Shown here: in pieces, positions 1 to 56,927 of the stretch | Position numbering within the stretch: the stretch's first letter is position 1 | How the letters are laid out: each line of letters begins with the position of its first letter | The notes under the pieces: model-generated | Told to the model about the DNA's origin: nothing | What the model saw: only the letters and a program-made list of their open reading frames with translations | Databases searched by the model: none | Virus record (IMG/VR): IMGVR_UViG_3300045988_096557 | Length of the DNA: 56,927 nt | Origin: a virus | Reading direction: 5' to 3' (one strand) | Position numbers and translations under genes: made by a program

Positions 1-45
1 AACTACTACCCCTACAGCAGCGGGCTGGCGCCGGCTTTCGTCATT
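1..45 (+). repeat. DGR variable repeat (VR), 3' portion. The 5' part lies outside the window.
   Basis: Window 1-45 aligns to 717-760. Every mismatch sits opposite a TR adenine (A to C/T/G), and both repeats share a GC-rich 3' block GGGCTGGCGCCGG. Confidence 0.8.
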
Positions 46-51
46 GGATAA
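1..51 (+). CDS. 3' end of the DGR target gene (partial; start lies upstream of the window). The C-terminal codons carry the variable repeat and the gene ends at TAA 49-51.
   Basis: Reading frame N-Y-Y-P-Y-S-S-G-L-A-P-A-F-V-I-G-stop. It is homologous to the template repeat at 700-760, with mismatches only at TR adenines. Confidence 0.7.
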   Translation, partial: NYYPYSSGLAPAFVIG

Positions 52-132
52 TACAGCAAAATAACAATTCGGGACAGTTAAGGTTAAATTGTCCAATAAA
101 AAAATTATATATTCAAGTGAGGGAAATTTTAA

Positions 133-627
133 ATGTCTGTAAAAGTAAAGGATAGACACCTATCAAAACAAGACTGTCTTTATAAAGCCCGTGAATTGGT
201 TGGCTACATTTTAGTCTTAACTCGTCCCAGAGAATTTGATAAGGATGGAAAACAAATCTGCAAACCTGGACTGCTTGGAGAGGGTCAACCTCTTCAAGCG
301 TTCGGGTACGATATAATTAAATGCGGAAAGGGTATACACGCTTGCTGCTATGAGGCGTGTAAGATAAACTTAAAAGATAAAGAAACCCTTACAAAGAGAA
401 ATGAATATCACAATAAAGCGATTGAATATTGTGATAGTATATTTCGACAAATCGACCTATGTATTTATTAGTATGCTCAAAACAGCAAAAAGAAAAGAAG
501 ATCTTTTGAACATCTAGCTAGATTGACTAAGAAAGTAAAAGAATCAATCCAAGATAGAAAAAATAGAGATAAACTTATAGTCGAGCATAGATATTAGGCT
601 CCTAAAACTCATAGGAGAAGTCGATAA
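133..627 (+). CDS. Avd-like accessory variability determinant (small basic protein). The ORF is 133..471 if TAG terminates, or extends to TAA 625-627 if TAG is read through.
   Basis: It occupies the canonical target-avd-TR-RT position. It is a small basic ORF, and the extension past TAG 469 is strongly basic and ends at TAA. Confidence 0.45.
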
Positions 628-654
628 TATTTTTCTGCGGTTAAGTTCTGTATC

Positions 655-760
655 TTTCGGTCCCGTAACTACAACAACTCGAACAACGTTTGCAATGTCA
701 ACAACGATGGATCTGCGAACAACAACAACTACAACAACAGCAACGGGCTGGCGCCGGATT
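655..760 (+). repeat. DGR template repeat (TR). The 5' boundary is approximate.
   Basis: An AAC-rich tract (aac aac aac tac aac aac agc aac ggg ctg gcg ccg) that is near-identical to the VR except at adenines. The supplied ORF 690..947 is a spurious read across it. Confidence 0.8.
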
Positions 761-1066
761 AGATGGAGCTATCATGTTGCGAGTTAAGCTGCGGAGCAGC
801 GCAAACGAGCAACGCCTAAATAGTACCCCGAAGTATATTATTATCCATCTAATTAAGGTTTACTCTGGATTGCACTCACTACGTGGGGAAGAGATTGAGA
901 GACCATTAAAGAGCTTTGCTCTACAACTATCGAATAATATACTATAGGTAGATCTGCCTTTTCATCTAAGGAGAACTTAACCATTTCACTGAAAAAGTGG
1001 ATAAAGTAAGACTGTAGACGTGGAGCTCGAGTAGCTACCACTATAGCTACATGATAAGGAGAAAGT

Positions 1067-2284
1067 ATGTCTGAAATAAATCAAGATACTACTTTCGAGC
1101 GTTTTTGTAGTTTTGACGCTATGTATGATGCGTCTTATAAGGTATGTCGAAACGTTCGATGGAAAGATAGTACAATTAATTTTGAAGAGAATAGGATAGA
1201 AACAATTTTAAAAACAGAAGCTGATCTGCGAGCGTGTGAATACGAATAGCTTGTGTTTAGTTGTTTTTCGATAATCGAACGAGGCAAACCAAGAGATATA
1301 AGAGCGTGTCATATCAACGACAGACTGGTACAAAATGCGTTATGTGAACAAGTTTTATTACCAGAATTAACTCCTAGATTTATCTACGATAATTGTGCGA
1401 CTTTAAGAGGAAAAGGAATAGACTTTGCTTTAAAAAGAGTAAAGAAACACCTTCAACAAGCTCATAGGGAATATGGATTAGGAAAAGATTTTTATGGATT
1501 AAGAATTGATATTCAAAAATATTTTGATTCTATTGACCATAAATCTTTAAAGAAAGCAGCTAAACGTTTGATAAAAGATAAAAGAATTTATCAACTATGC
1601 TGTTATTTAATAGATACATTTTCTTTTAAGCTAACAAAAGATTCCTCTCCCATACCAGGAAAAGATTATTATATTGGTAAACGGCACAAATACACGAAAA
1701 TTAGTACCACTAATTTCAAGTCTGGCCGCAAATACTATGAATATGATAATAAAAGTCTTGGATTAGGAAGTCAAACATCACAATTATTCGCATTGCTAGC
1801 ATTGAACGAAATTGACCACTTCATCAAAGAAGAGTTACATATTAAGTATTATGGTCGTTATATGGATGATTTATATTTATTCCACAATGACAGTCAATAC
1901 TTAGCCGAATGTGAAAAGAGAATAGAAGTTCGCTTAAATAAGCAAGGATTAAAGATGAATAAGAAAAAGACTACTATTACTAGAATCTCTCCTATTCACG
2001 CGGACGGCAAACGTCACACTCCATTAAAATACTTAAAGTGGAACTTTTATCTCACAGACACTAATCATATAATACAAATTCCTTTTAAAAAGAAAGTGGC
2101 TCATTAGCGCAGAAAGTTAAAGAAAATGCAAGCGCTATGGCTAGAGGGTAAAATTTCAACAGATGAAATTTAGAAATCCTATCAAGGTTGGAGGGCACAT
2201 ATTTCTAAAGGAACTTGTTTTTATATAATTCAAGATATGGACAATTATTTTCGTTCATTATTTAAAGGAGTTGAAATAAAGTAA
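1067..2284 (+). CDS. DGR reverse transcriptase, about 405 aa, with three in-frame TAGs (1247, 2105, 2171).
   Basis: The N-terminal segment and the listed ORF 1253..2107 join in one frame across TAG 1247. Motifs recalled from Bordetella phage bRT (not compared computationally): the N-terminal region, KDRLVQNALC versus bRT KDRLVQHALC, and the YMDD box. The gene ends at TAA 2282-2284, overlapping the next ATG. Confidence 0.8.
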
Positions 2285-2946
2285 TGTATATTCTATTAAA
2301 TAGAGAGAATGTAGTAGTTGATATTCTTTCAGAAGCACGTTACATTAAACTGCAATCCTCAAATGGTATTGTCGTTGCCTGCGAGGAAGAAGAGGGAACT
2401 GGGGTTATCGGCTCAAATGGAGATACACATTATACTCTAATTAAAGCCGATGTATTAAATCAATCTAATGCTGTAAAAGTATTAGAGATAGAAACAATTC
2501 CATCAGATGTTACTCCTAATTATTCAATATATAATCAAGAAGATGGAACATTCACTTCTGATTTAGATTAGGAAAAGTATGACAAACAAGAGGAAAACAA
2601 GAAACTATTCGCAGAGTATCTTGCTACCCACCCACTAACTTGGGTTGATGGAAAAGAATATGGAATTACGTAGGAGGACCAGTCTGAGATTAGCTTAAAT
2701 CTCAATCAATATCAAGTCGCTCTCGCGGCCGAAGTAGAAAATCCTACGCTTGAGTGGCACGCTCGACACGAAGAATGTGTGCCATGGAGTTTAGAGCAAT
2801 TATCCGCTCTAAGTTTAGCTATTTCAAATGCGGTATATCCCAAATATCATTTAATGCAAGAATATAAAACTTAGATATTCGAAGCTGATTCAATAGATAA
2901 ATTAAAAGCTATTGAATTAAACTATGAAGATACCGACAGTGAGTAA
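2284..2946 (+). CDS. Hypothetical protein, 220 aa, with 3 in-frame TAGs (2569, 2671, 2872).
   Basis: ORF 2284..2571 continues in the same frame for 125 further codons with no TAA or TGA until TAA 2944-2946. A ribosome-binding site AAAGGAG precedes it. Confidence 0.5.
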
Positions 2947-3382
2947 AAATATAATTCTATTTGCAGTTGGAGGAACTCTATATTACGGTATAGAGTTCCT
3001 CTATAAAACTTTTATCAGCTTTGGAACTTGTCATTGGTCTATGTTCTTATTGGGCGGCTTATGCTTTTTATTAATAGGACTAATGAATGAGAACGTTCTT
3101 TGGGAAGAATCTATTCTTACTCAAGGAGTAAAAGGCTCTTTAATCATAACTGCTTTAGAATTAATCTTTGGTCTAGTATTAAATGTAAAACTAGGCTTAG
3201 GCATTTGGGATTATTCTCATGTTCCATTGAATTTTATGGGGTAGATTTGTTTACCATTCTCTATCGCCTGGTTCTTTTTAAGCCTTTTGGCAATAGTATT
3301 AGACGACTACCTAAGATGGAAATGGTTTGGAGAAGAAAAACCGCATTATCATTTATATAGTAAACCTCCTTGCGAGAAATAA
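2924..3382 (+). CDS. Small membrane protein with four predicted transmembrane helices, 152 aa, one in-frame TAG (3242). It may be a holin-like or CmpB/DUF1113-like protein.
   Basis: Four hydrophobic segments, and the same-frame continuation past TAG to TAA 3380-3382. Confidence 0.45.
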
Positions 3383-3383
3383 A

Positions 3384-3433
3384 AAAAAATGGGGAGAACC
3401 TTGAAATTAAGGTTCTCCCCATTTTTTTTTATT
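3384..3433. terminator. Bidirectional rho-independent terminator between convergent genes.
   Basis: A9-TGGGGAGAACCTT-loop-AAGGTTCTCCCCA-T9, a perfect 13-bp stem flanked by an A-run and a T-run. Confidence 0.75.
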
Positions 3434-4211
3434 TTACATCAATGATAATAATAGCAATATCATTTGTTGGTTTTTCTTTTGTATAAAAGGTAATTCCAAC
3501 CCCAACTGATGCATCAGCGTGATCAATTTTACTATACTCTTCAAGATTAGAAGTATAACTAATAATAGGTGGCACATTACCTGCTTTTCCGCAAGTTAAA
3601 GAAGTATTGGAATAAGTATATGTATACATATCTTCATTTAATACCCAACCTGATGCAGAAAGAGTTGCTGGATAAGCTGCCGTAGTACTTCCACTAATCT
3701 AGTTATCTGTTTCCAATTTGCTATACACATCTAAATTAGTTCTCGCCCCTGCTGCATTAATTGCCCCGGTTCCACCAACTGAAATTGGAAGCGTTCCAAA
3801 TTGCGGAGCGCCAGCTGTAGCGGCAAATAAAGCGCCAGTTCCTTGCAATCCTGTTACACCATTCTCGCTATTTCCGATAACAACCTAACCAGCCGCAATT
3901 TCAACCATCTTTACCGCATTAGTTCCATTACCAATTAATAAAGCATTTACAGTTAGACTATTATGTCCAGTTCCGCCCTGAGCTACAGTGGCAGTCATAT
4001 TTTTAAGAAAAATATCATCAATATCAATCTCAGTAATATCATTCTTTAGAACTTGAGCAGCATAGGCATTTACCTGCAAACGCCCACCTTCTTCATTACT
4101 AATATCAATAAAGAGATTTCCTTTATCTTCTGTGAAATAAGCGTATCCTTCATGAAGAGGTACACTATTCAAATTATCTTCTGGTCCTCGAAAAATCTTA
4201 AATAAAGCCAT
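3429..4211 (-). CDS. Tail fibre protein, about 260 aa, with 2 in-frame TAGs.
   Basis: ORFs 3885..4211 and 3429..3629 are in the same frame and are joined by a TAG-only stretch. N-terminus MALFKIFRG...GYAYFTEDKGNLFID, Gly-rich repeats such as GGTGAINAAGAR, and a ribosome-binding site AAGGAGGG. Confidence 0.65.
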
Positions 4212-4244
4212 TTTAGGCCCTCCTTTATACTCTCTAAATATAAA

Positions 4245-6155
4245 TTAAGGTATTAAATCACTAAAACTTCCCCAAGATAACAACTCTTCTATCTATTTGG
4301 CAGAATATGTCTATCTATCTTTATTTGTAATAGCTCCACCGATTAAAGTGTTGATATAATGAACGCTATAAGTTTTATTTGTTACCTCTCCACCATCTTC
4401 ATTATTATAATCATTATCAATAAGGTTAGCAATACCTCCGGTTAGTTGAACTCTTCCCCATACTCCATCGGCTGCTTTATAATACCAATAAGAAGTTTCC
4501 TAATTAGTCTCATATTCAACCCAAGTAATAGAGAAAATATCCTCTGCGCTGATTTCTCCATCGTAATTTTCTTCGATGTAATTTACGCCATTCTATAAAG
4601 AATCCTTAATTGTTTCAGTTTCGTTAATAGTGTAACTTTTAACTATTTTAAGAGCTTCTCCAACAGGACCTTTTAAGTTTCCTTTATTCTTAACCCATGT
4701 TCCATTAGAGCTTAATGAATAAATATCTCCTGTATCAGTATTTAAATACAAATCTCCTGTTTTAGCTCCATCAACAGTAACATTTAAAGATGTATCAGAA
4801 ACAGCTAATCCAGCAAATAATTTAGATCCTCTTGGAATCTAGAAATCAAGATTTACTGTATCAGAAGAAATAATCTTACTAGAGACAGATCCCTCTTCAT
4901 CAATTCCTATAAAATCAAAAGAAACTCCATATTTAACCGCGGATGGAAGCCCAAAGACAAGTTTCCAAGCGGTTTCTTCCGTATTAGTAAATTCTCTTAC
5001 TACAGTAGGTGCAGTTGGTTCATACCCGCTACCACCATTTGTATAAGGGTCTAATTTTGTTACTTCTATTTCAGGTAATGGAGACTAAATACAAGCAACA
5101 TATTGGAAAGTGCAAGTTGTACCCGACTTCTTTGTTACCTTGTAAATAAAACCGGTCGGTGCATTAATATAATAATCACCAATATTATAATCTGCAAAAG
5201 CTTCATTCGTTTCTTCATAAGTTCCAGCAGTTCTTTCTCCTAATAATTCACCATAATAAAACTTAATAGATTCTGGTAAACTAAATTTTAATACCGGAGA
5301 ATTAATATTAGTATTATCTATCTAAACTGATGGGTTTTCCTCTGGACCTACAATAATAGTCTCTGGATTTCCCATTACCTAGCTTTGAGGTAAAAAGAAA
5401 TTAATAACTGGATTATTTATATCATCAAAATTTATCTCAAAATATGGTGTTTCATTAGAATCAAGAACTGTTGTAGTTCCTTCCTATAATGATTGAGATA
5501 CAGGTAATTGGAATTTAATTGCCGGTCTATTTATAGAATAAGAACCAGACGTTTCTAAGGATACTGTAGGTTCCTCTCCAACATTTAATAATTCAACTAG
5601 CGCCGTTTCAATAACTTGTGATTGTGGCAAAGATAATTTTAAACTTGGATTATTTATATCTGTTGTATCTAATTTCACACTAGGATTTTTATTGCAATCT
5701 AGAACGGTTGTTTCACCTAATTGAATATTTTGACTCTAAGGTAACTAAAAAGTTAGCCACAATCTATCTAAATCTGTATTATCCCAAACTACATTTGGAT
5801 CTTTATCGGCATCAAGAACTTCCGTATCATGTAGGCTAATTCTTGGTGTATTTCCTGTCATGGAAGCCTGCATCTCATAGCTTAGGCCGCCCGCAGATCC
5901 ACTTCCATCTTTATCATTAAAAACTTTTTTCCAAAGGGTAGAGTTATAACTTTTACCATAATTCTATAAATCTTCATTCTTATAAATATCATAATTTGCA
6001 TCACTTGGCAAACCATACGATACAATAACGAAATCTCCAGGGAAAATAGAAGATGTCCAACCCTTTGTTAAATCTCTATCCATCTAATATTTACTAGTAA
6101 AGATTTGCTTAATTTCAAAATCTATACCTTTAGGTCCTCCATAGAAACTCTCCAT
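4245..6155 (-). CDS. Tail or fibre-associated structural protein, about 636 aa, with about 13 in-frame TAGs.
   Basis: Hand translation stays open in frame from ATG (ribosome-binding site TAAGGAGGTG) to TAA 4245-4247. It contains repeated NPS.KLSLPQSQV-like units, and ORF 5484..5678 is in the same frame. Confidence 0.5.
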
Positions 6156-6169
6156 AGTTTGACACCTCC

Positions 6170-6763
6170 TTATACATAAATAAAGTCAATAATGACATTA
6201 TATAAATCCTAATAATTTTCTGGAGCATCAACATTATCAGGATTTGGTAGTACATAAATGCCATTTACCCCCTGATTATATAAGCTTAATGCTGTCTAAT
6301 AAGCCTCTATATAAGCAGTCTGAATATTATTATATGCGTCCCAATAAGCCTTATACCCTTCTGGATCGGTATCTTGATCTGGCATATCTGGATTTTCTTT
6401 ATAAAATCTCTCCAAATCTTCACTCCTTTTTTTATCTGCGGCTTGCATTCCCGCAGTTCCTTGTTCAATAGCCTACTGAGATGCTTCTTCGTCTTTTTCA
6501 TACTTTCTAGGTCTAATAAAATACATATTAGTAATAGCTATGTCATCATCTAGTTCATATATTCCAGTTCTACCAACCATAATAGTTTTTGATTCATTCA
6601 TAACTATCTTGGTCCCAGCAGGAGCCTATACTCCAACTTTATTAAATTGAGAGGCCCCCACTTGGACAACAATATCACTGAATATATTCTACCCACTAGA
6701 AACATAACTACCACTGTTGTTATCTATTACATTATAATATATTTGACCAACAGTTGGCATTAT
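6170..6763 (-). CDS. Hypothetical virion protein, 197 aa, with 5 TAGs.
   Basis: Ribosome-binding site AAGGAGGA plus ATG. The frame is open to TAA 6170-6172, and the stop lies inside the ribosome-binding site of the next gene. Confidence 0.45.
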
Positions 6764-6779
6764 CTCCTACTCCTCCTTA

Positions 6780-8681
6780 TACTCTTGTTAATACTTCCGT
6801 GGCTGTAATACTCATAGTTCCATTATATGAAAGAGGTAAAGTGAATTGAGTTATCTAATAATTTCCACTAAGTCCACTGTCTTTATCTTCAACATAAAGA
6901 ATATTATTTGGTTCCATATAATATTTTGGTAAACAAGTAATGGATATAGTTGTATTATAATTTAAATTCTAATACAACATTTCTCTAATTTTATCAAAAC
7001 AACTCGCATTTGTGGAGCTTATTGAAAATAAATTATAATACTCAGAAGTAAGAACAAAAAATCTCTAACCAATTCCTCTATATTCTGCTATCAAATCCTG
7101 GTCTAATCCTTCAATAAATATAATATCAGGAGCTTCTATATTATATACGGAAGTTATATCAGAACTATTAATTACTTTAGTCCTTCTACCTATCTCATTT
7201 ATTGAATATTTTCCAATTTCTGAACCGGTATCTATAAAATCTAGCCAATAGTTTAGATTTCCTGGATTATTAAATACATCTGGATTCCAATGATTATATT
7301 CATCCCATTTCTCATTTAGTGGATTATATAAATTGCGCCATTCGGCGATTAATTCAGAGTCATAGTAATTATCATATACACTATTTGTTACTTGTGCGTT
7401 TAATGCTCTACGATATAATTCCTCTCTCCACTCATCGCACGGAGATCCAACTAATTCTACTTCATATCCTGATATTGAATAATCAGAAGATATATTATTA
7501 AAATCATATCTTATAATTAATCCCGTCTCTTTATCACTCACAGCCCACATATAATATCCTGCTAAGTCAATTATTGGTTTGGTATCAATAGCAAGATGAT
7601 ACCTAATATCAACTTCTATTCCAGATGTAGTGGTTCTCTTTCCCCAAACATAAAAATCATTTTTTATATTATCAAACTTTGGACTGCGGGTTATGGCTGT
7701 AGTAGTATCAAGATCGGTTAAAGAGTATAAAAACTTAGCATTATTATAGCTCTTTACATAATTTTCTGGAGATAACTCTGTTAAAGGACTTCCAGTATTA
7801 AGATAATTCTTTATCTCCTAAAAGATAAAGCGACCATCTATATCATAAAAATACTCAAAATTTCCAAGAACTTCAACTATTTTATCTAATAGAGTAGTTA
7901 CAGTATCTCCAGCATCTAAAATTAATTCTCCCGGATAAGTAAATTCAGTTTCTCTATATCCAGCATCCTATCCATAACTTATCATATGAGGAAAATCAGC
8001 GCTTGGAGAAAAGTTCATACTTTCATAATTATTGCTAAAATATATGGGTTTATCTCCTATATATTTAACCAACATCTTACAAGTTTCTTCTATGTCAGTA
8101 ATAATAATATTTGTTATAGCCTCTCCGCCCCAATGGTTGACTGCTTCATATATAATTTGAAAGATAGTTGGATATACAATTTCTATATCTCCATCTTTTT
8201 TCTATATATAACTTTCATGAAAGGTTATAGAGCCTGGAAATGTCCCTCCTGCGGTTCCATCAAGTAAACACATTTTATCTTTTCCACTTATAGAGATTGT
8301 CCATCCAGAAGTGGATCTTGCTACCGATGCGTTAGATAAAACAAACAATCCACAAGGGAACCAAATTATGTCACCATAATTTGCATAAGATTTTAAGGGA
8401 TTATTATATCCAACAAAAACTTTAACCTTCTTATTTATTGAAATCTCATTATCTATATTTTCAATATCGCTATTATTCTCATTAGCTAACATAGTTAGGT
8501 TAATTGTTCTACGAACAGAGGACGATCCATTAACACTTAAACTACCAGCAGTTATGTTACCCTATATTTCTCTAATAGGTTTTTCATCAAAAGAAAGTAA
8601 AATAATTTTTGCGTAATGAGTTTTAATATTTAATTTATCAAGAGCTACAAGGAAATCCATATCATTTAAATAATCAAACAT
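6780..8681 (-). CDS. Tail tip protein with a prophage-tail endopeptidase-like N-domain (Tal-like), about 633 aa, with about 8 TAGs.
   Basis: ORFs 7065..7550 and 8202..8492 are in the same frame. The N-terminus LSFDEKPIREI.GNITAGSLSVNGSSSVRRT resembles the Sipho tail / Tal N-domain family. Overlapping ATGTTTGA junction with the upstream gene. Confidence 0.5.
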
Positions 8682-11463
8682 AATACTATTCCACCTTCAT
8701 GCGCATTTGATTTGTTAAACATTTATAATTTATTACACAAAACTAAGCACTTTCTAAAGCTATATATTTAACCATATTATCTAATGGATTAAGAGTATAC
8801 CTTCCAGTTGGACCAATCTTTATAATAGACGGATTACTTCCATCTGGACTAGAACTAATTAAAAGGGTAGTTCCTTCATCCGCCTCAATATCAAGTAAAA
8901 CAATATCACTAAAAGTATAATAAATCTCGCCATCTGTCAACTATCCATCATCATTTAACTCGAAATGAGTATTATATATAAGCTCAACTTGTTTCTATGT
9001 TTCTTCTTTTATTATCTCATAAATATTAATGGTTTTATATAGATTAAAGGTTGTATTATCAACAATAGTATCTCCCTATTTATCCTTGACTAAAAACTTT
9101 TCCATATTTGGTGGAACATTACTAAATATACGATAAGTTTCACTGTTTCTATAATCGTAATTATAGAATTTTAAAACTCCATCTGTACCAGTAAAAATTC
9201 CAGAAATCTATCCCCAAATGCGAGAAGCATCAATAGCAGAAACGACTCCAACAGAAACGTCCTCAACCTAATTCAACTAGCAAACATAGTTTACAACAAT
9301 AGGAACGCTAGACGCGGACAAAGATAAAGAATTTACATTTTCATTTAAATGATAAACTCTATTTGGAGCAACTAAAATTCTTGAACCATTAACATTAATT
9401 TCGATAGCTGCGGATTCAGGGCCATCAAGAGCGAGAATCAAATCTTTACATTCCTAAATCTGTCTATCATATTCAGAAGTATCCTCGTCATCTCCCGCGG
9501 CTTCAGATTTAAGAGCTTCTAATTCTAGTAATCGTGCAGTCAAATCTATTTTTGGATATTGCTCAATCTAAATATCTGTAACTTGAATTAAATTAAGTTT
9601 ATATCCTCCGCCTATACTAACCTCTTCCTGCTCTCTTATCTTCGCATATAAATCTATATTTCTACCATAAATTCCACTTAACTATCCGAAAGAATTTATT
9701 CTATCTTCGCTAGCCAAACTTTCAAATTTACCAATATTTATTATATTAACTTCATTTAAATTTTCTATGGTATTCTCTAAAACTTCATACGCAGTAGCAG
9801 AAAAGGAGTAAATCATGCGGCCGACCGTATTATTCGGAGTCAAAGATACATTCAGCAAGCCTATAATTATATTTCCTTCGGTAGAAGATTTAAAGAGCTT
9901 ATAATTAAAATCATTTAAAAATTCTTCCACTTTTTCTCTAAATATTCTTTCAATAAAAATATTATCATTTGTTAAACTAGTTGAGATAGATAATTTATTT
10001 TCATCTGTAGAAACTTCAGAATAAGTTTCCTACTTCTCTTGACATTTTCCTCTGGTTACATTGTTTTTAATAAATTTGTCTTTGGGAATTACTAATTCAT
10101 TATTGTAATAAAGTCCATCATCTTTTAAAGAGAAAAATGTCTAATCTTCATCCATCTAAAAACTTATTAATCCAGAAATTGGAAACTCTGCATAATAAGC
10201 CTTACCATTCTAAACCAAATGAGGATATTTACTTCCTAAGGTATCTTGTTTACTTCTTAAAGTAGTATGTTTAAAGCTGGATAATGTCTAATTAAGAGAT
10301 AACTTTAACTATATATTATCCCTATAAATATAGCTATATTGGAAATCAACACTTCTACCTTGGTTACTTGTATCATATACCTAAGAAGTCCGCAACCCTG
10401 CTGAATTTTCCTATTGTATGGCATATTTATATCTTATACCACTTTCAATAGCAAAATCAACATGAATAACTGAATCATTTAATACTTGATTAGAAAATTT
10501 AAGATATTTTAAATCTTCCCATATCTAATAATTACTTTTTTCAGAACTTCTTGTTATTACATAACTACCACTAAGTCCATTTTTAGCGGTACAAAATATT
10601 TTTATACAACCATTTTCTCGACAATATACATCATTATCTTCAACTCTAATAGATACTCCCTCTAAATCTCCCAAATAGGTCCTATTAACTGAAAAATTAT
10701 AAGGCTCTGATTCTCCTTCATATTCATTAATAGTAATAATAGAGTAGACTACTGTATAGCTTTTATTATTGGTTAACACGGTTTTAAATCTATAAGTATC
10801 GGTATTATTAATAGAACCATTGTGCTATAACCATCCAGATGTTTCAAGTAAATAATTAGGATCTTTAGAGGCTCCTTCATACAAATCAAATTTATATCTA
10901 TCCAATAATTCATTACTAGCAGAGCTAATATTAAAGCTTCCTATAAACAAAGGAGTAAGAGTTGCCTCTATTCTTTCAGTAGATATAACATCTTCTCGTT
11001 TAGCTTCATCGTTTTCTATTTTAATAATTGGTGTATCTATAGCCTTGATTATCATTACAGTAGACCATTCAGAAAAGGCTCCCGCATCTATCTGCTATTG
11101 TTTCCAAGTGGCAAATTCTGATAACGAAGTATACATTGGATTTATACCAAAACGCATTTGTACTTTGTATAAATAGCCTGGCTACCAAGATTCGGCTAAT
11201 TCGCTTCTATTAATTGATACAAAATATTGATTTCCTAAAGACCCTATCGCAGAAGGAGCTTTATAAATAGTTCCATCTGGATATTGGTCTGTATTTACAA
11301 TACTTTTATTATTAGACTAACGAACTAGCCGCACTTGTACATGACCTATGTCATTAAAAGACGTAATTGGCTATAGCGTAAAATTTATCTAATATACGTT
11401 CACGCTAGAAAGAAATGCTGGCTATGTACTCTACAAAGTAGGCGGATAAATACTAATTGGCAT
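8674..11463 (-). CDS. Large distal-tail (Dit-position) protein with FN3-like modules, about 929 aa, with about 30 TAGs.
   Basis: ORFs 8743..8940, 9682..9930, 10525..10779 and 10825..11055 are all in frame 1. Hand translation runs uninterrupted from ATG (ribosome-binding site AAAGGAGG) to TGA 8674-8676. Confidence 0.45.
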
Positions 11464-11534
11464 AATTAACGCCTCCTTTTTCTCATCTAAAATATTTAAA
11501 AAATCTTATATTTTTTATAAATATAATTGGCCAA

Positions 11535-11566
11535 GAGGCTGACGAGTTTTACTCCTCGTCAGCCTC
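11535..11566. other. Perfect 12-bp stem-loop (GAGGCTGACGAG...CTCGTCAGCCTC) separating tail genes. Possible attenuator or RNA-processing site.
   Basis: An inverted repeat seen directly. The stop codon of the upstream 123-aa gene lies in its loop. Confidence 0.4.
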
Positions 11567-11920
11567 CACCATAAAATATAGAGTATTCATAACTTTTAAA
11601 GGAATATCATACCCCTATAAAATATCAATAGAAAAAGTCGCTAATGGAACGCTAGTATTAACCGCCAATAAAGCATTTAATTCTTGATTAGCCGCTTCCC
11701 TTTTCTCCTCTGAAATCTAATAGGTTATATCATCAACTTTTTCTCCATATCTTTCAATAATCTTTTTTCGTTCGTTATAAATATCCTCAGCAATAGGAGA
11801 AAGAATTTTAAAATTTCTTATTACTGCATATGATACACTCGCGGGAAGAAGTGAGCAATCTTGTATTGTAGAATTTAAATTCTCAACTGCTTCCAAAATA
11901 TCCTTGTTTAACATTTTCAT
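11549..11920 (-). CDS. Hypothetical protein, 123 aa, with 2 TAGs.
   Basis: ORF 11717..11920 with a same-frame extension to TAA 11549-11551. Ribosome-binding site AAAAGGAG. Confidence 0.45.
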
Positions 11921-11940
11921 AATTAAGACTCCTTTTTCTC

Positions 11941-12681
11941 TTATGGTGAAACCGCATCTGCTAAAGCTTCAAATAAAGCTGCACTAATCAAAGTTTTATC
12001 TGCGGTAACTCTTGAAGTCCCGCAAGCAGATGCCATAGAATTATAAACACTCGCAGTTATCCAATCACCACGAGAAACTTTTAAATTATTGTATGAAGAA
12101 TACTGATTTGACTAGTTTCTCCAACTTTTATATTTACCAACCTAGTCAGCTAACTAATTCCATTTGCTGGCTGTAGCATAATCTGCTATATAATCTCCAG
12201 GACTGCATCCAAAAGAAAAGCTAGTTGGTTGCGTATATACAGTTACACTATCAGATGCAGATCCTAAACTAACTGTTGTCCTAGACGTAGTTGGCCCAGT
12301 AGTTGTTGTTACATCTTCATATATTGGATTCCCATTTTCGTCTTTTCCTACTTCTTCTCTATGGGTAGACCATCGAGTTACAGTAGTAGTTTTCGTACAT
12401 CTAGCACTTAATGTACCTCTAACTGTGTTTGCCCTTCCCGCGGTTAAGCCAGTAAAATTATGAGTTGGTTCTTTTGAACTAGAGCTGCCTCCATCGCTAA
12501 AGCTCCAACTCCATACTGTATTGCTATAAGAAATAGTAGTTCTAGAACCATTTTTACTATCTCCAGTAGTGGTCGTTCCGGAATCACTTGGATACACCCA
12601 TCCTACCGCAGTACAACTTATTGAAGCATATCTCTATCCAACACTAGAGTAAGAAGGAGAATGTAAAGTTACAGAACCCAT
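11941..12681 (-). CDS. Ser/Thr/Gly-rich structural protein, 246 aa, with 4 TAGs.
   Basis: ORF 12154..12597 with same-frame extensions on both sides. Ribosome-binding site TAAGGAG, and stop TAA 11941-11943. Confidence 0.45.
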
Positions 12682-12695
12682 ATACTATCAACTCC

Positions 12696-15600
12696 TTACG
12701 CAAATTGGGCATAGATACCGTGCTAATTTTCTTTAGAAACATTTACATTTAGACTTCCTCCAGTTATCCATATTCCGCCACCTTCTGTTCGTAGAGCTAT
12801 GTTTCTAGAAGATTTTAAAATAATACTATGATCTCCTCGTTCAGTAAGAATACCAATATTCTCAGTAGGACCATAATCATCTTCTCCTTCAACATATCCT
12901 AAAGTTCCCAGCTTATTTCTCCAACGATTATCTAAAAATATATCTACTTGATTCGTCTAAACTAAACCATTATATAGTCTTGTGGCACCATTTTCCAATC
13001 CGCTTTCACTGATAATCCAGCCACCAATCTCACCATTATCACAAGTCAAAGTAGTTGCATTAATATCTCCGCTAATATCTACATTGTCTGATTCAAAATC
13101 ATCACACACAATTCTACCATTTGAATATAGTGTAGTTCTTCCTCCAGAAATTCTATTTGAACTGATAATCCAGCCACCAATCTCACCGTCATCTGCATAA
13201 ATTGAACCATTAATCGTTGCATTTTTACACTACATTTCTCCAGAGCTAGTAACATAAAAGTAAGAAGATCCAGAGAAAACTGGTCTATCTGCCGTACTGC
13301 TAGAACTAGCTCCTGCCCAAAAACGATAAGTACCAGAGCTCGCTATTCCAGTTCTATAATTATCACTAGTTAACTTATTAGAAGAAAGAATCCAACCTCC
13401 AATATTTCCCTATTTAGCAGTAATTAATCCGCCTTTAGAAACAGAAAATTTAGCACTTGATGCTGTAGCACTTCCTGCCCAAATAGCAAAATCATTATTA
13501 TTAGTAGGAGTAGAAGTATTGGTTGGAGATTGGCTATTTAATTCAACTCTCGTTGAGCCAGAGCCGCTATATAGTCTATTGGTTTCAATAGTCCAACCAT
13601 TAGATCCTGTTTTCGTTCCTCCAATTTTACCAGAAGAGGCGTAAATAGTCCCTGAAACTTCTGCATTGGTGGCTTTTACAGTTCCATTATATTTTACTGT
13701 AAAAGCTCCTCCGCCAATCTTTATAGCTTCGGTAGATCCATCTGCTTTAAGATCAGCAAGAGTAATAGTCATTCCATTAGAGGCATCCCCACCTTCTTCT
13801 GAAGAATTCCCTCCACCATAAATCTTCGCTGAAGTTCCATCAATAATGATCTATCCTCCACCACTTTTAGCTCCAAAAAACGCTGTTCCATTTTCCATTA
13901 AACCAAAAGTATTAACTCCAGCTTTATAACCATATAAACCTATTTTATCTTGAACGCTATCTTTTCCCATAACTACACCAGTAAAACGATTAAAACTATC
14001 TTTCTCTCCTGCTCCAATCTATGGAGCTAAGATATACTAACCATTTTCTTCATCAATTTGTAGCTATGTGCCATCCCATCCATTTATTAGCTCATTGCCA
14101 TATGTATCAAGATATAAAATAACGGGATGGTAGATATATTTTCCTTCGTATTCACATTTTAATAAAGCAATACTATTATCTTCAAAAATAAAACTAGATG
14201 CAGGTTCAAGATAATAAAGATTATCTTTTTCTTCAACTGTTAAAATTTCTTTTACAAGAGAAGAAATATTGCGACTATAATCCTAATTATTAACAATAAA
14301 TTCAATGTTATTGCTATAAAAGGATGGATTAACACCAGACGCAGTATATTTAATATAAGAAGGAATAGAACTAATATCAATATTATTTAATTCATCATCA
14401 CTAAAATTAACAGCAACATCAATAGGGTAATTACAGTAAATTTCATAGGCTCTATTATTCTTATTGTCATTAATAGTTACCTAAACTTTTACATATCCAC
14501 CTGCGGGATTTGAGATCAACTATGTTGTACCACTTGCTATTTTGCGGTCATCATTCTCGCCTTCCCGCAATTCAATATTAACACCAGTCCATTTATAAGA
14601 TAGGGTGTAATTACCATTATTATTGATTAATTCTCCATCTTTATATACATAGCATCTTATAGGTAATTCATTTACCCAAGATTCATCTCTATAAACTAAT
14701 GGAGTTAATCCAGATAGTTTCAATCCAGTGTCAGGGTCAAATGGTCTAATAGCACTTACATACGTAGTACCGTTCGTACCCTAATCACCATCTTTTAAGA
14801 ACAGAATTTCTTTTCGGAAAGAATATTCTTGCTCATCCATAGTAATTATACGAACTAAGATAGTATTATTGTTAAAATTAACTTTATACTTCTACTTAAT
14901 AGTATAATGTAAAATATTACTATTGTCAACCCAGAGGTTTTCAATCATAGACTCGCTAGGATTATATCTTGAATTAGTAATATCTTTTCCATCTGGACCA
15001 ATCCATTCTACTTTATAAGAAGTTCCTACACCATCTTTCCAAGTTAAAACAACTTGAAGAGTACGTTCTTTTTCAGCGTCTTCAATAGCTATATCTCCAT
15101 TTGCATCATATCTGAATGTATCTTCTCCATTATAAGTAATTGTTACATCTTCTTCAGAAGAGCTATTTGTGACAAGATGTTCTAATACAGAGATAATCTC
15201 GGTATGTTCTTTATTATAAACTCCACAAATAAAAGTGACAGAAGAGTACAATAACAAATTAGTAACTGTGATGGAATTTTGCTATAATCCAACTGCTGTA
15301 TAGCTTCCATCTGGATAAAGCATATACCAATCTCCAATAAGAACGGTGTTATCCGCATTGTTCTAAACTTGAATGATGATATCTTCTCCTACTGTTGTTT
15401 GTTTAAGCTAAAAATCATAGTTACTTGTTAAATTATATATCATTACTTCCGCACTCAATGTTACGCTATCATTATATATAACCACTAATTTATACTACTT
15501 CTAATGTTTCACTTGCTCAGCCTTAAGTGTCATCGTATTGCTCTCGGACGCTGTGACGGGAGCCCATCCTACACCACCATTTTTATCGTAAGAATCGCTA

Positions 15601-16610
15601 CCTAACAAAACACTTACATCTCGCTCAAACCACTTACATTTACAAGTTTGTTCATCTATTATATTATCGCCCTAATAAATTAATCGACCAACTAAATCAA
15701 GAGAAGAGATCTCGTTGGTAAATGAATTTCCTTGCGGGGTCGAAATATCTAAATAATATAAATTATCTGTTAAATCTTTCTGTTCAACAAACTAAATCTC
15801 TATATCCTTTACAAAAATGTTAGGTACAGTTCTATTCTCTTTATCTGTAACTACACCAGATTCCACATAACGATCATAGACAAAATTTTCTTCAAATAAC
15901 TTAATCTATTTAAGTCCAGTTAAATAATTTTTTTGAGCCTTAATAACCACAGATTGCGGGCTGTAGACCTAAAAGCGATAGGGGTCTCCATTAAAAGAAC
16001 TTAAATCAAGCTTATAAGAAACTATATCTCCACTTTTTGTAAAGAACTATATATCTAAACCATAATTTCCTTTGGTGTGTTCACAATGGAAAGTAGTTAA
16101 GAAAGAGGCTTTTATTCTAATAAGCTCATTGTTATTTGCATACTATTGGAATAGTCCATGATATCCTTCTTCATTACCACTATAAATAATCTACTAACTT
16201 AAATCACTATCTGCTGGTGCGCCTGCTACGACGCCCCTTTCCGCATCTTTGTCATAATCATACATTGTATCAAATGTTGGGCTTTTTTCTATTATTGAAT
16301 TAGAAAGCGACAGCATCTCTCCATATGATAATGATTGTTCATTTATCTTACAAACAATTCTTTTTCTTGCAGATAAATCATCCTGGGGAATAGTAACATA
16401 TACAGTATCCCCTACTTTATACTGCTTTTTTACATCATCCGCAAAAGCAGAAACTATATTTCCAGAATATTTAACTTTATACTCTCCGCTATCAAGATTA
16501 ACAATACTACTAATCTCTGCTGAAATAGTCTTATCATAAGTTAATTTTGATAGTGCTTTATCAACTAGAATATCTATCGTCTAAAAGATAGATTCAGAAG
16601 CAGTATTCAT
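12696..16610 (-). CDS. Large tail fibre / host-specificity protein, about 1304 aa, with about 40 TAGs.
   Basis: ORFs 13410..13772, 14520..14723 and 14892..15257 are all in frame 0. It contains repeated IGGWI(I/L)SxN...G fibre-type motifs. Ribosome-binding site AAAGGAGGA, and stop TAA 12696-12698. Confidence 0.55.
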
Positions 16611-16633
16611 TATTTATCCTCCTTTTTCTCATA

Positions 16634-16668
16634 GGGATAATAGGGGAGGAAATCTCCCCTATTATCCC
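16634..16668. other. Stem-loop (GGGATAATAGGGGAG...TCCCCTATTATCCC) at the boundary between the tape measure protein (TMP) and the fibre gene.
   Basis: A perfect 14-bp inverted repeat. The TMP stop codon (16662-16664) lies inside it. Confidence 0.4.
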
Positions 16669-19600
16669 TTTCTTCTATTTGCCCATTGAGTAGCATCATC
16701 AGCTAAACTACGAATAGCATCTTGAATTTCATCAGAAGATGTCGCATTTGGGAACTCAACTCGCTCAATATTTATATACGGTTCAACTGTGTTGTCTGCT
16801 GGAGTAATCTAAGTATTAGATCCTAATCTTGATGCCATAAGATTAGAAATAGATAGTGCATTTCCATCAAGCGCTTTCTCTATAGAAGCTATAAAACTAG
16901 GTTCAAAAGCTCTTATAGCAGAAACCGCCGCGAGAATATTTTTCGTATCTTCTTGATTTAAAACTAACTCTTTTTCGTGTAAGAAAGCTAATTTAGCATT
17001 ATCAAATTCTCCAGTATAACCTCCTGTATCAAATCCGCTTATTTGACTTTCTTTTAACCAGCCATATGCAGAATTATTAGACTATACATGAATCGGATAT
17101 GGTCTGCCTTTAGCTATATTAGTTATTTTAACTTTCTTGCCGGGCCCACGTCTACCTGCTGGATCTGTGCCATAAGAATCATGATAATAAGTTCCACCAG
17201 TATAAATGACTTCGTCTCCTACTTCTGGGATTCCATTGCCACTTCCAGCTCCTCCGCTGGAAGATCCGCTATTACTATTGCTAGAGTTATTATCAGAAGA
17301 TTGATCTGAATTAGCAGGAGGTAAATCATCTTTATCTATTCCTCCAGCGCTTTCTATTGTATTTCCAGCTGCTCTAGCAGCCTCCTCAAGAGCTCTTATA
17401 TATTCTCTAACTGATTTAGCCATGTCTAAATATTCTTGACTTAAATCTTGAATAGTGCTTATCTATTCTAACATCTAAGTGACAGCTTCTGATCCCACAT
17501 CAGAACATAACTCTGTAGAAGTTGTAACATCATCAAGATAACCTTCTAAATCATCAAGACTTGTTCCAGTCTAATCTGCAACTCCAGAGACAGTAGTTTG
17601 ATAATCTTCCATCGCTCCGCTTGCTTCGTCCATGGCCTTAGATAGAAAATCTTCAAAATTTCCAGCATTAGAAGTCATATTAGCAAGATCTTTTGCGAAA
17701 ACATTATCAAATAAATCAATAAGTTTTGTATTACTTCCAACTATATCTTGAATCTATTCATTATCAGATAATAACAAATCAATAATACTAGAGCCAGAAT
17801 TAGCTATAATATCCTGAATTTCTTGACTTGTAATTCCAGTTAAGTCACTTACCTCGTCTCCCGCAACAATAGCCATATCAATTAAGGCTTTATTACCGGC
17901 TTCGGTCATATCCTAAATAGCGATCTATTTTTCGTTCTCTAGGTCTTTAACCTTCTGCGTATAATAAGAATAGATTTCTTGCGCGCGGGCAGATCTTTCC
18001 TCATCAGTCAAGGTCATATCAGAATAAATCTCTTTTATTTTATCCTGACATTCCTGCCAAGTAGAAATAATTTCTCCAGTAACATCTTCAACCTATTGTT
18101 TAGCTATATTATACCATTCATTCTCTGCATCAAGTAAATTCTATTCCGCATCTGCTATCTAGCTCGCATCTGCGGTGTATTGATAATTCCAGTTACCTTG
18201 ACTATCTCTTACTAATCTAAGTTGATTCTTTGCATTTTGAGCATCTTCAAGAGCCATCTAGGCCTAAAGAACATTATACTTGGCTTCAAGAATTTCTAGA
18301 TCATATTCAGATAGAGTATTATTCTCTCTACGAATATCAATTTCTTCTTGTAACTATTTCAACTAATCTTTCATTTTAGAATTAGTGGCTTTATCAATAT
18401 CCTATTGAAGTTTATTATACCAAGAAGATACTTCATATGCTTCATTTACTTTATCTAAATATCTATCTTCTTGCTCAATGTAATGATCGAACTTGTCTTG
18501 TAGCAAATCTAAGCCAACTCCGCCAGAAACCGCCTATCCAAATTCATATACGGCTCTTTCAATAGCCTAAGTATACATTTCTTGTGCAGTTTCCATAGCG
18601 GCTTGCGCGGAACTTAACATCGCCTATTGGGCTTCATTATATTCTTCTAATAATGCATCTCGATTAGCTTTTAAACCATCATATGCCGGATCTGTTTCAT
18701 CACCATCTAATGCATCTAACGCACTCTAGGCTTCTAAAAGTTCCTATTTAATACCGTCGTACCACTATTTATTTAACTGCGCATTTGCTATTTGAGCTTT
18801 CATTGTCTCTTCGCTTACTTTTTGGAGCTATTCAAATCCTTCTTCGGTTTTATATGTAACCCCCTAAAGTGTATACAATTCTTTTATAAGTCCAAGAACT
18901 GATTCATTATGATCAAGTTGATCAGTAAATTCAGCGAATCTTTCAGATGCAGCGTCTAATGCATCTGGCAACATTTCTTCAAGACCCTCTACCCAATCAA
19001 GTAGAGCTTCTGCGGTAGAAATTATTTTACCCTATAAATCAGATATTTTACTTATAATTCCATCAATATCAGTCGCATCCGTTGCGTTAGCCAATTCTTC
19101 TTGATAACTTTTAAGCGTTTCTTCATAATCCTTGATTATTTTTATATTTTCGTTCACACTATTTTCATCAATACGAGCGACTTCAATACCATGAGTTAAT
19201 TCATCACCAAATGATTCTGCAATCTTTTTAGTTAATTCACGAACAGCATCTTTAGCATCTTTTATTTCTATTACAACTTCAAGTTTATATTCAATCTAAC
19301 TCAATCTATTGTCTGCGATGCTTCTCTCTAGTTCTTCCTATTCGTCCTTTACTTCTTGAATTTTGTCAAGAGTTTCTTCATATTGGGCGAGAGCATCCTA
19401 ACGAGCTTGGAATAATTCATCAGCAGCTTCCTTTTGTAACTGCCAACTATCATATTCTGCCTATCTAGCTTCCTATTCATCTTTAGTAAGATTACTAAAG
19501 GCAACTAAAAAAGCATTATAATCCGCTAAGAAATTATTATTATAATCATCTATTATAGATTGAAGAACACTTTGATAACCTTCAATTTCTCCATTTTCAT

Positions 19601-22600
19601 CAAAAATAAGAGAATTATTAAACAACCCTTGAAGATCTGCCTAGTCTTTTGTAAGATAAGTTTCAGCTTCATTAAGTAGTTTGTTATAATTAGCTTGCTA
19701 TTTCTCTAATTCTTGAAGTTCTCTCTAGTATGCTTGAAGTTTATTGGCGCCATAGGCTCTATCTATATTATTTCCAATATCATCTAATAAATCGTTCTAA
19801 TTCTCAATTTCGCGAGTTATTTCATGGTATCTATCTTCAATATCCTTTAGAGTCTTTTCATCTTCTTCGTCATACTTAGTGCCTTCATTATCTCCGCCAC
19901 TTGAACTTCCCTTTACCCCTTCTATAGCTCCATCAATAGAATCTAATAATTTGCTCTAGGCTATTTTTGCTGCTGCTATAGCCTCATTATACCCATCAAT
20001 ACTCCCCTAATAAATGGCCCTTAGCGCTTCTCCAACTGCCTAAGATTGCTTAGCTTCAAGTGCCTCACTAGCATCACCATAAATATTTAAATCGTCTGCG
20101 GTTACAGGTTCTACATCTAAATTTGCAGTTAAAGAATTTAAGAAATCATTAGCGTTACTCGTATCTATTGTTGTTGCAGCCGAACTATCAAAAGAAACAG
20201 CAGAAGTATCAAAATCTTGCTTAGTAACATTATCAGTTCCTATTTGAGATACTTGAATTCCAGTAGCATATGCCGCATCTCTAATTTTTTCAAGATTAGC
20301 AAGAACATTTTGAGTATTTAACTATACATTAGTACTCATGTTCTGCGCGCCCTAAGCAGAATACTCGCTAACATTAGTCCATAAAGTCTACTAATTTGTA
20401 TCTTGTGCGGTTAAACTATTGACCTAATCATCTAACATTTCTCCATTAGCAAGATTCTAAGCATTTACATATCCCGCTAATAAAGTTCTCTTCTGCTCAT
20501 CTGATAATTCGTTTATAGTTAATTCTCCAGAAGCTAGCTGATCAGCGATCTTAAGCGAAGCTTCAGCCTCTCCTCGTTTAGCCTCTAAAAGAGAAATAAG
20601 ATTTTGAAGCATATTAGATTTGGTATCAGCATCAACAGCTAATTGCCCCTAAGAACTATTATAAAATGCTTGATACATCTCATCTGTTAAAGCAAATGTA
20701 CCATCCCTTAATAATTCCGCGTTAGCTATAAAACCTGGATAGATAGATTCAATAGCCTTAGCTGCTTCTCTACTAAAACTCCAAACTTGTTCTCCAGCTT
20801 CATTGGTAGTCTAGCTTACTCCATCAGAAATAGCATCGAATACACTTACAATTCCGTCAACGGAATTTTCAATCTAATCTAATTGATTCTAAAAATTTAA
20901 TTCTGCATTTATTTGTAACTAAGCTGTGCTAGAATCTATATCATCCTATAAACTACTAATTAGCTACTCTGCTAAAGTTACAGTATCAATTTTATCTTGA
21001 GCTTCTTTTGTCCCATACTCAAATGCACTAGCTACGTTATCCGCAGTTTCGGTTTTAAAAGATTCCCAATCAAAATTTTCACCTAACAAATCCCAATCAA
21101 TCGTATAATTATCAAGATTAAATTCTTCTCCGCCATTTAAGCTACCTTGATAATCATTATACGCTTCTCGAACTTGTTCCCAAGCATAAACAACTTTTTC
21201 TGCACGTTCTAATTCAGAATCGCTATATTGATTTAAAATATCCTATTGCTCAGTTATTCTCTTTTTTGCTTCACTAATCTAATCTATTAATCCATTATTG
21301 ACAGCCTAATAGGATTCATTTATAATCCTCTATAAATAACTCTATTGTTCAACTAAAGTCATAGCAAGGAACTAATTAAAATCAATAATTCCTTTTTCTT
21401 GATTTCCCCAATCAACAGTTTTAGAAAGTGATTCTAATCCTTCTCGATCTAAATCTCTATCTCCAAGAGTTTCTAAGGCAGATTGTGCAGTAGTTAAAGA
21501 TTCTGTTGCGTTTTCAACTTCGGAAATAGCATCAGTATATTTTTTAGCACTGTCATAGGCATCCTAAAAAGTCTCCTATGTTAAAGCACCCCAATTTAAT
21601 AAATTTAATACAGAAGTATCATAATTTTCATCTGTAAAAATAGATTCAAGATTACTTTTTAATTCTTCATCATTGACTAATTCTTCAACCTCTAAAATTG
21701 CGTCATAAATATCTTTAAAGCCACTAATATCAGGATTCAGAGAAGTAGATACTAAATCATTGATTATATCGTTTAATTCTTCGCCTTCATATCCAGCAGA
21801 AGTGAGCGCCTCTGTAACTTCGTTAACCCAAATTTTATACTACGCTAAACTTGATACTTGATCATCGGTAATAGTCTAATTATTAAACTCTCCAAGCTAT
21901 ACCCGAATAGCATTTATACTCTCTTTAGTTTCTTTATATTGAGTGACAACCTCTTCCATTTTATCTCGCCACTCAACAGCAGCATTGTAAAGTCCAGATG
22001 CTCCTCTTTCCGAAACAGTCATGCTATTATTCATCAAATTAATAGCATTATTTAATTGATCATAAAAATTAATTAATTCTTCTGTATTATTTGGGTCTAT
22101 AGAAAAAGCTAAGTTTCTTCTTCCGCCAATTACATTGTCATTCCAACTACTATATAAAGCGTCCACATTATTGAGAAGAATATTAGATGCAGTATCTTCT
22201 TCGGTGCCATTCCAAAAATCATTAAAACCAGTAAAAGACCCCTCATAATTTCCACCAAAATATACGTGGCCCACGCCCTCTCTCGCGGTTTCAAGAATGA
22301 GAGTTTCATTCGCACGTAACGCTTCTTCTTGGGACTACAAAGTTTCCTAAAGTTCTCTTCTTTGAGCTTCTTGAGCAGCTTTTAAAACACTATTATAATC
22401 TTCATACTATCCACTTAGTCTAGCTAATGCACTGCCTTCTAAATCATACGCTTCAGCCAACTAACGAGTTAAATCATCTAACTCTTCTTTTCCATCCCCA
22501 GTTTCTTGATAAGTAGATAAGGCATTTTGAGTAGATTGAATTAACTCTCTATTCGCTTGTGCTTCTTCTTTTTTTGCATTTGCCGCATCAATAGAGGCCT

Positions 22601-25388
22601 AAGCAGCAGCCAAGGTTGCTTCATGCTATGCTTTTATAGCACTTGTTATTGCAGTAATCGCTATTATTGCTACCATAATTGCAGCAGTTAAGATGCCGGA
22701 AGCCATAGCGGCTTTCTGCTTCGCCATAGCAAGCTATTCTGTCGCTAAAGCCTCTACTGATGTTGCCGCGGCGTCCGCCGCTGCTGCAACAGCATGAGCA
22801 GTAGTTAACATATTTAAAGTTTTATAAACAGAAATAATAGAGGGTAGTAACATACCAAGAGAAGTAAACAAAGCTACAATTCTTTCAGTTGAAGTCATAT
22901 CTTCATCAGAAAAAATTCTTCCAATGCTCTAAAAAGCATTCATAATCATAGTTAAACTAGAAAGAGAACTTCCAACCTAAACCAATATTGTAGCCCAATC
23001 TCTCGTTGGTATTAATGCTTTTGTAATTACACTAGGGAACTTCGCTAACAATTCCTAATATCGAGCCTCTTGTTCAGTTGTTCTTGCAGTAACAGACTCC
23101 AATTTTGTTAATTCATTAATATAAGAAGTAACTACTCTTGGATCGGCTCCCATAGTCTATAAAATAGTCCCAAGTTCACGAATTTGCAATTTTGCATTTT
23201 GAGACTAATTTTTTAACCCCTCTAATTGCTAAGTCAGCCATTCAATCTAAGCATAATTATGTTCTTTGCCCGTAACACTAGATAATAAATTACGAAGGCT
23301 GTCTCTAGTCGCAGTTCCAGCGCTTTCAAGTTTTTTAAATTCTTGATACACTGTATCAAGTTTTGTAGATTGCTAAATTAAACTAGTTAACTAAGTAGTA
23401 ACATCATTATAAATTTTATCAAGGTTACTATTAGCTCTTATATTTAACTAAATTTGATTACTTTTATTTCTACTATTAAATTTATTTATTTCTGCTTTAA
23501 CTTCTTCTTGCCAGCCATCTTTTATTCCTATATTAAAATAAATAGTATCTCTAAGATTTAATACATTTTCCCTAGACTAAATCTACTACTAAGAATATGT
23601 CTTTAACTAATCTTGCAAAATACTTAATTTTAACTGTTCTGTCTAAATTAATCTACGACCATTAGCATCCATCGCGTCGTAGTTACTATTTATTTGGCCC
23701 TATATATTAGCCTAGTCAACCATAATATTAAAAAGATTTTTTTCAGCCTAAGACATAGAGTTTGTTAAGCCTAATTGAGTTGCTATCTCAGCCGCTGATG
23801 CCTACAAATTTCTCGCTCTATTCTACTCTAATCCAGATAGAACTTTTATATTAGCCACCATAGAACGCATTGATTCAGCAATCTTATTTCCATAAATCCC
23901 ATTAATCAACAAAGCGGTACTAGCTAAAATACCATTTAACCCTCCCATTGCATCAATGGCGTCTGCAATACCAGATAAAAATGGAGTTAAGACATTATCT
24001 GCATTTATATACAAATCTGGATTTATGACACTATCATAAATATCCTCAGCAGATGCTTTTACTCTATCTCTAGCAGCTTCCCAAGATTCAGCATAAATAT
24101 CTGCCTGTTCCTAAAGAGATCCCTCTGCTCCATAAGCACTAGCTAAATTCTCCTAAAAGAAATCCCAATTATCCATAAGTGCAATAAGACGAGTATATTG
24201 GCGAACTCCGGCTACGGTCTAAGCCAAAGCAATCTACTAGTCATTAGATAAGGTCTCCCATTTTGAACCCATTTCATCAAGTAAGGTATCCATAGTTTTA
24301 ATCTCACCATTAACATCAAAAATATCAATACCCACTTTTTCAAGAGCTTTAGAATATTTATTTAATGTAATGCCATCATCGAGAGTTTCTCCAAGATTTA
24401 AGCCTTGGATACGAGCAAATAAAGTTCTAAATGCTGTACCTACTGTATTAGCAGACTCACGTGTCGTAGCAGTGACAGTAGCAAGAGCAGAAGCAGCATA
24501 TTCGTAACTTAATCCAACTGTATCTGCTACAGAGGCAAATTGTTGGATACCTTCTGAAATTTCATCAGAGCTAGACGCTGTATCGGCGCCTAAACGCACC
24601 ATTACATCAGCATAATATTCAAGACTCTTACTTCCATCATAGAAGTTGTTCCAAACTGCGGTCAGCTGATCCGAAGCGGTCTATGCACTAATTCCTGCGG
24701 CATTAGCCATTTTAATAGTAGTTTCAGTTCTATCTAAAACTTCCTATTCAGTAAGACCCTATTGATAATAAATCAAAGCAGCATCACTATATTCAACAGT
24801 AGTTGTACTTAATGCTTTTGCTGCTTCATTTGCCTATTGAGCAAATTTAGCCATGTCTTCCGCAGAATTTTCAGTAACTATACGAATATTTGTTAATGAT
24901 TCATTTAGATCTTGTGCATACCCATAAGCTGATTCTATGGTTCCCACAAAACTATTTAACGCGGTGGAGGTAATCTGCCATCTCATAGTATTTTTCATAG
25001 TAATCCATAACTAATCAAATATTTTGCCAGTGCGCAATGCTGGAAGCTCCGCTTTTTGAATCGCTGTTGCTACATTTAAAAAAGCCTTTTGCCCCTCGGT
25101 ACCAATCGAAATTAACGAGTTGGCATAATCTTTAAGAGTTCTTCCGCTAGATTTTAAACTATTTTCAAAAGCTACTAAATCTAACTTTCCAGTCCCTTGA
25201 TTAAATGCCTAATGCATATAAGTAGATAACTCTAGCGCAGACTAAGAAGCTTGTCGCAATTCTGCTGTAACTTTAGAACCGGCACTGATTTTATTTAAAG
25301 ATTGAACTGCCTCGTTTACTGCTCTGTAAAGTTCAGCAGTATCAACATCAAACCCAATCTAATAATTTAATCTTCTATTATTAGCCAC
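16662..25388 (-). CDS. Tail tape measure protein (TMP), about 2908 aa, with roughly 100 in-frame TAGs.
   Basis: ORFs 17082..17423, 21897..22274, 23823..24014 and 24237..24602 are all in frame 0. Hand translation shows no TAA or TGA across about 8.7 kb. The sequence is Ala/Gln/Glu/Leu-rich with coiled-coil character, and the C-terminus DTGGYTGEFDNAKLAFLHEKELVLN is typical of TMPs. GTG start with ribosome-binding site AAAGGAGGA. Confidence 0.6.
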
Positions 25389-25493
25389 AATCCTTTTCCT
25401 CCTTTATCACCCATAAAACAAATAAGGCTCTTGAGAATTATATCTCAAGAGCCTTTTAATTCTCTATCTAATTTGTAAATTATATTAGATTTA

Positions 25494-26033
25494 TTAATCT
25501 TTTCCAACCACATCTTTAATTACTGATAAAGTTTCAAGATTCTCACCATTTTTAATTTTTTCCATTATATCAGTAATATATGTATCTAATCCAGAAGCAT
25601 TTTTATTCATCATTTGGATAATGCCTGCGGCAGAGTTATTATATCTTGCTATATCGCTTAAAGTATCTCTAACTAAGTCTTCAATAAAAGACAATTCATC
25701 TACTGGAATAGCACTTCTAACTGCATCAATAACACCATTAGTCTCTAGTGTATCATAAGTTTTGGCAATATTTTCATGCACATCTTCTTGCTCAAAAACA
25801 ATTCCACCATACCATCTGCAAATAGCAATAGCAAAATAAGTTTCTACTCTTACCGGACTAAAACACCCAGTCATCTCATCTATCGCTAAATCTGCGACAA
25901 AAGTAATAAGATTTGTTTTATCTGCAATCGGAAGATAATTAACCACAGATAAAATCTTATCTTCTCCAATTTTTACTTCTGTATATTTAATTTTAGGCTC
26001 CAAACCCAAATCTTTAAAAGTAATTTCACTCAT
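25494..26033 (-). CDS. Tail assembly chaperone-like protein, 179 aa (no TAG; TAA stop).
   Basis: Intact ORF immediately upstream of the TMP, with its own promoter and a ribosome-binding site AAAGGAG. Confidence 0.45.
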   Translation of the reverse strand: MSEITFKDLGLEPKIKYTEVKIGEDKILSVVNYLPIADKTNLITFVADLAIDEMTGCFSPVRVETYFAIAICRWYGGIVFEQEDVHENIAKTYDTLETNGVIDAVRSAIPVDELSFIEDLVRDTLSDIARYNNSAAGIIQMMNKNASGLDTYITDIMEKIKNGENLETLSVIKDVVGKD

Positions 26034-26049
26034 TGTAAAAACTCCTTTA

Positions 26050-26085
26050 TCTCATTTATATTTTTATTATACTAGAAAAATTAAC
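26050..26085 (-). promoter_or_regulatory. Internal sigma-70-like promoter (TTGACA-17-TATAAT) driving the chaperone and TMP genes.
   Basis: The reverse complement of 26050-26085 reads CTTGACAATAGTTAATTTTTCTAGTATAAT. Confidence 0.5.
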
Positions 26086-26098
26086 TATTGTCAAGTTT

Positions 26099-27541
26099 TT
26101 AATATGCGTATTTAGACAATATATTATTGTTTAATGTAGCAGAAATTGTTAATTTACTTATAACTTCATTAACTATATTACTACGAATTAAAGCGTCTAA
26201 TACATTTGGACCAGTATTTCCATACCACTTATTACCAGTAGAATTTTCTCCCCCAATAGAAACTATTTCATGACCGCTATTGCGAACTATGTCATCACAA
26301 ATATTATTTATAATACGCTAAATAGAAAAAACTTTACCATTAACAATAAGTAACTGACCAAGATGTCCTTTAGAAGAAGCTAGACCGCCAGAAGAAACCC
26401 ATTCATTAAAAAATGAGGCGGCTACCGATGCACGAATATTATTAAAAGATTCTTCAAAATCTGATCCAGTGAATCTATGAGCAATCATATTATAAGCAAG
26501 ATATTTTTCTGGCTAACCAGAAAAATAATCCCCTACATTCATATTTGAAAAAACCTAAATTCTATTTGCAGATTTCTTTTTATTCTACCACTTTGCATTA
26601 ACATTAGCACTAATTTCTATATTAAATACTTGATTACCCTTAGTTACTGACAAATTAAAAACATCATTATTAAAAACTTTAACAGCACCTCTACTTCCAT
26701 TGTCAGAAGTAGTATTCTATCCTCTATCAACCCACTTTAATTTTCCACCAGACTACTTAATAGCAGTATCTAATATACTATCCGCAGTATTAATTCCAAT
26801 AGATATACCTTCTGCGACTATAGCTTGACTAATCTAATTTCCAATAACTTTTCTAAAAATATATGATATTGTATTAGCAAAAGATCTAGAGTTTACACTT
26901 CCACCTTCATTTAATCTTGAAACCGCTCTACTCAACGAATCTATTACTTCTTTCGCTACATTGATATCCCCATCTTCAATAGACATAACATAGTGCTGCT
27001 AAGAATTATCTATCTAAAAACTAGTACCAATTAGCGATCTTCCTATCTAGGTTAAAGCATCAAGAACACTGACATTTATCATATTGGCTTTCATAAGAGC
27101 CTATATCAATAATCTAAAAAAATCATTAACTCTTTTTATATCAGGTGCCCCATTAGCCAACAAATTATTAAAATTGCCAGCCTATTGTAATATAGTATTA
27201 TAATTCTCAAAATTTACCTATCCACCGGCTAATTCAATTCCTTCATTGATACCTGCCGCGATCTAATCAAGAGTAGAATCCAATAAGGTACCAATCTATA
27301 AATCACTCAAAACTCTTAACCCACTCGCGGCAACTGGACCTTTAGACCGCATCTATTCTTGAATTGATACAATCTAAGTCTCAATTCCCGCAGTCTTCAT
27401 TTTACTCATTGCCTCTTGATACTATCCACTAAAGAGAATATTTGCGGACTCTACATCTCCATATTCTCTTAAATGACTACTATGATAAACAATATAATTT
27501 AAAGACCAACGCTATACATAATCATAAATATTAACATCCAT
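26099..27541 (-). CDS. Hypothetical tail-region protein, about 480 aa, with about 25 TAGs.
   Basis: Ribosome-binding site TAAGGAGATATAGG plus ATG. Hand translation stays open to TAA 26099-26101. No standard ORF of 60 aa or more is listed here because of the TAG density. Confidence 0.45.
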
Positions 27542-27600
27542 ACTCCTATATCTCCTTATAAAAAGAAAAAGGGAGGACTTTATTAAGTCCTCCCTTAAAA

Positions 27601-28992
27601 TTAAATGGTGTCATCGCTAACAGAGACTAGCTTATTGCGCATTTTTGCGCCAGAATAAGTGCTTGTGCTTTCTGCAAAACTGAGCTTGTTATTAATAGTA
27701 TAACTCTTCTCAAAGTCTCCGTTAATCTTAGTAATCTTAGCTGTAATAGGAGTTGTATTACTCTCCTTAGTAAGAATTACTAATAGGCCATCTGCCAATT
27801 CTGCGCCATCTACGGTTTGAGTCTTTGTATTGCCCTCAATACGGTCATCAGTAGAGAAGTATTTCTCATATGCTGGGTTAGTTGTTACTACAGTATACTT
27901 GGTACTATCGCTCTCTACTGGAATTTGGAGGCTAATTTGTGCGGCTTCTGGAATTGTATCTCCATAAGCCTCAGTATCATAAGCCTTTCCTGTTACAGTA
28001 CCAGTTACATCAAGTTCCGCCTCTGTGGCACTGTTAGAAACAAAATTTACAGTTACATCAGCGGCTTCACTCTCATAAGTACCAACATTCTCAGAGCATG
28101 GCTCACGAGAACCTTCGGTTTCTCCAGTTTCATCAGTAATTACCTGAATAGCGGCAAGAACTTTATGAGTTTGATCAAACTTAGTGTAGTCTGGGAAAGC
28201 GTCCATTGTAAATGTAAAGGTAGATGGATCACCGTTAGCAGCCATGCTGAATGTGAAGTTACTCTGAACCTTACAGTTAGGAATAATAAATTCAGCAGGC
28301 ATATCTACGCCATCGCTCTCACGGCGGAATAGAGTAGAAGCTTCAAGATAATAGTTTCCACCAAGCTTATCAGCGGTAATCTCAATCATCTGGGCGCCAC
28401 CAGTGCGCTTTACATAATAGTCAACTAAAACGATAGTACCAGATGGGAGCACTCCCGCATGAGAATAACAAGTTAAAGTTGATTTTCCGTCCTCTGTATA
28501 AGAAACAGAAACAGGAATGCATGGTTCAGCATTAACTTGACCATCATCTCCTAATACCATTACAAAAATGTCAGCAGAACGATGATACATTTCATTTTCA
28601 TGATCTGCAAATCCATTCCAGCAGGCTTTATCAGGAATTACGATAGTGTTAGCTGTTTCAACTTCTACCTGAGAAGTTTGATGAACGTAAATTGGAGCTT
28701 CTTTTGTTGCATCAAGCAGACCTGCACCAGAAAGAATAGAGAAGCTCTCTGGAGAAAGTAAAGCATCTTCCATTGTAAATGTTAGAGTACGCTCACCTTC
28801 CCAAGCAATCAATCTAGTATATCCACGTCCGCCCTGTGCGTATACAGTTGTTGCAGCACCTTCAAGAGTAGAGGTTCTTAAAGTGTCAAAGTACAAAACT
28901 GGTTCATTTTTATAGAACTTACGATTACCTAAAGTCTGATAGCTTTTGGCACGAAGTACTACATCGCAAATCTCACGAATACCAAAACGCAT
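27601..28992 (-). CDS. Major tail protein with a C-terminal Ig-like domain, 463 aa (no TAG).
   Basis: N-terminal block FDTLRTSTLEGAATTVYAQGGRGYTRLIAWEGERTLTFTMEDALLSPESFSILSGAG is characteristic of siphophage major tail proteins. Ribosome-binding site AAGGAGG. Confidence 0.65.
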   Translation of the reverse strand: MRFGIREICDVVLRAKSYQTLGNRKFYKNEPVLYFDTLRTSTLEGAATTVYAQGGRGYTRLIAWEGERTLTFTMEDALLSPESFSILSGAGLLDATKEAPIYVHQTSQVEVETANTIVIPDKACWNGFADHENEMYHRSADIFVMVLGDDGQVNAEPCIPVSVSYTEDGKSTLTCYSHAGVLPSGTIVLVDYYVKRTGGAQMIEITADKLGGNYYLEASTLFRRESDGVDMPAEFIIPNCKVQSNFTFSMAANGDPSTFTFTMDAFPDYTKFDQTHKVLAAIQVITDETGETEGSREPCSENVGTYESEAADVTVNFVSNSATEAELDVTGTVTGKAYDTEAYGDTIPEAAQISLQIPVESDSTKYTVVTTNPAYEKYFSTDDRIEGNTKTQTVDGAELADGLLVILTKESNTTPITAKITKINGDFEKSYTINNKLSFAESTSTYSGAKMRNKLVSVSDDTI

Positions 28993-29006
28993 GAGCTAAT
29001 TCCTCC

Positions 29007-29732
29007 TTAATTTTTAGGATGTATATCTCGCATCCATGATTCAACTGGTTTATCTGGTTTGCCGCCCGCAAGACGAACCCGCAAGTCAACATCCCATTCA
29101 ATAAACGCATTATATCTTTCCATCAAATCAAATATCTAAAACATATTTAGATTTAAGCAATCCTCTAAACTCATTGTATTAGATCCGATTGTCAAGATAG
29201 ATATATAGCGTGTTAGAACACTCTCATTATTTCCTTTGCTTTTGATTTCTGCTACTTTTCGTCTACCGCGCATTAACTTTTCAGCAATTTCTTTAGCTCG
29301 GTCATTAGCTGGATTATAGATAACATTATTTCCCTAAAATAGACTGTTTACACACAAAATCTCTTTTAGTACGCTTTGAAAAATATCAAAGTTATTATCA
29401 TCTATTAACAAAGGCTAATTTTCTCCTTGCTTAGTTAAAATTATTGAATTTCTAGTTATTACTGGTATATAATCAGGAAATAATAATGTAAGTAGCATAA
29501 TAACAGCATTTTTTTTATCTTTATCCTGTGACTATTCTAACACCTTCATCAATACTTGAAAATTAGTTAATGATGATAAAAGAGTTTCGTCCTATATTAA
29601 TGATTCTTTATCTAAACATAAATATTGAACTGCCATAAAAAATTTTGTCTCTCCCATAAGAGCTATCTCTTTAATGACGGGAACGTGAATAGTAAGTTGT
29701 AATTCAGGAATGGGAATATCAATTCCGGCCAT
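29007..29732 (-). CDS. Head-tail joining region protein, 241 aa, with 6 TAGs.
   Basis: ATG overlaps the upstream gene. The frame is open to TAA 29007-29009. It lies immediately 5' of the major tail protein. Confidence 0.45.
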
Positions 29733-29748
29733 TAAAGCTAATCTATAA

Positions 29749-30285
29749 TCAAGCAAGCGGATTTACCTTATCTTCATTTCCGCGAATAGCAAGATATGTT
29801 AGAGACAAACCAGCAAATTCTTCATCATATATATATGGCGTAGCTGATACAAATTCTAGCTCTCCTATACCCGTTAAATGAGTTCCATCAAGCATTGAAT
29901 CTATCTCTCCCGCAATTCGATAAGGTCGTAAATCATAATCTCCCAAATCCCAATTATCATAATGACAAATAATATCAATACCAAATGTATTATCTCTATA
30001 TTCAGGATTTGTAGAATTTCTAACCATAGTGCCATAAATCAATCTTAAATAAGATTTTTCTGGTCTATCAACCTTTATCTTAGGAACAGCAGAAATCTAC
30101 TTAGTATCAATCATTTCCTTTATCATATCTCCTGTAACGGTCGGTTTACTTTTCCAATCTCTAGTATTATAAGTTAATAATTTCAAAACATTCTAATTAG
30201 AAAGTATTCTTTCCATAATCAGAGAAGCATCTTTCTACATACCTAACAAACTAGATTTAGGATACTCATAAGTATTTTTTTTCAT
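29749..30285 (-). CDS. Head-tail joining region protein, 178 aa, with 3 TAGs.
   Basis: ORF 29749..30042 extended upstream in frame to ATG, with a ribosome-binding site TAAGGAGAGTG. Confidence 0.45.
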
Positions 30286-30300
30286 TTCAATTCACTCTCC

Positions 30301-31293
30301 TTAAAATAAAGATTCTACTACAATAACTTTTTCCAGTACAGTATTATCCTTCTTCCATACTAGAGTGAATTGACCATGAGTAGTTTTATTCCACACCAAC
30401 TAAACAGATTTATTTCCATTTGGACATAAAGTTACAGGAACATTCTTTTCTAATATTGACCAAGCTCCATTAGCTTCTTCTACAGAATAAGATTCTTCTA
30501 TCATTGGTTTAATAAAAGTCTCTCCCATAATCCCGCTATTTGGAGTAGGATCTTCTGGTTCGAATATTAAACCATCTTTCATACTATTTTCTATATCATC
30601 AGTATCTCTATTTATATAATCTTCTTCTGCACTCACTTCAATTACATTCTTCATACTTATATCATCTGGAGCCTAAACTTTCCAACATCTTCCAGCGAAC
30701 AAAAATTCACTATATCTATCAAAAGCATGAATAGTTTTTTCATTTCTTGGCATAAGTATGTTTAAGCTAAGATTAGGTTTATCCAATCTTTCTTGATTCT
30801 TCTAAATAGACTCGATTTGGGTTTCAACTGGACCTCGAATCGCAGCCCAAGTCTAACACCAATTCCCTTCCTAATCTTTAAACTTAATTCTATATCTACA
30901 ACGTCTTATTTCCCCTCTAAAATAAGCGTCCTCAGTTATTTCTTCAAGATAAATTATCCAATGAGTGCCAGTTTTTTTCCACTCAAAGACATCTCCAGGC
31001 TCATATTGATTAATATGATCTATGGAGATTATCTTATCATCATAGTCCTGTTTCACTTTATCTGGATTAATAAGCGCACGACACATAGGATAAATATTCA
31101 TATCTGGATCAATAGCATCTAACGTTGCATCTAAAACCTAGGTTGACTTCTAGACTAATTGAACAGTACAGGCTTGATAAGAATATAATAATGCTTTCTA
31201 AAGAGTTCTCCATTTATCTTTGATCATTCTATCTTCCTAGTGAATACCACCCTACCATTCAAATCTTTTTCGCATTAATTCAAGATTCGTCAT
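30301..31293 (-). CDS. Hypothetical virion protein, 330 aa, with about 10 TAGs.
   Basis: ORFs 30400..30654 and 30871..31101 are in the same frame. The ATG overlaps the upstream stop (ATGACGAATCTTGA), and the stop is TAA 30301-30303. Confidence 0.45.
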
Positions 31294-31588
31294 CTCTAAT
31301 CACCTACGCCAACAAATCAATACATCTAAAGACTGTTTTTCGATAAATCATAAAATCATTGCAGACATTTGAAGATAACCCTTCCAGTTTAGACAATAAA
31401 ATAAGTCCCTCAACTCTATCTTTATACATTTTAACTAATCCACTAATTTCTTCTGTTATTACATTCAAATGATTTACCCAGTCTTCATTATTCTCTCTCA
31501 TTGGAATTAACTTCCATAACTAATTAATCAATCTCTTTAAATCCTACTCTTTTGTTTCTAATGGGAAATTAATATCATATTTATCCAT
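31280..31588 (-). CDS. Hypothetical protein, 102 aa, with 3 TAGs.
   Basis: ORF 31304..31501 extended in frame. The ATG overlaps the upstream stop, and the gene ends at TGA 31280-31282. Confidence 0.4.
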
Positions 31589-32123
31589 CAAAAACACTCA
31601 TCTCTCTTAATGTTGACCAGTTTGATTTATAAGAGCCTTGATTATCAATTAGTTTTCTTCTTTTATAGAGACGCTGCATATGATGACTTTGACGTTCTGC
31701 TTCCTTTTTCAACTCTATTAATTTGGCTAAATGATTAGCCTAGGAAGTCATTTTAAAATCTGTTCCAGAATATTTCATTCTCGTCTATTCTATTGAAGCC
31801 ACCTGGCGTTGTAACCAAGTATTATACATTAGAATAGCAAGAATATTTATTTCTTCTGTCGTTAAATGTGCAGAAAAGGCTGGAATAATAGTTGCTATTC
31901 CAGTCTCTTCATCATTATTTTCTATATTGGTAAAACTGTATAATGGAAAACGAGGGAACTCAAAACCAGGAAGTGCATCCATTAGGATGTTATACAAATC
32001 TTTTTCAGTATCTTCCTATGTCCATTCCATATACATATCATCAGTAATCTTGCCAAAAAATCTATCATAAATTTCTTCAAAGGGGGTCGGATCGCCCTAA
32101 ATTGGATATTTCTTATTATCCAT
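31581..32123 (-). CDS. Hypothetical head-tail connector region protein, 180 aa, with 4 TAGs.
   Basis: ORF 31785..31997 extended in frame. Ribosome-binding site TAAGGGAGG, and stop TAA 31581-31583. Confidence 0.45.
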
Positions 32124-32142
32124 GGCTATAACCTCCCTTATA

Positions 32143-32676
32143 TCAATCAGAAATAGCTACTCTGCGTTTTGGAGTATCCTCACTTGTAGTTGACACTCTT
32201 CTTACAGGTTTCTCTTCCTTAGGATTCTTTTTATCATCTGCTGTTAATTCTAATGCTTTAGTAACATTAAATCCTAATTGTTTTTCCAAAGCATCTCTTT
32301 TAGACATATCATTTAAAGGAAGAGAAATAGCATGGGATTTAATCAGATCTTTAGTGCCTTCTGGAGCAAAATCAAGAGCATCCTTAAATTCATCTAAAGA
32401 ACACGTATTCATCCAAGAATCAATCTCTTCTTCTTTCATCCAATACTCTGGTTCAACCCTACCATTAATAAGATATTCAACAATCTCTCTATCATCTACA
32501 AGTAAGTAATTATAAATTAATTTGCGGCCTCCAGGCGTTTGTACTAGCTTTTCTAGTTCAGATACTTCAAGTTCCTTGTGTTCTCCAGGATAAAACATAC
32601 GGCGCACGCCCAATTCAGGCAATCTATATACAACACGACCTGCGCTCTTGTTATAAACAGTGCAACTATTTTTCAT
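32143..32676 (-). CDS. Hypothetical protein, 177 aa (no TAG).
   Basis: Intact ORF downstream of the capsid gene. Confidence 0.5.
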   Translation of the reverse strand: MKNSCTVYNKSAGRVVYRLPELGVRRMFYPGEHKELEVSELEKLVQTPGGRKLIYNYLLVDDREIVEYLINGRVEPEYWMKEEEIDSWMNTCSLDEFKDALDFAPEGTKDLIKSHAISLPLNDMSKRDALEKQLGFNVTKALELTADDKKNPKEEKPVRRVSTTSEDTPKRRVAISD

Positions 32677-32740
32677 AATTTTTATCTCCTTTTTCTCAAT
32701 AAATAAAAGGGGATAGGGATATTTCCCTATCCCCTGTCAA

Positions 32741-33793
32741 TTAACCATTATTTGGATTTGGGTTAGTATTATCAAGCTCGCCTTGAAGTTCAGTATCAAC
32801 ATAAGAGAAGATGTTATTCGCCATCATTACACCGACACCAACCTTACGGTAAACCTGAATATCACGAGACCAGTCGTCATTATCATCGCGTTCGCGCACG
32901 TGGGTAGTACCCTCAAAAGCAACTTTTACAGGACGGCTCTCAGCTCCACCAGGAATAATCCAAGCATAACCTGGATCGATCATCTTTTTGGAGTTAGTCT
33001 CATCCTCAAGAGTTTGGGGTAGAATTACCACTCTAGTTCCCTTGTAATTTGCAAGATAACCAGTTCCCCAATACTGATCTCTCATGTTGTCAGAAATCCA
33101 AGCATCATTATCTGGAATCATTTTTACTGCAAACTCACGAGTGCAATAAATAGTTGGCTGACCATAAGCAGTAGCAGTATTTACAAGATAATCCATAGTT
33201 GGTTCGTCAAAACCAGCAACAGCACAACGGTTTGCTGCGGGAAGCTGATTGATAGAACCCATAAGAGCTTGAGCAATCTCTCTATAAATAAGCTCTTGCA
33301 TACCCTCTGTTACAATTTGAGTAAGTTCTGCAAAGTTTACTCTTCCATCAAGGAACTCCTCAAATCCGATACGAGCAGCTCCACCAATGGCGCTTGTTCC
33401 AACTTCGAAGCTCTCAGAACCAAGCTTAAAGGTCTCATACACACCAGCAAGCCCCACACGAGTAATGAATTGCTTAGCGCGAGTAAGTCCAGTTCTACGA
33501 GTAAATACAGGCTTGTCGCCTTGTGCGAAAGTTCTAATCTCAGCAAAATTGCCATAAGAATTGAGTAAACGATTAGGAACAACTTCGTCCATAGTCTGCT
33601 CAATTAAAGAGAATAGAGTATTTTTATTTTCTCTATAAAGTTCATCTGTGCCAACAAATTCATTTAGCTCATTACGCAAAGTAGTATTTAAAGCGTCATA
33701 GCTAAAAGACTCTCCTTGATAGCTATAGGTACCAGAAGGATTTGCATTAGCGACAGTTTTCATTAAACTAAGTAAATTAGCTTTATCTAACAT
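32741..33793 (-). CDS. Major capsid protein, 350 aa (no TAG).
   Basis: Intact ORF in the capsid position after the scaffold/decoration genes. Composition and length fit a major capsid protein. Confidence 0.55.
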   Translation of the reverse strand: MLDKANLLSLMKTVANANPSGTYSYQGESFSYDALNTTLRNELNEFVGTDELYRENKNTLFSLIEQTMDEVVPNRLLNSYGNFAEIRTFAQGDKPVFTRRTGLTRAKQFITRVGLAGVYETFKLGSESFEVGTSAIGGAARIGFEEFLDGRVNFAELTQIVTEGMQELIYREIAQALMGSINQLPAANRCAVAGFDEPTMDYLVNTATAYGQPTIYCTREFAVKMIPDNDAWISDNMRDQYWGTGYLANYKGTRVVILPQTLEDETNSKKMIDPGYAWIIPGGAESRPVKVAFEGTTHVRERDDNDDWSRDIQVYRKVGVGVMMANNIFSYVDTELQGELDNTNPNPNNG

Positions 33794-33812
33794 TCTTCTT
33801 CACTCCTTCCAA

Positions 33813-34502
33813 TTAACCTACACGCTGTACTTTTACACCAGGTTGAAGATCTGGCATAGTATACACTTTTACTACTGCAAAGATAGGATCTAAATCTCCA
33901 CCTTTAGCAGAAGTTTCAGTATCTTTAGTTAAATATCCATCAGTATCAATCTTTAGACGATCGCCTACTGCAAGCTCTCCGGCATTAGCCTTAATGGTAT
34001 TAGTAGTCCAAATATCACCAATACTAATCTTAATTACGCGAGGTACCATTTTAGTTCCTTCTGGCATCAATGCAGGATAAGTAAATGTCTCCATATTTTT
34101 CTTATATGCTACATCACTACCTTCGCGTACAGCTTCTCCGGTATAATCACTTATTGTAGCAAGTGTAGAAACTGTTTGTCCAATTGGACTATATACACGA
34201 GCATTATAATTATCCTTAATCATAGCAAAATCAGCATCAGTTTCGCGATCTCTATAAATCTTTACTTCATTAAATACCATCATCCAGGCGCCAGAAGTAG
34301 CTTCCGTACTAAAATCGCATACGCCTTTTGCATAATCATACTTTACAAATTGACCGTTCTCAAGAATCTCAATAGCGCTAGCTGCGGGAAGCTGAGCATA
34401 TACTTGACCATTTCTTGGAGCGGAAAGATGGTTTGGCTCCACTTGACCATATCCATACTGGACAAAAGTGGCATTACCTAATCTTTTAGAACTCTTAGCC
34501 AT
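33813..34502 (-). CDS. Capsid-associated protein (decoration or scaffold-like), 229 aa (no TAG).
   Basis: Intact ORF between the protease/scaffold-like gene and the major capsid protein. Confidence 0.4.
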   Translation of the reverse strand: MAKSSKRLGNATFVQYGYGQVEPNHLSAPRNGQVYAQLPAASAIEILENGQFVKYDYAKGVCDFSTEATSGAWMMVFNEVKIYRDRETDADFAMIKDNYNARVYSPIGQTVSTLATISDYTGEAVREGSDVAYKKNMETFTYPALMPEGTKMVPRVIKISIGDIWTTNTIKANAGELAVGDRLKIDTDGYLTKDTETSAKGGDLDPIFAVVKVYTMPDLQPGVKVQRVG

Positions 34503-34515
34503 TCTTTAATCCTCC

Positions 34516-35775
34516 TTAAATACTGCTTTTAGCAGTTTCACGAATTGCTTTTACCCAATCAGGAACGTTGTCAGTTTCTGGATTATTTAAATTAAAAAGT
34601 CCCTTTGGGGTATTATCTTCTTCTTTATGCTTTTCTTCAAGATTGAAATTTACTTTATTTCTAACACAAAGAATAGATAATTTAGCTTCAATATCATCTA
34701 AAGAATAAGTATCAATATGCTCAGCGACATCTTTCTTATCCTCATCACTTAACATATAGAAACTATCAATCATTTGTTGTTTACTTTGACGTTCAGCATT
34801 AAGTTTAAATTCTCTTAGTGCTGTAACTTCATTATCTAGATTAGTTTTTTCTTGCTCAAGAGCAGAATATTTAGTCTCTAAATCGGTAAACTTTGTAAGT
34901 AACTCTGTATATTCTGTTACTTCTTCAAGATTATACTTCTTACCTTGAGGAGTATCCTTTTTCTTTTCTTTTTCTCCCTCTGGGGCTGGAGCAGGATTTT
35001 CAGAAGTCTTTTTCTTCTTACCCTCTTCGGGATTTGGAGTATTTTTCTCGAAATCAGTAGGTACTTTCTTCTCATTCTCCATAGGTTCTTGAGAGCCTCC
35101 TTTATTTAAAGTTTCTTTTAATTGATCCATCATAGAATACATCATAGTTTTAAGTTTCTAAAACTCTTGATTATTCTCTAAAGAAAATTGAGAACTAAAT
35201 TGAGCTCCCTCGAAACAAGGCTCAACATTTTCTCCGAGAACACATAATTTCTCAATCAATGCCTCATTGTAGATAAAGATTCTTTCATTTGTTTTATCAT
35301 CTTTTGTCCAAAATCCTGATTGATTTTCTTCATTCAATTCCATAGAATGGTTATTGCCATTCTCCAGGATTCTTTTAGATTCTGGATAAACGCTAGTCCA
35401 AATGTATACATCTGTCACAAGATATTCTCTTTCTACGCCTTCATCATTGAACTTCTAAAACCATACATTTGCATTTGTAGGAACAAATCCATATGGTCTT
35501 GTGGTATCAACAATAGCAAACTTACCATCTCGAACAATAATTTCTCTGTTGTGGCCTTCAAAATCATTTATTTCATGATTAAAATATCCAACAATAGGAC
35601 TTCCTGGTAGTTTACGTCCCATTTCCGCGGCCACTTCTTTGGTAATTACAGTATGGTTGCGGTTAGGTTGCTACCCAACGTAGCAAACTTTGCAGACACC
35701 TTTACTAACTAGAGGAGAAATCTAAGTGTTCTAAATATATTCCATCGTATTTAAAATGGGAACACTAATATGCAA
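34516..35775 (-). CDS. Prohead protease / scaffold-like fusion protein, about 419 aa, with about 5 TAGs. The C-terminal half is a charged coiled coil.
   Basis: ORFs 35158..35418 and 34516..35145 are in the same frame and are joined across a TAG. TTG start with a ribosome-binding site GGAGGG. Confidence 0.4.
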
Positions 35776-35789
35776 GTTCAATCCCTCCT

Positions 35790-37415
35790 TTATGACGAAC
35801 TTTCTTGATTAGCTATTGTCTTATCTGACTTTTCGCCATCTTCTTTTTTGGGCCTGCCGGCTCCATTAGTATTAGTTGAACTTGTCTACTTATTCTAAGA
35901 ATTAGTTTTAGATGACTAATTATTATTACCCAAATCTTTTCCGCTTCTGGTATTAGAACTCATAGGCGGAATCATAATTTCTGCTAAATTCAATACTTCG
36001 TTCTCAAATGTTAATGTAGCTAATATACTCGATTGAGAATGACCTAAAGCAATCTGTGGCAACATCTTAGAATAACCCAGTTGAGCGTGCTCTTTATATA
36101 ATTTAGATAACTCTTTATAATTAAACTAAGTAGTTTCTAACATTTCCGCTCTAAACTCATAATGATTTTTGCGATTAAATTTCTCTACTACTCGATTTAA
36201 TAAATCTGTAAACATGAGAGGAATATCTCTTACGCTAGATTCATCTGTCAAAATAGAATTTGTAACTGCAATATTGCCATCTGCATTAAACAAATTATGA
36301 GTTACACCTGAGTTATTATAAACTGTACGTTCAACTTTTTCCAAATCGTCTGTCGTTGTATTAGAATTATTATCTTTTGTATCAATTTTTTCAATATCTG
36401 CAAAAGTTGTTAATACATCTACACCAATAGCTCGTTTTAACATAGTTACAGCATTATTATGAATATCCCTTGCTTCATCAACATCAAAAATCAAATCTCC
36501 ATTTTTATCAAGAGGCAACTTCTAAATAATAATTTTTAATAATTGTTGCATTGTCTTTTGACGATCTAATTCTTGCGCTTGATCTAAATCAATAATAGAA
36601 GGAATAACCCCAGCTAGAAAAGGAAATTCATTATCATTTAGACTAAACTTTACAGAAATACTAGGATCTAGTGGATACCATACAGTAGTATCACCTGGAT
36701 AATCCCCTTTTAATTTTCCCTGTTTATAAAGAATATATGCCTTTTGAATGTCCTGTGGAAAAATCTTTAATATCTAGATTTTATACTGCGGATTGGCAAA
36801 ATAAGTGTCAAAAAACTAAAGATTTAATTCTACTATTGGATTAGGGCCCTAGAAATATCTACTTCTGCAATATGAAGCTGGTAATTTCTAAATTGCAAAT
36901 CTATCTCCAAAATCAACAATTACACCATAATAAGCTCCTTCTTTAATAATATCTAATGATATATTTCCAAGCATTCTCTTCACACTAGATTTATCAAGGT
37001 AAAGCAAGACCTTTGAAAAATCTTTCAATAGCTTATCTTTATCTTTCTACGCGTCTACTGTGTATGGAGTAATATACCAATCAAATCTATATAAGAAGGC
37101 TAAATATTTACATAATCTATAATAAATACCGCTACTTTCATAAAAGTAATTAGAAATCTCTCTTAAAGTCTTGTAATCATGCTTATAAATAGCATTTAAT
37201 ACAAACTTTTTATCTCCATAATTTCTATTTATCTTTTTATATGTGCCTAGATTAATAAGCGCATCATCCACAGACCGTAATCCAACTCGCATTTTTGCAT
37301 AATCAACAGTATCATAGTTCAAAAAATCTTCTTCCTATTGATAACGAGTAATAATACCTCGATCTAGTAGATCAAAACCTTTAGCTCTTATTTCTTCCTA
37401 TCGACGTTTTAACAA
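35790..37415 (-). CDS. Portal protein, about 541 aa, with about 13 TAGs.
   Basis: ORFs 36126..36518 and 37047..37322 are in the same frame. TTG start with a ribosome-binding site GGAGGTG, and stop TAA 35790-35792. It sits between the terminase and protease/scaffold genes. Confidence 0.55.
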
Positions 37416-37432
37416 AATATCACCTCCAGGTG

Positions 37433-37789
37433 TTAATATCCAGCTTTACTCATTAAATAATCATAAGAGATGATATTTTCCTCCGTATAGGGAACTTCAA
37501 TGAGGGTAATACCTTTTAATGCACAAAATCTACGCTTTTGATTATCATTATATTTCTATTGGTATAATCCTCTATTTCCACCAAATTTACTAACAGCCTA
37601 ATAATGCTATTTACCCTGATACTCAATTAAAAAATCAAGATTTCCATCATCATCAAAAACAGCAAAATCAAAACGAAGTGGCCTACCACTTGGTGCTTTC
37701 AGCCCAGGAAACTCATACTCTTCTTTAAAGTTCATGCCATTTTGCTCTAATATCTCATGAATTTTAATTTCTCCACGACTGGCCTTCAT
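37433..37789 (-). CDS. DUF559 / Vsr-like endonuclease domain protein, 118 aa, with 3 TAGs. Probably a freestanding homing endonuclease inserted between the terminase and portal genes.
   Basis: Motif RFDFAV...DFLIEYQGKQH, matching the DUF559 signature (yivDF...IEvDG..H). It starts 4 nt after the terminase stop. Confidence 0.55.
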
Positions 37790-37792
37790 ATC

Positions 37793-39538
37793 TCACACCT
37801 CACTCATAAACATAAAATCTGAAAATCTTCTACTTTTACGCTTGCGTTTACTATCTTCTTCCTATTTAATATAATATAATCCATATTCAAGCGCAGAGAA
37901 TTTATCTTTGGGCACAGACTTATTTGCCTGTTTTAAAATAATATTTACACCCTCATTTTCTTCTCGCAAATTTAGCATTTCTTCTCTTAATATAGAAGTT
38001 AAAGTGAATGGTTTTAAATATTCTGCCCGCTCTTCTGGTTTCATGGCTTGACCTTTCTTGGTACCAAGTAATTTATTTCTAGCAACTTTTTCGTCGATTA
38101 AAAATCTTAACTTTCCAGCCCGCAACTATGTCTAAACATTGCTATGGGCTTCGGTATTAATTGGCGCATTTGCCTTAATTTCATAAATAGCATCATATTC
38201 TGTATTATCTGTTCTAAATCGTTTGTATTCTCCATCTTCATCATTAGCTACACCAAAATCAGGAAAAACTTCATTGGTATCTGGCACTATTTGTGGTTTA
38301 ACCATATAATCCATCAATCCAGCACCAAGTCCATTACCGTCAATAACAATAATTTTAGCTTTATAATCATAATATAATCTTTTTAGCTTAATTGCCTAAT
38401 CTTCAAAATGTTCATCATCCATAGTATATATATTAACAAGAGACTTAATCGCTGGTCCTTGAGACTGAGGGGTTACTTTAAATACACATACAACAGATTG
38501 ACATTTCTTTCTTCCTACATCAACAGAAAGAACATAATATGCTTGAGCAGAAGAGCGCCCGGAAGATTCATATTCAGGCTAAAGCAATTTTCTACTTCTA
38601 TCAAAAGCATCACCATTAAAGAAGGCATCTTCTACGGTGCCACTCCATTTAGATTCATACTCTCTATCAAATGATGCTTCATTAAATGTACCATCTTGTT
38701 TTAACTCCTATACAAAGTTGCGGGATTGCAATCCCACTAGCACAGGAATTCTCCATGTTCCGCCCATTACAATACTCTTTTCGGGTTCTAGTATCATGCG
38801 CACTAGCAAAGTAATCAACTTATTATATGGGAATGTGTTTTTCCACCCCGCAGTAGTTACATAAATCTAAGATTTATTAAGTGTTTCTTCTTCATGAACA
38901 GATCCGTCTAAACATCTTCTATCAACGTTCATTAGAGGGATTAAAACTTCATTTAAAATATCTCCATCTACACCAACGCACTCCTCAATTAATCCTCCAT
39001 GTCTACGCTTACCACGAGAAGATTCTCTAGCCGCGACGTTGTCAAAATAAGATCCATTTTTGAAGATATACTTACAATAATCTTTTCCTTCCTAAGTCTT
39101 ACCTCTTCGCCAATCAATCTCTCTCTAAAGTGCGGGAATCGCATTACAAATTTCCTAGACTTTTTCTTTTGCAATACCTGCTGCCTATTCTTTTCCGCCA
39201 GAAGTAATGAATAGCTTACATCCAGGATATAATATACATCTACACATAAGTACCATTACTGATAAGAATGACTTAGAATAAGCACGGGGAAATACCATGT
39301 ATACATACTTATATCTCATGGCCGCCCGCAAGAAAACTCTCTAATAAAAATAAAAATTAATTTCTTTTTTTCTTGTCTCGTCTCCGCCGGTCTACAAAAA
39401 GTCAATAAACATATCTGGATATTCTCTCCAAAAAGCTATATACTATCTTGCTGCTGGAATTATCGCACGAACTCTTTCTTCGGAAAGACCAATTTTCTTA
39501 TTATTATTTGAAAGGTTTAATAAATCTTTTAATGCCAT
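37793..39538 (-). CDS. Terminase large subunit, about 581 aa, with about 14 TAGs.
   Basis: ORFs 37862..38125, 38132..38317 and 38989..39174 are in the same frame. A deviant Walker A motif FPRAYSKS, and a nuclease-domain motif IIVIDGNGLGAGLMDYM. Ribosome-binding site AAGGAGG. Confidence 0.7.
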
Positions 39539-39541
39539 ATA

Positions 39542-40711
39542 TTAAACCTCCTTTAATATATTATTTAACATTTCCTCATCTTTGTCTCTTTCCGACTCTT
39601 TCATATCTTCATACTCTTGATAATCTTCTTCTGTTAATTCTGGATGCTCGTAATTAAATAAATCTTCATCCTCATCGCTATCTTCAACATCAATATTTGC
39701 CTCGCGTTCTCTGTCTTTAACTATTTCTCTTAACGAAGCTTCGATCATATTACCAAGATTCATTTCCTCTGTAACTAGAGTATGAGTATATTGCTGTAAA
39801 TCCTAAAGAGTTCTATCTACTTTATCTTGTGGCCCTTCCGTATAATATCTAGGAATAAAACCCTCTCTTTCACAAAGGGCTACTAATTCACCTATTGAAT
39901 CTACAAATTCACCGGATTCGCCTTTGTTCTAAGCAGCCGTAAATTTGCCGCTTTTCATTAAACTATCATAGGCTTTTTGCATCTTCTAAAAGCCATCAAT
40001 ATCTCCAGCATCAATTAACTAATTTGCTTTTAAACTAGCTTTACATACCATAATAAGAGTATCTTTATGACCTGCTCCTTGAATATCATAAGAACTCATC
40101 ATATCATTATAAAGCTGCTCCATTCTTACTCTTTCTTCCCAAGAATATCCGCGGCCCCATTTAAGACGTAATACTAATTTATCTTCTTCGGTTAGCTAAT
40201 CACCAAAATCATCATCTTCCTCTGGATCTTCATATTCTGGAGTTCCTACAGGGGCCTAAACATCCTCTAATTCTTTTGGTTTTGGAGGAGTTCTATCAAT
40301 AGACAACTGCTCTTGAATTTCATCTTCTGTAAATCCTTGAGCCTTCATATTAAGAACTTTTTTATCAATGGAATCTTTCTCTAGCGTTTCTGTATCTGCC
40401 CAAGTGTATTTATTCCATTGCTTTAATTTCATTTTAGATAAATAGCGTCCAATAATAGTTAATCCAGTAACTTTCTTTGGATCTTTTCCATATTTCTCCA
40501 ATAAACCATTCCATTCTTCTTTAATATATGGAACGTCAATCTCCTATAAAATCCATTTATAAGTTTCTGGATCCCAGTTATCTACGTGCATAGTAAGACA
40601 CTTTTTACAAATATCCATCTTTCCATCTGGAGGATACTTCTCTAAATTTTTTGATGTATAAAACTATTTATCATCCATAGTTTTACCACATTTTTTACAA
40701 TAATGGCTCAT
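39542..40711 (-). CDS. Putative DNA-packaging / terminase small subunit-like protein with an N-terminal CxxC zinc ribbon and an acidic C-terminus, about 389 aa, with 8 TAGs.
   Basis: ORFs 40256..40501 and 39542..39763 are in the same frame. The N-terminus reads MSHYCKKCGK...CKKC. It lies immediately upstream of the terminase large subunit. Confidence 0.4.
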
Positions 40712-40717
40712 TTATAA

Positions 40718-41788
40718 TCAACCTCTTTTCTTATTGCGACAGCGCTTACAGATACTATACAAATTATCCTTACTTGTCTTATTCTTTGAAAAGAATTGAT
40801 TATGGGCTGGCTTTAATTGCCCACACTTAGAACATTTTTTCATTGGGTATCCTTTTTGTTTATACTACCAACGTAAAAAATCTTCTAAAGCTTCTTCCGC
40901 AATGAGTTTAGGAATCTTATTTCTCCATAGGCTAGAAATATATTCAACGCTATATGTTTTACCAAACTCATTTTTTAATATTTCCTATATTTCGTTATTC
41001 TACTTTTTATCAATTTTGAGTTCAACAATTCGTAAATAGATTGGAAAGTCTTTGAGAGCTTTATCACATATTTCTTCAAATGATTGAATTAAATACCATG
41101 TATCTCCCTCAAACTAATCATAACTATCTTCTTTTAATTTTGAATAATTGCATAAAATAGCAGAAACAACATTGGCGTCCATTAGCGAAATACCCTTTAC
41201 TACTACCTCCTGTCCATTAAGATAACTCTAATCATCAAGAGGAATATGAGTTCTTACGGATCTCGTTAATTTACATGGTATAATAGGTTTCTAATATGCT
41301 TGCTTAATGATATACTAATCTTTTCGCATCTCTATTAATGCTTTTTTCATCATATATGCCTATTTTGTCCCAGCAGCGCGTTTTAAAGCGCCCTCCCAGA
41401 CATTAATGGTTTCTCTCAACTATTTTAAACATGGTATAGTATCTAAATCTTTCTGTGTAATAGAAATCTTTGGCTAAAATATAACATTTTTATTTTCTGA
41501 CATTAAACCATAAATGCCATCCTCGCCATTTTCCATCTATGACGCAAGCCCTTCGAAAGAACATTCTCTTTTATTAACAGTAGCCATTCTATTATCTGTT
41601 AATATATTCTTTTCTTTCTTCTCTTGCTTTTCCATACATAGAACTAAATAATCTGCTAATATTTCTAAATAACTCGAACTAAGGTTCGGATTTTCTGCGA
41701 TTATTTTTTCGACAAGCGCCTTCCGTTCTTCTGGAGACTCAATAGTATAATCTAATTTTATCATACTGTCATCTCCTTTTATACTCAT
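40718..41788 (-). CDS. DNA-binding protein with a C-terminal zinc ribbon (CSKCG...CKRCR), about 356 aa, with about 12 TAGs. It is the first gene of the late operon.
   Basis: ORF 41537..41788 extended in frame to TGA 40718-40720. Ribosome-binding site AAAGGAG. Confidence 0.4.
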
Positions 41789-41818
41789 ATAATAACAAAA
41801 AAAAACTAGATTGTCAAA
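41789..41818 (-). promoter_or_regulatory. Candidate promoter of the minus-strand late operon (TTGACA with an extended -10 of the form TGnTATTAT and non-ideal spacing).
   Basis: The reverse complement of 41789-41818 reads TTGACAAATCTAGTTTTTTTTTGTTATTAT. Confidence 0.35.
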
Positions 41819-41824
41819 TCTTAT

Positions 41825-41853
41825 TTGATTAATTTATTTAAAAATGTTATAAT
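41825..41853 (+). promoter_or_regulatory. Sigma-70-like promoter: TTGATT, 17 bp, TATAAT.
   Basis: TTGATT 41825-41830, spacer 41831-41847, TATAAT 41848-41853. It is divergent from the late operon promoter. Confidence 0.55.
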
Positions 41854-41890
41854 ATAATTATAAAAAATAAGATAGGAGATTTGTTTGCCA

Positions 41891-42223
41891 ATGTTCTTTG
41901 ACGAACCATATTTAGATTTACCGAAAAAAGCATAGTATTATTTTAATATCTTAATAATCAGTATTGCTATATCTCCATAGTATGCTTAGGAAATCTTCCA
42001 AAATAAAGCAATAAGTTTATGGGATATTTAGGGAGTTAATGATCCTAGACCTATTGCTATTCATATATATACTTCTTACCATATTAATAAAGATTTTGAC
42101 TATGAAGTATAGTGTATTCCTCACTAGGTATTAGAAGTTAATGAAAATGAAATATCTTTCTATGAAATGATTGATTACGATACTAGTGACCCTTGGAGGC
42201 TTAATCCAGATGCAATAGATTAA
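41891..42223 (+). CDS. Hypothetical protein, 110 aa, with 6 in-frame TAGs.
   Basis: Ribosome-binding site AGGAGA plus ATG. There are 110 codons with no TAA or TGA in AT-rich DNA. It overlaps the FolD start. Confidence 0.45.
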
Positions 42224-42995
42224 TATAAAAGAATATTTTCAACAATAGGTAAACAAATTGCGGGAGATTAGTGGTAATGTTCCATCACTCATGATTATCG
42301 ACGCAACAGCCTAGGATCCCGCAAATCAAATTTATATTCGTAATAAAATAAAAGACTTTAATGCTCTTGGTTGGGAAGCAGAAGTGTTTAGAGCGAATAG
42401 TTCAGTAGAGTTAAGATTACTCTTAGGCCATGCGAAAGACTGGGATGCGGTAATAGTTCAAATGCCAGTAGCAAATGGAATTGATTTCAATTATAGTCAA
42501 ATACCTATCTCTAAAGATGCGGATGGTTTAAATCCTATGAGCAATATTACTCCAGCAACAGTAAGAGGAATTATAGACTATTTGGATGAATGTGGTTTTA
42601 ACTACGAAGGTAAATCTGCTGTTATTTTGGGAAGAAGCGATATTGTAGGAAAGCCAATGGCTAAAGCTCTACTGGATAGAAATATGACCGTATCAGTATG
42701 TCATAGCAAAACAGATATAAATACAAAACTCTATTTAACAAGGCAAGCAGATTTAATTGTCTCTGCGGTAGGAAAATTTAGCTTAACAAGAGAAGCCTGT
42801 CCTAACGCTATTGTTATAGATGTTGGTATTCGCAGAAATGAAGCAGGAATTATTCTTGGAGACTTTGTAGAAATTGATGAAATTGCAAAAAGAAATAATG
42901 TATGGTCAACTCCTGTCCCCGGAGGAGTAGGTCTATTAACAAGATTGGGGTTGATGAAAAATTGTTTATAGTTAGCGAAACAGGCGCAAAGATAA
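42210..42995 (+). CDS. folD: Bifunctional methylenetetrahydrofolate dehydrogenase/cyclohydrolase FolD, about 261 aa, with 4 in-frame TAGs.
   Basis: Motifs recalled from canonical FolD (not checked by computation): PANQIYIRNK (catalytic Lys region), GRSDIVGKPMAKALL, AIVIDVGIRR, TPVPGGVGLLT. The listed ORF 42384..42971 continues upstream across TAGs and downstream across TAG 42969 to TAA 42993. Ribosome-binding site GGAGG. Confidence 0.7.
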
Positions 42996-43348
42996 TGAAA
43001 TTTTCGGGAGATTTTGACAAATATGCTGAAGAAGTTCTTCATATTAACAATCCCTTTCGAAAATTTTATCATACACAAAGTCCTTCAGTATTTAAAACTA
43101 ACACCGATGGTATCATAACAATAGATATGGAAGAATCTCGAAAAATATATGAAGAAACAAAAGTAAATAGAGAAGAATGGATTAAATTAAGAGATAGATA
43201 TGTCGCAGAAAGAATACTGCGGGAACTTGGATATGAAGTTCTATTAACCTCGTCTTATTTTGAATACTATCCTGATGCTATTCCTTGTGAAGGAGCGTCA
43301 GGGCAATGCACAATAGACTGTAGAATGAATGGGTGTAAATATGAGTAA
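42995..43348 (+). CDS. Hypothetical Cys-rich protein, 117 aa.
   Basis: An ATG at 42995 overlaps the FolD stop (TAATG) and is in frame with the listed ORF 42902..43348. Confidence 0.5.
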   Translation: MKFSGDFDKYAEEVLHINNPFRKFYHTQSPSVFKTNTDGIITIDMEESRKIYEETKVNREEWIKLRDRYVAERILRELGYEVLLTSSYFEYYPDAIPCEGASGQCTIDCRMNGCKYE

Positions 43349-43349
43349 A

Positions 43350-43511
43350 ATGTGTCCTTGCATTGATTATTGTTATAATAGATTCGGTCGGTAGTACACA
43401 CCAGACTGCGACAATACTTGCGATTATGCAATTAAAGTTAAAGAAAATAAAATGCTTAAAGAATATTTAAAGAGATTAGCGGCGGAAACAAATAGTTTAC
43501 ACACTTTATTT
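43350..43511 (+). CDS. Small Cys-rich protein, 53 aa, with 1 TAG.
   Basis: The ATG lies 2 nt after the previous stop. It contains the Cys-rich segment CPCIDYCY and ends at TGA. Confidence 0.3.
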
Positions 43512-43572
43512 GAAGATTGGGATAATTAAATTATCCACTTCTGCCCAACCGCACGGAAGAAAGGAAACTGCA

Positions 43573-44340
43573 ATGAAACGAGAAGAGCTCAAACAACACG
43601 CGCAATCGCATTACGCAGACATTAAAGTGAGACTCAGGGAAGATACAGATCGCGCAATTATAAACTCTGAAATTTTTGGCCCCAATCTTCCTTTTCCGCA
43701 AAAACCGCGAGAAACCCACCATAATACCTTTTATCTTAAAGACCAAGATAGTGTATCCTGCCTATTCGGTTTAACCGATCGGAGCAAGACTGCGATCTTA
43801 AATTATGCAAGCTATAAACATCCAGGTGGTTATTTCCTTGGAGGTAGCTCTGCACAAGAAGAGGCATTGTGTCACGAAAGCAACCTTTATCCTATTCTTC
43901 TTGCTTTTGATGATACTTATTACGCATGGAATAGACAGAGACTGAATCGAGCCCTATATCTTGATAGAGCTATCTATACTCCTGATGTAGTCTTTGAAAA
44001 AGACGATAGTAGAAAATTAGCTGATGTAATTACTTGTGCTTCTCCTAATTATAGAACAGCACATACTTATCAGCAAGTTCCTCTTTCTCTAAACAATAGG
44101 ATAATGGAAGAGAGAATTAATTTTATGTATCGAATTGCCGAGGTTAAGGGAGTGGAAAATTTAATCGCGGGAGCCTGGGGCTGTGGTGTTTTTATGCAAG
44201 ATCCATCAACGGTCGCCACCTTGCTCGTAAACGCAGCCCGCAATTATAATATTCCAAATATCTATTTTGCGATTCCAAACCGCAATTCCCGCAATTTTAG
44301 AATTTTCTTGGAGGTTTTGGAAAAATGTTCAAGCAATTAA
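43573..44340 (+). CDS. Macro domain protein of the bacterial PARG-like / DUF2263 type, 255 aa.
   Basis: Signature HPGGYFLGGSSAQEE (the GGG-x6-8-QEE PARG motif) and a LIAGAWGCGVF block. Ribosome-binding site AGAAAGGAA, with an ATG at 43573 in frame with the listed ORF. Confidence 0.65.
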   Translation: MKREELKQHAQSHYADIKVRLREDTDRAIINSEIFGPNLPFPQKPRETHHNTFYLKDQDSVSCLFGLTDRSKTAILNYASYKHPGGYFLGGSSAQEEALCHESNLYPILLAFDDTYYAWNRQRLNRALYLDRAIYTPDVVFEKDDSRKLADVITCASPNYRTAHTYQQVPLSLNNRIMEERINFMYRIAEVKGVENLIAGAWGCGVFMQDPSTVATLLVNAARNYNIPNIYFAIPNRNSRNFRIFLEVLEKCSSN

Positions 44341-44762
44341 TTATTGCGAGGCGAGACTTAAATATGTCTCCAGGGAAACTTGCCGCACAAGTTTCCCATG
44401 CTTCTATTGCTTTTCTTTTGGAAAAGTTATATTGGGGAAGTAAAGAAGTTGTTAAAGAAAGAGACGGTCTTATGTATCATATAGGAATAAGCCTCGATAG
44501 AGACTTATTCCATAATTGGATAGCGGAAGCGGAGACCAAAGTAGTTTGTAGAGCGAAGAATAAGAATGATTTGTTAAAGGCTGTTAAGATAGCAGAAGAA
44601 TTAGGATGGGAAGAGAATAAGGATTATTGGCTTATCTATGATGCTTGTAGAACAGAGTTAGAACGCGAAGGCCCGGAAGGGACTTTGACGTGTATTGGAT
44701 TTAGGCCAATGGAGGCGGAAGAAATTGACAAAATTGGGAAGAAGTATCAGCTTTATAATTAA
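44325..44762 (+). CDS. pth2: Peptidyl-tRNA hydrolase, PTH2 family, 145 aa.
   Basis: Motifs RRDLNMSPGKLAAQVSHASIAF and a C-terminal CIGFRP...IDKIGKKYQLY match the PTH2/Bit1 signature. It overlaps the macro domain gene by 16 nt. Confidence 0.7.
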   Translation: MFKQLIIARRDLNMSPGKLAAQVSHASIAFLLEKLYWGSKEVVKERDGLMYHIGISLDRDLFHNWIAEAETKVVCRAKNKNDLLKAVKIAEELGWEENKDYWLIYDACRTELEREGPEGTLTCIGFRPMEAEEIDKIGKKYQLYN

Positions 44763-44967
44763 TATAGTTTTGATTTTACTATTGTTGACTGCTTGCGTGG
44801 AGGAGAACAATCGCTATCCAAGGCTAGAGTATATTCCTACAATGTGGAGATCTGATGCGATTAATATTAAACTAGAGGATGGATATATCTTAAAAGGATA
44901 TGAAACGATAGAAACTGAGGATGGATATAATTTGATTTTTAGTTTTGAGGCAACCGACGATGGATAA
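44695..44967 (+). CDS. Putative lipoprotein (lipobox LLTAC). The start is uncertain and it overlaps the pth2 3' end.
   Basis: A hydrophobic signal peptide followed by Cys. Confidence 0.35.
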   Translation: MDLGQWRRKKLTKLGRSISFIINIVLILLLLTACVEENNRYPRLEYIPTMWRSDAINIKLEDGYILKGYETIETEDGYNLIFSFEATDDG

Positions 44968-45103
44968 AGTATTAGTATGGTTTGACGGCAAGCATTATTA
45001 TAATATATGCGCAGTCTGTGGAGAATTATATCCAATTTACAAAGTAGAAGATCATATTATATATAATTTAAAAAAGAAGTGTAAATGCGGAGAGAAGAAG
45101 TGA
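44957..45103 (+). CDS. Small zinc-ribbon protein (CxxC...CxC), 48 aa.
   Basis: ATGGATAAAG overlaps the previous stop. It has two Cys pairs and ends at TGA 45101-45103. Confidence 0.3.
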   Translation, partial: TMDKVLVWFDGKHYYNICAVCGELYPIYKVEDHIIYNLKKKCKCGEKK

Positions 45104-45125
45104 GTTCTTCTCTCTTTTCGTTATT
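45091..45125 (+). terminator. Rho-independent terminator candidate.
   Basis: AGAGAAGAA...TTCTTCTCT stem followed by a T-rich tract. Confidence 0.4.
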
Positions 45126-45389
45126 GAGATTGAAAAGTCGATTTAGATTTTGAAATGGCGTGGCAGAACGATTTTACAAAAAAATTTCCAGTTTTTCCCA
45201 AAATACACGCCCCTCTTTCACATGGTAAAGTATTGAAGTGTAGTTGGCCTCTTTCACTCGTTAAAGTACGAAAGCAAGAAAGCACGCCCCCCTAAAGGAA
45301 TACGCGCGCGTAAAGGATTTGTGCAAACTGCACAACAAGATGTTATTTATTTTGTGCAAAAGAGAGAGAAAGAAATTTCAAAAAAACTA

Positions 45390-45418
45390 TTGACAAGTGA
45401 GCATTTTGGTGGTAAACT
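45390..45418 (+). promoter_or_regulatory. Sigma-70-like promoter with an upstream A-tract (TTGACA-17-TGGTAAACT).
   Basis: TTGACA 45390-45395, spacer 45396-45412, TAAACT 45413-45418 preceded by TGG. The upstream tract AAATTTCAAAAAA is UP-element-like. Confidence 0.5.
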
Positions 45419-45486
45419 GGACTTGTCCAGTAGGACAGAGACAAAAGCACGGCACTTTGAAAATTAAAAAAATTTCAAAAAAGGTA

Positions 45487-45515
45487 TTGACAAACTGCTA
45501 AAGGTTTGATACAAT
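45487..45515 (+). promoter_or_regulatory. Consensus sigma-70 promoter with an upstream A-tract (TTGACA-17-TACAAT).
   Basis: TTGACA 45487-45492, spacer 45493-45509, TACAAT 45510-45515. The A-tract element matches that of the previous promoter. Confidence 0.55.
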
Positions 45516-45568
45516 ACAGACAGAACAAAAGAGAACCACACCACAAAAAGAAAGGGAGTCAAAAGAGT

Positions 45569-45943
45569 ATGAAAAAGATTGATTTTACCAATGAAGATCG
45601 AGCCATTATTATGGAGTATATGGCCGCTAAGATGGCTAAGTCTGCGGCGGAGGCGGCGGAGAAAGCAGCTAAGGCTAAGGCTAAAGAGCTATTCTCCAGA
45701 TTAGGTAAGGCTTTTAAGGCTACGGACAAAACAAGTTATCTATATGGCACGGTACAAATGCAGGGTAAGGCGAAAGCGGTGGTATATAAAGAAACTACCG
45801 CAAAAGGAACGGTTGACTGGAAAGCCTATGCTATGGCATTAGGCGGGACAGAGGCCGAAGCAGAGCAATTCCGCAGACCTTCCGATGTTCGTACCTCTTT
45901 TGATTGGGCGACAAAGACCCAAGAAGAAGAAATTAGAGGATAA
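45569..45943 (+). CDS. Hypothetical early protein, 124 aa (possibly Gp157-like).
   Basis: Ribosome-binding site AAAGGGAG, with an ATG at 45569 in frame with the listed ORF 45506..45943. Confidence 0.5.
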   Translation: MKKIDFTNEDRAIIMEYMAAKMAKSAAEAAEKAAKAKAKELFSRLGKAFKATDKTSYLYGTVQMQGKAKAVVYKETTAKGTVDWKAYAMALGGTEAEAEQFRRPSDVRTSFDWATKTQEEEIRG

Positions 45944-45954
45944 CAGTTTATAAA

Positions 45955-45995
45955 CCCTGCCTTGCAAAACACAAGGCAAGGCAGGGTTATAATAA
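45955..45995 (+). terminator. Rho-independent terminator.
   Basis: CCCTGCCTTGC...GCAAGGCAGGG, an 11-bp stem, followed by TTATAATAATT. Confidence 0.5.
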
Positions 45996-46017
45996 TTAAA
46001 AGAAAGGGGCATACTAT

Positions 46018-46164
46018 ATGTATCAGTTACAAGTTTTAGCCAATGAGAAAATGCGCTATTATGAACCATCCACCCTTTCAATGGCAAGATGGAAGGTCAG
46101 TCACGAGATAGTCAATCCTAATCATTGGATTGTGGATTTATCCAGTGGAGAAATCGTAGATTAA
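46018..46164 (+). CDS. Small hypothetical protein, 48 aa.
   Basis: Ribosome-binding site AAAGAAAGGGG plus ATG, ending at TAA 46162-46164. Confidence 0.35.
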   Translation: MYQLQVLANEKMRYYEPSTLSMARWKVSHEIVNPNHWIVDLSSGEIVD

Positions 46165-46210
46165 AAAGAAGCTGACCTAACGGCTATACGGGGAGAAAGG
46201 ATAAAAGACT

Positions 46211-46513
46211 ATGAACAATTATATTAAGTGGTTCGTTGGGCCTACTTTTAGAAAGCGTGAATTTATTAAACTTTTGCGGTATAAGATGAATGTGCGTTCC
46301 GCAGAGGTAGAGGACGGCATCATCTTAGACCTGGATGCTTTTAATGCCATGCGAGTGGCCTATATGCCACACTGGGCTTATATCAATAGAAAGTTTATCA
46401 ATAGCAATCTGCATACCAGAATTGCAAGCGAAGACGAATATAAGGTTGCTATGGTCGGAGATACAATCGGTACTGAATGGGTTAAAGAACAGGAGGCAAA
46501 GAAATGGAAATGA
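46211..46513 (+). CDS. Hypothetical protein, 100 aa.
   Basis: Listed ORF with a ribosome-binding site GGAGAAAGG. Confidence 0.55.
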   Translation: MNNYIKWFVGPTFRKREFIKLLRYKMNVRSAEVEDGIILDLDAFNAMRVAYMPHWAYINRKFINSNLHTRIASEDEYKVAMVGDTIGTEWVKEQEAKKWK

Positions 46514-46656
46514 GAATTATTAAGCGGATAGGAGGCGGCATTTGTGCCGCTCTCCTACTCTGGGCAGTTCTTAGTTGGGCTGATATAGTGGCGGATAACT
46601 GTGAGCCAAACCCACAGCACAGCGAATATAATATGTTCGTTCTCATGACTAAATAA
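46504..46656 (+). CDS. Small membrane peptide, 50 aa.
   Basis: Overlapping ATG with a hydrophobic core GGGICAALLLWAVLSW. Confidence 0.35.
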   Translation: MEMRIIKRIGGGICAALLLWAVLSWADIVADNCEPNPQHSEYNMFVLMTK

Positions 46657-46669
46657 TAGGAGGAAAAAA

Positions 46670-46903
46670 ATGTATAGAGGGACTTATATCGACGCCATGG
46701 GCCGCAAGCGCAGAGAGATGGGATATTTCAGTCTTAATAAGCCCACTCTGAATAAACTCCATATACCAGTAATTGTCCAAGCGAGAGATAAGACAAGTGC
46801 GGCGAATAAAATCAATAGGAAATATAAGTTGCGTATAAGTCCCAGCAATCTACGGGAGGTGCCGATGGGCACAGGCTATCTCATGGAAACCATGGAGCTG
46901 TAA
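46670..46903 (+). CDS. Hypothetical protein, 77 aa.
   Basis: Listed ORF with a ribosome-binding site AGGAGG. Confidence 0.55.
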   Translation: MYRGTYIDAMGRKRREMGYFSLNKPTLNKLHIPVIVQARDKTSAANKINRKYKLRISPSNLREVPMGTGYLMETMEL

Positions 46904-46914
46904 AGGAATAAAAA

Positions 46915-46953
46915 TGACTGGCAATCTGCACAAAGATTGCCAGTCATTTTTAT
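46915..46953 (+). terminator. Rho-independent terminator.
   Basis: TGACTGGCAATC...GATTGCCAGTCA stem followed by TTTTTAT. Confidence 0.6.
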
Positions 46954-46975
46954 GCACTTTTCCATATTGACTTTT

Positions 46976-47116
46976 CGCCGGGCCGCCAGCGTGCGCCGCG
47001 GCCCAAATTTTTATTTATCCGGCAGTTTCAACAATTATATGATCGAAAGTCTGTGCAATTCGACAAAAGATTTTCTCCCGAAATTACTTGACATTCCTCT
47101 TGTCATGTGTTATTAT
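46976..47116 (+). repeat. Early-region intergenic cassette, copy 1: GC-rich hairpin, AAATTTTT, TTTCAACAATT / TGTGCAATT half-sites, and promoter TTGACA-17-TATTAT (47088-47116).
   Basis: Motifs read directly from the sequence. The same architecture recurs at 6 further sites. Confidence 0.6.
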
Positions 47117-47170
47117 ATACTTGTCCAGAGGGACAAGGTCACAAAAAGAATTTGAAAGGAAGTAAAAGAA

Positions 47171-47410
47171 ATGACTTTGAAAATGATTGCAGGTCTGCTT
47201 TCTCCGCTCGCAGAAGATACCATGTTCTTTGACGGGGAAGGGGTCGAAATTATCAATGAGAATACTCAAGCTCATTACCATGAGCTACCTGATCACAAGA
47301 TAACCCTGGGAGGAGACGTCATTGAGGCGTCTAAGGAATGGGTGCTGGGACTTCCGGTAACTGGCATTAAAGCAAGAGGCAACAATCTAATCATTTATGT
47401 AGATGGTTAA
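47171..47410 (+). CDS. Hypothetical protein, 79 aa.
   Basis: Listed ORF with a ribosome-binding site GAAAGGAAG. Confidence 0.55.
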   Translation: MTLKMIAGLLSPLAEDTMFFDGEGVEIINENTQAHYHELPDHKITLGGDVIEASKEWVLGLPVTGIKARGNNLIIYVDG

Positions 47411-47473
47411 GAAAACCTGCGGGAGTGGAGGTTTATGGCCTCCACTCCCCACGATAAAAAAGGAGAAATAAAT

Positions 47474-47689
47474 ATGATTGCTGTTATTAAATTTGAAAGT
47501 GCAGAAAAGTCTGTGGAGTTTGGAAACACAATTTGTAATATGGCTGGTTGGTGTTTGAGTCATCCTCTCAATTCCAATGTTACCGGCTGTGTTCGTACGC
47601 TTGATTTTAATGCCGGCGACAAGCAAGATAGAGCCTTATATAATTATCTGCTAAAAATTGGAGCTTTCGAGGAGGTGGAATTAAAGTGA
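47474..47689 (+). CDS. Hypothetical protein, 71 aa.
   Basis: Ribosome-binding site AAAGGAGAAA, with an ATG at 47474 in frame with the listed ORF 47435..47689. Confidence 0.5.
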   Translation: MIAVIKFESAEKSVEFGNTICNMAGWCLSHPLNSNVTGCVRTLDFNAGDKQDRALYNYLLKIGAFEEVELK

Positions 47690-48095
47690 GTATTGAGCGT
47701 TTACCGCACACATATCCCATTGGCTCCACTGTTTGGACAAATAAGGGATATGGCACAGTTCTACTTCACATTGGTAAATACCATCTGGTTTGGTTACAGA
47801 GATTAGGGTTGGCGTAATGCCGGCCCTATTGATTTTTTCAAAAAAATATATTATAATAATTATAGAAAAATAAAGAAAGGAGTTTTTCTAATGACCTTAG
47901 AAGTGCTGAAAGCATTCGTGGTTATTTTGGAGTTCTGTTTGAACTAGGATTCTTGTAAAAATTGTCCTATGTCTCAGTTCTGCCAGAAAATGCCTTGCGA
48001 GTGGTAAATGTTCCTTCCGATTGTTCTAAATCGGCGATTCCCGTGATGGAGTCGTTTTTCGCACGAGCCTAGGTCACTAGAATTTATTTATCAAA

Positions 48096-48329
48096 ATGCA
48101 AGAAACTACTTTCTCTCGCAAATTAGATTCAAGTGGTAGAATTATGATTCCGATTCGCTTGCGTGAACAAATGGGACTTACTTCCGGTTAGGAATACTAT
48201 TTTACTACTATGGTAAAAGATGGTAGAAAATATATCTGTATTGACTGCGGATCGGTTGATTCCTCGCTTGAAGAAGCTATGAAAATTATCCAAGCAAACG
48301 GATTAAAGATTGTTGAAAATGCCGATTGA
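48096..48329 (+). CDS. Small AbrB/SpoVT-N swapped-hairpin domain protein, 77 aa, with 1 in-frame TAG (48189).
   Basis: SRKLDSSGRIMIPIRLREQMGL matches the AbrB N-domain and is paralogous to the N-terminus of the protein encoded at 49554..50015. Confidence 0.45.
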
Positions 48330-48371
48330 CTTCTCAAAAGAAAGGGAGTTGTTGGTATGCAGAAATTAATG

Positions 48372-48403
48372 ACCTCCTGAAATTCAGGAGGTTCTTTTTT
48401 TTT
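48372..48403 (+). terminator. Rho-independent terminator.
   Basis: CCTCCTG...CAGGAGG stem followed by a T9 run. A 7-codon mini-ORF (ATG 48357) ends inside the stem. Confidence 0.6.
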
Positions 48404-48410
48404 ATTCGTT

Positions 48411-48551
48411 CGCCCGGCCGTGCACCACAGGCGCGGCCGGAATTTTTTATCAAGAGGCAATTTGCACAATTTTAGGCTCGAATTGTTGTGCAATCTGACG
48501 AAAGATTTTTTCCTAAAATCGCTTGACTTTCTGCTTTGCCTATGGTATATT
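48411..48551 (+). repeat. Early-region cassette, copy 2: GC-rich hairpin, GAATTTTTT, TTGCACAATTTT...TTGTGCAAT dyad, and promoter TTGACT-17-TATATT (48523-48551).
   Basis: Motifs read directly from the sequence. Confidence 0.6.
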
Positions 48552-48604
48552 ATTATCAGAAAGAGGGAGACAGAAACACCTCGAAAGAAAGGAAAGAAAA
48601 AATC

Positions 48605-48862
48605 ATGGAAGAAAAGAAAATGATTTTGGTCACGGACGGATACGACGATAAACCTATCTGCGTAGCGTCTAATACCATCGCCGCCCGCAAGTCTGCGTTG
48701 GATTATCTGGAAAATCAATATGACGATGGAGAATGGGAGGCTATTCTGGAAGAAGATGGATATAAAAATCGTGATGACCTTTTCCATGATATGATGTTAG
48801 GCATGGAAAGCGAATGGGAGCGTTTCAATATTAACTTTGCGGAAGTTTCCTTTGCGGGGTGA
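48605..48862 (+). CDS. Hypothetical acidic protein, 85 aa.
   Basis: Ribosome-binding site AAAGGAAAG, with an ATG at 48605 in frame with the listed ORF. Confidence 0.5.
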   Translation: MEEKKMILVTDGYDDKPICVASNTIAARKSALDYLENQYDDGEWEAILEEDGYKNRDDLFHDMMLGMESEWERFNINFAEVSFAG

Positions 48863-48866
48863 GTAT

Positions 48867-49019
48867 ATGACAACTTTTACCATGATAATTCTGATTGCTT
48901 TTGTTCTGTGTCTGGTATGGCAATTTGTAGCCGCTATTGAAAAAGATTGCATAGGACTTGAAATCATGTTTGCGGCGGAAATCTTAATGTTCGCATATCT
49001 TGCAAAAACTTTGATGTAA
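48867..49019 (+). CDS. Small membrane protein, 50 aa.
   Basis: ATG 48867 with a hydrophobic core. Confidence 0.4.
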   Translation: MTTFTMIILIAFVLCLVWQFVAAIEKDCIGLEIMFAAEILMFAYLAKTLM

Positions 49020-49024
49020 GGGGT

Positions 49025-49053
49025 TGACAAATCGCCCCAACTATGGTACAATA
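49025..49053 (+). promoter_or_regulatory. Consensus sigma-70 promoter: TTGACA-17-TACAAT.
   Basis: GGGGTTGACAAATCGCCCCAACTATGGTACAAT. Confidence 0.55.
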
Positions 49054-49114
49054 AGACCATGGAAGGGACGACCCCGATAAATAAAAATTAAAATTAAGAA
49101 AGGAAGTTTTGGAA

Positions 49115-49501
49115 ATGCGTGTTAGTAAGGTTGTTCGGGAGTATATTGAAAAGGAAGTTGGAGTAAAGGCTGAAATCAAGAGGCAGGCTGTCCATGAAAC
49201 CTTTTCCGCTTATGAGACAGAGTGTAAAATCATGCAGGAGAAAGTTAAGCAGGCGGTAAAAGCCCTTAACGACGAACTTCTTTCGGAGGTTAAAAACAAG
49301 GGGATGAGTTTCCGCAGATATAATGACCGGCTGGTAGAGGCTTGCCAGGATTGTATTTACCCCGCTATGGAGAACGAGAAGAAAAAGGCCATGCGGGAAG
49401 TTAGCGACTGGGAGAAAAATGCCGTAACGGAAATTATTCTTACGCTTGAGTTGGGTGGTACTAAAGCTGACCTCGAACGGATGTTGAAAGAACTGGATTA
49501 A
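49115..49501 (+). CDS. Hypothetical protein, 128 aa.
   Basis: Ribosome-binding site AGAAAGGAAG plus ATG 49115, in frame with the listed ORF 49109..49501. Confidence 0.55.
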   Translation: MRVSKVVREYIEKEVGVKAEIKRQAVHETFSAYETECKIMQEKVKQAVKALNDELLSEVKNKGMSFRRYNDRLVEACQDCIYPAMENEKKKAMREVSDWEKNAVTEIILTLELGGTKADLERMLKELD

Positions 49502-49513
49502 GAAGGGAGGAAG

Positions 49514-49544
49514 GGAGTGCAAGACTATAAATCTTGCACTCCCG
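49514..49544 (+). other. Perfect 12-bp stem-loop (GGGAGTGCAAGA...TCTTGCACTCCC) in a 5' UTR, with no T-tract.
   Basis: An inverted repeat seen directly. A related hairpin beginning GGGAGTGGAGG lies at 47417-47447. Confidence 0.4.
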
Positions 49545-49553
49545 CAGATAAAA

Positions 49554-50015
49554 ATGAAAGCTACTGGAATTGTGCGCCGTATTGATGATTTGGGCCGGAT
49601 AGTAATTCCAAAGGAAATCCGTAGAAACCTTCATATTAGAGAAGGCGACCCATTAGAGATTTTTCTTGAAGAAGATGGCGGCGTAGTTTTTAAGAAATAT
49701 TCTATAATGGGAGAATTTTCCTCTTACGCTAAACAAATGCAAAATGCCCTTTCATCTAACGGAATCGCCGCGGCTATTTTTGACAATGATGGAATTTTAT
49801 GCGGGCCGCGTTCCTTTGGAATTACAAGAGTTCCCGATGACTGGATTGATATTCGCAGTTCGGCGACAAAATGGGAAAGTATGTTTATTACACCAATTCT
49901 TGTGAATGGCGACCAGGTTGGTTTTATTTGCTATAAAAATAGCAATAACGAAGAATCTGTCCATGACATGGTTAAACTTTCTGCAAGATTTCTTGCAAAT
50001 ATATGTGAAAGTTAA
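49554..50015 (+). CDS. SpoVT/AbrB-family transcriptional regulator (AbrB N-domain plus a GAF-like C-domain), 153 aa.
   Basis: The N-terminus GIVRRIDDLGRIVIPKEIRRNLHIREGDPLEIF is a near-canonical SpoVT/AbrB swapped-hairpin domain. The overall length and a C-terminal domain of about 100 aa resemble SpoVT. Confidence 0.6.
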   Translation: MKATGIVRRIDDLGRIVIPKEIRRNLHIREGDPLEIFLEEDGGVVFKKYSIMGEFSSYAKQMQNALSSNGIAAAIFDNDGILCGPRSFGITRVPDDWIDIRSSATKWESMFITPILVNGDQVGFICYKNSNNEESVHDMVKLSARFLANICES

Positions 50016-50040
50016 AAGAGGGCTTCGGCCCTCTTTTTTA
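50016..50040 (+). terminator. Rho-independent terminator (AGAGGGCTTCGGCCCTCT followed by TTTTTT).
   Basis: A GC stem with a T-run. The same stem sequence recurs at 50909 and 52303. Confidence 0.65.
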
Positions 50041-50064
50041 TCCCATTTTTTGAATAGGCTTCTC

Positions 50065-50182
50065 GGCGGCGCGCTAACGTGCGTGGCGCGCCGAATTTTC
50101 TCTTTTGTAGAAGTTGCACAATTTTCCAGCCGAAATTTTGTGCAGTTTGCCTCTTGTTTTCTATCCCGAAATCTGATATACT
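50065..50182 (+). repeat. Early-region cassette, copy 3: GC-rich hairpin, GAATTTT, TTGCACAATTTT...AAATTTTGTGCAG dyad, and promoter TTGTTT-17-TATACT (50154-50182).
   Basis: Motifs read directly from the sequence. Confidence 0.55.
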
Positions 50183-50214
50183 TTAATCAACCTAAAGAAA
50201 GGAAGTAAATCAAA

Positions 50215-50679
50215 ATGAAAAAGATGCTCTGCTTTGATATGGATGGAACAATCGCTGACCTGTACGGCGTGGATGATTGGTTAAAAGATTTAATGAATGA
50301 AAATCCCTATCCATATACAGTCGCCAAACCTCTTTGCGATATAGAAGAATTGAATACCGTTCTTAATAAACTCATTGAGCAGGGCTGGGAAATTCGGGTT
50401 ATCAGTTGGCTTGCAAAAGACAGTTCTAACTCATATAAAACTGCTGTTCGTGACGCAAAGCGCATTTGGCTTGCAAAATACAACTTCCCCGCACATAAAG
50501 TCCACCTTGTGGAATATGGCACAACAAAAGCAAATTGTGTGCGGAAACACTTTGAGCCGGGAATTAGCAATTTCATTTTGATTGATGATAATAAAAGTGT
50601 GCGGGATGGCTGGCATTTAGGGGAAACAATCGAGCCACATGAAGATTTACCTACGGCCTTATGGCGACTGGTAGAGTAA
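50215..50679 (+). CDS. HAD-superfamily 5'(3')-deoxyribonucleotidase-like hydrolase, 154 aa.
   Basis: N-terminal HAD motif I CFDMDGTIADL, and an LIDD motif near the C-terminus. Confidence 0.55.
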   Translation: MKKMLCFDMDGTIADLYGVDDWLKDLMNENPYPYTVAKPLCDIEELNTVLNKLIEQGWEIRVISWLAKDSSNSYKTAVRDAKRIWLAKYNFPAHKVHLVEYGTTKANCVRKHFEPGISNFILIDDNKSVRDGWHLGETIEPHEDLPTALWRLVE

Positions 50680-50719
50680 TCCACCAGTCAATCTTAAAAT
50701 AAGAAAGGAAGTTTTGTAA

Positions 50720-50908
50720 ATGAAGATTAGAAAGGTTAATAGGCTTATCCTCAGCGAGGAAGAGCGACAAGTATTGAAAAATGCGTCCATTCTCATTGGT
50801 CAAATTGATCAGGTTATGGCCGACAATGAAATTGATGACGATATTTCGCTTGAAGATTTGAGCTATTGGCTTGACGAGATTATCAATAAAGAATATCTTG
50901 GATATTAA
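50720..50908 (+). CDS. Hypothetical acidic protein, 62 aa.
   Basis: Listed ORF with a ribosome-binding site AGAAAGGAAG. Confidence 0.5.
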   Translation: MKIRKVNRLILSEEERQVLKNASILIGQIDQVMADNEIDDDISLEDLSYWLDEIINKEYLGY

Positions 50909-50932
50909 GAGGGCTTCGGCCCTCTTATTTTT
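50909..50932 (+). terminator. Rho-independent terminator (AGAGGGCTTCGGCCCTCT followed by TATTTTT).
   Basis: A GC stem with a T-run. Confidence 0.6.
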
Positions 50933-50952
50933 ACTCTTTAATATCGTTTGGG

Positions 50953-51069
50953 CGGCTCGCTGGCGCACGCGGCGAGCCGAGTTTTTGTTTTTGTCGATGT
51001 TGCACAATTTTGGCTTGCAAATTTTGTGCAATTTGCCATCTTGTAATTATCCCGAAAGTATGGTATTAT
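50953..51069 (+). repeat. Early-region cassette, copy 4: GC-rich hairpin, AGTTTTT, TTGCACAATTTT...AAATTTTGTGCAA dyad, and promoter TTGTAA-17-TATTAT (51041-51069).
   Basis: Motifs read directly from the sequence. The downstream leader of about 160 nt has only a tiny RBS-led ORF. Confidence 0.55.
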
Positions 51070-51232
51070 ATATTTGTCAAGAGGGGAAGGCCAAGAAATC
51101 AAGAGGTCGCGAACTCTTAGAAAGTAAAGGAAGTAAATTTATATTGTGTCGTAAGTCGAGTGAACGCCGTTAGAATAGGCCGTTCTAATGCCCAGTAGCT
51201 TGCAGTAAATCGCAATAAAAATTTCCTTTTCC

Positions 51233-51261
51233 TCTTGACATCAAGCATGATATGTGCTATA
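51233..51261 (+). promoter_or_regulatory. Consensus sigma-70 promoter: TTGACA-17-TATAAT.
   Basis: CTCTTGACATCAAGCATGATATGTGCTATAAT. Confidence 0.55.
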
Positions 51262-51295
51262 ATAAACTCAACAAGAGGAAAGGAAGTCAAAGATT

Positions 51296-52087
51296 ATGAT
51301 TGATAAGCGTAGACACTATGTTTTGGTGGTTGATACTGAAACTGCTAACACACTGACTGAAACTGACGAAAACGGCAAAGCCCGCATGGATATGAGTTGC
51401 GTTCTTGTCTATGATTGCGGATGGGCGGTAGTGGATACCAAGGGCAATATTTATGAAACTGCCAGTTTTGTAAATAGGGACATTTTCAACGATGAGCGGG
51501 ATCTCATGCGGACTGCTTATTATAATTGGAAAATTCCCCGCTATATTGAGGAACTGCGGGCCGGCACTCGTAAAATGGCTACCACTTATGAAATCCGCCA
51601 AGCTATGCTCAATACCATTGAGCGATACGGCATTAAGGAAGTTGCGGCTTATAATGCCAGATTTGACGATAATGCCTTGAGAGTTACACAGCGTTATGTG
51701 ACCTACTCCAAGTGGCGTTATTGGTTCCCGTTTGACAGCGTGGAGATTTGGGATATTATGAAGATGACACAGGATGTTATCTGCAATATGCCCACTTATA
51801 AGAAATTCTGTCAGGAAAACGGATATGTCCAGGCTAATGGTGTCCCCCGCAAGACTGCGGAAATCGTATGGCGGTATATCTCCGGCAATAATGAGTTTGA
51901 GGAAAGCCATACGGGATTGGAAGATGTGCTGATTGAAGCGGAAATTATGTGGTATTGTATGCGACAGCACAAGCCCATGAGAAAAGCTCTTTATGAGAAT
52001 AGGAAGGAATTTCCTCCCATGACCGATTTTCAGAGGCGGCTTTCCGCAAGTTTGAAGAATAATCCGACAATCCGGGTTGGGGCTTAA
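51296..52087 (+). CDS. DEDDh-family 3'-5' exonuclease (DnaQ-like), 263 aa.
   Basis: Exo I motif VLVVDTETAN, the Exo II region, and an Exo III motif HTGLEDVLIEAEI. Confidence 0.6.
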   Translation: MIDKRRHYVLVVDTETANTLTETDENGKARMDMSCVLVYDCGWAVVDTKGNIYETASFVNRDIFNDERDLMRTAYYNWKIPRYIEELRAGTRKMATTYEIRQAMLNTIERYGIKEVAAYNARFDDNALRVTQRYVTYSKWRYWFPFDSVEIWDIMKMTQDVICNMPTYKKFCQENGYVQANGVPRKTAEIVWRYISGNNEFEESHTGLEDVLIEAEIMWYCMRQHKPMRKALYENRKEFPPMTDFQRRLSASLKNNPTIRVGA

Positions 52088-52115
52088 AGCCCCGCCCGGT
52101 AGAAAGGACAGAGAT

Positions 52116-52298
52116 ATGAGAACTGAAAAAATTTGGTTCGACTTTATGAACGCCGATTGCCAATATCAGGCAAGAAAGGTCATTGAGCGAATGGGATGGA
52201 CTATTGATGAAAATCTCGATGGCGATGGCGGCTATCCTGTTCATTTCCCCGAAGAGGATTTAGGACTGTTTGAATTTCTTGATATATGCTGGTCATAA
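52116..52298 (+). CDS. Hypothetical acidic protein, 60 aa.
   Basis: Ribosome-binding site GAAAGGACAGAG plus ATG 52116, in frame with the listed ORF 52077..52298. Confidence 0.45.
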   Translation: MRTEKIWFDFMNADCQYQARKVIERMGWTIDENLDGDGGYPVHFPEEDLGLFEFLDICWS

Positions 52299-52302
52299 AG
52301 GA

Positions 52303-52328
52303 AGGGCTTCGGCCCTTCTTTTTTATAC
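52303..52328 (+). terminator. Rho-independent terminator (GAAGGGCTTCGGCCCTTC followed by TTTTTT).
   Basis: A GC stem with a T-run. Confidence 0.6.
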
Positions 52329-52341
52329 CTCGAAAAGTCAG

Positions 52342-52501
52342 CGGCCCGCGGATGGCTGACGCGGGCCGAATTTTTCAATGGTAATGTTGCACAAAAATTT
52401 CGCCCCGTTTTTGTACAAAATTCTGCACAAAAACTTTCTCCCAAAATCCTGATTTTTTGTGCAATTTGACGCTTGCAATCTGTTTCCACTTGTGTTACAA
52501 T
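52342..52501 (+). repeat. Early-region cassette, copy 5: GC-rich hairpin, GAATTTTT, four TTGCACAA / TTGTGCAA-type half-sites, and promoter TTGCAA-17-TACAAT (52473-52501).
   Basis: Motifs read directly from the sequence. Confidence 0.55.
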
Positions 52502-52571
52502 ACTATCAGAAAGTGAGAGAGACGAACGGCAGACAGCGACAGCGAACTTTCAGAAATCTTTCAAAAACCCC

Positions 52572-52860
52572 TTGACAAGCCTTTGCAAGTGTGATATAAT
52601 CATTACAGAAAGCAAGGCAAGGCACCTTGAAAATTTTCAAAAAAAGACTTGACAAACCGCCTTGAATGTGCTATACTAAAGGCGTAAAGAGGAAAGCCAA
52701 ACGGTTTTGAAACGGCGAGTAGCGACAGTCAAAAAAGTTTGAAAAACCTCTTGACAAACGCAAGAAGTTGTGGTACAATAAAGGCACAGTAAAGGTTATA
52801 GCATACCAGTCCCGGTTGAGAGAAAAATCTCTTGACAAACGGAAAAAGGTATGATATAAT
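52572..52860 (+). promoter_or_regulatory. Array of four tandem consensus sigma-70 promoters, each with an upstream TTTCAAAAA / TTTGAAAAA A-tract and an extended -10: P1 52572-52600, P2 52649-52677, P3 52751-52779, P4 52832-52860.
   Basis: Each is TTGACA, exactly 17 bp, then TATAAT / TATACT / TACAAT / TATAAT with TGn upstream. Confidence 0.6.
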
Positions 52861-52906
52861 AAATACATCAAGGGTGACGACCTACCGTCAGAAAGGAAGT
52901 ATCATT

Positions 52907-53308
52907 ATGAGCGAGAAGAAAGTCCGTATCACTAAGGCCCAGCGTTTCGAGGACATCAAGGCCCTTCTGAATGGCGACCCCGTGACATATGGCACGACCC
53001 CGGAGATTGCGGTCACTGTTATTGACCATGAGCTGGAGCTTCTGGCGAAGAAGAACTCTGGTAGCGGCGATAAGAAGTTGACCCCGACCCAGCAGGAGAA
53101 CGAGGCGCTCAAGGAGCAGATTGTGGAGTACCTGTCCACTCTGCCCGATGACACCGATGGCGTGACCTGCACGGAGATTTTGAAGTCCGTGCCTGCCCTG
53201 ACTGATTTTAGCAATCAGAAAGTGGCGGCTCTGGTGCGTCAGCTCAAGATGGCCGGCCGTGTCGTGGCTACGGAGAAAAAGGGCAAGTCCCTGTTCCGTA
53301 TGGCCTAA
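52907..53308 (+). CDS. Hypothetical protein, 133 aa, GC-rich, with a possible winged-helix C-terminus.
   Basis: Ribosome-binding site GAAAGGAAGT plus ATG 52907. Markedly higher GC than the flanking DNA. Confidence 0.55.
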   Translation: MSEKKVRITKAQRFEDIKALLNGDPVTYGTTPEIAVTVIDHELELLAKKNSGSGDKKLTPTQQENEALKEQIVEYLSTLPDDTDGVTCTEILKSVPALTDFSNQKVAALVRQLKMAGRVVATEKKGKSLFRMA

Positions 53309-53343
53309 CCCCGATAGGGCGGGGTGAAATATCCCCGCCCTAC
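53309..53343 (+). terminator. Stem-loop / terminator candidate (AGGGCGGGG...CCCCGCCCT).
   Basis: A 9-bp GC stem. A similar hairpin lies at 53771-53797. Confidence 0.4.
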
Positions 53344-53414
53344 TAAATAAGAAAAGGGGTGATACCATAAGTAGCAGAATTACGGATGCCGAGCGGATCG
53401 CAAGGTATAAGGGC

Positions 53415-53765
53415 TTGAACCTATCCCCGCAAGAGGAAAAGGATTTACTTGCCTATGATAAGGCCGTTGAAGCGGGGGGGCGGACGCAGTATGACCTCCC
53501 CCCGGATAAGGCAAAAGTAGCGCAGAAATTCGCCCATGCGGGAACACGGAAAGCGCCCACCGCCTACAAGTTTACGCCCCGGCAGAGAAAACCCAACGCA
53601 ACTAAAGGGGGCATTATCGCAGAGCTTGCAGAGTTTCTGGAAAAGAATAGTCAGTTTTCCATTGTAAATCTGCAAGTCACCAACAAGGAACGGCAGATAG
53701 CCTTTTCTATTGGTGAGGACAGTTTCGAGTTGACGCTTGTGCAAAAGCGAAAACCGAAGAAATAA
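53415..53765 (+). CDS. Hypothetical basic protein, 116 aa, GC-rich (TTG start as listed).
   Basis: Listed ORF. No strong ribosome-binding site. Confidence 0.4.
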   Translation: MNLSPQEEKDLLAYDKAVEAGGRTQYDLPPDKAKVAQKFAHAGTRKAPTAYKFTPRQRKPNATKGGIIAELAEFLEKNSQFSIVNLQVTNKERQIAFSIGEDSFELTLVQKRKPKK

Positions 53766-53843
53766 CCGGGATAGGCGGGATACCGTCTATCCCGCCTCCC
53801 AAAAGGAAGTGATACTATCCGCCGTGAGAAAGAGTTTCTGTAT

Positions 53844-54164
53844 GTGGGGCATTATGTGGACACAAAAGGCCGTTATATCCTGAAAATAGGAACGACAAAC
53901 GACCTAAAGCGCAGAGCCGCAGAGCATACAAGGAATTACAAGAAAACCCGTGAGTTTACCATGCCGGAAAATTCCTGTTTTGTCTATGACTGGTGGCGTC
54001 CTCTTTCCAAGTATAATACTTTGAGATATGAGGACGCAAACCGGGCAAGATGGCAAGATATGGGAATTGGGCGTTTCATCAGGAACGACAGATTTTTCTG
54101 TGAGAAAAAACCTGACATGGTAACAATTACCATTCGCAAAACCTATACTATCCCGCTGGCATAG
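53844..54164 (+). CDS. GIY-YIG nuclease domain protein, about 106 aa, GC-rich. The start is uncertain and the gene ends with TAG.
   Basis: GHYVDTKGRYILKIGTTNDLKRRAAEH resembles the GIY-x10-YIG...R...E motif. Confidence 0.45.
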   Translation: MGHYVDTKGRYILKIGTTNDLKRRAAEHTRNYKKTREFTMPENSCFVYDWWRPLSKYNTLRYEDANRARWQDMGIGRFIRNDRFFCEKKPDMVTITIRKTYTIPLA

Positions 54165-54180
54165 TCCAGCGGGATTTTTT
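54140..54180 (+). terminator. Rho-independent terminator (TCCCGCTGG...CCAGCGGGA followed by T7).
   Basis: A stem with a T-run overlapping the gene's 3' end. Confidence 0.6.
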
Positions 54181-54204
54181 TCGTCATTTTGCACAAAAGC
54201 CCTG

Positions 54205-54324
54205 GGCGGCGCGTTTGCGGTTGCAACGCGCCGAATTTTTCGTTTACTAGTAATTTCAACAATTTTATCGGAAAAAATCGGTACAAATCGTTTAATTGAC
54301 TTTTCCCGAATTTCATGTTATAAT
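54205..54324 (+). repeat. Early-region cassette, copy 6: GC-rich hairpin, GAATTTTT, degenerate half-sites, and promoter TTGACT-17-TATAAT (54296-54324).
   Basis: Motifs read directly from the sequence. Confidence 0.55.
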
Positions 54325-54349
54325 AGAAGAAACAAAGGAGGAATTTAAA

Positions 54350-54964
54350 ATGATTTTTGATTTAGATTAGTTACTTGAGTTTTTTCATGCGTCTAAATCT
54401 ACCGTTACAACAAATTTTCCTAAATTTGCTTCTAATCAAGCTAAAAAAGGATATTTAATTACTAAATAGGGAATTGGCAAAGAAGCAACTTATGAAGTAG
54501 AAAAAATTACACCTAAATATATTGATCCTTCAAACTTTTCTAATCGAAAGATTGAAATCGCAGAGTCTCTCCCCGGAGAAATTTGGAAGACTACTTATTG
54601 CTCCAATAAGCATGAAGTTTCCAATCTTGGTAGAATAAGACGAAAAGATAATAAAACATTGATTAAAGGATCAATGACCTCAGACGGATATTTAAAAACA
54701 GAAATAATAAGAAATACTCCCCTCAGAATCCATCGAATTGTAATGCAAACTTTCAATCCTATTGAAAATTTTGAAACTAAAGTAGTAGATCACATCAATG
54801 GAGTTAGAACAGATAATAGACTTGAAAATCTACGTTGGGCCTCCCCAGAAGAAAATACTCTCTTGATGTTAAAAAATCGAGAGGAAATTACTCGTGAAAC
54901 TACTAGACTTATAAATAAGTATGGATATGAAAAAACGCTTGAATTAATTCAAGCAATACCTTGA
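54350..54964 (+). CDS. HNH homing endonuclease (NUMOD4 plus HNH), 204 aa, with 2 in-frame TAGs (54368, 54467).
   Basis: GEIWKTTYCSNKHEVSNLGRIRR...DGYL...HRIV...VDHINGVRTDNRLENLRWASPEEN is a classic HNH_3 motif set. Ribosome-binding site AAAGGAGG. The listed ORF 54659..54964 extends upstream in frame across two TAGs. Confidence 0.65.
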
Positions 54965-54968
54965 TATT

Positions 54969-55640
54969 CGGCGGGCCGCGCAGGGATGTGTCGGCCCGAA
55001 TTTCCCCGATCGGACCATAGCGCAAAATTTTCATAGCAACTTGGCCATAACGCAACTTCATAGCAATTTTCCCAAAATTCATAACACCCTCTTCCAAACA
55101 CCGATCGGCCCTACTTTACTTCTTCCTTTATCTAGTTCCGATCGGTCCAGCAATATTGGCTCTCTCGTCCAATTTTTTATAATAAAAATCTTAAAATTGT
55201 CAAGTATTCACAGTACCAAAACTTTCTAAAATACAACTAGCAATAGCAAAGATATAGCTATGAAAAACAAATACGACCAGAGATTTCTTTCGCGGAACCG
55301 ATCGGTTTAACACGATTTTATGATAAAAAATAGCTCAAAAATAGAGATTTTAGCTAGATAAACCGATCGGCCCGCGATCTTTTACCTCTTGTTATCGCAA
55401 AATATAACAAAAAACCTCTAAAATCTTGCAAAAATGCGCGTTTTTCTAACAAATTTACTTAAAAATAAGCAAAAAATGCCTCGTTTTTCTCAAAATTTCT
55501 TGATATTCACAGAATTAAAACCATTAAAGATACAGCAAACAATAGTAAAGATGTTGCTAACTATTTGAAAAGGAAAAATCTTTTCCGCGGGATTCCGTTA
55601 AAGCGATCTTTTTATCTAGACCCGATCGGTTCGACAATAT
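54969..55640. other. AT-rich non-coding region rich in repeats: a partial cassette (copy 7) hairpin, five CATAGCAA-like direct repeats, six CCGATCGG palindromes, and two 26-bp direct repeats. Candidate replication origin or partition site.
   Basis: CCGATCGG occurs at about 55006, 55100, 55137, 55297, 55362 and 55621, and again at 56316. No ORF of 60 aa or more is credible here. Confidence 0.45.
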
Positions 55641-55736
55641 ATAAAAAATATAATATAATATATACATAAGATAAAGAAAAGGAGGATTTTAGTTTAAGAA
55701 GCATCATAACGCTTTTTCTAACTAAAAGAACTTATT

Positions 55737-56192
55737 ATGAATAGTTATGAGATTATGATTCGTGATGCAATGCAGAATGGTTCTACTCAGGAGGAGATTG
55801 CAAAGGCATTTACTGATGCTATGAATAGAATCTCCGAGGCTAACGCCGCAGACCATGAACGAGATATTCTTCTGGATGAGATTGAGTCTACTTTTTATGG
55901 CAATGTTGATGATTTGTCTCTCACTGAGGATGACGTTGGTCGTGTAGCTGCGCTGGTTTATAGCAAGAGCAATCCTAAGTGGACAGCAAATGATATTAAG
56001 CAGTTTATGCAGGCTATGACTGTAACTGCTAAGACTTCCGCTCGAGTAGTCAATGCAAAGAGTCTTGATGAAGTAATTGACATTGCTGTTGACTCTATTT
56101 CTGATGCTCTCGCAAAGAGTGTGCCTCAGGTTAAGGGTAATACTAAGTCTGATGAAGATAGTATTATGGAGTTTTTGAAGCATTTAAAGTAA
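55737..56192 (+). CDS. Hypothetical acidic protein, 151 aa.
   Basis: Listed ORF ending at TAA. Confidence 0.5.
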   Translation: MNSYEIMIRDAMQNGSTQEEIAKAFTDAMNRISEANAADHERDILLDEIESTFYGNVDDLSLTEDDVGRVAALVYSKSNPKWTANDIKQFMQAMTVTAKTSARVVNAKSLDEVIDIAVDSISDALAKSVPQVKGNTKSDEDSIMEFLKHLK

Positions 56193-56211
56193 CAAGAGGA
56201 AAAAGATTAAA

Positions 56212-56245
56212 GGAGAGAGAAGTATTGTAGCTTCTCTCCTTTTTT
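56212..56245 (+). terminator. Rho-independent terminator (GGAGAGAGAAG...CTTCTCTCC followed by TTTTTTAT).
   Basis: A stem with a T-run. Confidence 0.6.
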
Positions 56246-56375
56246 ATATATATTATAATCGCGGAAGGCTAGGTTTACGATCGTTGTGACGAGTGTTGTG
56301 ATGGTTCGTACCTAGACCCGATCGGCACCCAACTCCATCATTTTATAAACTTCTTTTAATTTCCTTTAATTTCTT

Positions 56376-56795
56376 TCAATCTTCATATAAAGATAATCTA
56401 CATCTCTATCCAGTTCTATTTATCTCTCTTATCCTTCCAACCAAATCATATATCTCTCCATTTTTATCTCGATTTTTCAATTCGATTTCTCTAAAACCTT
56501 CTTCTAACTTTTCAATTCGTTTTTCTAAATCGGTTATAGAGTCCTCTAAATCTTGAGTAAAAACATCTATACTTATCCTATTATGATACTTATCTACTAT
56601 AACTCTACTTCTTCCTTCTACCTTTAAATTCTCTTCCATCCATTCTTCTAACTTATCATCAAATTTATTCTTTACAAAATATACCTTGCCTTCTTCTTCA
56701 TCATCTTTAAAGTAAACTAATACTGGTTCATACTAATTTAATCCATTCTTCATGAATTGATAATTTTCTACCTTAATCGGTTTAAATACTTCCAT
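56376..56795 (-). CDS. Hypothetical coiled-coil protein, about 139 aa, with in-frame TAGs. It extends the listed ORF 56406..56639 upstream to ATG 56795 and downstream to TGA 56376.
   Basis: Ribosome-binding site AGGAGGA plus ATG. Same-frame continuation across TAG. Confidence 0.4.
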
Positions 56796-56927
56796 GCCTT
56801 AATCCTCCTACTCATCGCTTTTTCACAAATACATAAAAAAGTCGCGACTGTTATCTTAACTCTGTTATCTAATATATGTTATATTTGTTGTATTGTCAGA
56901 ATACCATGAAATGGATTTTTATTTACT

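What the first reader, a model, noticed from the sequence alone, without database searches (positions are those of the whole stretch)
1..2284. Diversity-generating retroelement: VR/TR pair with adenine-specific mismatches, Avd-like ORF and RT
Window 1-45, the 3' end of a plus-strand gene truncated by the window edge, aligns to 717-760. Every one of the roughly 8 mismatches lies opposite an adenine in the 700-760 copy. The changes are A to C, C, T, T, C, C, G and C.

The 700-760 copy is AAC-rich (aac aac aac tac aac aac agc aac), which is the hallmark of a DGR template repeat. Both copies end with the same GC-rich block GGGCTGGCGCCGG and then diverge, like an IMH/IMH* pair.

Between them lies a small basic Avd-like ORF. 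Downstream is a reverse transcriptase with a bRT-like N-terminus and a YMDD box. The target protein, whose C-terminus is NYYPYSSGLAPAFVIG, lies mostly upstream of the window. By analogy with other phage DGRs it is probably a receptor-binding or tail fibre protein.

The 290 bp between the TR and the RT (776-1066) may encode the structured spacer RNA needed for cDNA priming.
Basis: seen in the sequence. Interest (0 to 1): 0.85.

Follow-up and report, generated by a model that had tools for sequence, protein, structure and literature searches.

The report
Active diversity-generating retroelement in recoded phage
This is a genuine, recently active diversity-generating retroelement that rewrites the tip of a phage receptor-binding protein; it is a well-known kind of system, here in a gut phage that reads the TAG stop codon as an amino acid.

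Summary
Window 1-34 is the last 34 nt of a variable repeat (VR). It matches the 3' end of a 100-nt template repeat (TR, 658-757), in register 1<->724 rather than 717. There are 5 mismatches, not 8, and all lie at TR adenines.

Two near-identical IMG/VR contigs supply the missing VR. They are 100% identical over 4,755 nt of flanking DNA but differ at 16 VR positions, all adenine-templated. This shows recent activity.

The RT (1067-2284) and the accessory gene (133-627) are intact only if TAG is read as sense, and the whole late region of this phage is TAG-recoded. The RT is DGR-type (GxxxSQ, YMDD; best solved match is bRT).

The target protein is Big_3 Ig-like domains plus a DUF6273 C-type-lectin-fold domain. 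The accessory protein is a basic four-helix bundle with an Avd-like fold but no detectable sequence similarity to Avd.

The TR-RT spacer is a conserved, covarying RNA. Its helices mirror the template:primer and cPRT-Stop duplexes of the Bordetella phage DGR.

Verdict: a new member of a known kind, of moderate interest.

The parts
1..51 (+). 3' end of the DGR target gene (last 16 codons NYYPYSSGLAPAFVIG plus TAA at 49-51). The rest lies upstream of the window.
   Evidence: Translation. The full gene was recovered from the near-identical contig L001: about 585 aa, two Big_3 domains plus C-terminal DUF6273.
1..34 (+). Variable repeat (VR), last 34 of 100 nt
   Evidence: Aligns to TR 724-757 with 5 mismatches, all at TR adenines. 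The full VR is seen in L001 and L002.
22..34 (+). GC-rich 3' block of the VR (GGGCTGGCGCCGG), IMH-like
   Evidence: Identical to TR 745-757, after which VR and TR diverge. Its function is inferred by analogy with BPP-1.
133..627 (+). Accessory gene: 164-aa basic four-helix-bundle protein (Avd-like fold), with in-frame TAG at codons 113 and 155
640..649 (+). 5' arm (GUUAAGUUCU) of the duplex that brackets the TR; pairs with 972-981
   Evidence: 97.1% of cells paired; 4 of 10 pairs with compensatory changes vs 0-1 in slid controls; 0/500 shuffles reach the covariation score.
658..757 (+). Template repeat (TR), 100 nt, 16 AAC codons in the VR reading frame
   Evidence: The TR is identical in the window, L001 and L002, while their VRs differ.
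758..1066 (+). Spacer RNA between the TR and the RT start: conserved, covarying structure
   Evidence: RNAalifold gives 52 pairs, 25 with compensatory changes. Controls: 25 vs 10.6 +/- 1.8 in shuffles (0/500); slid controls 4-7. No Rfam family. Single-sequence fold z = -2.57.
759..768 (+). Template-side strand of the proposed template:primer duplex (UUAGAUGGAG). Pairs with 960-969; an alternative partner is 846-855.
   Evidence: Helix 1. It covaries in L028/L029. The alternative proximal partner is shown.
776..813 (+). Interrupted stem-loop just downstream of the TR (P2 776-785/804-813; P3 788-792/796-800), in the position of the BPP-1 Avd-binding stem-loop
   Evidence: 9 of 13 pairs show compensatory changes. 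The positional analogy comes from bioRxiv 10.1101/2023.10.23.563531.
960..969 (+). Proposed primer-side strand (UUUCAUCUAA); A969 is the predicted priming nucleotide
   Evidence: Pairs with 759-768. It is followed by GG, then the stop-duplex strand, as in BPP-1 Sp47-56/G57/C58. The priming role is inferred.
972..981 (+). 3' arm (AGAACUUAAC) of the TR-bracketing duplex (cPRT-Stop-like)
1013..1051 (+). Conserved stem-loop (P8 1013-1017/1047-1051; P9 1020-1027/1033-1041) just upstream of the RT ribosome-binding site
   Evidence: 7 of 12 pairs show compensatory changes. Role unknown.
1067..2284 (+). DGR reverse transcriptase, 405 aa, with in-frame TAG at codons 61, 347 and 369

Best explanation
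Window 1-2284 is the 3' part of a complete, recently active diversity-generating retroelement (DGR). It sits in a roughly 100-150 kb gut phage of Bacillota that translates TAG as a sense codon, probably Gln, in its late genes.

Gene order is: target gene (VR at its extreme 3' end), accessory gene, TR, structured spacer, RT.

Proposed mechanism, with each step marked as shown or inferred:
- An RNA spanning roughly 640-1066 is transcribed (inferred).
- The RNA folds so that the TR is looped out between two adjacent helices, 640-649:972-981 and 759-768:960-969 (helices shown by covariation).
- The RT, together with an oligomer of the basic four-helix-bundle accessory protein, binds this RNA. It primes cDNA synthesis in cis from the 3' end of the 960-969 strand, near A969, by analogy with Sp A56 of phage BPP-1 (inferred).
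- The RT copies the TR while misincorporating opposite adenines (the outcome is shown: only A-templated positions differ).
- The cDNA replaces the VR, guided by the shared GC-rich 3' block (inferred).

The result is randomisation of about 17 AAC/AAT-templated codons. These lie on a C-type-lectin-fold (DUF6273) domain at the tip of a Big_3-repeat protein encoded beside tail-fibre genes, most likely a receptor-binding protein.

Because both the RT and the accessory gene contain in-frame TAG codons, full-length proteins can be made only when amber suppression is active.
For: VR/TR:
- Window: 5/12 A changed vs 0/22 non-A.
- L001: 15/35 A changed. L002: 13/35 A changed. In each, the single non-A mismatch among 66 non-A positions is the boundary base just outside the repeat (window 657). 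Fisher p = 1e-7 and 2e-6.
- The same pattern holds in about 30 related loci.

Activity:
- L001 and L002 are identical at 4500/4500 nt downstream and 255/255 nt upstream of the VR, yet differ at 16/100 VR positions.
- In two 90%-identity protein clusters, 15 of 15 sampled members have distinct VRs. There are 5.6 residues per variable VR column vs 2.1 elsewhere.
- Entropy peaks coincide with the AAC codons.

RT:
- Pfam RVT_1 4.6e-17; PHROG 1423 2.8e-84.
- Best solved structure is 8ub7, the DGR RNP RT. BLASTP to bRT gives 8e-19, with GSQTSQ/GSLTSQ and YMDD aligned.
- The nearest deposited phages are known DGR carriers.

Recoding: the longest ORF goes from 464 to 2913 aa when TAG is read through. 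Homologues have Q at the accessory TAG column.

Accessory protein.

RNA: compared with the BPP-1 elements.
Against: - Only 34 nt of the VR are in the window. The rest is inferred from contigs that are 99.2% identical, not from this molecule.
- No BPP-1-like DNA hairpin was found downstream of the VR (z = -0.07).
- No suppressor tRNA is in the window, so the identity of the TAG-encoded residue is indirect.
- cDNA synthesis, the priming site and homing are all inferred by analogy.
- The strand just 3' of the TR has two possible partners (846-855 or 960-969). The single-sequence MFE prefers the proximal one.
Confidence: 0.93

Rival explanations
1. The cassette is a decaying relic: a DGR that once diversified the target but is no longer active.
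For: No activity can be measured from one sequence. The literature notes silent or fragmentary DGR cassettes in some crAss-like phages (PMC12386605).
Against: There are zero non-adenine VR/TR mismatches within the 100-nt repeat. Contigs with identical flanks carry different VRs. 15 of 15 cluster members have distinct VRs. The RT catalytic motifs are intact, and the RT, accessory gene and RNA helices are conserved with compensatory changes.
Confidence: 0.04
2. The RT belongs to another prokaryotic RT class (group II intron, retron, or defence-associated DRT/UG), and the repeat pair is coincidental.
For: NCBIfam gives sub-threshold hits to group II intron RT (74 bits), Drt3a, Drt2 and retron RT.
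Against: All those hits are far below the curated cut-offs: 74 vs 300, 50 vs 200, 43 vs 390, 33 vs 235. The best solved relative is the DGR RT. The GxxxSQ motif is present. The adenine-specific repeat pair recurs in every relative.
Confidence: 0.01
3. The accessory protein is not a diverged Avd. It is an unrelated basic four-helix-bundle protein that took over the Avd role (an analogue, not a homologue).
For: - No Pfam, NCBIfam or PHROG hit.
- The profile finds nothing among PDB sequences.
- hhalign against bAvd gives probability 0.2%.
- An exhaustive profile search of 1.84 billion representatives finds only 28 clusters, none with an Avd Pfam match.
- It is 164 aa, with a beta-hairpin insert and invariant His/Cys residues.
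Confidence: 0.25

Closest known systems
Bordetella phage BPP-1 DGR (mtd-VR / avd (bbp7) / TR / brt), the prototype
   Same: - Identical gene order.
- VR at the 3' end of the target.
- Adenine-only mutagenesis.
- GC-rich block ending both repeats.
- RT homologous (8e-19).
- Accessory protein with the same fold class and charge.
- C-type-lectin-fold variable domain.
- An RNA in which a strand just 3' of the template pairs with a spacer strand, followed 2 nt later by a strand that pairs upstream of the TR (searches compared).
   Different: - RT only 25% identical, with a ~35-aa insertion between motifs 3 and 4 and a longer C-terminus (405 vs 328 aa).
- Accessory protein has no sequence similarity, is 164 vs 128 aa, and carries a beta-hairpin insert.
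- TR is 100 vs 134 nt. Spacer is 309 vs about 140 nt.
- The template-side strand of the proposed primer duplex lies just outside the VR/TR homology rather than inside the TR.
- No hairpin downstream of the VR.
- Target is Big_3 + DUF6273, not Mtd.
- Genes contain in-frame TAG.
Gut-phage DGRs with DUF6273 targets (phages nd4/nd12 'tentaclins', Faecalibacterium and Roseburia phages; PMC10743442, PMC11792537)
   Same: The RT's nearest deposited relatives are these phages (nd12 35%, Shimadzu 33%, FP_Toutatis 30%). The target carries a DUF6273 domain of C-type-lectin fold combined with Ig-like domains. Hosts are gut Bacillota.
   Different: RT identity is at most 35%. Here DUF6273 is C-terminal, after the Big_3 repeats, whereas tentaclins have it N-terminal. 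Those phages are 30-55 kb and use the standard code; this one is about 100-150 kb and TAG-recoded.
DGRs of stop-codon-recoded crAss-like phages (zeta group; PMC12386605)
   Same: DGR RT genes interrupted by amber codons that must be suppressed. GxxxSQ motif. C-type-lectin tail-fibre targets.
   Different: A different phage lineage. The terminase here is closest to Enterococcus EF1/H1-type phages and to the phAss-1 group of Bacillota phages. Most zeta crAss DGRs are reported without an accessory gene.
phAss-1-like TAG-recoded gut phages (PMC10607447)
   Same: Related terminase (44% identity). TAG->Gln recoding concentrated in virion genes. Genome about 135 kb. Predicted Clostridia host.
   Different: That paper does not mention any DGR or reverse transcriptase (0 occurrences). 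The relationship is only distant.

Membership tests
Diversity-generating retroelement (DGR) | Reverse transcriptase of the DGR clade (RVT_1 domain, motif 4 [LIV]GxxxSQ, YxDD catalytic box) | tested here: met
   RVT_1 4.6e-17. PHROG RT 2.8e-84. Best PDB match is the DGR RT 8ub7. LGSQTSQ and YMDD align to bRT. The frame requires TAG read-through.
Diversity-generating retroelement (DGR) | TR/VR near-repeat whose mismatches are confined to TR adenines | tested here: met
   Window: 5/12 A vs 0/22 non-A. L001 15/35 A and L002 13/35 A, each with one non-A mismatch, the boundary base outside the repeat. Recurs in about 30 relatives.
Diversity-generating retroelement (DGR) | VR lies in a protein-coding target gene, with TR adenines in codon positions 1-2 (AAY codons) | tested here: met
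   34 of 35 TR adenines fall in codon positions 1 or 2; there are 16 AAC codons. The VR ends 17 nt before the target stop codon. Only the last 34 nt of the VR are in the window.
Diversity-generating retroelement (DGR) | VR hypervariable among otherwise near-identical genomes while the TR is constant | tested here: met
   L001 vs L002: 0 differences in 4,755 flanking nt, 16 in the VR, TR identical. 15 of 15 cluster members have distinct VRs.
Diversity-generating retroelement (DGR) | Shared GC-rich element at the 3' end of VR and TR, followed by divergence (IMH / IMH*) | tested here: met
   GGGCTGGCGCCGG at 22-34 and 745-757, then unrelated sequence. Its homing function is not testable here.
Diversity-generating retroelement (DGR) | Structured RNA flanking the TR that provides cis-priming (template:primer duplex, upstream/downstream 'stop' duplex, stem-loop after the TR) | tested here: met
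   The helices exist and covary. Their topology matches the BPP-1 description. Their roles are inferred by analogy.
Diversity-generating retroelement (DGR) | Variable domain with a C-type-lectin (or Ig-like) fold displaying the VR residues | tested here: met
Diversity-generating retroelement (DGR) | Adenine-mutagenic cDNA synthesis and retrohoming demonstrated | not testable with these tools
   Requires experiment or read-level population data.
Diversity-generating retroelement (DGR) | DNA hairpin/cruciform just downstream of the VR (a BPP-1-type feature, not universal) | tested here: not met
   Window 20-135 folded as DNA: z = -0.07, with 89/200 shuffles folding as well.
Avd (accessory variability determinant; Pfam 23S rRNA-IVP / S23 family) | Sequence or profile membership in the Avd family | tested here: not met
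   - No Pfam, NCBIfam or PHROG hit.
- The profile finds no PDB sequence.
- hhalign against bAvd gives probability 0.2%.
- Remote relatives also lack the domain.
Avd (accessory variability determinant; Pfam 23S rRNA-IVP / S23 family) | Small, strongly basic four-helix bundle encoded between the VR and the TR | tested here: met
Avd (accessory variability determinant; Pfam 23S rRNA-IVP / S23 family) | Homopentameric barrel that binds the RT and the RNA | not tested
   No multimer prediction or experiment was available.
Group II intron RT / retron RT / defence-associated RTs (DRT, UG/Abi) | Score above the curated family cut-off | tested here: not met
   TIGR04416 74 vs 300 bits; Drt3a 50 vs 200; Drt2 43 vs 390; retron St85 33 vs 235.

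The most novel reading that the evidence does not exclude
The cassette may be a mechanistically distinct DGR variant in two linked ways.

(a) Its accessory protein belongs to a narrow family (28 representative clusters among 1.84 billion proteins) with no detectable sequence similarity to Avd. It has a beta-hairpin insert and invariant His/Cys residues. It may be an independent recruit to the Avd role, or may use a different RT/RNA-binding mode.

(b) DGR activity may be deliberately gated by amber suppression. All relatives carry 1-11 in-frame TAGs in the RT. One clade starts the RT with TTG-AGT-TAG-TAG-TAG. The strand just 3' of the TR can pair either with a proximal decoy (846-855) or with the primer strand (960-969). 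Together these could restrict mutagenic retrohoming to the late, suppressor-tRNA-expressing phase of infection.
Probability: 0.25. Interest if true: 0.6.

Novelty: new member of a known kind. Interest (0 to 1): 0.4.

Why it matters
DGRs are the only known natural system of targeted protein hypermutation in prokaryotes, and tens of thousands have already been catalogued. Another phage DGR is therefore not surprising in itself.

Three points give this one some value.

First, standard DGR finders and standard-code gene callers would break both the RT and the accessory gene at TAG. Its accessory protein is also invisible to Avd HMMs. It is therefore an example of DGRs that are likely under-counted in recoded phages.

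Second, about 23 distinct related sequences give clean covariation support for an RNA architecture like that seen by cryo-EM in the Bordetella phage DGR. The support comes from a distant Bacillota-phage lineage with an unrecognisable accessory protein, and it backs the claim that the cis-priming mechanism is general.

Third, the in-frame amber codons tie DGR protein production to the phage's code switch. That makes the timing of mutagenic homing experimentally testable.

Tried and rejected
- Circular closure. I looked for the rest of the VR at the far end of the window, using an A-masked scan of both strands. There was no match above background (36-39 of 83 non-A positions), so the window is not a circularly permuted complete genome.
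- Megablast of 1-2300 against INPHARED phages: no match.
- Rfam at E <= 1 on 1-2400: nothing.
- tRNA scan of the whole window for a suppressor tRNA: none.
- BPP-1-like DNA hairpin downstream of the VR: not significant.
- Sequence-level Avd membership: Pfam, PHROGs, NCBIfam, a profile against PDB sequences, hhalign against bAvd, and an exhaustive profile search followed by a Pfam scan of the remote hits. All were negative.
- crAss-like affiliation. I considered it because of the recoding and genome size, and rejected it because the terminase groups with Enterococcus, Geobacillus and phAss-1-type phages.
- Sigma-70 promoter scan of 1-3500: fewer hits than in shuffles, so uninformative.
- Other RT classes were considered and rejected on curated cut-offs.
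Full report
**1. The observation**

Window 1-34 aligns without gaps to 724-757; the repeat finder reports the same pair over 1-37/724-760 (family D19, 84% over 37 nt). The mismatch count is 5, not about 8.

All five mismatches lie opposite TR adenines (727, 733, 734, 736, 743; A->T, C, C, T, G). The next base (758 A / 35 C) is also an adenine. After that the sequences are unrelated.

Both copies end in GGGCTGGCGCCGG. For the window alone, the adenine bias is 5/12 against 0/22 (Fisher p = 0.003). That is suggestive but based on only 34 nt.

**2. Genetic code**

The RT frame is broken by TAG at codons 61, 347 and 369. The small ORF is broken by TAG at codons 113 and 155.

Reading TAG as sense raises the longest ORF in the window from 464 to 2913 aa. 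It also makes 4-44 kb essentially fully coding, whereas recoding TGA does not. The region from about 44 to 57 kb already reads well in the standard code.

Homologues of the small ORF are mostly exactly 164 aa and carry Q at the first TAG column. The second TAG is TCG in close relatives. No tRNA is encoded in the window.

The cassette is therefore written in a TAG-recoded, code-15-like dialect.

**3. The missing VR**

An exact-match scan found two IMG/VR contigs with the same VR-downstream junction. Both carry the complete VR. Aligning them defines the TR as window 658-757 (100 nt).

- L001: 15 of 35 TR adenines changed.
- L002: 13 of 35 TR adenines changed.
- In each, the only non-A mismatch is the base just outside the repeat (window 657). 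Fisher p = 1e-7 and 2e-6.

34 of the 35 TR adenines fall in codon positions 1 or 2, and the TR encodes 16 AAC codons.

L001 and L002 are identical at 4500/4500 nt downstream and 255/255 nt upstream of the VR, and have identical TRs. Yet they differ at 16 of 100 VR positions. That is the signature of recent mutagenic homing, not of ordinary divergence.

**4. Generality**

The RT retrieves 33 related loci from phage contigs of about 50-150 kb. An unbiased diagonal search finds the same order (VR, accessory gene, TR, spacer, RT) in these loci. Mismatches are almost exclusively at adenines, for example 24 A / 0 C / 1 G / 0 T. The recurring single G is my extension overrunning the 3' boundary.

Contigs L003, L004, L008, L009 and L023 begin at or inside the VR/TR region, as the window does. 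This indicates that assemblies break there, probably because of VR heterogeneity and the VR/TR repeat.

Across 95 homologous targets, per-column entropy is high exactly at the AAC-templated residues. It is near zero at the scaffold residues W, E, R, S, V, C, G and LAPAFVI.

Within two 90%-identity clusters (741 and 862 members), 15 of 15 sampled members have different VRs. Variable VR columns hold 5.6 residues on average, against 2.1 elsewhere.

**5. The proteins**

*RT.* Pfam RVT_1 scores 4.6e-17 and PHROG 1423 scores 2.8e-84. The best solved relative is the 328-aa RT of the DGR ribonucleoprotein 8ub7 (8.6e-15). BLASTP against BPP-1 Brt gives 8e-19 at 25% identity. LGSQTSQ aligns with IGSLTSQ and YMDD with YMDD, and there is a ~35-residue insertion before motif 4.

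Group II intron, retron and DRT models all score far below their cut-offs. The nearest deposited phages (at most 35% identity) are known DGR carriers: nd12, Roseburia Shimadzu and Faecalibacterium phages.

*Target.* The gene was reconstructed from L001. It has two Big_3 Ig-like domains and a C-terminal DUF6273 domain.

The neighbouring genes on the opposite strand are tail-fibre and tail proteins, followed by virion, portal and terminase genes. A receptor-binding role is therefore likely but inferred.

*Accessory protein.* It is 164 aa with pI 9.7. No Pfam, PHROG or NCBIfam family matches it.

The sequence tests are all negative:
- a profile against PDB sequences;
- hhalign against bAvd;
- an exhaustive profile search of 1.84 billion representatives, which finds only 28 clusters, none with an Avd Pfam match.

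I therefore call it Avd-like in position, charge and fold. Homology is unproven.

**6. The RNA**

The 309 nt between the TR and the RT are conserved. RNAalifold on 23 distinct sequences gives 52 pairs, 25 of them with compensatory changes.

In the controls, 97.2% of cells are paired. The 25 double-change pairs compare with 10.6 +/- 1.8 in shuffles (0/500) and 4-7 in slid registers. No Rfam family matches.

Extending the alignment upstream of the TR revealed a further duplex, 640-649 (GUUAAGUUCU) with 972-981 (AGAACUUAAC). It has 97.1% of cells paired and 4 of 10 pairs with double changes, against 0-1 in slid controls. The covariation score is 0.282 against 0.098 in shuffles (0/500).

The TR is thus looped out between two adjacent helices:
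- 640-649:972-981;
- 759-768:960-969, separated from the first on the 3' side by only GG.

This is the topology reported for BPP-1. There, spacer residues 47-56 form the template:primer duplex ending in the priming A56, G57 follows, and C58 onward joins the 'cPRT Stop' duplex that pairs with sequence upstream of the TR. A stem-loop just downstream of the TR binds Avd (bioRxiv 10.1101/2023.10.23.563531).

By analogy I predict:
- A969 is the priming nucleotide;
- 776-813 is the accessory-protein-binding stem-loop;
- the small hairpin at about 987-999, followed by the A-rich AUAAAGUAAGA, is the stop-associated stem-loop.

These roles are inferred, not shown.

One complication remains. The 758-768 strand is also perfectly complementary to a proximal copy, UCCAUCUAAU (846-855). 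The single-sequence MFE prefers that copy, and it covaries in L030. However, it is absent from L028/L029, where only the distal pairing exists and covaries. The two pairings may be alternative conformations.

**7. Context**

The terminase is 50% identical to those of Enterococcus phages of about 134-142 kb, and 44% identical to that of the recoded gut phage phAss-1. The paper describing phAss-1 mentions no DGR. The host is therefore probably a gut member of the Bacillota, not Bacteroidota.

DGR RT genes interrupted by amber codons have already been described in zeta crAss-like phages (PMC12386605). The combination of DGR and recoding is therefore known.

All relatives here carry 1-11 in-frame TAGs in the RT. 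One clade starts the RT with TTG AGT TAG TAG TAG. A perfect bidirectional terminator at 3382-3429 closes the plus-strand operon.

**8. Verdict**

This is a bona fide, recently active DGR.

It is a new member of a known kind. The mildly unusual aspects are the unrecognisable accessory protein, the long and well-supported RNA architecture, and the dependence of both DGR proteins on amber suppression.

Interest is moderate (0.4).

Noticed in passing
window 1-44000 vs 44000-56927: The structural/late region is TAG-recoded: for example a 2908-aa ORF at 16662-25388 (-) with 102 in-frame TAG, and a 1304-aa ORF with 27. The ~44-57 kb region reads well in the standard code. No tRNA gene, including any suppressor, is present in the window.
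   Followed up: partly
window 45371-55004: Repeated early-gene-like cassettes. They combine strong sigma-70 consensus promoters (TTGACA-17-TATAAT; repeat families D1, D4, D5) with GC-rich hairpin plus T-run terminators (D2: 46975, 50063, 50949, 52338, 54203, 54968). There is also a palindromic TTGCACAA...TTGTGCAA motif (D3/D6: 47024, 48459, 50111, 50997) that looks like an operator.
   Followed up: no
L013 3986-4000 (and L014-L027, L035): In one clade of relatives the DGR RT ORF begins TTG AGT TAG TAG TAG: three consecutive amber codons immediately after the start, upstream of the conserved FERFCSFD motif. This would make RT synthesis strongly dependent on suppression.
   Followed up: partly
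window 1; L003, L004, L008, L009, L023 contig starts: Several independent assemblies, including this window, begin inside or next to the VR/TR region. This suggests that assembly graphs break at the hypervariable VR or the VR/TR repeat.
   Followed up: partly
window 133-627 (accessory protein residues H69, C72, C100, C110): His69, Cys72, Cys100 and Cys110 are invariant across 35 homologues of the accessory protein. This could be a metal site or disulphides. No such feature came up in the Avd comparisons made here.
   Followed up: no
window 846-855 vs 960-969: Two copies of CAUCUAA can each pair with the strand just 3' of the TR (758-768). The proximal copy is favoured in the single-sequence MFE but is absent in L028/L029. 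This may be a conformational switch.
   Followed up: partly
window 3382-3429: A perfect 20-bp inverted repeat flanked by A-runs and T-runs. It is a bidirectional intrinsic terminator between the plus-strand DGR operon and the convergent minus-strand tail-fibre genes.
   Followed up: no
window 2284-2946 and 2924-3382: Two plus-strand ORFs lie downstream of the RT in the same operon. One is a 220-aa protein with a sub-threshold DUF4376 match (21.5 bits vs cut-off 25). The other is a 152-aa hydrophobic, membrane-like protein. Any relationship to the DGR is unknown.
   Followed up: no
window 592-594: The second in-frame TAG of the accessory gene (codon 155) is TCG (Ser) in the 99%-identical contigs L001 and L002. 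This is a TAG/sense polymorphism within one phage population.
   Followed up: partly

What the first reader, a model, noticed from the sequence alone, without database searches (positions are those of the whole stretch)
1067..2284. The DGR reverse transcriptase itself contains in-frame TAGs, so diversification is gated by the recoded translation state
The RT reading frame runs through TAG codons at 1247, 2105 and 2171.
- The first falls inside the conserved N-terminal region, where bRT has ...NYERGPYREF... and this protein has ...EYE-TAG-LVFSCF....
- Under the standard code the RT would be split into a 60-aa fragment and an N-terminally truncated protein of about 284 aa.

Full-length RT, and hence mutagenic homing, would therefore be made only when TAG is suppressed. 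This is presumably late in infection, the same window in which the target structural genes are expressed. A DGR whose activity is conditional on stop-codon suppression is unusual.
Basis: inference. Interest (0 to 1): 0.6.

Follow-up and report, generated by a model that had tools for sequence, protein, structure and literature searches.

The report
Amber-recoded DGR reverse transcriptase in phage
The three in-frame TAGs in this phage's diversity-generating reverse transcriptase are real. They are ordinary glutamine codons of a phage that reads TAG as Gln through its own suppressor tRNA, a state shared with most of its non-early genes and already reported for other recoded phages.

Summary
Observation confirmed. 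ORF 1067-2284 (+) is a 405-codon DGR-type reverse transcriptase with in-frame TAG at 1247, 2105 and 2171 and no TAA or TGA.

The DGR is real and recently active:
- The TR lies at 658-760. The 3' end of the VR lies at 1-37 and is cut by the window edge.
- In 99%-identical sibling genomes, every TR/VR mismatch sits at a TR adenine, and the VRs differ between strains.

TAG means Gln here:
- In 34 related RTs the same columns alternate between TAG, CAG and CAA.
- All three segments of the ORF evolve under purifying selection.
- A standard-code relative has an uninterrupted RT.
- Same-species genomes carry a tRNA(CUA).

So full-length RT does depend on amber suppression. The rest does not:
- TAG sites are not conserved. 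Counts per RT run from 0 to 8 and track how recoded each genome is.
- Replication genes such as Pol III alpha also carry TAG, so the switch is "post-early" rather than "late".
- Recoded DGR RTs are already published (Lou et al. 2023; zeta crAss-like phages 2025).

Verdict: a new member of a known kind. No evidence supports a DGR-specific gate.

The parts
1..51 (+). 3' end of the DGR target gene, cut by the window start. The VR tail is 1-37 and the stop codon TAA is 49-51. The GC-rich end GGGCTGGCGCCGG is shared with the TR.
   Evidence: (repeat D4): 1-37 versus 724-760 has 6 mismatches, all at adenines of the 724-760 copy. In sibling loci the full 103-nt VR has 14/14 and 16/16 mismatches at TR adenines. 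In L002 the target is a 598-aa ORF (585 aa from its RBS-supported TTG start) with 8 TAG, Big_3 Ig-like domains and a C-terminal DUF6273.
133..627 (+). Accessory ORF in the Avd position, between VR and TR. It is 164 aa and basic, with in-frame TAG at 469-471 and 595-597.
   Evidence: In relatives codon 113 is printed as an ordinary Gln (L006-8) or Lys (L026/27) and the ORF continues to 152-164 aa. No sequence match to Avd in Pfam, PHROGs or PDB, so the Avd label rests on position only.
658..760 (+). Template repeat (TR), 103 nt and AAC-rich.
   Evidence: It is identical in L001/L002, while their VRs differ from it only at adenines.
1067..2284 (+). DGR reverse transcriptase, 405 codons under code 15. 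It carries the LGSQTSQ (GxxxSQ) motif at aa 233-239 and YMDD at aa 265-268.
1247..1249 (+). In-frame TAG, codon 61 (Gln). It lies in a short helix just before the finger strands.
   Evidence: this column is TAG in 18, CAG in 13 and CAA in 3 of 34 RTs. Q is invariant in 117 database homologs. Model.
2105..2107 (+). In-frame TAG, codon 347 (Gln), in C-terminal (thumb) helix 340-359.
   Evidence: TAG 27, CAG 4, CAA 3. Q or E is also found here in most distant standard-code DGR RTs. Model.
2171..2173 (+). In-frame TAG, codon 369 (Gln), in C-terminal helix 365-379.
   Evidence: TAG 7, CAG 20, CAA 5, ATG 2. Model.
2284..3382 (+). Two co-oriented downstream ORFs that also carry TAG: 2284-2946 (220 aa, 3 TAG, weak DUF4376 match) and 2924-3382 (152 aa membrane protein, 1 TAG).
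3382..3429 (.). Perfect 20-bp hairpin flanked by A and T runs. It looks like a bidirectional terminator between the DGR operon and the converging tail-gene block.
   Evidence: (I1).

Best explanation
This is a genuine, recently active diversity-generating retroelement in a roughly 146-kb gut siphovirus. The phage is distantly related to phAss-1 ('Caudoviricetes code 15 clade') and decodes TAG as glutamine.

The three TAGs in the RT are synonymous Gln codons. They arose by C-to-T change of CAG as part of a genome-wide CAG-to-TAG replacement outside the early gene block. They are read by a phage-encoded tRNA(CUA) that sits in a large tRNA array about 29 kb beyond the right end of the window.

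Full-length, active RT therefore cannot be made until that suppressor is working. The same holds for the Avd-position protein and for the main target protein. This dependence is a shared property of nearly all non-early genes of the phage, replication enzymes included. It is not a control device specific to the DGR.

Shown: the ORF, the TAGs, the TR/VR adenine pattern, the TAG/CAG/CAA alternation, purifying selection, and the tRNA(CUA) in same-species genomes.

Inferred: Gln charging of the suppressor, the timing of the switch, and the neutrality of the individual TAG sites.
For: RT identity and integrity:
- RVT_1 match.
- Best PDB sequence hit is bRT, aligned contiguously across codon 61.
- The AF2 model (pLDDT 82.5) has DGR RT 8ubd/8ub7 as its top fold hits over about 400 columns.

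TAG = Gln:
- The codon-level alignment of 34 RTs shows TAG alternating with CAG and CAA at all three sites and at 16 further columns.
- Q or E at aa 347 is kept in most distant standard-code DGR RTs.
- dN/dS is 0.04-0.17 in nearly all comparisons of segments 1-60, 62-346 and 348-405.
- Invariant residues continue after both C-terminal TAGs.

DGR activity:
- L001, L002 and L005 have an identical or one-nucleotide-different TR.
- Their VRs differ from the TR at 16, 14 and 23 positions. All but one of these (a G/C difference shared with L005's own TR) lie at TR adenines.

Suppressor:
- A tRNA(CUA) is present in four genomes of this lineage, including contig 084596, which is 99% identical to the window over 11 kb.
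- Its acceptor stem GCGGA/TCCGC and discriminator G73 match the phage's own tRNA-Gln(UUG).

Not DGR-specific:
- Codon counts (TAG/CAG/CAA) are 0/36/31 in early genes, 288/60/236 in the late block and 3/0/15 in the RT.
- The standard-code relative L028 has an RT with 0 TAG. The weakly recoded L006-8 have 1. The others have 5-8.
- Replication genes carry TAG.

Precedent: recoded DGR RTs are described in 10.1101/2023.08.07.552389 and PMC12386605.
Against: - There are no expression or proteomic data, so a quantitative regulatory effect of the TAGs on RT level cannot be excluded.
- In this lineage the RT uses TAG for only 17% of Gln codons, against 40-50% in its neighbours (binomial p about 0.008-0.05). 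The RT is therefore not a perfectly average late-type gene.
- The suppressor tRNA was found in 99%-identical sibling genomes, not in the window itself.
- Its aminoacylation identity and its expression timing are inferred.
Confidence: 0.8

Rival explanations
1. Selected gate. The TAGs in the RT are kept by selection so that mutagenic retrohoming is switched on only once the suppressor is active, coupling diversification to the late phase.
For: Full-length RT does require suppression. The Avd-position gene and the main target gene also carry TAG. TAG347 is the commonest state of its column, at 27 of 34. The early block is completely TAG-free, so some temporal separation must exist.
Against: No TAG site is conserved across lineages, and aa 61 flips between TAG and CAG among close relatives. 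One active-looking relative with standard code has no TAG, and another lineage has a single TAG at a different site. This RT has fewer TAGs than its neighbours. Replication genes need suppression too, so the gate would open well before 'late'. The second DGR target is TAG-free.
Confidence: 0.12
2. The TAGs are true stops. The RT is a decaying pseudogene, or is made as separate fragments of 60 aa and 284 aa.
For: Under code 11 the ORF is split exactly this way, and a GTG lies 3 nt after the first TAG.
Against: All three segments are under purifying selection. VRs diverge between strains that share an identical TR. The fragments would lack the N-terminal region homologous to bRT and the thumb helices. 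No Shine-Dalgarno sequence precedes 1253. More than 100 full-length homologs were retrieved.
Confidence: 0.03
3. The host itself reads TAG as an amino acid, so there is no conditional state at all.
For: Nothing direct. The host is unknown.
Against: Early genes use 0 TAG among 67 Gln codons, and one early ORF (53844-54164) ends in TAG just before a terminator hairpin. The phage carries its own tRNA(CUA). Published work finds that hosts of recoded phages use the standard code (Borges et al. preprint).
Confidence: 0.05

Closest known systems
Bordetella phage BPP-1 DGR (bRT, bAvd, TR, VR in mtd)
   Same: Order of parts: target gene with a 3' VR, a small accessory ORF, the TR, then the RT. TR-to-VR differences are adenine-specific. 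The GxxxSQ and YMDD motifs are present. The RT fold and N-terminal region match 8ub7/8ubd.
   Different: The RT is 405 aa versus 328 aa, with an insertion at about aa 185-230. The accessory protein has no detectable similarity to bAvd. The RT, accessory gene and target contain TAG sense codons. A second, remote VR exists.
DGRs of TAG-recoded crAss-like gut phages (Lou et al. 2023 'recoded persisters'; zeta crAss-like phages, PMC12386605)
   Same: The DGR RT has several in-frame TAGs and lies next to a recoded tail-protein target. VRs change over time or between strains. The genome encodes a tRNA(CUA).
   Different: The phage lineage differs. This one is a tape-measure (sipho-type) phage of about 146 kb related to phAss-1, not Crassvirales. 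RT identity to the phage records searched is at most 35%.
phAss-1 group / 'Caudoviricetes code 15 clade' (PMC10607447)
   Same: Major capsid protein 52% identical. A tape-measure gene of about 3000 aa. TAG appears in TerL, portal and tail genes. A large tRNA array includes tRNA-Sup(CTA).
   Different: The phAss-1 paper mentions no DGR or RT. The suppressor tRNA sequences are not close.
Stop-codon recoding as a regulator of late and lysis genes (Borges et al., 10.1101/2021.08.26.457843)
   Same: The early block follows the standard code. Structural genes are heavy in the recoded stop. The phage encodes its own suppressor.
   Different: Here the replication genes also carry TAG. The most abundant virion proteins, the capsid protein and a 463-aa virion structural protein, carry none.

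Membership tests
Diversity-generating retroelement (DGR) | Reverse transcriptase of the DGR clade with the [LIV]GxxxSQ motif and YxDD | tested here: met
   LGSQTSQ at aa 233-239 and YMDD at aa 265-268. RVT_1 match. Best PDB sequence and fold hits are the Bordetella DGR RT.
Diversity-generating retroelement (DGR) | TR/VR repeat pair whose differences fall at adenines of the TR | tested here: met
   In the window, 6 of 6 mismatches in the 37 nt of VR present fall at TR adenines. In 99%-identical siblings the counts are 14/14 and 16/16 over 103 nt. A second VR shows 18/19 and 17/18.
Diversity-generating retroelement (DGR) | VR at the 3' end of a target gene that encodes a ligand-binding (C-type-lectin-like) domain | tested here: inconclusive
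   The VR occupies the last ~115 nt (about 38 codons) of a 585-aa protein with Big_3 domains and a C-terminal DUF6273. The fold of the VR domain was not modelled.
Diversity-generating retroelement (DGR) | Accessory protein (Avd or HRDC type) next to the TR | tested here: inconclusive
   A basic 164-aa ORF sits in the Avd position and is conserved in relatives. It has no match in Pfam, PHROGs or PDB. No structure prediction was run.
Diversity-generating retroelement (DGR) | Ongoing mutagenic retrohoming | tested here: met
   Strains with an identical TR have different VRs at the adenine positions. The window and sibling contig 091188 start within a few nt of each other inside the VR, and contig 084596 breaks within the cassette ~1 kb downstream, as expected if population heterogeneity breaks the assembly there (inference). 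No time series or experiment.
TAG-to-Gln (code 15) recoded phage | Genes are intact only if TAG is sense, and TAG aligns with Gln codons of homologs | tested here: met
TAG-to-Gln (code 15) recoded phage | Phage-encoded amber suppressor tRNA | tested here: met
   None in the window. It is present in four same-lineage genomes, is confirmed by the Rfam tRNA model at 59.8 bits, and has a Gln-like acceptor stem.
TAG-to-Gln (code 15) recoded phage | Early genes are compatible with the standard code | tested here: met
   No in-frame TAG in 18 early-block ORFs (2448 codons), which have sigma-70-type promoters and GC-rich terminators.
   Sites are polymorphic and lineage-specific. Counts of 0-8 follow genome-wide recoding. 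This RT sits below its neighbours.

The most novel reading that the evidence does not exclude
The amber codons in the RT, the Avd-position gene and the main target act together as a dosage and timing filter. DGR activity would then scale with suppressor-tRNA abundance. Mutagenic cDNA synthesis would be blocked in cells where the phage genome is present but the code switch has not occurred, such as early infection, abortive infection or a carrier state. Selection would keep at least one TAG in the cassette in recoded lineages.
Probability: 0.1. Interest if true: 0.55.

Novelty: new member of a known kind. Interest (0 to 1): 0.25.

Why it matters
The practical point concerns annotation. Under code 11 this active DGR is invisible or looks broken, so DGR surveys of gut viromes that use the standard code will under-count recoded phages. 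This RT family has more than 1000 database homologs, many of them from contigs of about 145 kb.

Biologically, the locus shows that a DGR works normally inside a code-15 genome. It also gives a clean series of relatives, with RT TAG counts of 0, 1, 3 and 5-8, for studying how CAG-to-TAG replacement spreads through a gene.

It does not provide evidence for a new regulatory principle.

Tried and rejected
- Megablast of the first 12 kb against GenBank phages found nothing. The closest named phage was found only at protein level (phAss-1, capsid protein 52% identical).
- The Avd-position ORF gave no hit in Pfam, PHROGs or PDB, so it is not called Avd.
- tRNA scans were empty for the window, for 20 RT-centred loci, and for three walks to the left that covered contig 084596 from 110.5 to 146.3 kb. 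The first walk to the right was also empty. The suppressor turned up only on the third rightward step.
- A broad anticodon-loop pattern search of the viral collection was considered and dropped, because it would be swamped by chance and unrelated hits.
- The promoter scan of 1-3600 found fewer sigma-70-like sites than shuffled sequence (9 versus 14.6), so the timing of DGR transcription could not be inferred.
- The correlation of RT TAG share with neighbour TAG share across loci was uninformative because the sequences are clustered (Spearman 0.01). The per-locus binomial tests were used instead.
- An Rfam scan around the suppressor found only tRNAs and no ribozyme.
- The pseudogene and internal-start readings were rejected on dN/dS and on VR diversity.

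Full report
THE OBSERVATION

Window 1067-2284 (+) translates as a single 405-codon frame. It has TAG at codons 61, 347 and 369 (nt 1247, 2105, 2171), no TAA or TGA, and ends in TAA. Given the base composition, the chance that 405 codons lack TAA and TGA is about 8e-10. The protein matches Pfam RVT_1 (4.6e-17). It carries the DGR-type LGSQTSQ motif and YMDD.

THE WINDOW IS TAG-RECODED

With TAG as sense the longest ORF rises from 464 to 2913 aa. A minus-strand block at 3429-41788 becomes a contiguous head-and-tail module with TerL-like, portal and capsid genes, a 2908-aa ORF whose size and position match the ~3,150-aa tape-measure gene of phAss-1, and tail fibres.

Gln-type codon counts (TAG/CAG/CAA) differ by region:
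- Late block: 288/60/236.
- A set of 18 small ORFs at 42.9-56.2 kb: 0/36/31. This region has repeated TTGACA-N17-TATAAT promoters and GC-rich terminators.
- The RT: 3/0/15.

TAG has therefore largely taken the place of CAG outside the early block.

IT IS A REAL AND RECENTLY ACTIVE DGR

A 103-nt AAC-rich template repeat lies at 658-760. Window 1-37 is the end of the variable repeat, cut by the window edge, and all 6 mismatches fall at TR adenines.

In viral contigs whose RT is 99% identical, the full cassette reads as follows:
- a 598-aa ORF (585 aa from its RBS-supported start) with Big_3 and DUF6273 domains, 8 TAG, and the VR within its last ~115 nt;
- a 164-aa basic ORF;
- the TR;
- the RT.

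L001 and L002 share an identical TR, but their VRs differ from it at 16 and 14 positions, all adenines, and differ from each other. L005 shows 23 differences, 22 at TR adenines; the other is a G/C difference also present in L005's own TR. The window and sibling contig 091188 begin within a few nucleotides of each other inside the VR, and contig 084596 breaks within the cassette about 1 kb downstream. I read that as assembly breaks caused by population heterogeneity (inference).

TAG IS READ AS GLUTAMINE AND THE WHOLE ORF IS ONE PROTEIN

A search of the large protein collection gave 1089 homologs. Many are full length at 398-410 aa, with Q at position 61 in 117 of 117. I fetched 70 viral loci and aligned the 34 RTs of at least 65% identity (window included) codon by codon:

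| Codon | TAG | CAG | CAA | Other |
|---|---|---|---|---|
| aa 61 | 18 | 13 | 3 | 0 |
| aa 347 | 27 | 4 | 3 | 0 |
| aa 369 | 7 | 20 | 5 | 2 (ATG) |

Sixteen other columns also carry TAG in some relative, including the two Q of GSQTSQ. Q or E at aa 347 is kept in most DGR RTs of only 31-36% identity from standard-code phages.

dN/dS between the window and five lineages is 0.04-0.17 in nearly all comparisons for segments 1-60, 62-346 and 348-405. The outliers are the nearly unsubstituted N-terminus versus L005 and the N-terminus versus L028 (0.36). Invariant residues continue to the C-terminus.

The PDB sequence hit to Bordetella bRT runs uninterrupted from aa 11 to 162, across codon 61. An AlphaFold model (pLDDT 82.5) finds the DGR RT structures 8ubd and 8ub7 as best folds over about 400 columns. 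TAG347 and TAG369 lie in the C-terminal thumb helices. No Shine-Dalgarno sequence precedes the GTG at 1253. The 60-aa piece is thus not a separate protein, and a truncated RT is not a credible product.

THE SWITCH EXISTS BUT LIES OUTSIDE THE WINDOW

The window has no tRNA. I walked along contig IMGVR_UViG_3300045988_084596 (146,360 bp), which is 99% identical to the window over 11 kb. This found an array of about 30 tRNAs at 65-85 kb containing a tRNA with anticodon CUA. The same tRNA is present in three further genomes of the lineage, and it scores 59.8 bits on the Rfam tRNA model. Its acceptor stem (GCGGA/TCCGC) and discriminator G73 match the phage's own tRNA-Gln(UUG). That fits Gln charging, but this is an inference. 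The closest named phage, phAss-1 (capsid protein 52% identical), likewise has tRNA-Sup(CTA).

The dependency is real: without amber suppression no full-length RT can be made. Four results argue against a DGR-specific or 'late' gate.

1. No TAG site is conserved across lineages. Codon 61 flips between TAG and CAG among RTs of one close lineage.
2. The number of TAGs per RT follows the degree of recoding of each genome:
   - 0 in the standard-code relative L028 (code-11 ORF coverage 0.91);
   - 1 in the weakly recoded L006-8;
   - 5-8 elsewhere.
   In most lineages the RT's TAG share of Gln codons equals that of its neighbours. In the window's lineage it is lower, at 17% versus 40-50%.
3. Replication genes of the same phage also contain TAG:
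   - Pol III alpha at aa 742 of 1293;
   - a DnaB-like helicase, 2;
   - a RecJ-like protein, 13;
   - a RuvC-like protein, 9.
   Suppression must therefore operate before or during DNA replication. Only the early block is TAG-free.
4. The phenomenon is already in the literature.
   - Lou et al. [quoted passage not shown] - The Borges et al. preprint, which proposed recoding as a regulator of late genes, does not mention DGRs.

MECHANISM I CONSIDER MOST LIKELY (confidence about 0.8)

1. Early genes are translated with the host's standard code.
2. The phage tRNA(CUA) accumulates and TAG is then read as Gln.
3. From then on the replication, DGR, structural and lysis genes can be translated.
4. 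The RT, with the accessory protein and TR RNA, makes adenine-mutagenised cDNA that replaces the VR in replicating genomes before packaging.

The TAGs in the RT are synonymous substitutions that drift in and out. They make the RT suppressor-dependent as a side effect. I cannot exclude an effect on RT dosage, and there are no expression data.

NOVELTY AND SCORE

The DGR itself, the code-15 recoding and their combination are all known kinds. This lineage, a phAss-1-related siphovirus of about 146 kb with a two-target DGR, does not appear in the phage records I searched: RT identity is at most 35% and there was no nucleotide match. It is a new member of a known kind. Interest 0.25.

Noticed in passing
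L161 7105-7707 (-) and L162; window-equivalent about 57.66-58.26 kb, just beyond the window's right end: There is a second, remote DGR target: a 200-aa TAG-free protein ending '...YDGSATYNFYYTGIGLAPAFILD...'. It holds an 83-nt VR2 that differs from the TR at 19 and 18 positions, of which 18 and 17 are TR adenines. VR2 differs between the two genomes. One TR therefore serves two VRs about 57 kb apart.
   Followed up: partly
L168 19759-19834; also L169 18517-18592, L170 17398-17472, L171 18859-18933 (contig 084596 at about 84.66 kb): An amber suppressor tRNA(CUA) sits inside an array of about 30 tRNAs at 65-85 kb of the same-species genome. Its acceptor stem and discriminator resemble the phage's own tRNA-Gln(UUG).
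   Followed up: yes
L164 18745-19060; L169 7792-8107; L171 7487-7802: A phage-encoded tmRNA (tag peptide DNDYFENYLAA) lies inside the tRNA array of some genomes of this lineage. It is absent from contig 084596. A trans-translation RNA in a phage that suppresses a stop codon is curious.
   Followed up: no
window 32741-33793, 27601-28992, 33813-34502, 25494-26033, 32143-32676 (all -): Five genes inside the heavily recoded late block have no TAG at all. They include the capsid protein homolog (52% to phAss-1) and a 463-aa virion structural protein. Their neighbours use TAG for 45-100% of Gln codons. This looks like avoidance of TAG in the most highly expressed proteins.
   Followed up: partly
window 42900-55000: The early-type block has 40.8% G+C against 33-35% elsewhere. 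It has five or more near-consensus TTGACA-N17-TATAAT promoters and four copies of a 61-nt GC-rich terminator-like repeat (46977, 50065, 50951, 54205). It has no in-frame TAG and is mosaic relative to sibling genomes (96-97% identity with gaps and a 74% segment).
   Followed up: partly
window 53844-54164 (+): An early-block ORF ends in TAG 40 nt before a terminator-like repeat. Read-through would add 45 aa across the hairpin. This suggests TAG still works as a stop for early genes.
   Followed up: no
L075 389-4270 (Pol III alpha), L080 5890-7641 (RecJ-like), L075 9968-10447 (RuvC-like): Replication and recombination genes of the same phage also contain TAG: 1, 13 and 9 respectively. The code switch is therefore needed before the late phase.
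   Followed up: partly
window 1; L003 and L004 contig starts: The window and contig 091188 start within a few nucleotides of each other inside the VR. Contig 084596 breaks within the cassette ~1 kb downstream. This is probably an assembly break caused by VR heterogeneity in the population.
   Followed up: partly
L009 about 8845-8947 (VR): The VR of one relative contains an in-frame TAG codon (…ACT TAG GGT…). It needs non-adenine changes relative to that relative's own TR. This is a recoded stop inside a hypervariable region.
   Followed up: no
L168 10664-10783: Rfam finds a tRNA match spanning 120 nt that ARAGORN did not report in this genome. It may be an intron-containing or otherwise interrupted tRNA. 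Sibling genomes have tRNA-Leu(UAA) at the corresponding place.
   Followed up: no

What the first reader, a model, noticed from the sequence alone, without database searches (positions are those of the whole stretch)
3429..41788. Genome-wide TAG stop-codon reassignment (probably to Gln): the late operon is unreadable under the standard code
On the minus strand between 3.4 and 41.8 kb, the supplied standard-code ORFs are short fragments. However, fragments kilobases apart share a single frame.
- 17082, 21897, 23823 and 24237 are all in frame 0.
- 8743, 9682, 10525 and 10825 are all in frame 1.
- 13410, 14520 and 14892 are all in frame 0.

Hand translation through the intervening stops shows that every interrupting stop is TAG. 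No TAA or TGA occurs until a clear gene end that has a ribosome-binding site and ATG for the next gene.

Reading TAG as sense restores recognisable proteins. Examples are a terminase large subunit with its deviant Walker A and nuclease motifs, a portal, a roughly 2900-aa tape measure protein with a typical C-terminus, and fibre proteins with GGWIxS repeats.

The same holds on the plus strand.
- The FolD homologue needs 4 TAGs read through.
- An HNH endonuclease needs 2.
- The DGR reverse transcriptase needs 3.
- A 110-codon ORF with 6 TAGs has no TAA or TGA.

Genes terminate at TAA or TGA. Where an annotated ORF ends at TAG (Avd-like, FolD), an in-frame TAA follows within 7 to 52 codons.

This is the signature of amber-recoded phages (code 15, described for crAss-like, Lak and other gut phage clades). 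No suppressor tRNA or release-factor gene is visible in this window.
Basis: partly seen in the sequence, partly recalled or inferred. Interest (0 to 1): 0.9.

Follow-up and report, generated by a model that had tools for sequence, protein, structure and literature searches.

The report
Amber-recoded (TAG=Gln) gut phage late genes

Summary
On the minus strand, 3429-41788 holds 26 tightly packed genes: 12,582 codons, 288 in-frame TAG, no in-frame TAA or TGA. Coding density rises from 47% to 91% when TAG is sense, against 51% for the TGA-sense control.

TAG means Gln on three independent lines:
- Residues opposite 180 TAGs in standard-code homologues fit Gln best, by 32 log-likelihood units.
- In 80 relatives, the codons opposite the 14 TerL TAGs are 71% CAA, CAG or TAG. 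In relatives with at least 95% TerL identity they are only those three.
- Contigs 98-99.9% identical to the window carry a tRNA(CUA) with a Gln-like acceptor end.

"Genome-wide" overstates it. The early block 42995-52087 and the replication genes are almost TAG-free. The HK97-fold capsid protein and two neighbouring head genes exclude TAG, in the window and in 52 recoded relatives. No release-factor gene exists anywhere in the tiled genome.

The phage is an SPbeta/Enterococcus-EF1-like siphovirus, not crAss or Lak. It resembles the published phAss-1 and "Agate" groups. Public protein collections already hold its TAG-to-Q translations.

Interest is modest.

The parts
3429..41788 (-). Late (virion) operon: 26 genes readable only with TAG as sense. 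It holds 288 in-frame TAG, 0 in-frame TAA/TGA, and TAG makes up 49% of Gln-type codons.
40718..41788 (-). First gene of the operon: a sigma-factor-like protein with a C-terminal zinc-finger/HNH-like tail; 11 TAG.
   Evidence: phrog_5767 'sigma factor', E=3e-38; TAG count
39542..40711 (-). Conserved gene upstream of TerL (phrog_3314, function unknown); 8 TAG. It has homologues in Enterococcus phage H1 and Geobacillus E3.
37793..39538 (-). Terminase large subunit, 581 aa, 14 TAG.
   Evidence: tblastn gives 48-50% identity over 93% of the length to standard-code phage TerL. Five of the TAG sites align to Gln that is conserved in all three standard-code homologues. Codon interchange in 80 relatives is shown.
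35790..37415 (-). Portal protein, 541 aa, 12 TAG.
   Evidence: phrog_2739, E=3.9e-79
32741..33793 (-). Major capsid protein (HK97 fold), 350 aa. It has 0 TAG despite 13 CAA/CAG codons.
   Evidence: AF2 model plus Foldseek: 288 PDB hits, with the 50 listed all capsid or encapsulin shell proteins. P(0 TAG) = 1.5e-4. 37 of 43 homologues in recoded relatives also have 0 TAG.
33813..34502 (-). Head gene next to the capsid gene (229 aa), 0 TAG.
   Evidence: 37 of 38 relatives have 0 TAG
32143..32676 (-). Head-module gene (177 aa), 0 TAG.
   Evidence: 39 of 39 relatives have 0 TAG
27601..28992 (-). Virion structural protein (probably the major tail protein), 463 aa. It has 0 TAG despite 12 CAA/CAG codons.
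   Evidence: phrog_2729; P = 2.9e-4
26099..27541 (-). 480-aa protein of unknown function with 19 TAG (73% of its Gln-type codons).
   Evidence: no PHROG hit
16662..25388 (-). Tape measure protein, 2908 aa, 102 in-frame TAG.
   Evidence: homologous to the H1 'tail protein' and the E3 tape measure
12696..16610 (-). Tail/fibre protein, 1304 aa, 27 TAG, with IGGWI(L/I)S repeats.
8674..11463 (-). Tail/baseplate protein, 929 aa, 28 TAG.
3429..8681 (-). Distal tail genes of 634, 196, 636 and 260 aa, with 7, 5, 13 and 2 TAG.
   Evidence: phrog_1887 tail protein
41891..42223 (+). 110-codon ORF with 6 TAG and no TAA/TGA.
   Evidence: called as a 110-aa gene in the public collection
42210..42995 (+). FolD homologue, 261 aa, 4 TAG. 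The last TAG lies inside the conserved C-terminal domain.
   Evidence: Pfam PF00763 + PF02882; NCBIfam matches run end to end
42995..52087 (+). Early block of 14 small genes, including PARG-like, PTH2, an AbrB/MazE-like protein and an exonuclease-like protein. It has a single in-frame TAG, higher GC, and is compatible with both codes.
54350..54964 (+). HNH/NUMOD4 homing-endonuclease-like gene, 2 TAG.
1067..2284 (+). DGR reverse transcriptase, 405 aa, 3 TAG.
   Evidence: PF00078; TR/VR pair
133..627 (+). Gene in the Avd position of the DGR cassette, 164 aa, 2 TAG. The standard-code call stops at 112 aa.
   Evidence: no family hit

Best explanation
The window is 57 kb of a roughly 146-kb SPbeta/EF1-like siphovirus from the human gut, whose host is probably a Clostridia-class Bacillota.

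**Shown**
- In this phage TAG is a sense codon for glutamine.
- It is the commonest Gln codon in the late virion operon, and it is also used in lysis, RuvC, DGR, FolD and homing-endonuclease genes.
- Genes end only at TAA or TGA.
- In near-identical genomes, decoding is provided by a phage-encoded tRNA with anticodon CUA.
  - It sits in a small tRNA cluster (Ser-UGA, CUA, Leu-CAA, Cys-GCA).
  - That cluster lies about 5 kb downstream of a main array of 27-28 tRNAs plus a tmRNA.
  - All of this lies on the part of the genome that the window's own 88-kb contig lacks.
- The tRNA has an unpaired 1:72 position and G73, like tRNA-Gln.
- Early genes carry no TAG.

**Inferred**
- The tRNA is presumably charged by host enzymes.
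- Early genes can be translated by the naive host, where release factor 1 still terminates at TAG.
- Late genes cannot give full-length products until the suppressor tRNA has accumulated. Recoding therefore acts as a translational lock and timer on virion and lysis genes.
- The first gene of the late operon is a sigma-like factor with 11 TAGs, so late transcription may itself wait for suppression.
- The most abundant virion proteins (capsid, two head proteins, major tail protein) avoid TAG. This is presumably because each TAG carries a termination or slow-decoding cost that scales with expression.
- A 102-TAG tape measure implies per-codon read-through of at least about 97-99% late in infection.
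For: **Recoding**
- Coding density rises from 47% to 91%.
- The late operon has 288 in-frame TAG and no in-frame TAA/TGA across 26 genes, most with a ribosome-binding site.

**Gln identity**
- Opposite 180 TAGs in standard-code homologues, Q is 21% of residues, against 18% self-conservation for genuine Q. The log-likelihood for Q beats the next best residue (E) by 32 units.
- Codons opposite the TerL TAGs in 80 relatives are CAA 417, TAG 201, CAG 178 of 1120. In relatives with at least 95% TerL identity only TAG, CAA and CAG occur.

**tRNA(CUA)**
- It is found at L024 15921-15996, L025 15919-15994 and L109 5943-6018. The L109 copy scores 59.8 bits against Rfam tRNA.
- These contigs chain to the window at 98.9-99.7% nucleotide identity.
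- The unpaired 1:72 position and G73 are conserved in the CUA tRNAs of relatives, and acceptor positions 2-6 equal those of the phage tRNA-Gln(UUG).

**Early/late gradient**
- 1 TAG in 14 early genes of the window.
- 0 TAG in the next 15 early genes, 0 of 52 Gln codons in DnaE, and 1 of 30 in NrdD.
- 0 TAG in GyrA, GyrB and ligase, but 9 in the endolysin and 9 in RuvC.

**Capsid exclusion:**

**Published precedent**
- Babkin et al. 2023 (PMC10607447).
- Borges et al., bioRxiv 10.1101/2021.08.26.457843.
- Metaproteomic proof of code 15 in crAss-like phages, PMC9523058; only the abstract was seen.
Against: - The suppressor tRNA is not in the window or on the window's own contig, NODE_79 (88 kb, an incomplete genome). 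Its presence is inferred from six or more near-identical contigs.
- tRNA sequence similarity alone does not single out Gln. Overall identity to the phage tRNA-Trp, Cys and Ser is as high as to tRNA-Gln.
- No release-factor, RF1-inhibitor or aminoacyl-tRNA-synthetase gene was found (and the Pfam lists). How RF1 competition is overcome at 102 TAGs in one ORF is unexplained.
- The host is unknown, so the statement that the host uses the standard code is an inference.
- The timing model is untested here.
Confidence: 0.95

Rival explanations
1. TAG is reassigned, but to an amino acid other than Gln (for example Trp, Tyr, Leu, Ser, Glu, Lys or pyrrolysine).
For: ARAGORN labels the CUA tRNA 'Pyl'. 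Overall similarity of the CUA tRNA to the phage tRNA-Trp, Cys and Ser is as high as to tRNA-Gln. One relative has a 91-nt CUA tRNA with a long extra arm.
Against: The 'Pyl' label is ARAGORN's default name for the CUA anticodon; that point is from my own knowledge. The likelihood test puts Q 32 units above E, 37 above N and 41 above K, and far above W, Y and L. Close relatives swap TAG only with CAA or CAG. No pyl genes were seen.
Confidence: 0.03
2. The in-frame TAGs are not decoded. The region is a decaying or defective prophage, or an assembly or sequencing artefact, and the long frames are coincidental.
For: Standard-code gene calling gives only fragments. Some public annotations (JGI) list 112-aa and 52-aa 'hypothetical protein' fragments.
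Against: Only TAG interrupts the frames, with 0 TAA/TGA in 12,582 codons; the chance for the tape measure frame alone is about 1e-110. The exact 581-aa TerL occurs on 550 independent contigs. TAG sites are conserved or exchanged with Gln codons across relatives of 67-98% TerL identity. The contigs are phage-sized, 141-150 kb.
Confidence: 0.005
3. The host itself, not the phage, reads TAG as Gln. The phage simply mirrors its host's code and there is no temporal regulation.
For: The host is unidentified, and no release-factor manipulation genes were found in the phage.
Against: The phage carries its own tRNA(CUA). Early and replication genes avoid TAG almost completely while late genes use it for half of all Gln codons. 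That pattern is unexpected if TAG were an ordinary host codon. Standard-code and TGA-recoded relatives sit within the same TerL family. From my own knowledge, no bacterium with TAG=Gln is known. Borges et al. predict standard-code hosts for all but their code-25 phages.
Confidence: 0.03
4. TAG has a dual meaning: sense inside late genes, but still a functional terminator for some genes where the last TAG lies near the C-terminus (for example 133-627, where the standard call ends at codon 112 of 164).
For: In several genes the last TAG is followed by a short tail before TAA. Suppression in early infection must be incomplete.
Against: No early gene ends at TAG: 0 in-frame TAG in 13 of the 14 early genes of the window and in the 15 early genes of relatives, so none terminates there. 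In FolD the NCBIfam family alignments continue past the last TAG to the end of the models.
Confidence: 0.1

Closest known systems
phAss-1 group / proposed Phassvirus and its wider monophyletic group (Babkin et al. 2023, PMC10607447), including BK048656_ctOa11
   Same: These are human-gut phages of about 133-148 kb with siphovirus-type genomes and roughly 3000-aa tape measures. TAG is read as Gln in TerL, portal, tape measure and fibre genes. They have large tRNA sets including tRNA-Sup(CUA) and no dedicated aaRS. The probable host is a Clostridia member. TerL of the window is 44% identical to phAss-1 TerL. BK048656_ctOa11 (147,880 bp, GC 35.33%, recoded, with tRNA-Sup-CTA) matches this phage in size and GC.
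   Different: This phage is only distantly related to phAss-1 itself: GC is 35% against 44.5%, there is no nucleotide match, and one CUA tRNA was found rather than three. Identity with BK048656_ctOa11 could not be checked because that record is not in the available collections.
'Agate' clade and other gemstone clades of stop-codon-recoded gut phages (Borges et al., bioRxiv 10.1101/2021.08.26.457843)
   Same: Both have large genomes, infect Firmicutes, and have late and lysis genes recoded while replication genes are not. Suppressor tRNAs are present. Close relatives use code 11, 15 or 4; here, of 56 TerL-family loci, 46 look TAG-recoded, 8 standard and 2 TGA-recoded. A homing endonuclease is recoded in both.
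   Different: Membership in Agate could not be tested because no reference sequence was at hand. The analysed Agate lineage is TGA-recoded. Two TAG-recoded Agate phages carry RF2, and this one does not.
crAss-like and Lak phages using code 15
   Same: TAG is read as Gln, late genes are preferentially recoded, and the phage encodes suppressor tRNAs.
   Different: The lineage and host phylum differ: those infect Bacteroidota. TerL here is related to SPbeta, EF1 and Geobacillus E3 phages of Bacillota, and the replication module carries YorF/YorH SPbeta markers.
Enterococcus phages H1, EF1 and VRE9_4, Geobacillus virus E3 and Alicyclobacillus phage KKP_3916 (standard-code relatives)
   Same: The virion module is syntenic, with TerL 48-50% identical and homologous portal, capsid, tape measure and tail genes.
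   Different: These phages use the standard code, with Gln codons where this phage has TAG.

Membership tests
Code-15 (TAG to Gln) recoded phage | Conserved genes are interrupted by in-frame TAG only, never by TAA or TGA. | tested here: met
   The late operon has 288 TAG and 0 TAA/TGA in 12,582 codons.
Code-15 (TAG to Gln) recoded phage | Coding density and gene length recover under code 15 but not under code 4. | tested here: met
   Density is 47% under the standard code, 91% with TAG as sense and 51% with TGA as sense.
Code-15 (TAG to Gln) recoded phage | TAG positions align with glutamine in homologues. | tested here: met
   Q is the best fit by 32 log-likelihood units. 71% of codons opposite the TerL TAGs in 80 relatives are CAA, CAG or TAG.
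Code-15 (TAG to Gln) recoded phage | A phage-encoded suppressor tRNA with anticodon CUA. This is common but not universal in the family. | tested here: met
   It is absent from the window. It is present in contigs 98-99.9% identical to the window and in more distant relatives.
Code-15 (TAG to Gln) recoded phage | Recoding is concentrated in late structural and lysis genes, and early genes are compatible with the standard code. | tested here: met
Code-15 (TAG to Gln) recoded phage | A phage release factor 2 gene. This is an optional accessory seen in some Lak and Agate phages. | tested here: not met
   There is no GGQHVN-type motif and no RF Pfam hit across the tiled ~146-kb genome (gene tables).
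Code-15 (TAG to Gln) recoded phage | Gln is physically incorporated at TAG (proteomics). | not testable with these tools
   This needs LC-MS/MS of virions, as was done for crAss-like phages (PMC9523058; abstract seen).
SPbeta / EF1 / phAss-like large siphoviruses of Bacillota | Homologous TerL, portal, capsid and a giant tape measure in a syntenic module. | tested here: met
SPbeta / EF1 / phAss-like large siphoviruses of Bacillota | An SPbeta-type replication module (YorF, YorH, DnaB, DnaE). | tested here: met
   Pfam PF27337 YorF and PF26927 YorH are present in L026/L027, which overlap L011 at 98.7-99.4% identity.
Agate clade (Borges et al.) | Placement in the TerL phylogeny with Agate reference genomes. 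| not tested
   No Agate reference sequence was available. The resemblance rests on genome size, host phylum and mixed codes among relatives.
crAss-like (Crassvirales) or Lak megaphage | TerL and capsid homology to Crassvirales or Lak, with a Bacteroidota host. | tested here: not met
   In the listed TerL hits in the phage collection, every named-host phage is a Bacillota phage. The first-word organism tally is dominated by Bacillus, Lactococcus, Enterococcus, Clostridium and Clostridioides.

The most novel reading that the evidence does not exclude
The code change may be deliberately incomplete and managed by the phage.

- TAG decoding stays costly or leaky. TAG is therefore purged from the highest-copy virion proteins, an exclusion conserved in 52 recoded relatives together with a switch to CAG.
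- The phage brings a ribosome-rescue and tRNA-handling kit:
  - its own tmRNA;
  - an ArfA-like peptide, which would recruit RF2;
  - a PTH2 peptidyl-tRNA hydrolase;
  - a YqeY/GatB-tail-like protein that could assist Gln-tRNA(CUA) formation;
  - a Thg1-like enzyme.
- That kit would clear ribosomes and peptidyl-tRNAs lost at TAG and keep suppression efficient enough for a 102-TAG tape measure without any RF1 or RF2 gene.
Probability: 0.15. Interest if true: 0.6.

Novelty: new member of a known kind. Interest (0 to 1): 0.3.

Why it matters
**Practical point.** Standard-code annotation destroys about half of this abundant gut phage's proteome. The JGI fragments are one sign of this. Another is PHROG families 15503 and 24618, which each cover about half of TerL and so look like its two halves. 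Pipelines must therefore test code 15.

**Biology.**
- The locus is a clean, deeply sampled example: its exact TerL protein is on 550 contigs.
- It shows late-gene amber recoding in a Bacillota phage family that contains standard, TAG-recoded and TGA-recoded members.
- That mix makes the family useful for studying how codes change over short distances.
- It also allows study of why the most abundant proteins stay off the new codon.

**Limit.** None of this overturns current understanding.

Tried and rejected
**Searches that found nothing**
- Megablast of 27000-41800 against the phage collection gave no match.
- Pfam found nothing for TerL, portal, capsid or tail proteins.
- PDB sequence searches for the three TAG-free virion proteins gave nothing usable.
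- ARAGORN and Rfam found nothing in the window.

**Tool constraints**
I worked around this with ids from the listing of cluster members.

**Suppressor tRNA search**
- The main tRNA array of 27-28 tRNAs has no CUA anticodon.
- I examined an odd 117-nt tRNA-like gene with a ~44-nt insertion (L014 17459-17575) as a candidate suppressor. I rejected it because it contains no CTA.
- A tRNA-Sec-like hit turned out to be tRNA-Tyr(GUA).
- The true tRNA(CUA) lies about 5 kb further on.

**Other checks**
- A release-factor search by GGQ motif was negative.
- TAG positions along genes are uniform and match those of CAA/CAG. There is no 5' clustering.
- Host assignment from bacterial genome bins gave only whole-phage contigs mis-binned with Oscillospiraceae, Eubacterium and Lachnospiraceae MAGs, not integrated prophages.
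- The 'Avd-like' label could not be confirmed.

Full report
**1. Observation**

The window is 56,927 bp with 35% GC. I picked non-overlapping ORFs of at least 60 aa greedily under four stop-codon sets.

| Stop set | Coding density | Mean ORF |
|---|---|---|
| Standard code | 47.2% | 120 aa |
| TAG as sense | 91.4% | 310 aa (longest 2908 aa) |
| TGA as sense (control) | 51% | 123 aa |
| TAA as sense (control) | 73% | 145 aa |

The TAA-sense value is inflated by the AT-rich sequence.

On the minus strand, 3429-41788 becomes 26 genes with gaps of -41 to +105 nt. Of these, 23 have a Shine-Dalgarno motif. Together they hold 12,582 codons, 288 in-frame TAG and no in-frame TAA or TGA. From the off-frame TAA+TGA density (0.084 per codon), a 2908-codon frame free of TAA/TGA has a probability near 1e-110.

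The plus-strand claims also hold:
- FolD has 4 TAG, HNH has 2 and the RT has 3.
- The 110-codon ORF with 6 TAG is at 41891-42223.

The window has no tRNA and no Rfam family hit.

**2. The restored proteins are real**

- TerL (37793-39538) aligns over 93% of its length at 48-50% identity to the terminases of standard-code Enterococcus phages H1 and VRE9_4, Geobacillus virus E3 and Alicyclobacillus phage KKP_3916. It is 44% identical to that of phage phAss-1, which NCBI files under 'Caudoviricetes code 15 clade'.
- In PHROGs, TerL matches two families that each cover about half of it (15503 for the N-terminal part, 24618 for the C-terminal part). That pattern suggests the families were built from standard-code fragments.
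- The portal matches phrog_2739.
- FolD matches both Pfam domains, and matches NCBIfam FolD models end to end only if all four TAGs are read through.
- The whole virion module is syntenic with Enterococcus phage H1.

**3. Which amino acid**

Three lines of evidence agree on glutamine.

- (a) I aligned all window proteins, with TAG masked as X, to three standard-code relatives.
  - 180 TAG positions faced a residue, and Gln was the commonest at 21%. Genuine CAA/CAG Gln is conserved at 18% in the same alignments.
  - The log-likelihood of the observed residue spectrum is best for Q. It beats E by 32 units, N by 37 and K by 41.
- (b) I tallied codons opposite the window's 14 TerL TAGs in 80 IMG/VR relatives (TerL 67-98% identical).
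  - The counts are CAA 417, TAG 201 and CAG 178, together 71% of 1120. The next commonest are AAA (58) and GAA (35).
  - In relatives of at least 95% TerL identity only TAG (60), CAA (6) and CAG (4) occur.
- (c) The cognate tRNA (section 4) has Gln-like acceptor features.

**4. Where the decoder is**

*Origin of the window*
- The window is 100% identical to part of an 87,967-bp ENA contig (NODE_79), which is an incomplete genome.
- Exact TAG-to-Q translations of its proteins are already in the public protein collection. The 581-aa TerL is on 550 contigs, up to 149,786 bp long.

*Tiling the genome*
- I used proteins at the window edges to tile the full genome of about 146 kb through contigs that overlap each other and the window at 98-99.9% nucleotide identity.
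- The order after the window end is as follows.
  - About 9 kb holding 15 small genes with no TAG.
  - An 11-kb array of 27-28 tRNAs, a tmRNA and an ArfA-like peptide.
  - An AAA ATPase.
  - A second tRNA cluster: Ser-UGA, CUA, Leu-CAA, Cys-GCA.
  - Accessory genes, lysins, gyrase, ligase and the SPbeta-like replication genes.
  - A variable island and the DGR target gene, which leads back to the window start.

*The tRNA(CUA)*
- It lies at L024 15921-15996 and L109 5943-6018. The L109 copy scores 59.8 bits against the Rfam tRNA model.
- It has U1·U72 unpaired, G73, and acceptor positions 2-6 identical to the phage tRNA-Gln(UUG).
- The unpaired 1:72 position (U·U or C·U) and G73 are conserved in the CUA tRNAs of more distant relatives.
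- From my own knowledge, these are classical tRNA-Gln acceptor features.

*Release factors*
- No class-I release factor is present. The evidence is a GGQ motif scan of the tiled genome and the Pfam lists.

**5. Not uniformly genome-wide**

| Gene set | TAG usage |
|---|---|
| Late operon | 49% of Gln-type codons |
| 14 early genes at 42995-52087 | 1 TAG in total |
| Next 15 early genes (relatives) | 0 |
| DnaE | 0 of 52 Gln codons |
| NrdD | 1 of 30 |
| GyrA, GyrB, ligase | 0 |
| Endolysin | 9 |
| RuvC | 9 |

This is the early/late pattern described by Borges et al..

Within the late operon, several genes have no TAG despite 8-13 CAA/CAG codons each:
- the capsid protein (32741-33793);
- the adjacent 229-aa gene (33813-34502);
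- the probable major tail protein (27601-28992).

The probabilities of this by chance are 1.5e-4, 4e-3 and 2.9e-4. The nearby 177-aa head gene (32143-32676) also has no TAG, but it carries only 2 Gln codons.

I confirmed the capsid identity by structure. The AF2 model has mean pLDDT 62. Foldseek gave 288 PDB matches at E <= 1e-3, and the 50 listed are all phage capsid or encapsulin shell proteins.

The exclusion is conserved. In 52 recoded relatives the TAG share is:
- 0.02 in capsid homologues;
- 0.00 in the two neighbouring head genes;
- 0.15-0.47 in the surrounding late genes.

The three TAG-free head genes also switch from CAA-rich to CAG-rich. I did not find this point in the two papers I consulted; the Borges preprint does not contain the word 'capsid'.

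**6. Mechanism**

*Shown*
- TAG is Gln.
- A phage tRNA(CUA) exists in the lineage.
- Early genes are TAG-free, while late and lysis genes are TAG-rich.
- There is no RF gene.

*Inferred*
- Early genes and the tRNA genes are expressed in a standard-code cell. Accumulation of tRNA(CUA) then unlocks late proteins.
- The first late gene, a sigma-like factor with 11 TAGs, may couple late transcription to suppression.
- High-copy virion proteins avoid TAG because read-through is costly.
- A 102-TAG tape measure requires about 97-99% or better read-through per codon, since 0.98^102 is about 13%. How RF1 is outcompeted is unexplained.

**7. Comparison with known systems and novelty**

- TAG-to-Gln recoding of late genes with phage suppressor tRNAs is established for crAss-like, Lak and several other gut phage clades.
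- It is also established for the phAss-1 group, to which this phage is related.
- That paper lists BK048656_ctOa11 (147,880 bp, GC 35.33%, TAG-recoded, with tRNA-Sup-CTA). It matches this phage's size and GC, but I could not verify that they are the same.
- Of 56 TerL-family loci, 46 look TAG-recoded, 8 standard and 2 TGA-recoded. This resembles the mixed-code 'Agate' clade.
- The finding is therefore a correct diagnosis of a known phenomenon in a lineage that is probably already catalogued.

I rate interest at 0.3. The conserved TAG exclusion from capsid genes and the phage's ribosome-rescue and tRNA toolkit are the only parts that might repay further work.

Noticed in passing
window 32143-34502 and 27601-28992 (-); relatives L202-L281: TAG is completely absent from the HK97-fold capsid gene, two neighbouring head genes and the probable major tail gene, although it makes up half of the Gln codons in the rest of the operon. 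In 52 recoded relatives the TAG share is 0.00-0.02 in the three head genes against 0.15-0.47 in the flanking genes. Those three genes also switch from CAA to CAG.
   Followed up: yes
window 1-2284 (+) and L011 8291-9919: A canonical diversity-generating retroelement. The template repeat is at about window 658-760. The variable repeat lies at the 3' end of a 542-aa Big_3/DUF6273 target gene that straddles the window start (L011 9803-9905). All 20 mismatches fall at TR adenines. The RT is at 1067-2284. The ORF 690-980 in my TAG-sense list overlaps the TR, including its (AAC)9 run, and is probably not a real gene.
   Followed up: partly
window 43573-44762 (+): Two adjacent TAG-free early genes: a PARG-like macro-domain protein (PF10021) and a PTH2-type peptidyl-tRNA hydrolase (PF01981, 80.5 bits).
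   Followed up: partly
L014 8039-19119 (near-identical relative, downstream of the window end): An 11-kb array of 27-28 tRNAs, a phage tmRNA (tag DNDYFENYLAA) and a 52-aa ArfA-like peptide. The peptide scores 24.9 bits against PF03889, just under the 25.5-bit cutoff, and is named 'Alternative ribosome-rescue factor A' in nr. The window's own contig breaks before this array.
   Followed up: partly
L014 17459-17575: A tRNA-like gene of 117 nt (Rfam tRNA, 49.8 bits) with a ~44-nt insertion in the anticodon arm, sitting just after tRNA-Gln(UUG) and tRNA-Gln(CUG). ARAGORN misses it. Its anticodon is unclear, and it may have an 8-nt loop containing UUA.
   Followed up: partly
L014 11077-11134: A twister-P1 ribozyme-like match (51.7 bits, below the 67.2-bit gathering score, E=3.8e-9) immediately upstream of tRNA-Ser(GCU).
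   Followed up: no
L109 19847-20296; L188 10899-14869: A free-standing YqeY/GatB-tail-like protein (PF09424, 35 bits) in a TAG=Gln phage. By my reading of the translations (no family search run), the neighbouring ORFs look like NAD-salvage genes (NAMPT-like, NadE-like) and a Thg1-like enzyme.
   Followed up: partly
L109 8066-12442: A DUF2828/DUF7788 protein next to an 813-aa protein with a major-vault-protein shoulder domain. The pair is conserved across many large phages (80 IMG/VR loci).
   Followed up: no
window 52100-54300: A GC-rich island (0.48-0.55, against 0.35 overall) that is only 74% identical between phages otherwise 99% identical. Public gene calls and my own reading disagree on the coding strand: a 158-aa protein on the plus strand at 52832-53308 looks genuine.
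   Followed up: partly
window 37793-39538 (PHROG hits): PHROG families 15503 (N-terminal part) and 24618 (C-terminal part) each match only about half of TerL. That pattern suggests the families were built from standard-code fragments of recoded phages.
   Followed up: no
L261, L262 (IMG/VR relatives, TerL about 70% identical): These two relatives look TGA-recoded. Their coding density is 0.84-0.87 with TGA as sense, against 0.73-0.74 under the standard code. The TerL family therefore contains code 11, 15 and 4 members.
   Followed up: partly
L112 6344-6434: A more distant relative has a 91-nt tRNA(CUA) with a long extra arm directly abutting tRNA-Ser(UGA). It keeps the U1·U72 mismatch and G73.
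   Followed up: no
L011 2221-6266 versus L012 and L014: The region between RuvC and the DGR target is mosaic. The window's contig has a resolvase/M78-peptidase island there, whereas L012 joins the tRNA array directly to the DGR.
   Followed up: no

What the first reader, a model, noticed from the sequence alone, without database searches (positions are those of the whole stretch)
16662..34502. TAG codon usage is strongly partitioned: the most abundant virion proteins avoid it, while low-copy proteins are saturated with it
Several genes contain zero TAG codons.
- Major tail protein (27601-28992, 463 aa).
- Major capsid protein (32741-33793, 350 aa).
- The neighbouring 229-aa capsid-associated gene (33813-34502).
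- The 177-aa protein (32143-32676).
- The tail assembly chaperone (25494-26033, 179 aa).

Other genes carry TAG at roughly 3 to 5% of codons.
- The TMP, about 100 TAGs in 2908 codons.
- The 480-aa protein at 26099-27541, about 25.
- The 1304-aa fibre, about 40.
- The Dit-like protein, about 30.

Early plus-strand genes are mostly TAG-free. Exceptions are FolD, HNH, the small AbrB-like gene and a few small ORFs.

This pattern suggests selection against the recoded codon in highly expressed genes, since suppressor tRNA supply would be limiting. It may also reflect a regulatory design in which TAG-containing genes are translated efficiently only after the suppressor system is established.
Basis: seen in the sequence. 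Interest (0 to 1): 0.7.

Follow-up and report, generated by a model that had tools for sequence, protein, structure and literature searches.

The report
Recoded phage keeps bulk proteins amber-free
In this gut phage that reads the stop codon TAG as glutamine, TAG makes up about half of the glutamine codons in 21 late genes. It is completely absent from the capsid, tail-tube and a few neighbouring genes, in every recoded relative examined, which points to selection against the recoded codon where most protein has to be made.

Summary
The window is part of a ~135-150 kb TAG->Gln (code 15) siphophage, distantly related to phAss-1 and to SPbeta-like Enterococcus phages.

Exact counts:
- Five late genes have 0 TAG among 37 Gln codons: 25494-26033, 27601-28992, 32143-32676, 32741-33793 and 33813-34502.
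- The other 21 late genes have 288 TAG among 547 Gln codons (53%; Fisher p = 5e-12) and are homogeneous among themselves.

So the pattern is two-state, not a copy-number gradient.

- In the 21 genes TAG looks neutral: TAG/(TAG+CAG) = 0.86 against TTG/(TTG+CTG) = 0.90.
- In the five genes it is excluded: 0 against 0.85.
- Across 19 recoded relatives, whose recoding arose or was lost several times, the capsid and tail-tube orthologues never carry TAG. The exception is one strain-level CAG->TAG polymorphism.
- Depletion tracks codon bias (rho = -0.55), not protein conservation. The same genes are the most codon-biased in the standard-code phage EF1.

Best reading: purifying selection against a slightly costly codon in the highest-output genes. 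Timing does not explain it. One exception is possible: the 179-aa gene has its own conserved host-type promoter.

The early/late partition is known. The within-late partition has only been noted anecdotally.

The parts
32741..33793 (-). Major capsid protein gene, 350 aa. It has 0 TAG among 13 Gln codons (8 CAA, 5 CAG), GC 0.40, and an NNC fraction of 0.28 against about 0.12 in the TAG-bearing late genes.
   Evidence: Counts. tblastn to annotated capsid proteins of Bacillus phages and to phAss-1. Annotation by Babkin et al.. TAG among Gln codons in the 9 lineages: 0/122. In nine further recoded contigs: 0/124. The fold search was inconclusive (pLDDT 45).
27601..28992 (-). Probable tail tube (major tail) protein gene, 463 aa. 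It has 0 TAG among 12 Gln codons, GC 0.40, NNC 0.33, and CGT 10 against AGA 2.
   Evidence: Counts. PHROG 2729 'virion structural protein', E = 1e-54. Top Foldseek hits are phage tail tube proteins (9jgh, 8xkn, 9n71), but from a low-confidence model. TAG among Gln codons across lineages: 0/63 and 0/54.
33813..34502 (-). 229-aa gene directly upstream of the capsid gene, function unknown (decoration or scaffold-like by position). It has 0 TAG among 8 Gln codons.
   Evidence: 1 TAG among 85 Gln codons across 9 lineages, 21.6 expected. Third-highest codon bias among the late families. No Pfam, PDB or NCBIfam match.
32143..32676 (-). 177-aa gene downstream of the capsid gene's terminator, function unknown. 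It has 0 TAG among 2 Gln codons, so depletion is weaker here.
   Evidence: 4/47 across lineages, observed/expected 0.36. No codon bias.
25494..26033 (-). 179-aa gene at the tail-chaperone position, function unverified. It has 0 TAG among 2 Gln codons, no codon bias, and its own promoter and terminator.
   Evidence: 0/28 across lineages. PHROG 30570, unknown function. Promoter. Terminator.
26066..26094 (-). Perfect host-type (sigma-70/sigma-A) promoter, TTGACA-17-TATAAT, upstream of the 179-aa gene.
   Evidence: It scores 11-12 of 12 in six lineages although the flanking sequence has diverged.
32708..32735 (-). Terminator-like hairpin (12-bp stem, -22 kcal/mol, followed by a T-run) directly 3' of the capsid gene.
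   Evidence: Present after the capsid orthologue in three other lineages.
27569..27596 (-). Terminator-like hairpin (12-bp stem, -19 kcal/mol, followed by a T-run) directly 3' of the tail-tube gene.
   Evidence: Present in two other lineages.
25424..25455 (-). Terminator-like hairpin (13-bp stem, -21.5 kcal/mol) directly 3' of the 179-aa gene.
   Evidence: Present in two other lineages.
16662..25388 (-). Tape-measure protein gene, 2908 codons, with 102 TAG, 90 CAA and 14 CAG.
   Evidence: Orthologue of the EF1 tape-measure-sized gene.
26099..27541 (-). 480-aa gene of unknown function. TAG is enriched: 19 of 26 Gln codons.
   Evidence: Observed/expected about 2.0 over four lineages, z = 7.
29007..29756 (-). 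249-aa gene upstream of the tail-tube gene. TAG is enriched across lineages.
   Evidence: Observed/expected 2.1, z = 6.3. The phAss-1 counterpart is annotated 'tail-to-head joining protein' and flagged as recoded.
34516..35781 (-). 421-aa gene between the portal and the 229-aa gene. Depletion is intermediate: 5 TAG of 17 Gln codons in the window.
   Evidence: 16/125 across lineages, observed/expected 0.49, z = -3.6.
3429..41788 (-). Late (structural) block of 26 genes with short intergenic gaps. In 21 of them TAG is 53% of Gln codons.
   Evidence: Includes the portal (35790-37415), the large terminase (37793-39538) and an HNH endonuclease (37433-37789).
40718..41788 (-). First gene of the late block. 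It is sigma-factor-like by PHROG only, has 11 TAG, and lies behind a TTGACA-17-TATTAT promoter at 41817-41789.
   Evidence: PHROG 5767, E = 1e-38. No Pfam support. Promoter. TAG is present in all recoded lineages.
42902..56359 (+). Early block of small genes with higher GC. It is TAG-poor: 14 TAG among 132 Gln codons.

Best explanation
The window comes from a phage that decodes TAG as glutamine with its own amber-suppressor tRNA.

In most late genes TAG behaves as an ordinary synonymous Gln codon that has drifted to mutational equilibrium: about half of Gln codons, the same fraction in every such gene.

The genes whose products are needed in the largest amounts are the capsid protein, the tail-tube protein and the 229-aa protein next to the capsid gene. 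The 421-aa and 177-aa genes are affected more weakly. In these genes CAG->TAG mutations are removed by purifying selection.

The proposed reason is that each UAG carries a small extra cost. Decoding may be slower, or termination by host release factor 1 may occasionally win. That cost is multiplied by the number of translation events.

The codon is therefore tolerated where output is low and purged where output is highest, as an extreme case of ordinary translational selection on codon usage.

Shown here:
- the two-state pattern;
- its conservation across lineages;
- the neutral control (TTG/CTG);
- the link with codon bias;
- the suppressor tRNA in a strain-level relative.

Inferred: the per-codon cost, and high expression of these genes.

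The 179-aa gene may be a separate case. It has no codon bias but carries a conserved strong host-type promoter and a terminator of its own. It may simply need to be translatable without the suppressor.
For: 1. Two states. The five genes have 0/37 TAG among Gln codons against 288/547 in the other late genes (Fisher p = 5e-12). The 21 TAG-bearing genes are homogeneous (chi-square p = 0.27).

2. Neutral control.
- In the 21 genes TAG/(TAG+CAG) = 0.86, close to TTG/(TTG+CTG) = 0.90.
- In the five genes the values are 0 and 0.85 (P = 4e-12).
- The same contrast appears in relatives, for example 26 TTG : 1 CTG but 0 TAG : 39 CAG.

3. Conservation.
- Nine lineages with 52-100% capsid identity: capsid 0/122, tail tube 0/63, 229-aa 1/85, 179-aa 0/28.
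- An independent set of nine recoded contigs: capsid 0/124, tail tube 0/54.
- Recoded and standard-code lineages interleave on the capsid tree, so the pattern recurs after separate changes of code.

4. Gln codons are not frozen in the five genes. 37 of 76 shared Gln columns switch between CAA and CAG, yet TAG appears in only 3. In the other genes it appears in 187 of 279.

5. One strain (L004) has CAG->TAG at capsid codon 240. The mutation therefore arises and is viable, but it is never fixed in deeper lineages.

6. Expression proxies.
- Capsid and tail-tube genes have NNC fractions of 0.28-0.33 against 0.12, and prefer CGT over AGA.
- TAG observed/expected against codon bias: rho = -0.55, p = 0.02. 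Against protein identity: rho = 0.12.
- In the standard-code phage EF1 the same orthologues are the most biased late genes, with NNC 0.48 and 0.43.
- The strong hairpin terminators inside the late block each sit directly after the capsid, tail-tube or 179-aa gene.

7. TAG means Gln.
- TAG sites align with Gln in relatives as often as CAA and CAG sites do: 55% against 52% and 55%.
- A tRNA with anticodon CTA lies on the same contig as a 99%-identical capsid gene.
- phAss-1 carries two to three such tRNAs.
Against: - There is no direct measure of expression or of suppression efficiency.
- The functions of the 229-aa, 177-aa and 179-aa proteins are unknown. 'Abundant virion protein' is established, and only moderately, for two of the five genes.
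- The 179-aa and 177-aa genes show no general codon bias. High expression is therefore not independently indicated for them.
- The 102 TAGs in the tape-measure gene imply very efficient decoding, which leaves only a small per-codon cost to select on.
- TAG in the other genes shows no special 3' context and no positional bias. There is thus no independent sign of competition with a release factor.
- In crAss-like phages the capsid gene can carry in-frame stops, and a tail-tube family prefers TAG. The rule is not general.
Confidence: 0.6

Rival explanations
1. Timing, or independence from the suppressor. The TAG-free late genes must be translated before the suppressor tRNA is available, or without it, as early genes must. 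They stay compatible with the standard code for that reason.
For: - The early block is TAG-poor, as in the published model.
- The 179-aa gene has a conserved, near-perfect host-type promoter and its own terminator, and no codon bias. That fits expression by unmodified host machinery.
Against: - The capsid, 229-aa and tail-tube genes have no conserved host-type promoter.
- They lie 13-19 bp behind TAG-bearing genes in one operon.
- Their assembly partners, the portal and the 421-aa protein, carry TAG.
- A capsid TAG variant exists in a natural strain.
- The depletion tracks codon bias.
Confidence: 0.15
2. Assembly poisoning. TAG is avoided not because of output as such. Occasional truncated subunits of proteins that polymerise into large lattices (capsid shell, tail tube, decoration or scaffold) would act as dominant-negative poisons.
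For: - The clearest TAG-free genes encode the two large homopolymers of the virion.
- The 229-aa gene lies next to the capsid gene.
- TAG exclusion is all-or-none rather than graded.
Against: - It cannot be separated from the output model with sequence data.
- The strong general codon bias of the capsid and tail-tube genes is predicted by the output model and not by poisoning.
- The portal, also an oligomer that nucleates assembly, carries 12 TAG.
Confidence: 0.12
3. Evolutionary rate or age. TAG accumulates in fast-evolving genes, or only since a recent change of code, and the five genes are simply too conserved to have acquired it.
For: Lou et al. report that genes with in-frame TAG mutate more often, and they suggest that fast evolution predicts TAG.
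Against: - TAG depletion is unrelated to protein identity (rho = 0.12).
- The 179-aa (about 30% identity), 229-aa (about 45%) and 177-aa genes are among the most divergent, yet TAG-free.
- The large terminase is more conserved than the capsid protein, yet carries 14 TAG.
- CAA/CAG turnover is active in the five genes.
- TAG is at equilibrium in the other genes.
Confidence: 0.04
4. Mosaic origin. The TAG-free genes, which have higher GC, were recently acquired from standard-code relatives.
For: - The five genes have higher GC than their neighbours: 0.35-0.40 against 0.30-0.35.
- Standard-code relatives exist within the family.
Against: - The genes lie at three separate places in the operon.
- Their identity to each relative follows the same order as neighbouring genes.
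- The pattern holds in 19 recoded lineages, so transfer would have to recur in each.
- The higher GC is accounted for by third-position codon bias (NNC, CGT, CAG), which is also seen in EF1.
Confidence: 0.04

Closest known systems
Early/late partition of recoded stop codons in gut phages (Ivanova 2014; Yutin 2021, PMC7886860; Borges et al., bioRxiv 10.1101/2021.08.26.457843)
   Same: - TAG is read as Gln by a phage suppressor tRNA.
- The early block is nearly free of TAG and the structural block is rich in it.
- Homing endonucleases carry the recoded codon.
   Different: - The published model treats the structural module as uniformly recoded. It tested only for families enriched in TAG (lysis genes, and a tail-tube family in crAss-like phages).
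- Here the capsid and tail-tube genes inside the recoded module are strictly TAG-free, the opposite of the crAss tail-tube result.
- The remaining late genes look neutral rather than enriched.
phAss-1 / proposed Phassvirus and related 'Caudoviricetes code 15 clade' (Babkin et al. 2023, PMC10607447)
   Same: - Same broad phage group: capsid 52% identical, conserved gene order around the capsid gene, suppressor tRNA of the same type.
- Their annotation table leaves the capsid gene and its neighbours unflagged for TAG.
   Different: - Different genus-level lineage: 35-50% identity for most proteins, and the tape-measure gene sits elsewhere in phAss-1.
- The paper does not comment on the TAG-free subset.
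Remark that the capsid gene lacks TAG in one amber-reassigned Crassvirales genome (bioRxiv 10.64898/2026.08.21.746148)
   Same: The same observation for the capsid gene, and the same suggested reason: pressure for efficient translation.
   Different: - A single genome, one gene, no statistics, no neutral control and no comparison across lineages.
- A different phage order.
Translational selection on codon usage in highly expressed genes, including phage structural genes (general knowledge, not a tool result)
   Same: - Bias is concentrated in the capsid and tail-tube genes.
- It correlates with other preferred codons (NNC, CGT).
- It is present in the standard-code relative EF1.
   Different: - The disfavoured codon is a reassigned stop codon.
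- Its exclusion is complete rather than a shift in frequency.
- It also extends to genes without other codon bias.

Membership tests
Code 15 (TAG->Gln) recoded phage | In-frame TAG in conserved, essential genes; ORFs are restored when TAG is read as sense. | tested here: met
   The longest ORF rises from 465 to 2914 codons. The terminase, portal and tape-measure genes carry 14, 12 and 102 TAG.
Code 15 (TAG->Gln) recoded phage | TAG positions correspond to glutamine in homologues. | tested here: met
   55% of aligned positions are Gln, the same as for CAA (52%) and CAG (55%) sites. A CAG/TAG polymorphism exists between strains.
Code 15 (TAG->Gln) recoded phage | A phage-encoded suppressor tRNA with anticodon CTA. 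| tested here: met
   None lies in the window. One lies on contig IMGVR_UViG_3300045988_091188, which also carries a 99%-identical capsid gene. It is homologous to a phAss-1 suppressor.
Code 15 (TAG->Gln) recoded phage | TAG is no longer used as a stop codon. | not tested
   Genes were called with TAA and TGA as the only stops, so the question was not put independently. The standard-code relative EF1 ends 6 of 27 late genes with TAG.
Stop-codon recoding as a timer of late/lytic genes (Borges model) | Early genes are compatible with the standard code; structural genes need the alternative code. | tested here: met
   In the early block TAG is 0.11 of Gln codons, against 0.53 in 21 late genes.
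Stop-codon recoding as a timer of late/lytic genes (Borges model) | The structural module as a whole is gated by its own recoded codons. | tested here: not met
   Five late genes, including the capsid and tail-tube genes, contain none, in all recoded lineages.
Stop-codon recoding as a timer of late/lytic genes (Borges model) | Lysis genes preferentially use the recoded codon. | not tested
   No lysin or holin was identified with confidence in the window. The only candidate is a CmpB-like membrane protein, 2924-3382, with 1 TAG.
Translational selection on codon usage | Avoidance is concentrated in genes that show other marks of high expression. | tested here: met
   rho = -0.55 (p = 0.02) between TAG observed/expected and the NNC bias. 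The capsid, tail-tube and 229-aa genes rank top three. The EF1 orthologues behave the same way.
Translational selection on codon usage | The pattern is maintained by selection, not by shared ancestry or low mutation input. | tested here: met
   It is conserved across interleaved recoded and standard-code lineages. CAA/CAG turnover occurs without TAG. The TTG/CTG control agrees.
Translational selection on codon usage | Measured high protein output of the avoiding genes, and a measured cost of the avoided codon. | not testable with these tools
   Needs proteomics or ribosome profiling of an infected host. No host is known.
HK97-fold major capsid protein (gene 32741-33793) | HK97-like fold, or significant similarity to known capsid proteins. 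| tested here: inconclusive
   - tblastn E = 9e-8 to annotated capsid proteins of Bacillus phages.
- No match in the local Pfam, NCBIfam or PDB sequence searches.
- The model has pLDDT 45, and only non-significant encapsulin and capsid hits were found.
Siphophage tail tube protein (gene 27601-28992) | Tail-tube fold, and a position between the head-tail joining genes and the tape-measure gene. | tested here: inconclusive
   - Top Foldseek hits are tail tube proteins at probability 1.0, but TM-scores are 0.2-0.36 and the core of the model has low confidence.
- The position fits.
- PHROG calls it 'virion structural protein'.

The most novel reading that the evidence does not exclude
A two-tier design of a recoded late operon.

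- The whole late block starts at a host-type promoter.
- Its first genes are TAG-rich: the sigma-factor-like gene with 11 TAG, then the terminase and portal genes.
- Until the suppressor tRNA is present, ribosomes stop there and transcription of everything downstream is cut off by polarity.
- The bulk-protein genes further down are therefore gated without carrying any TAG themselves, and so escape the codon's cost.
- Hairpins after the capsid and tail-tube genes then set the relative amounts.

If this is right, recoding acts at the level of the operon rather than the gene. The TAG-free set marks where the cost of the new codon outweighs its regulatory use.
Probability: 0.25. Interest if true: 0.65.

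Novelty: new variant of a known kind. Interest (0 to 1): 0.5.

Why it matters
Stop-codon recoding in phages is usually described as a switch that separates early from late genes. This case adds three points.

- Inside the late module the reassigned codon behaves neutrally in most genes.
- It is strictly purged from the genes with the highest output.
- The same thing happens in lineages that changed code separately.

This gives a sequence-level estimate of where a reassigned codon still costs something, which bears on how code changes spread through a genome.

It also cautions against two practices:
- using 'capsid gene intact under the standard code' as evidence that a phage is not recoded;
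- assuming that every late gene is gated by its own recoded codons.

Finally, it offers a simple test that can be run on all code-15 and code-4 phages: observed against expected use of the recoded codon per gene family, with TTG/CTG as a neutral control.

Tried and rejected
- Chance and composition were rejected by the exact counts, the out-of-frame TAG densities and the Gln-codon test.
- A copy-number gradient was rejected. The 21 TAG-bearing genes are homogeneous.
- The evolutionary-rate explanation was rejected.
- Mosaic origin was rejected.
- A 5' bias of TAG, as a sign of a gating design, was not significant: P = 0.08-0.35.
- A special base after TAG, as a sign of competition with a release factor, was not found. 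The distribution equals the background for all codons.
- Structure prediction of the capsid and tail-tube proteins gave poor models, pLDDT 45 and 60.
  - The capsid fold search was uninformative.
  - Pfam, NCBIfam and PDB sequence searches found nothing for any of the five proteins.
- The search for the suppressor tRNA through the phAss-1 ribonucleotide reductase reached only close phAss-1 relatives. A tRNA pattern scan then found it.
- Host identification failed. The bacterial genome hits are whole phage contigs placed in unrelated bins.
- The sigma-factor label of gene 40718-41788 has no Pfam support.


Full report
WHAT THE WINDOW IS

The window has 35% GC. Under the standard code its longest ORF is 465 codons. 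With TAG read as sense it is 2914 codons.

The gene map has three parts:
- A minus-strand block of 26 tightly packed genes, 3429-41788.
- A plus-strand block of about 40 small genes with higher GC, 41885-56359.
- Five plus-strand genes at 133-3382.

PHROG matches in the minus-strand block identify the portal, the large terminase, an HNH endonuclease and several 'virion structural' proteins.

The capsid candidate is 52% identical to that of phage phAss-1, which is filed under 'Caudoviricetes code 15 clade'. It is 36% identical to those of SPbeta-like Enterococcus phages.

Related contigs are 92-168 kb long, so the window is roughly 40% of a genome.

The window holds no tRNA and no Rfam family.

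THE OBSERVATION

Exact counts confirm five TAG-free late genes:
- 25494-26033
- 27601-28992
- 32143-32676
- 32741-33793
- 33813-34502

Together they hold 37 Gln codons, all of them CAA or CAG. The other 21 late genes hold 288 TAG, 213 CAA and 46 CAG.

They were too high for the 480-aa gene (19, not about 25) and for the 1304-aa gene (27, not about 40).

The contrast is far beyond chance: Fisher p = 5e-12. It is not a depletion of the trinucleotide, because out-of-frame TAG is normal in the five genes.

Two refinements matter.
- The 21 TAG-bearing genes do not differ from one another in TAG share of Gln codons (chi-square p = 0.27). The pattern is two-state, not a gradient with copy number.
- The 179-aa and 177-aa genes have only two Gln codons each. 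On the window alone they prove nothing.

TAG MEANS GLUTAMINE, AND THE PHAGE SUPPLIES THE tRNA

- Window TAG sites align with Gln in eight other lineages at 55% of positions. This is indistinguishable from CAA sites (52%) and CAG sites (55%). The remaining aligned residues are typical Gln replacements: E, K, S, N, R.
- A strain 99% identical in the capsid gene differs by CAG->TAG at codon 240.
- That same contig carries a tRNA with anticodon CTA in a tRNA cluster. It is alignable with one of the phAss-1 suppressors (phAss-1 tRNAs).

COMPARATIVE EVIDENCE

The first set was twenty-nine viral contigs plus phAss-1, which fall into nine lineages with 52-100% capsid identity.

In each lineage the five families are depleted relative to the others. 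Pooled counts of TAG among Gln codons are:

| Gene family | TAG / Gln codons | Expected TAG or observed/expected |
|---|---|---|
| Capsid | 0/122 | 32 expected |
| Tail tube | 0/63 | 20 expected |
| 229-aa | 1/85 | 22 expected |
| 179-aa | 0/28 | 5.5 expected |
| 177-aa | 4/47 | 11 expected |
| 421-aa (34516-35781) | 16/125 | O/E 0.49 |
| 480-aa | - | O/E about 2 |
| 249-aa | - | O/E about 2 |

The 421-aa gene is thus intermediate. The 480-aa and 249-aa genes, which flank the tail-tube gene, are enriched.

A second, independent set came from bacterial genome bins. These are whole phage contigs, so the bin names say nothing about the host. This set added nine recoded contigs, in which the capsid gene has 0/124 and the tail-tube gene 0/54. 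It also added about ten standard-code relatives.

On a capsid tree, recoded and standard-code lineages interleave. The code has therefore changed several times, and the same genes stay TAG-free each time.

The supplementary table of Babkin et al. independently leaves the phAss-1 capsid gene and its neighbours unflagged for TAG, without comment.

SELECTION, NOT HISTORY

- In the 21 genes TAG/(TAG+CAG) = 0.86, which matches TTG/(TTG+CTG) = 0.90. TTG/CTG is a synonymous pair that differs by the same first-position C/T change. In the five genes TTG/(TTG+CTG) = 0.85 but TAG is absent (P = 4e-12).
- In several relatives the five genes strongly prefer CAG, the codon one transition away from TAG, and still have no TAG.
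- Gln codons in the five genes are not frozen. 37 of 76 shared Gln columns switch between CAA and CAG, and only 9 of 134 Gln-containing columns are fully conserved.
- TAG depletion does not follow protein conservation (rho = 0.12). The 179-aa, 229-aa and 177-aa proteins are among the most divergent, while the more conserved terminase has 14 TAG.

These results dispose of the evolutionary-rate idea raised by Lou et al.. They also dispose of recent acquisition from standard-code phages.

WHY THESE GENES

The capsid and tail-tube genes show the classical marks of translational selection:
- NNC fractions of 0.28-0.33 against 0.12.
- CGT preferred over AGA.
- More G-ending Lys, Glu and Gln codons.
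- GC of 0.40.

Across the 17 late families, TAG observed/expected falls with this bias (rho = -0.55, p = 0.02). The capsid, tail-tube and 229-aa genes are the three most biased.

In the cultured standard-code relative EF1, whose host is Enterococcus faecalis, the orthologues of the capsid and tail-tube genes are again the most biased late genes (NNC 0.48 and 0.43). The 229-aa orthologue comes next among the genes that have a window counterpart.

Four strong terminator-like hairpins were found on the coding strand of the 38-kb late block. Three lie inside it, directly after the capsid, tail-tube and 179-aa genes. The fourth marks its end. In relatives, strong hairpins also occur only after these genes.

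The identities are moderately supported:
- Capsid: annotated homologues.
- Tail tube: position, plus consistent Foldseek hits from a weak model.

The other three proteins have no informative match.

MECHANISM PROPOSED

The steps below are inference.
- UAG is decoded by a phage suppressor tRNA and carries a small residual cost.
- The tape-measure gene has 102 TAGs. A 10% yield of full-length protein needs about 97.8% success per codon, and a 50% yield needs about 99.3%. Decoding must therefore be efficient.
- If the capsid gene used TAG at the common rate, it would have about 7 of its 13 Gln codons as TAG. A failure rate of 1-2% per codon would then waste roughly 7-13% of capsid protein synthesis.
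- That loss is large in absolute terms for the most abundant product and negligible for a 12-copy portal.
- The codon therefore drifts to equilibrium where output is low and is purged where output is high.
- The strain-level capsid TAG variant fits a slightly deleterious mutation: it is viable but not fixed.

I found no positional or sequence-context signature of gating or of release-factor competition in the TAG-bearing genes. This is neutral to mildly unfavourable for the cost argument.

THE TIMING ALTERNATIVE

The published model explains the TAG-poor early block. For the capsid and tail-tube genes it fits poorly:
- They have no conserved host-type promoter.
- They lie within a few bases of TAG-bearing genes.
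- Their assembly partners carry TAG.

The 179-aa gene is different. A perfect TTGACA-17-TATAAT promoter precedes it, and this promoter scores 11-12 of 12 in six lineages although the surrounding sequence has diverged. A hairpin follows it, and it has no codon bias. It may be a self-contained unit that is expressed independently of the suppressor. Its 'chaperone' label is unverified.

The late block itself starts at a host-type promoter. Its first gene has 11 TAG and is sigma-factor-like by PHROG only. This suggests, but does not show, that TAG in the leading genes could gate the whole operon through polarity. The bulk-protein genes would then be free of any need for TAG of their own.

COMPARISON WITH THE LITERATURE

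- The early/late split is established.
- Borges et al. tested only for families that prefer the recoded codon. In crAss-like phages they found lysis genes and a tail-tube family.
- Yutin et al. used stop codons in the capsid gene as a sign of recoding, and Peters et al. list capsid among proteins identified under code-15 predictions. Avoidance is therefore not universal.
- One 2026 preprint remarks that the capsid gene of a single crAss-like genome lacks TAG, and suggests translational efficiency as the reason.
- Cook et al. report that the capsid gene is often identifiable under the standard code in code-15 phages. This is compatible with the avoidance being common.
- I found no systematic description of a within-late partition, no neutral control and no comparison across lineages.

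VERDICT

Its copy-number gradient and its 'limiting supply' wording are not supported. Its regulatory alternative explains the early/late split only.

This is a new variant of a known phenomenon and is of moderate interest.

Noticed in passing
window 1-2284: A diversity-generating retroelement.
- Bases 1-37 are the end of a variable repeat of a target gene that lies mostly outside the window.
- They match bases 724-760 (the template repeat, within an AAC-rich stretch at about 665-762) at 84%. Every difference falls at an adenine of the template.
- An accessory-protein-sized gene (133-627) and a reverse transcriptase (1067-2284, Pfam RVT_1, E = 5e-17) complete the cassette.
- The 'ORF' 690-980 is probably the template RNA, not a gene.
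   Followed up: partly
window 44325-44762 and 43510-44340: The TAG-free early block encodes a PTH2-type peptidyl-tRNA hydrolase (E = 1e-22) and a microbial-type poly(ADP-ribose) glycohydrolase (E = 4e-26). A phage peptidyl-tRNA hydrolase could recycle tRNAs released from ribosomes stalled at UAG. I did not check whether it is conserved in relatives.
   Followed up: no
window 25424-26094: The 179-aa gene is a self-contained unit inside the tail module. It has a perfect host-type promoter (26094-26066) and a strong hairpin (25455-25424). The promoter is conserved at 11-12 of 12 in six lineages whose flanking sequence has diverged. This layout resembles a 'moron' (an independently transcribed gene inserted among late genes), which questions the tail-chaperone label.
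   Followed up: partly
window 40718-41817: The first gene of the late block has 11 TAG and lies behind a TTGACA-17-TATTAT promoter with an extended -10 TG. PHROG calls it a sigma factor and Pfam finds nothing. TAG is present in this gene in all recoded lineages. It could act as a translational gate on late expression.
   Followed up: partly
window 26099-27541 and 29007-29756: The two genes flanking the TAG-free tail-tube gene are the most TAG-enriched families. Observed/expected is about 2.0 and 2.1 across lineages (z = 7.2 and 6.3). Their functions are unknown and the enrichment is unexplained.
   Followed up: no
L166-L186 and L001-L030 (capsid tree): Within this phage family, recoded and standard-code lineages interleave on the capsid tree. 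The TAG share of Gln codons in late genes ranges from 0 through about 0.13 to 0.53. The code has therefore changed repeatedly over short distances.
   Followed up: partly
L004, capsid orthologue codon 240: A strain with a capsid gene 99% identical to the window's carries CAG->TAG at codon 240. This is the only TAG seen in any capsid orthologue.
   Followed up: yes
window 52000-54000: GC rises to 0.48 here, and genes 52832-53308 and 53415-53765 reach 0.53 and 0.50. This is far above the rest of the window (0.30-0.41). Pfam gives only a sub-threshold RPA_C match for 52832-53308 and nothing for 53415-53765. The region may have been acquired recently.
   Followed up: no
window 54296-54964, 53844-54299, 37433-37789: All three homing-endonuclease-type genes (HNH/NUMOD4, T5orf172, HNH) contain TAG, including the two that lie in the otherwise TAG-poor early block. 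Borges et al. reported the same for an intron endonuclease.
   Followed up: no
L166-L186 (record titles): Whole phage contigs of 140-175 kb from this family are deposited inside genome bins named Oscillospiraceae, Collinsella, Gastranaerophilales, Treponema, Methanobrevibacter and others. These assignments are binning artefacts and cannot be used to name a host.
   Followed up: no

What the first reader, a model, noticed from the sequence alone, without database searches (positions are those of the whole stretch)
42210..42995. Phage-encoded FolD (folate one-carbon enzyme) written in the recoded code
A near full-length FolD homologue of about 261 aa has conserved catalytic-region motifs (NQIYIRNK, GRSDIVGKPMAKALL, AIVIDVGI, TPVPGGVGLLT). 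It is interrupted by four TAG codons, including one three codons before the canonical C-terminus. At that position the alignment LMKNCL-TAG-LAKQAQR versus FolD ...LLKNTVE-AAKR places TAG at an E/Q-like position, which supports Gln.

FolD supplies 5,10-methylene-THF and 10-formyl-THF for thymidylate and purine synthesis, so it is a nucleotide-metabolism auxiliary gene. Phage FolD is uncommon compared with Frd/Td.

Because it contains TAGs it cannot come from a recent standard-code host transfer without amelioration. Alternatively, it was acquired from another recoded genome.
Basis: partly seen in the sequence, partly recalled or inferred. Interest (0 to 1): 0.5.

Follow-up and report, generated by a model that had tools for sequence, protein, structure and literature searches.

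The report
Phage FolD gene with TAG-encoded glutamines
This is an intact, selectively maintained folate one-carbon enzyme gene (FolD) in a gut phage that reads the TAG stop codon as glutamine; the reading is correct, but both phage FolD and this recoding are already known, so it is a tidy example and not a new kind of thing.

Summary
Window 42210-42995 (+) is a 261-codon frame with four in-frame TAGs (codons 3, 13, 35, 254) ending in TAA. It matches both Pfam FolD domains and phage family phrog_7320, keeps the catalytic Tyr/Lys/Gln/Asp and NADP-site residues, models confidently as FolD (pLDDT 94; TM 0.83), and evolves under purifying selection (dN/dS 0.15-0.30).

TAG means Gln here. Across 9 orthologous gene sets, TAG aligns to CAA/CAG in 52% of pairs (18.6-fold enrichment). 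In one 83%-identical relative, the invariant catalytic Gln of the VQxP motif is itself written TAG.

The phage is an SPbeta-like, roughly 143 kb gut phage related to Phage Phass-1 (code 15). FolD sits at the same place, at the head of the block diverging from the packaging/head operon, in all ten related loci compared. The more distant orthologues have no TAG, so the TAGs arose in place by CAA/GAG->TAG changes after an old acquisition, not by transfer from another recoded genome.

Cultured standard-code relatives (Enterococcus phages EF1/VRE9) carry an annotated FolD beside thymidylate synthase and DHFR. Verdict: new member of a known kind; modest interest.

The parts
42210..42995 (+). FolD-family CDS (261 codons plus TAA), read with TAG = Gln
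   Evidence: Pfam PF00763 and PF02882 both match, phrog_7320 E = 8e-50, PDB 3p2o E = 1.7e-36, AF2 pLDDT 94.
42216..42218 (+). In-frame TAG, codon 3
   Evidence: Aligned to CAA (Gln) in L005 and L006 and to TAG in L003. The N-terminus M-x-Q/q-I-N-I-K is conserved, which fixes the start codon.
42246..42248 (+). In-frame TAG, codon 13
   Evidence: Aligned to GAG (Glu) in L003-L006, a single G->T change. The column is E in 89 of 110 family members.
42312..42314 (+). In-frame TAG, codon 35
   Evidence: Shared with L003, L012, L013 and L016. L004/L005 have GGG/GGC and L006 has AAT.
42969..42971 (+). In-frame TAG, codon 254
   Evidence: Shared with L003, L012, L013 and L016. Others have GAG, GAT or GAC, and E. 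coli FolD has Gln at the aligned position.
42333..42347 (+). YxxxK catalytic motif (Y42...K46; E. coli Y50/K54)
   Evidence: Invariant in 69-70 aligned lineage proteins.
42459..42461 (+). Catalytic Gln84 (CAA) of the VQMP motif (E. coli Q98)
   Evidence: Invariant in the family. The same codon is TAG in relative L012.
42516..42524 (+). D103-A-D105 of the DxDG motif (E. coli D119/D121)
   Evidence: D105 is invariant and D103 is at least 90% conserved. It is followed by a 12-residue deletion relative to canonical FolD.
42630..42656 (+). G141-R-S-D-I-V-G-K-P149 dinucleotide-binding motif; with H165-S166 (42702-42707) it forms the predicted NADP 2'-phosphate site
   Evidence: The specificity is inferred from what is known of human MTHFD1 R173/S197.
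41891..42223 (+). ORF110, upstream cistron, 6 TAGs, overlaps the FolD start by 14 nt; function unknown
   Evidence: It is called as a gene in L001, L003 and L005. No Pfam or PHROG hit.
42995..43348 (+). ORF117, downstream cistron, TAATG overlap with the FolD stop; no TAG; function unknown
   Evidence: No family hit.
43573..44340 (+). Microbial-type PARG gene, TAG-free
   Evidence: PF10021 E = 3.5e-26. It is linked to FolD in L001, L003 and L004.
44325..44762 (+). PTH2 peptidyl-tRNA hydrolase gene, TAG-free
   Evidence: PF01981 E = 1.4e-22 and phrog_1866. It is linked to FolD in L001, L003, L005 and L006. A phrog_1866 gene lies between DHFR and FolD in Enterococcus phage VRE9_4.
41825..41853 (+). 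Promoter-like site (TTGATT-17-TATAAT with TG) upstream of ORF110
   Evidence: This is a consensus match only.
45089..45115 (+). Terminator-like hairpin (11-bp stem plus T-run) after PTH2; possible end of the ORF110-FolD-...-PTH2 unit
   Evidence: This is a consensus match only.

Best explanation
The gene encodes a functional, divergent FolD: a bifunctional 5,10-methylene-THF dehydrogenase / 5,10-methenyl-THF cyclohydrolase, probably NADP-dependent. It belongs to a gut phage of about 143 kb that is SPbeta-like and related to Phass-1, and that decodes UAG as glutamine.

FolD is a long-resident, vertically inherited gene of this phage lineage, always placed at the head of the rightward block that diverges from the packaging/head operon. 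In the window's sub-clade, ordinary point mutation (CAA->TAG, GAG->TAG) has written 3-5 of its codons as TAG, at the same rate as in the structural genes.

TAGs sit at codons 3 and 13, so the protein can only be made when UAG suppression is active in the infected cell. Once made, it interconverts methylene-, methenyl- and 10-formyl-THF to keep one-carbon units available for phage nucleotide synthesis. The main use is most likely dTMP synthesis through a thymidylate synthase/DHFR cycle, with purine synthesis and Met-tRNA formylation as other possible sinks.

Shown here: gene integrity, family and fold, catalytic residues, purifying selection, TAG = Gln, synteny, and in-place origin of the TAGs. 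Inferred: enzymatic activity, cofactor, metabolic sink and timing of expression. The confidence of 0.85 applies to 'functional phage FolD, TAG = Gln, TAGs arose in place'. The specific dTMP-supply role alone would rate about 0.5.
For: Identity:
- Both Pfam FolD domains score above their cut-offs, and phrog_7320 matches at E = 8e-50.
- phmmer to PDB FolD 3p2o gives E = 1.7e-36 over residues 6-258.
- The AF2 model has pLDDT 94 and pTM 0.91. The top 50 Foldseek hits are all FolD/MTHFD, TM about 0.83.
- Y42, K46, Q84, D105, G141/S143, H165/S166 and PGGVG are invariant across 69-110 lineage proteins.

Functionality:
- dN/dS is 0.15-0.30. It is 0.18 against L003, where dS = 0.85 is not saturated.
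- Three of the four TAGs are retained over that distance.

TAG = Gln:
- Of 488 TAG-to-residue pairs in 9 orthologue sets, 52% are Q (18.6-fold enrichment). lnL is -936 for Q against -1687 for E.
- L012 writes the invariant catalytic Gln84 as TAG.
- At codon 258 the window has CAG where L003 has TAG. At codon 3 the window has TAG where L005 and L006 have CAA.
- All window genes stop at TAA or TGA.
- The relative Phass-1 has three tRNA-Sup(CTA) genes predicted to carry Gln (PMC10607447). Code 15 has been validated by proteomics in crAss-like phages (PMC9523058).

Phage context:
- YonB/YonD_N/YonG_N structural neighbours.
- The capsid-position protein is 52% identical to Phass-1 and 36% to the Enterococcus EF1 group.
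- The same FolD position is seen in L001, L003-L006 and L012-L016, from independent samples, on contigs of 98-152 kb.

In-place TAG origin:
- L004-L006 FolD are TAG-free although their structural genes are recoded.
- FolD's TAG share of Gln codons is 0.31 against 0.40 in the structural genes (p = 0.77). Its GC3 is 0.24 against 0.22 in the late block.

Role:
- In the related Enterococcus phage VRE9_4, FolD lies in a cluster with ribonucleotide reductase, thymidylate synthase and DHFR.
Against: - All NCBIfam FolD equivalog models score far below their trusted cut-offs (best 162 bits against 445). The N-terminal catalytic domain only just passes Pfam (37.3 against 32.8) and is not detected at all in many lineage members. 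The enzyme is therefore divergent, at 30-36% identity to every other FolD compared.
- A 12-residue deletion removes the conserved HPxNxGxL loop after DxDG. Its effect on activity is unknown.
- No thymidylate synthase, DHFR, GlyA, PurN or Fmt gene was seen in the 57-kb window or in the roughly 10-kb right flank, so the metabolic partner is not shown.
- No suppressor tRNA was found in the window or in any fetched flank.
- The immediate neighbours (PARG, PTH2; SIR2 in L006) look like host-takeover or translation genes and not nucleotide metabolism.
- There are no expression or activity data.
Confidence: 0.85

Rival explanations
1. FolD's main job here is not dTMP supply. It belongs to a host-takeover or translation module with PTH2 and PARG. 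For example, it could provide 10-formyl-THF for initiator-tRNA formylation (or purines) while PTH2 recycles peptidyl-tRNAs released during UAG read-through. Alternatively, it could be a diverged enzyme that retains only one of the two activities.
For: - FolD-PTH2 linkage is conserved in L001, L003, L005 and L006. A phrog_1866 (PTH2-like) gene also sits between DHFR and FolD in Enterococcus phage VRE9_4.
- No thymidylate synthase or DHFR is in the window.
- The N-terminal domain is divergent and a loop is deleted.
Against: - All residues needed for both activities are invariant.
- In the only related cultured phages, FolD is in a thymidylate synthase/DHFR/RNR cluster.
- About 60% of the genome was not visible, so absence of Td/DHFR is not established.
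Confidence: 0.2
2. The TAGs are a translational timer. ORF110 and FolD (TAG-rich) share a transcript with the TAG-free PARG and PTH2. The same mRNA would then give PARG and PTH2 immediately, and FolD only after the phage's suppressor tRNA accumulates.
For: - TAGs at FolD codons 3 and 13 and six in ORF110, against none in ORF117, PARG and PTH2.
- One promoter-like site upstream and one strong terminator-like site after PTH2.
- TAG appears to be a genuine stop in one gene of the TAG-poor block.
- The published model holds that recoding gates late genes, as summarised in PMC10607447.
Against: - Orthologues in L004-L006 have no TAG, and gene order differs (PARG lies upstream of FolD in L004), so no conserved gating requirement exists.
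- FolD's TAG share equals that of the structural genes, as expected from neutral drift within a recoded compartment.
- The promoter and terminator are consensus matches only.
Confidence: 0.15
3. The gene is a decaying pseudogene, or a bacterial fragment mis-assembled into a phage contig, and the TAGs are real stops.
For: - There are four in-frame stops under the standard code.
- The protein scores below the NCBIfam FolD cut-offs.
Against: - No TAA, TGA or frameshift in 261 codons, and dN/dS 0.15-0.30.
- TAG positions are conserved across dS 0.85, and there is a TAG at the invariant catalytic Gln in L012.
- Identical synteny in ten independent assemblies, and composition identical to the phage late genes.
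- The nearest bacterial-type FolDs are only about 35% identical.
Confidence: 0.02

Closest known systems
FolD of Enterococcus phages EF1, EF5, H1 and VRE9_1-4 (phrog_7320, 'tetrahydrofolate dehydrogenase and cyclohydrolase')
   Same: This is a phage-encoded FolD in large (134-142 kb) Bacillota phages with an SPbeta-like morphogenesis module. The capsid-position protein is 36% identical. It belongs to the same PHROG, and a PTH2-like phrog_1866 gene lies nearby.
   Different: These phages use the standard code and are cultured. Their FolD is only 33-34% identical to the window's, no closer than bacterial FolD. It keeps the canonical loop after DxDG. It lies in an RNR/thymidylate synthase/DHFR cluster about 45 kb from the capsid gene, not beside the packaging operon.
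FolD of Lak megaphages (Prevotella; TAG-recoded)
   Same: This is a FolD homologue in a gut phage that also reassigns TAG.
   Different: It is 35-36% identical to the window's FolD and bacterial-like (47% to E. coli FolD). It has the full-length loop and no in-frame TAG in the gene. The phage lineage and host phylum are unrelated.
Bacterial FolD (e.g. Campylobacter jejuni 3P2O, E. coli 1B0A/5O22) and human MTHFD1 DC domain
   Same: It shares the two-domain fold (TM about 0.83), the YxxxK Lys, the catalytic Gln and Asp, the GxSxxVGxP Rossmann motif and the PGGVG motif.
   Different: The window's protein is 30-36% identical. It has a 12-residue deletion after DxDG, PATV instead of PCTP, PGGVGLLT instead of PGGVGPMT, and a shorter N-terminus. 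It scores below the NCBIfam equivalog cut-offs. Four of its codons are TAG.
Phage Phass-1 / proposed Phassvirus group (Babkin et al. 2023, PMC10607447; NCBI 'Caudoviricetes code 15 clade')
   Same: This is the closest complete deposited genome. The capsid-position protein is 52% identical. It is a human-gut phage of about 136 kb with TAG->Gln recoding of structural genes, a giant tape-measure gene, and a predicted Clostridia host.
   Different: Phass-1 has no FolD homologue at E <= 1e-5 (local tblastn on its first 45 kb). There is no megablast-level DNA similarity.
T4-type phage folate/thymidylate genes (frd DHFR, td thymidylate synthase)
   Same: These are phage-encoded folate-cycle enzymes that support dTMP synthesis (established knowledge).
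   Different: They catalyse a different step, since FolD interconverts one-carbon-THF forms. They are far commoner in phages. In PHROGs, thymidylate synthase is phrog_160 and DHFR is phrog_316, against phrog_7320 for FolD, and to my knowledge PHROG numbers run roughly by family size.

Membership tests
FolD / THF_DHG_CYH (bifunctional methylene-THF dehydrogenase / methenyl-THF cyclohydrolase) | Both Pfam domains (PF00763 catalytic, PF02882 NAD(P)-binding) score above their gathering thresholds | tested here: met
   PF02882 scores 131 bits against 27. PF00763 scores 37.3 against 32.8, a narrow pass.
FolD / THF_DHG_CYH (bifunctional methylene-THF dehydrogenase / methenyl-THF cyclohydrolase) | Catalytic residues: the YxxxK lysine (E. 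coli K54 / human K56), Gln (Q98/Q100) and Asp (D121/D125) | tested here: met
   Y42, K46, Q84 and D105 are present and invariant in 69-110 lineage sequences.
FolD / THF_DHG_CYH (bifunctional methylene-THF dehydrogenase / methenyl-THF cyclohydrolase) | Two-domain FolD fold | tested here: met
   The AF2 model was built on P0001, which differs from the window by 1 residue, and has pLDDT 94 and pTM 0.91. The top 50 Foldseek PDB hits are all FolD/MTHFD, with TM 0.78-0.86.
FolD / THF_DHG_CYH (bifunctional methylene-THF dehydrogenase / methenyl-THF cyclohydrolase) | Dinucleotide-binding GxSxxVGxP motif and the Arg/Ser that bind the NADP 2'-phosphate | tested here: met
   G141-R142-S143...G147-K-P149 and C-H165-S166-K-T are present. 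NADP specificity is inferred from knowledge of human R173/S197 and was not measured.
FolD / THF_DHG_CYH (bifunctional methylene-THF dehydrogenase / methenyl-THF cyclohydrolase) | Conserved loop after DxDG (G-F-H-P-x-N-x-G-x-L), typical of canonical FolD | tested here: not met
   There is a 12-residue deletion, shared by the whole lineage and by Vibrio phage D479 FolD only. It is a conserved feature and not a catalytic one. I keep the family assignment but flag the protein as a structural variant.
FolD / THF_DHG_CYH (bifunctional methylene-THF dehydrogenase / methenyl-THF cyclohydrolase) | Measured dehydrogenase and cyclohydrolase activity, or complementation of a folD mutant | not testable with these tools
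   This requires an experiment.
NCBIfam FolD equivalogs (automatic naming as FolD) | Score at or above the model's trusted cut-off | tested here: not met
   The best hit, NF010776, scores 162.5 bits against a cut-off of 445. All 30 models fall below their cut-offs. The protein is therefore not an 'equivalog' of any curated bacterial or archaeal FolD clade, and functional equivalence is inferred from residues and fold.
phrog_7320 (phage tetrahydrofolate dehydrogenase and cyclohydrolase) | Significant full-length match to the PHROG profile | tested here: met
   E = 8.3e-50, 170.5 bits, residues 5-258 on profile positions 14-281 of 285.
Code-15 (TAG->Gln) recoded phages | In-frame TAGs in conserved genes, with TAA/TGA as the only stops of those genes | tested here: met
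   TAG makes up 49% of Gln codons in the late block.
Code-15 (TAG->Gln) recoded phages | TAG positions align with Gln in homologues | tested here: met
   52% of aligned pairs are Q, an 18.6-fold enrichment, with Q ahead of E by 750 lnL units. There is a TAG at the invariant catalytic Gln in L012.
Code-15 (TAG->Gln) recoded phages | Phage-encoded suppressor tRNA(CUA) | tested here: inconclusive
The relative Phass-1 has three (PMC10607447).
SPbeta-like / Phass-like large siphophages of Bacillota | SPbeta-type morphogenesis genes (YonG, YonD, YonB order) and a genome of about 135-150 kb | tested here: met
   PF27269, PF27290 and PF27364 hits occur in conserved order. Contigs are 141-152 kb. tblastn matches Phass-1, the EF1 group and SPbeta-like phages.
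Nucleotide-metabolism auxiliary gene acting with phage thymidylate synthase/DHFR | Partner folate-dependent enzymes encoded in the same genome | not tested
   None is in the window or the right flank. The rest of the genome could not be fetched. Partners do co-occur with FolD in Enterococcus phage VRE9_4.

The most novel reading that the evidence does not exclude
The TAG codons at the very start of FolD (codons 3 and 13) and throughout the overlapping upstream ORF110 act as a translational gate inside one operon. The downstream cistrons of that operon (PARG, PTH2) are TAG-free. The genome would then run two coding regimes at once: TAG as a genuine stop in at least one early gene (53844-54164), and TAG as Gln in late genes and FolD. 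FolD has been moved from the 'standard-code' regime (as in relatives L004-L006) into the 'recoded' regime in this sub-clade. That would show a metabolic gene being re-timed simply by synonymous-like CAA->TAG drift.
Probability: 0.12. Interest if true: 0.55.

Novelty: new member of a known kind. Interest (0 to 1): 0.3.

Why it matters
The result gives a clean, well-controlled example that code-15 recoding in gut phages extends beyond structural and lysis genes into a metabolic gene. It also provides an unusually direct sequence proof of TAG = Gln, because a universally invariant catalytic glutamine is written as TAG in a close relative.

It shows that FolD is a stable, lineage-wide gene of a common but barely described group of roughly 145-kb Clostridia-associated gut phages. 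Standard-code annotation would shred the gene into fragments.

In practical terms it argues for code-aware annotation of auxiliary metabolic genes in viromes. It does not reveal a new mechanism.

Tried and rejected
- Megablast of window 30-50 kb against 50,697 phage records found no match, so there is no close deposited genome.
- I looked for FolD at the syntenic place in Phass-1 and in Enterococcus phage EF1. It is absent there. EF1-group FolD is elsewhere in the genome.
- I searched for a THF/ZTP riboswitch or any Rfam family near the gene and in the whole window and found none.
- ARAGORN found no suppressor tRNA in the window or in seven related loci.
All left-end genes contain TAG, so that flank stayed out of reach. 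The right flank (L008, L009) held no folate genes or tRNAs.
- The genome-contig scan looked for a prophage or host. It returned only two phage-sized contigs of about 148 kb binned into Eubacterium and Oscillospiraceae MAGs. That is a weak host hint and not evidence of integration.
I used P0001, which differs by one residue.
- I tested whether the reverse transcriptase at 1067-2284 belongs to a DGR. No template/variable repeat pair was found.
- I considered a common origin of the lineage FolD with the Enterococcus-phage, Lak or Vibrio-phage FolDs. Identities are uniformly 30-36%, so no affinity can be claimed.
Full report
**1.
- Window 42210-42995 (+) starts with ATG and ends with TAA. It contains 261 sense codons, four of them TAG: 42216, 42246, 42312 and 42969, which are codons 3, 13, 35 and 254.
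- There is no TAA or TGA and no frameshift. Given the window's TAA+TGA frequency, my arithmetic gives about 3.5e-6 for such a frame arising by chance.
- The only slip is that the last TAG is 8 codons before the stop, not three.
- Recoding is a property of the whole window. Reading TAG as sense turns the minus strand from 3.4 to 41.8 kb into a continuous gene array, including a 2851-codon gene with 100 TAGs. Every gene called ends in TAA or TGA.

**2. It is a FolD.**
- With TAG read as Gln, the protein passes both Pfam FolD domains. PF02882 scores 131 bits. PF00763 scores 37.3 bits, just above its cut-off.
- It matches the phage family phrog_7320, 'tetrahydrofolate dehydrogenase and cyclohydrolase', at E = 8e-50.
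- It aligns over residues 6-258 with Campylobacter jejuni FolD 3P2O at E = 1.7e-36.
- An AlphaFold2 model built from 69 lineage sequences has pLDDT 94 and pTM 0.91. Its 50 best PDB matches are all FolD/MTHFD structures, with TM about 0.83.
- The catalytic YxxxK (Y42, K46), Gln84 and Asp105 are invariant in 69-110 lineage proteins. So are the GRSxIVGKP and CHS cofactor motifs and PGGVG.
- It is nonetheless a divergent FolD.
  - Every NCBIfam FolD equivalog scores far below its cut-off.
  - Identity to any other FolD compared is 30-36%. That covers E. coli, Lak megaphage, Enterococcus phage and Vibrio phage proteins.
  - The whole lineage lacks 12 residues of the conserved loop after DxDG.

**3. 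It is functional, not a pseudogene.**
- Nei-Gojobori dN/dS against four orthologues is 0.15-0.30. It is 0.18 against L003, where dS = 0.85 is not saturated. Three of the four TAGs are conserved over that distance.

**4. TAG means glutamine.**
- I aligned nine orthologous gene sets (eight structural genes plus FolD) from the window and four related loci, with TAG masked as X.
- Of 488 TAG-to-residue pairs, 52% were Gln (171 CAA, 82 CAG). That is an 18.6-fold enrichment. Gln's substitution profile explains the data 750 log-likelihood units better than the next amino acid.
- Within FolD itself:
  - Codon 3 is CAA in L005 and L006.
  - Window CAG258 is TAG in L003.
  - Relative L012 (83% identical) writes the invariant catalytic Gln of the VQMP motif as TAG: GTT TAG ATG CCT against the window's GTT CAA ATG CCA.
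- No tRNA gene is present in the window or in seven related 20-kb loci.
- The related Phage Phass-1 carries three tRNA-Sup(CTA) genes (PMC10607447).

**5. What genome this is.**
- The structural genes carry the Pfam families YonG_N, YonD_N and YonB in SPbeta order.
- The YonB-position protein is 52% identical to Phage Phass-1 (136 kb, human gut, code 15), 36% to the cultured Enterococcus phages EF1, H1 and VRE9, and about 26% to SPbeta-like staphylococcal phages.
- Contigs carrying close FolD relatives are 141-152 kb.
- Two of them are binned in Eubacterium and Oscillospiraceae MAGs. They are phage-sized contigs, so this is only a hint at a Clostridia host.
- The large database holds over a hundred 90%-identity clusters of this FolD at 48% identity or more. 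Several clusters have 200-700 member sequences, so the lineage is common.

**6. History of the gene.**
- In all ten related loci compared, FolD sits at the head of the rightward block that diverges from the packaging/head operon. It is usually followed by a PTH2 peptidyl-tRNA hydrolase and often a microbial-type PARG.
- FolD in the more distant relatives L004-L006 (56-64% identical) contains no TAG, although their structural genes are recoded.
- The sub-clade at 75% identity or more to the window has 3-5 TAGs.
- Opposite the window's TAGs, the relatives have CAA, GAG, GGG/GGC, AAT and GAT/GAC.
- In the window, FolD's TAG share of Gln codons (0.31) and its GC3 (0.24) match the late genes (0.40-0.49 and 0.22). 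The downstream TAG-poor block has 0.09 and 0.40.
- In L006, FolD is significantly TAG-depleted relative to its own structural genes (p = 0.012).
- The simplest reading is an old acquisition, vertical inheritance, and in-place conversion of Gln and Gln-like codons to TAG. It is neither a recent host transfer nor a transfer from another recoded genome.
- Phass-1 itself lacks FolD.

**7. How it probably works.**
- Shown: an intact FolD whose translation requires UAG suppression from codon 3 onwards.
- Inferred: it is the second cistron of a compact unit.
  - ORF110 overlaps FolD by 14 nt.
  - FolD overlaps ORF117 through a TAATG.
  - ORF66, PARG and PTH2 follow.
  - A promoter-like site lies at 41825-41853 and a strong terminator-like hairpin at 45089-45115.
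- The enzyme would interconvert methylene-, methenyl- and 10-formyl-THF.
- The best guide to its sink is the related Enterococcus phage VRE9_4. There FolD lies with ribonucleotide reductase, thymidylate synthase, DHFR and a PTH2-like gene. That points to support of dTMP synthesis.
- No partner enzyme is visible in the 57-kb window or the right flank. The rest of the genome could not be reached. Purine or formyl-Met-tRNA supply therefore remains a live alternative.

**8. Comparison with what is known, and novelty.**
- Phage-encoded FolD is rare, with tblastn hits in 53 of 50,697 phage records, many of them short fragments.
- It is already catalogued as phrog_7320. It is annotated in cultured phages: the EF1/VRE9 group, Vibrio phage D479 and Fusobacterium phage FNU1 ORF148 (PMC6591296). 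It is also present in the TAG-recoded Lak megaphages, where the gene is bacterial-like and TAG-free.
- TAG->Gln recoding is established (PMC9523058, PMC11210395). The Phass-like group has been described (PMC10607447).
- What is new is modest:
  - a distinct, loop-deleted FolD clade fixed in a common gut phage lineage;
  - recoding reaching into a metabolic gene;
  - a TAG-encoded catalytic glutamine as internal proof of the code.
- I rate it a new member of a known kind, with interest 0.3.

**9. Side observation bearing on the code.**
- The ORF at 53844-54164, in the TAG-poor and GC-richer rightward block, ends at a TAG. That TAG lies in the loop of a perfect terminator hairpin (CCCGCTGG-CATAG-TCCAGCGGG-T7).
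- TAG is therefore probably a true stop there, which suggests two coding regimes in one genome.
- This is consistent with the published idea that recoding separates early from late expression. It is the basis of the more speculative 'translational gate' reading, which I give a probability of 0.12.

Noticed in passing
window 53844-54180 (+): A T5orf172-like ORF ends at a TAG that sits in the loop of a perfect intrinsic-terminator hairpin (CCCGCTGG-CATAG-TCCAGCGGG followed by T7). TAG is therefore probably a genuine stop in this TAG-poor block, while it encodes Gln in FolD and the late genes. All other ORFs of that block end in TAA or TGA.
   Followed up: partly
window 46977-47037, 50065-50125, 50951-51011, 54205-54265 (+): There are four copies of a 61-nt intergenic element: a GC-rich hairpin, a T-run and a conserved TTGCACAATTT. 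It looks like a repeated terminator/promoter cassette punctuating the rightward (early-looking) block.
   Followed up: no
window 1067-2284 (+): A reverse transcriptase gene (Pfam RVT_1 E = 4.6e-17; phrog_1423 E = 2.8e-84) contains 3 TAGs. No DGR-type template/variable repeat pair was found anywhere in the window.
   Followed up: partly
window 25494-26033, 27601-28992, 32143-32676, 32741-33793, 33813-34502 (-): Five structural genes, including the YonB-position (capsid-like) gene, contain no TAG at all, while neighbouring late genes have 2-4% TAG codons. The most abundant virion proteins seem to avoid the recoded codon.
   Followed up: no
window 43573-44762 (+); L006 12269-12856: A microbial-type PARG and a PTH2 peptidyl-tRNA hydrolase, both TAG-free, follow FolD. 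The FolD-PTH2 linkage recurs in relatives, and a PTH2-like phrog_1866 gene lies between DHFR and FolD in Enterococcus phage VRE9_4. L006 adds a SIR2 gene. A peptidyl-tRNA hydrolase in a stop-codon-recoding phage may deserve a look.
   Followed up: partly
window 16662-25217 (-): A 2851-codon gene with 100 in-frame TAGs (3.5% of codons) is presumably the tape-measure protein, as in Phass-1, where it is 3149 aa (PMC10607447).
   Followed up: no
L006 4082-7665: In relative L006 the 581-aa gene at the YonF (terminase-large) position is split into pieces, with DUF723 and HNH/NUMOD4 endonuclease genes inserted. This looks like a homing-endonuclease/intron-type insertion. The window itself has an HNH/NUMOD4 endonuclease at 54350-54964 with 2 TAGs.
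   Followed up: no
window 42000-54000: There is a steep composition gradient. GC3 rises from 0.24 (FolD) through 0.32-0.35 (PARG, PTH2) to 0.40-0.74 (52907-53308), and window GC reaches 0.52 at 53-54 kb against about 0.32 in the late block. The TAG-free block is compositionally distinct from the recoded part.
   Followed up: no
L019 (Vibrio phage D479, OZ195776.1 171239-171973): The FolD of this unrelated jumbo vibriophage has the same 12-residue deletion after DxDG as the lineage studied here, although overall identity is only about 32%. This is possibly convergent trimming of that loop in phage FolDs.
   Followed up: no
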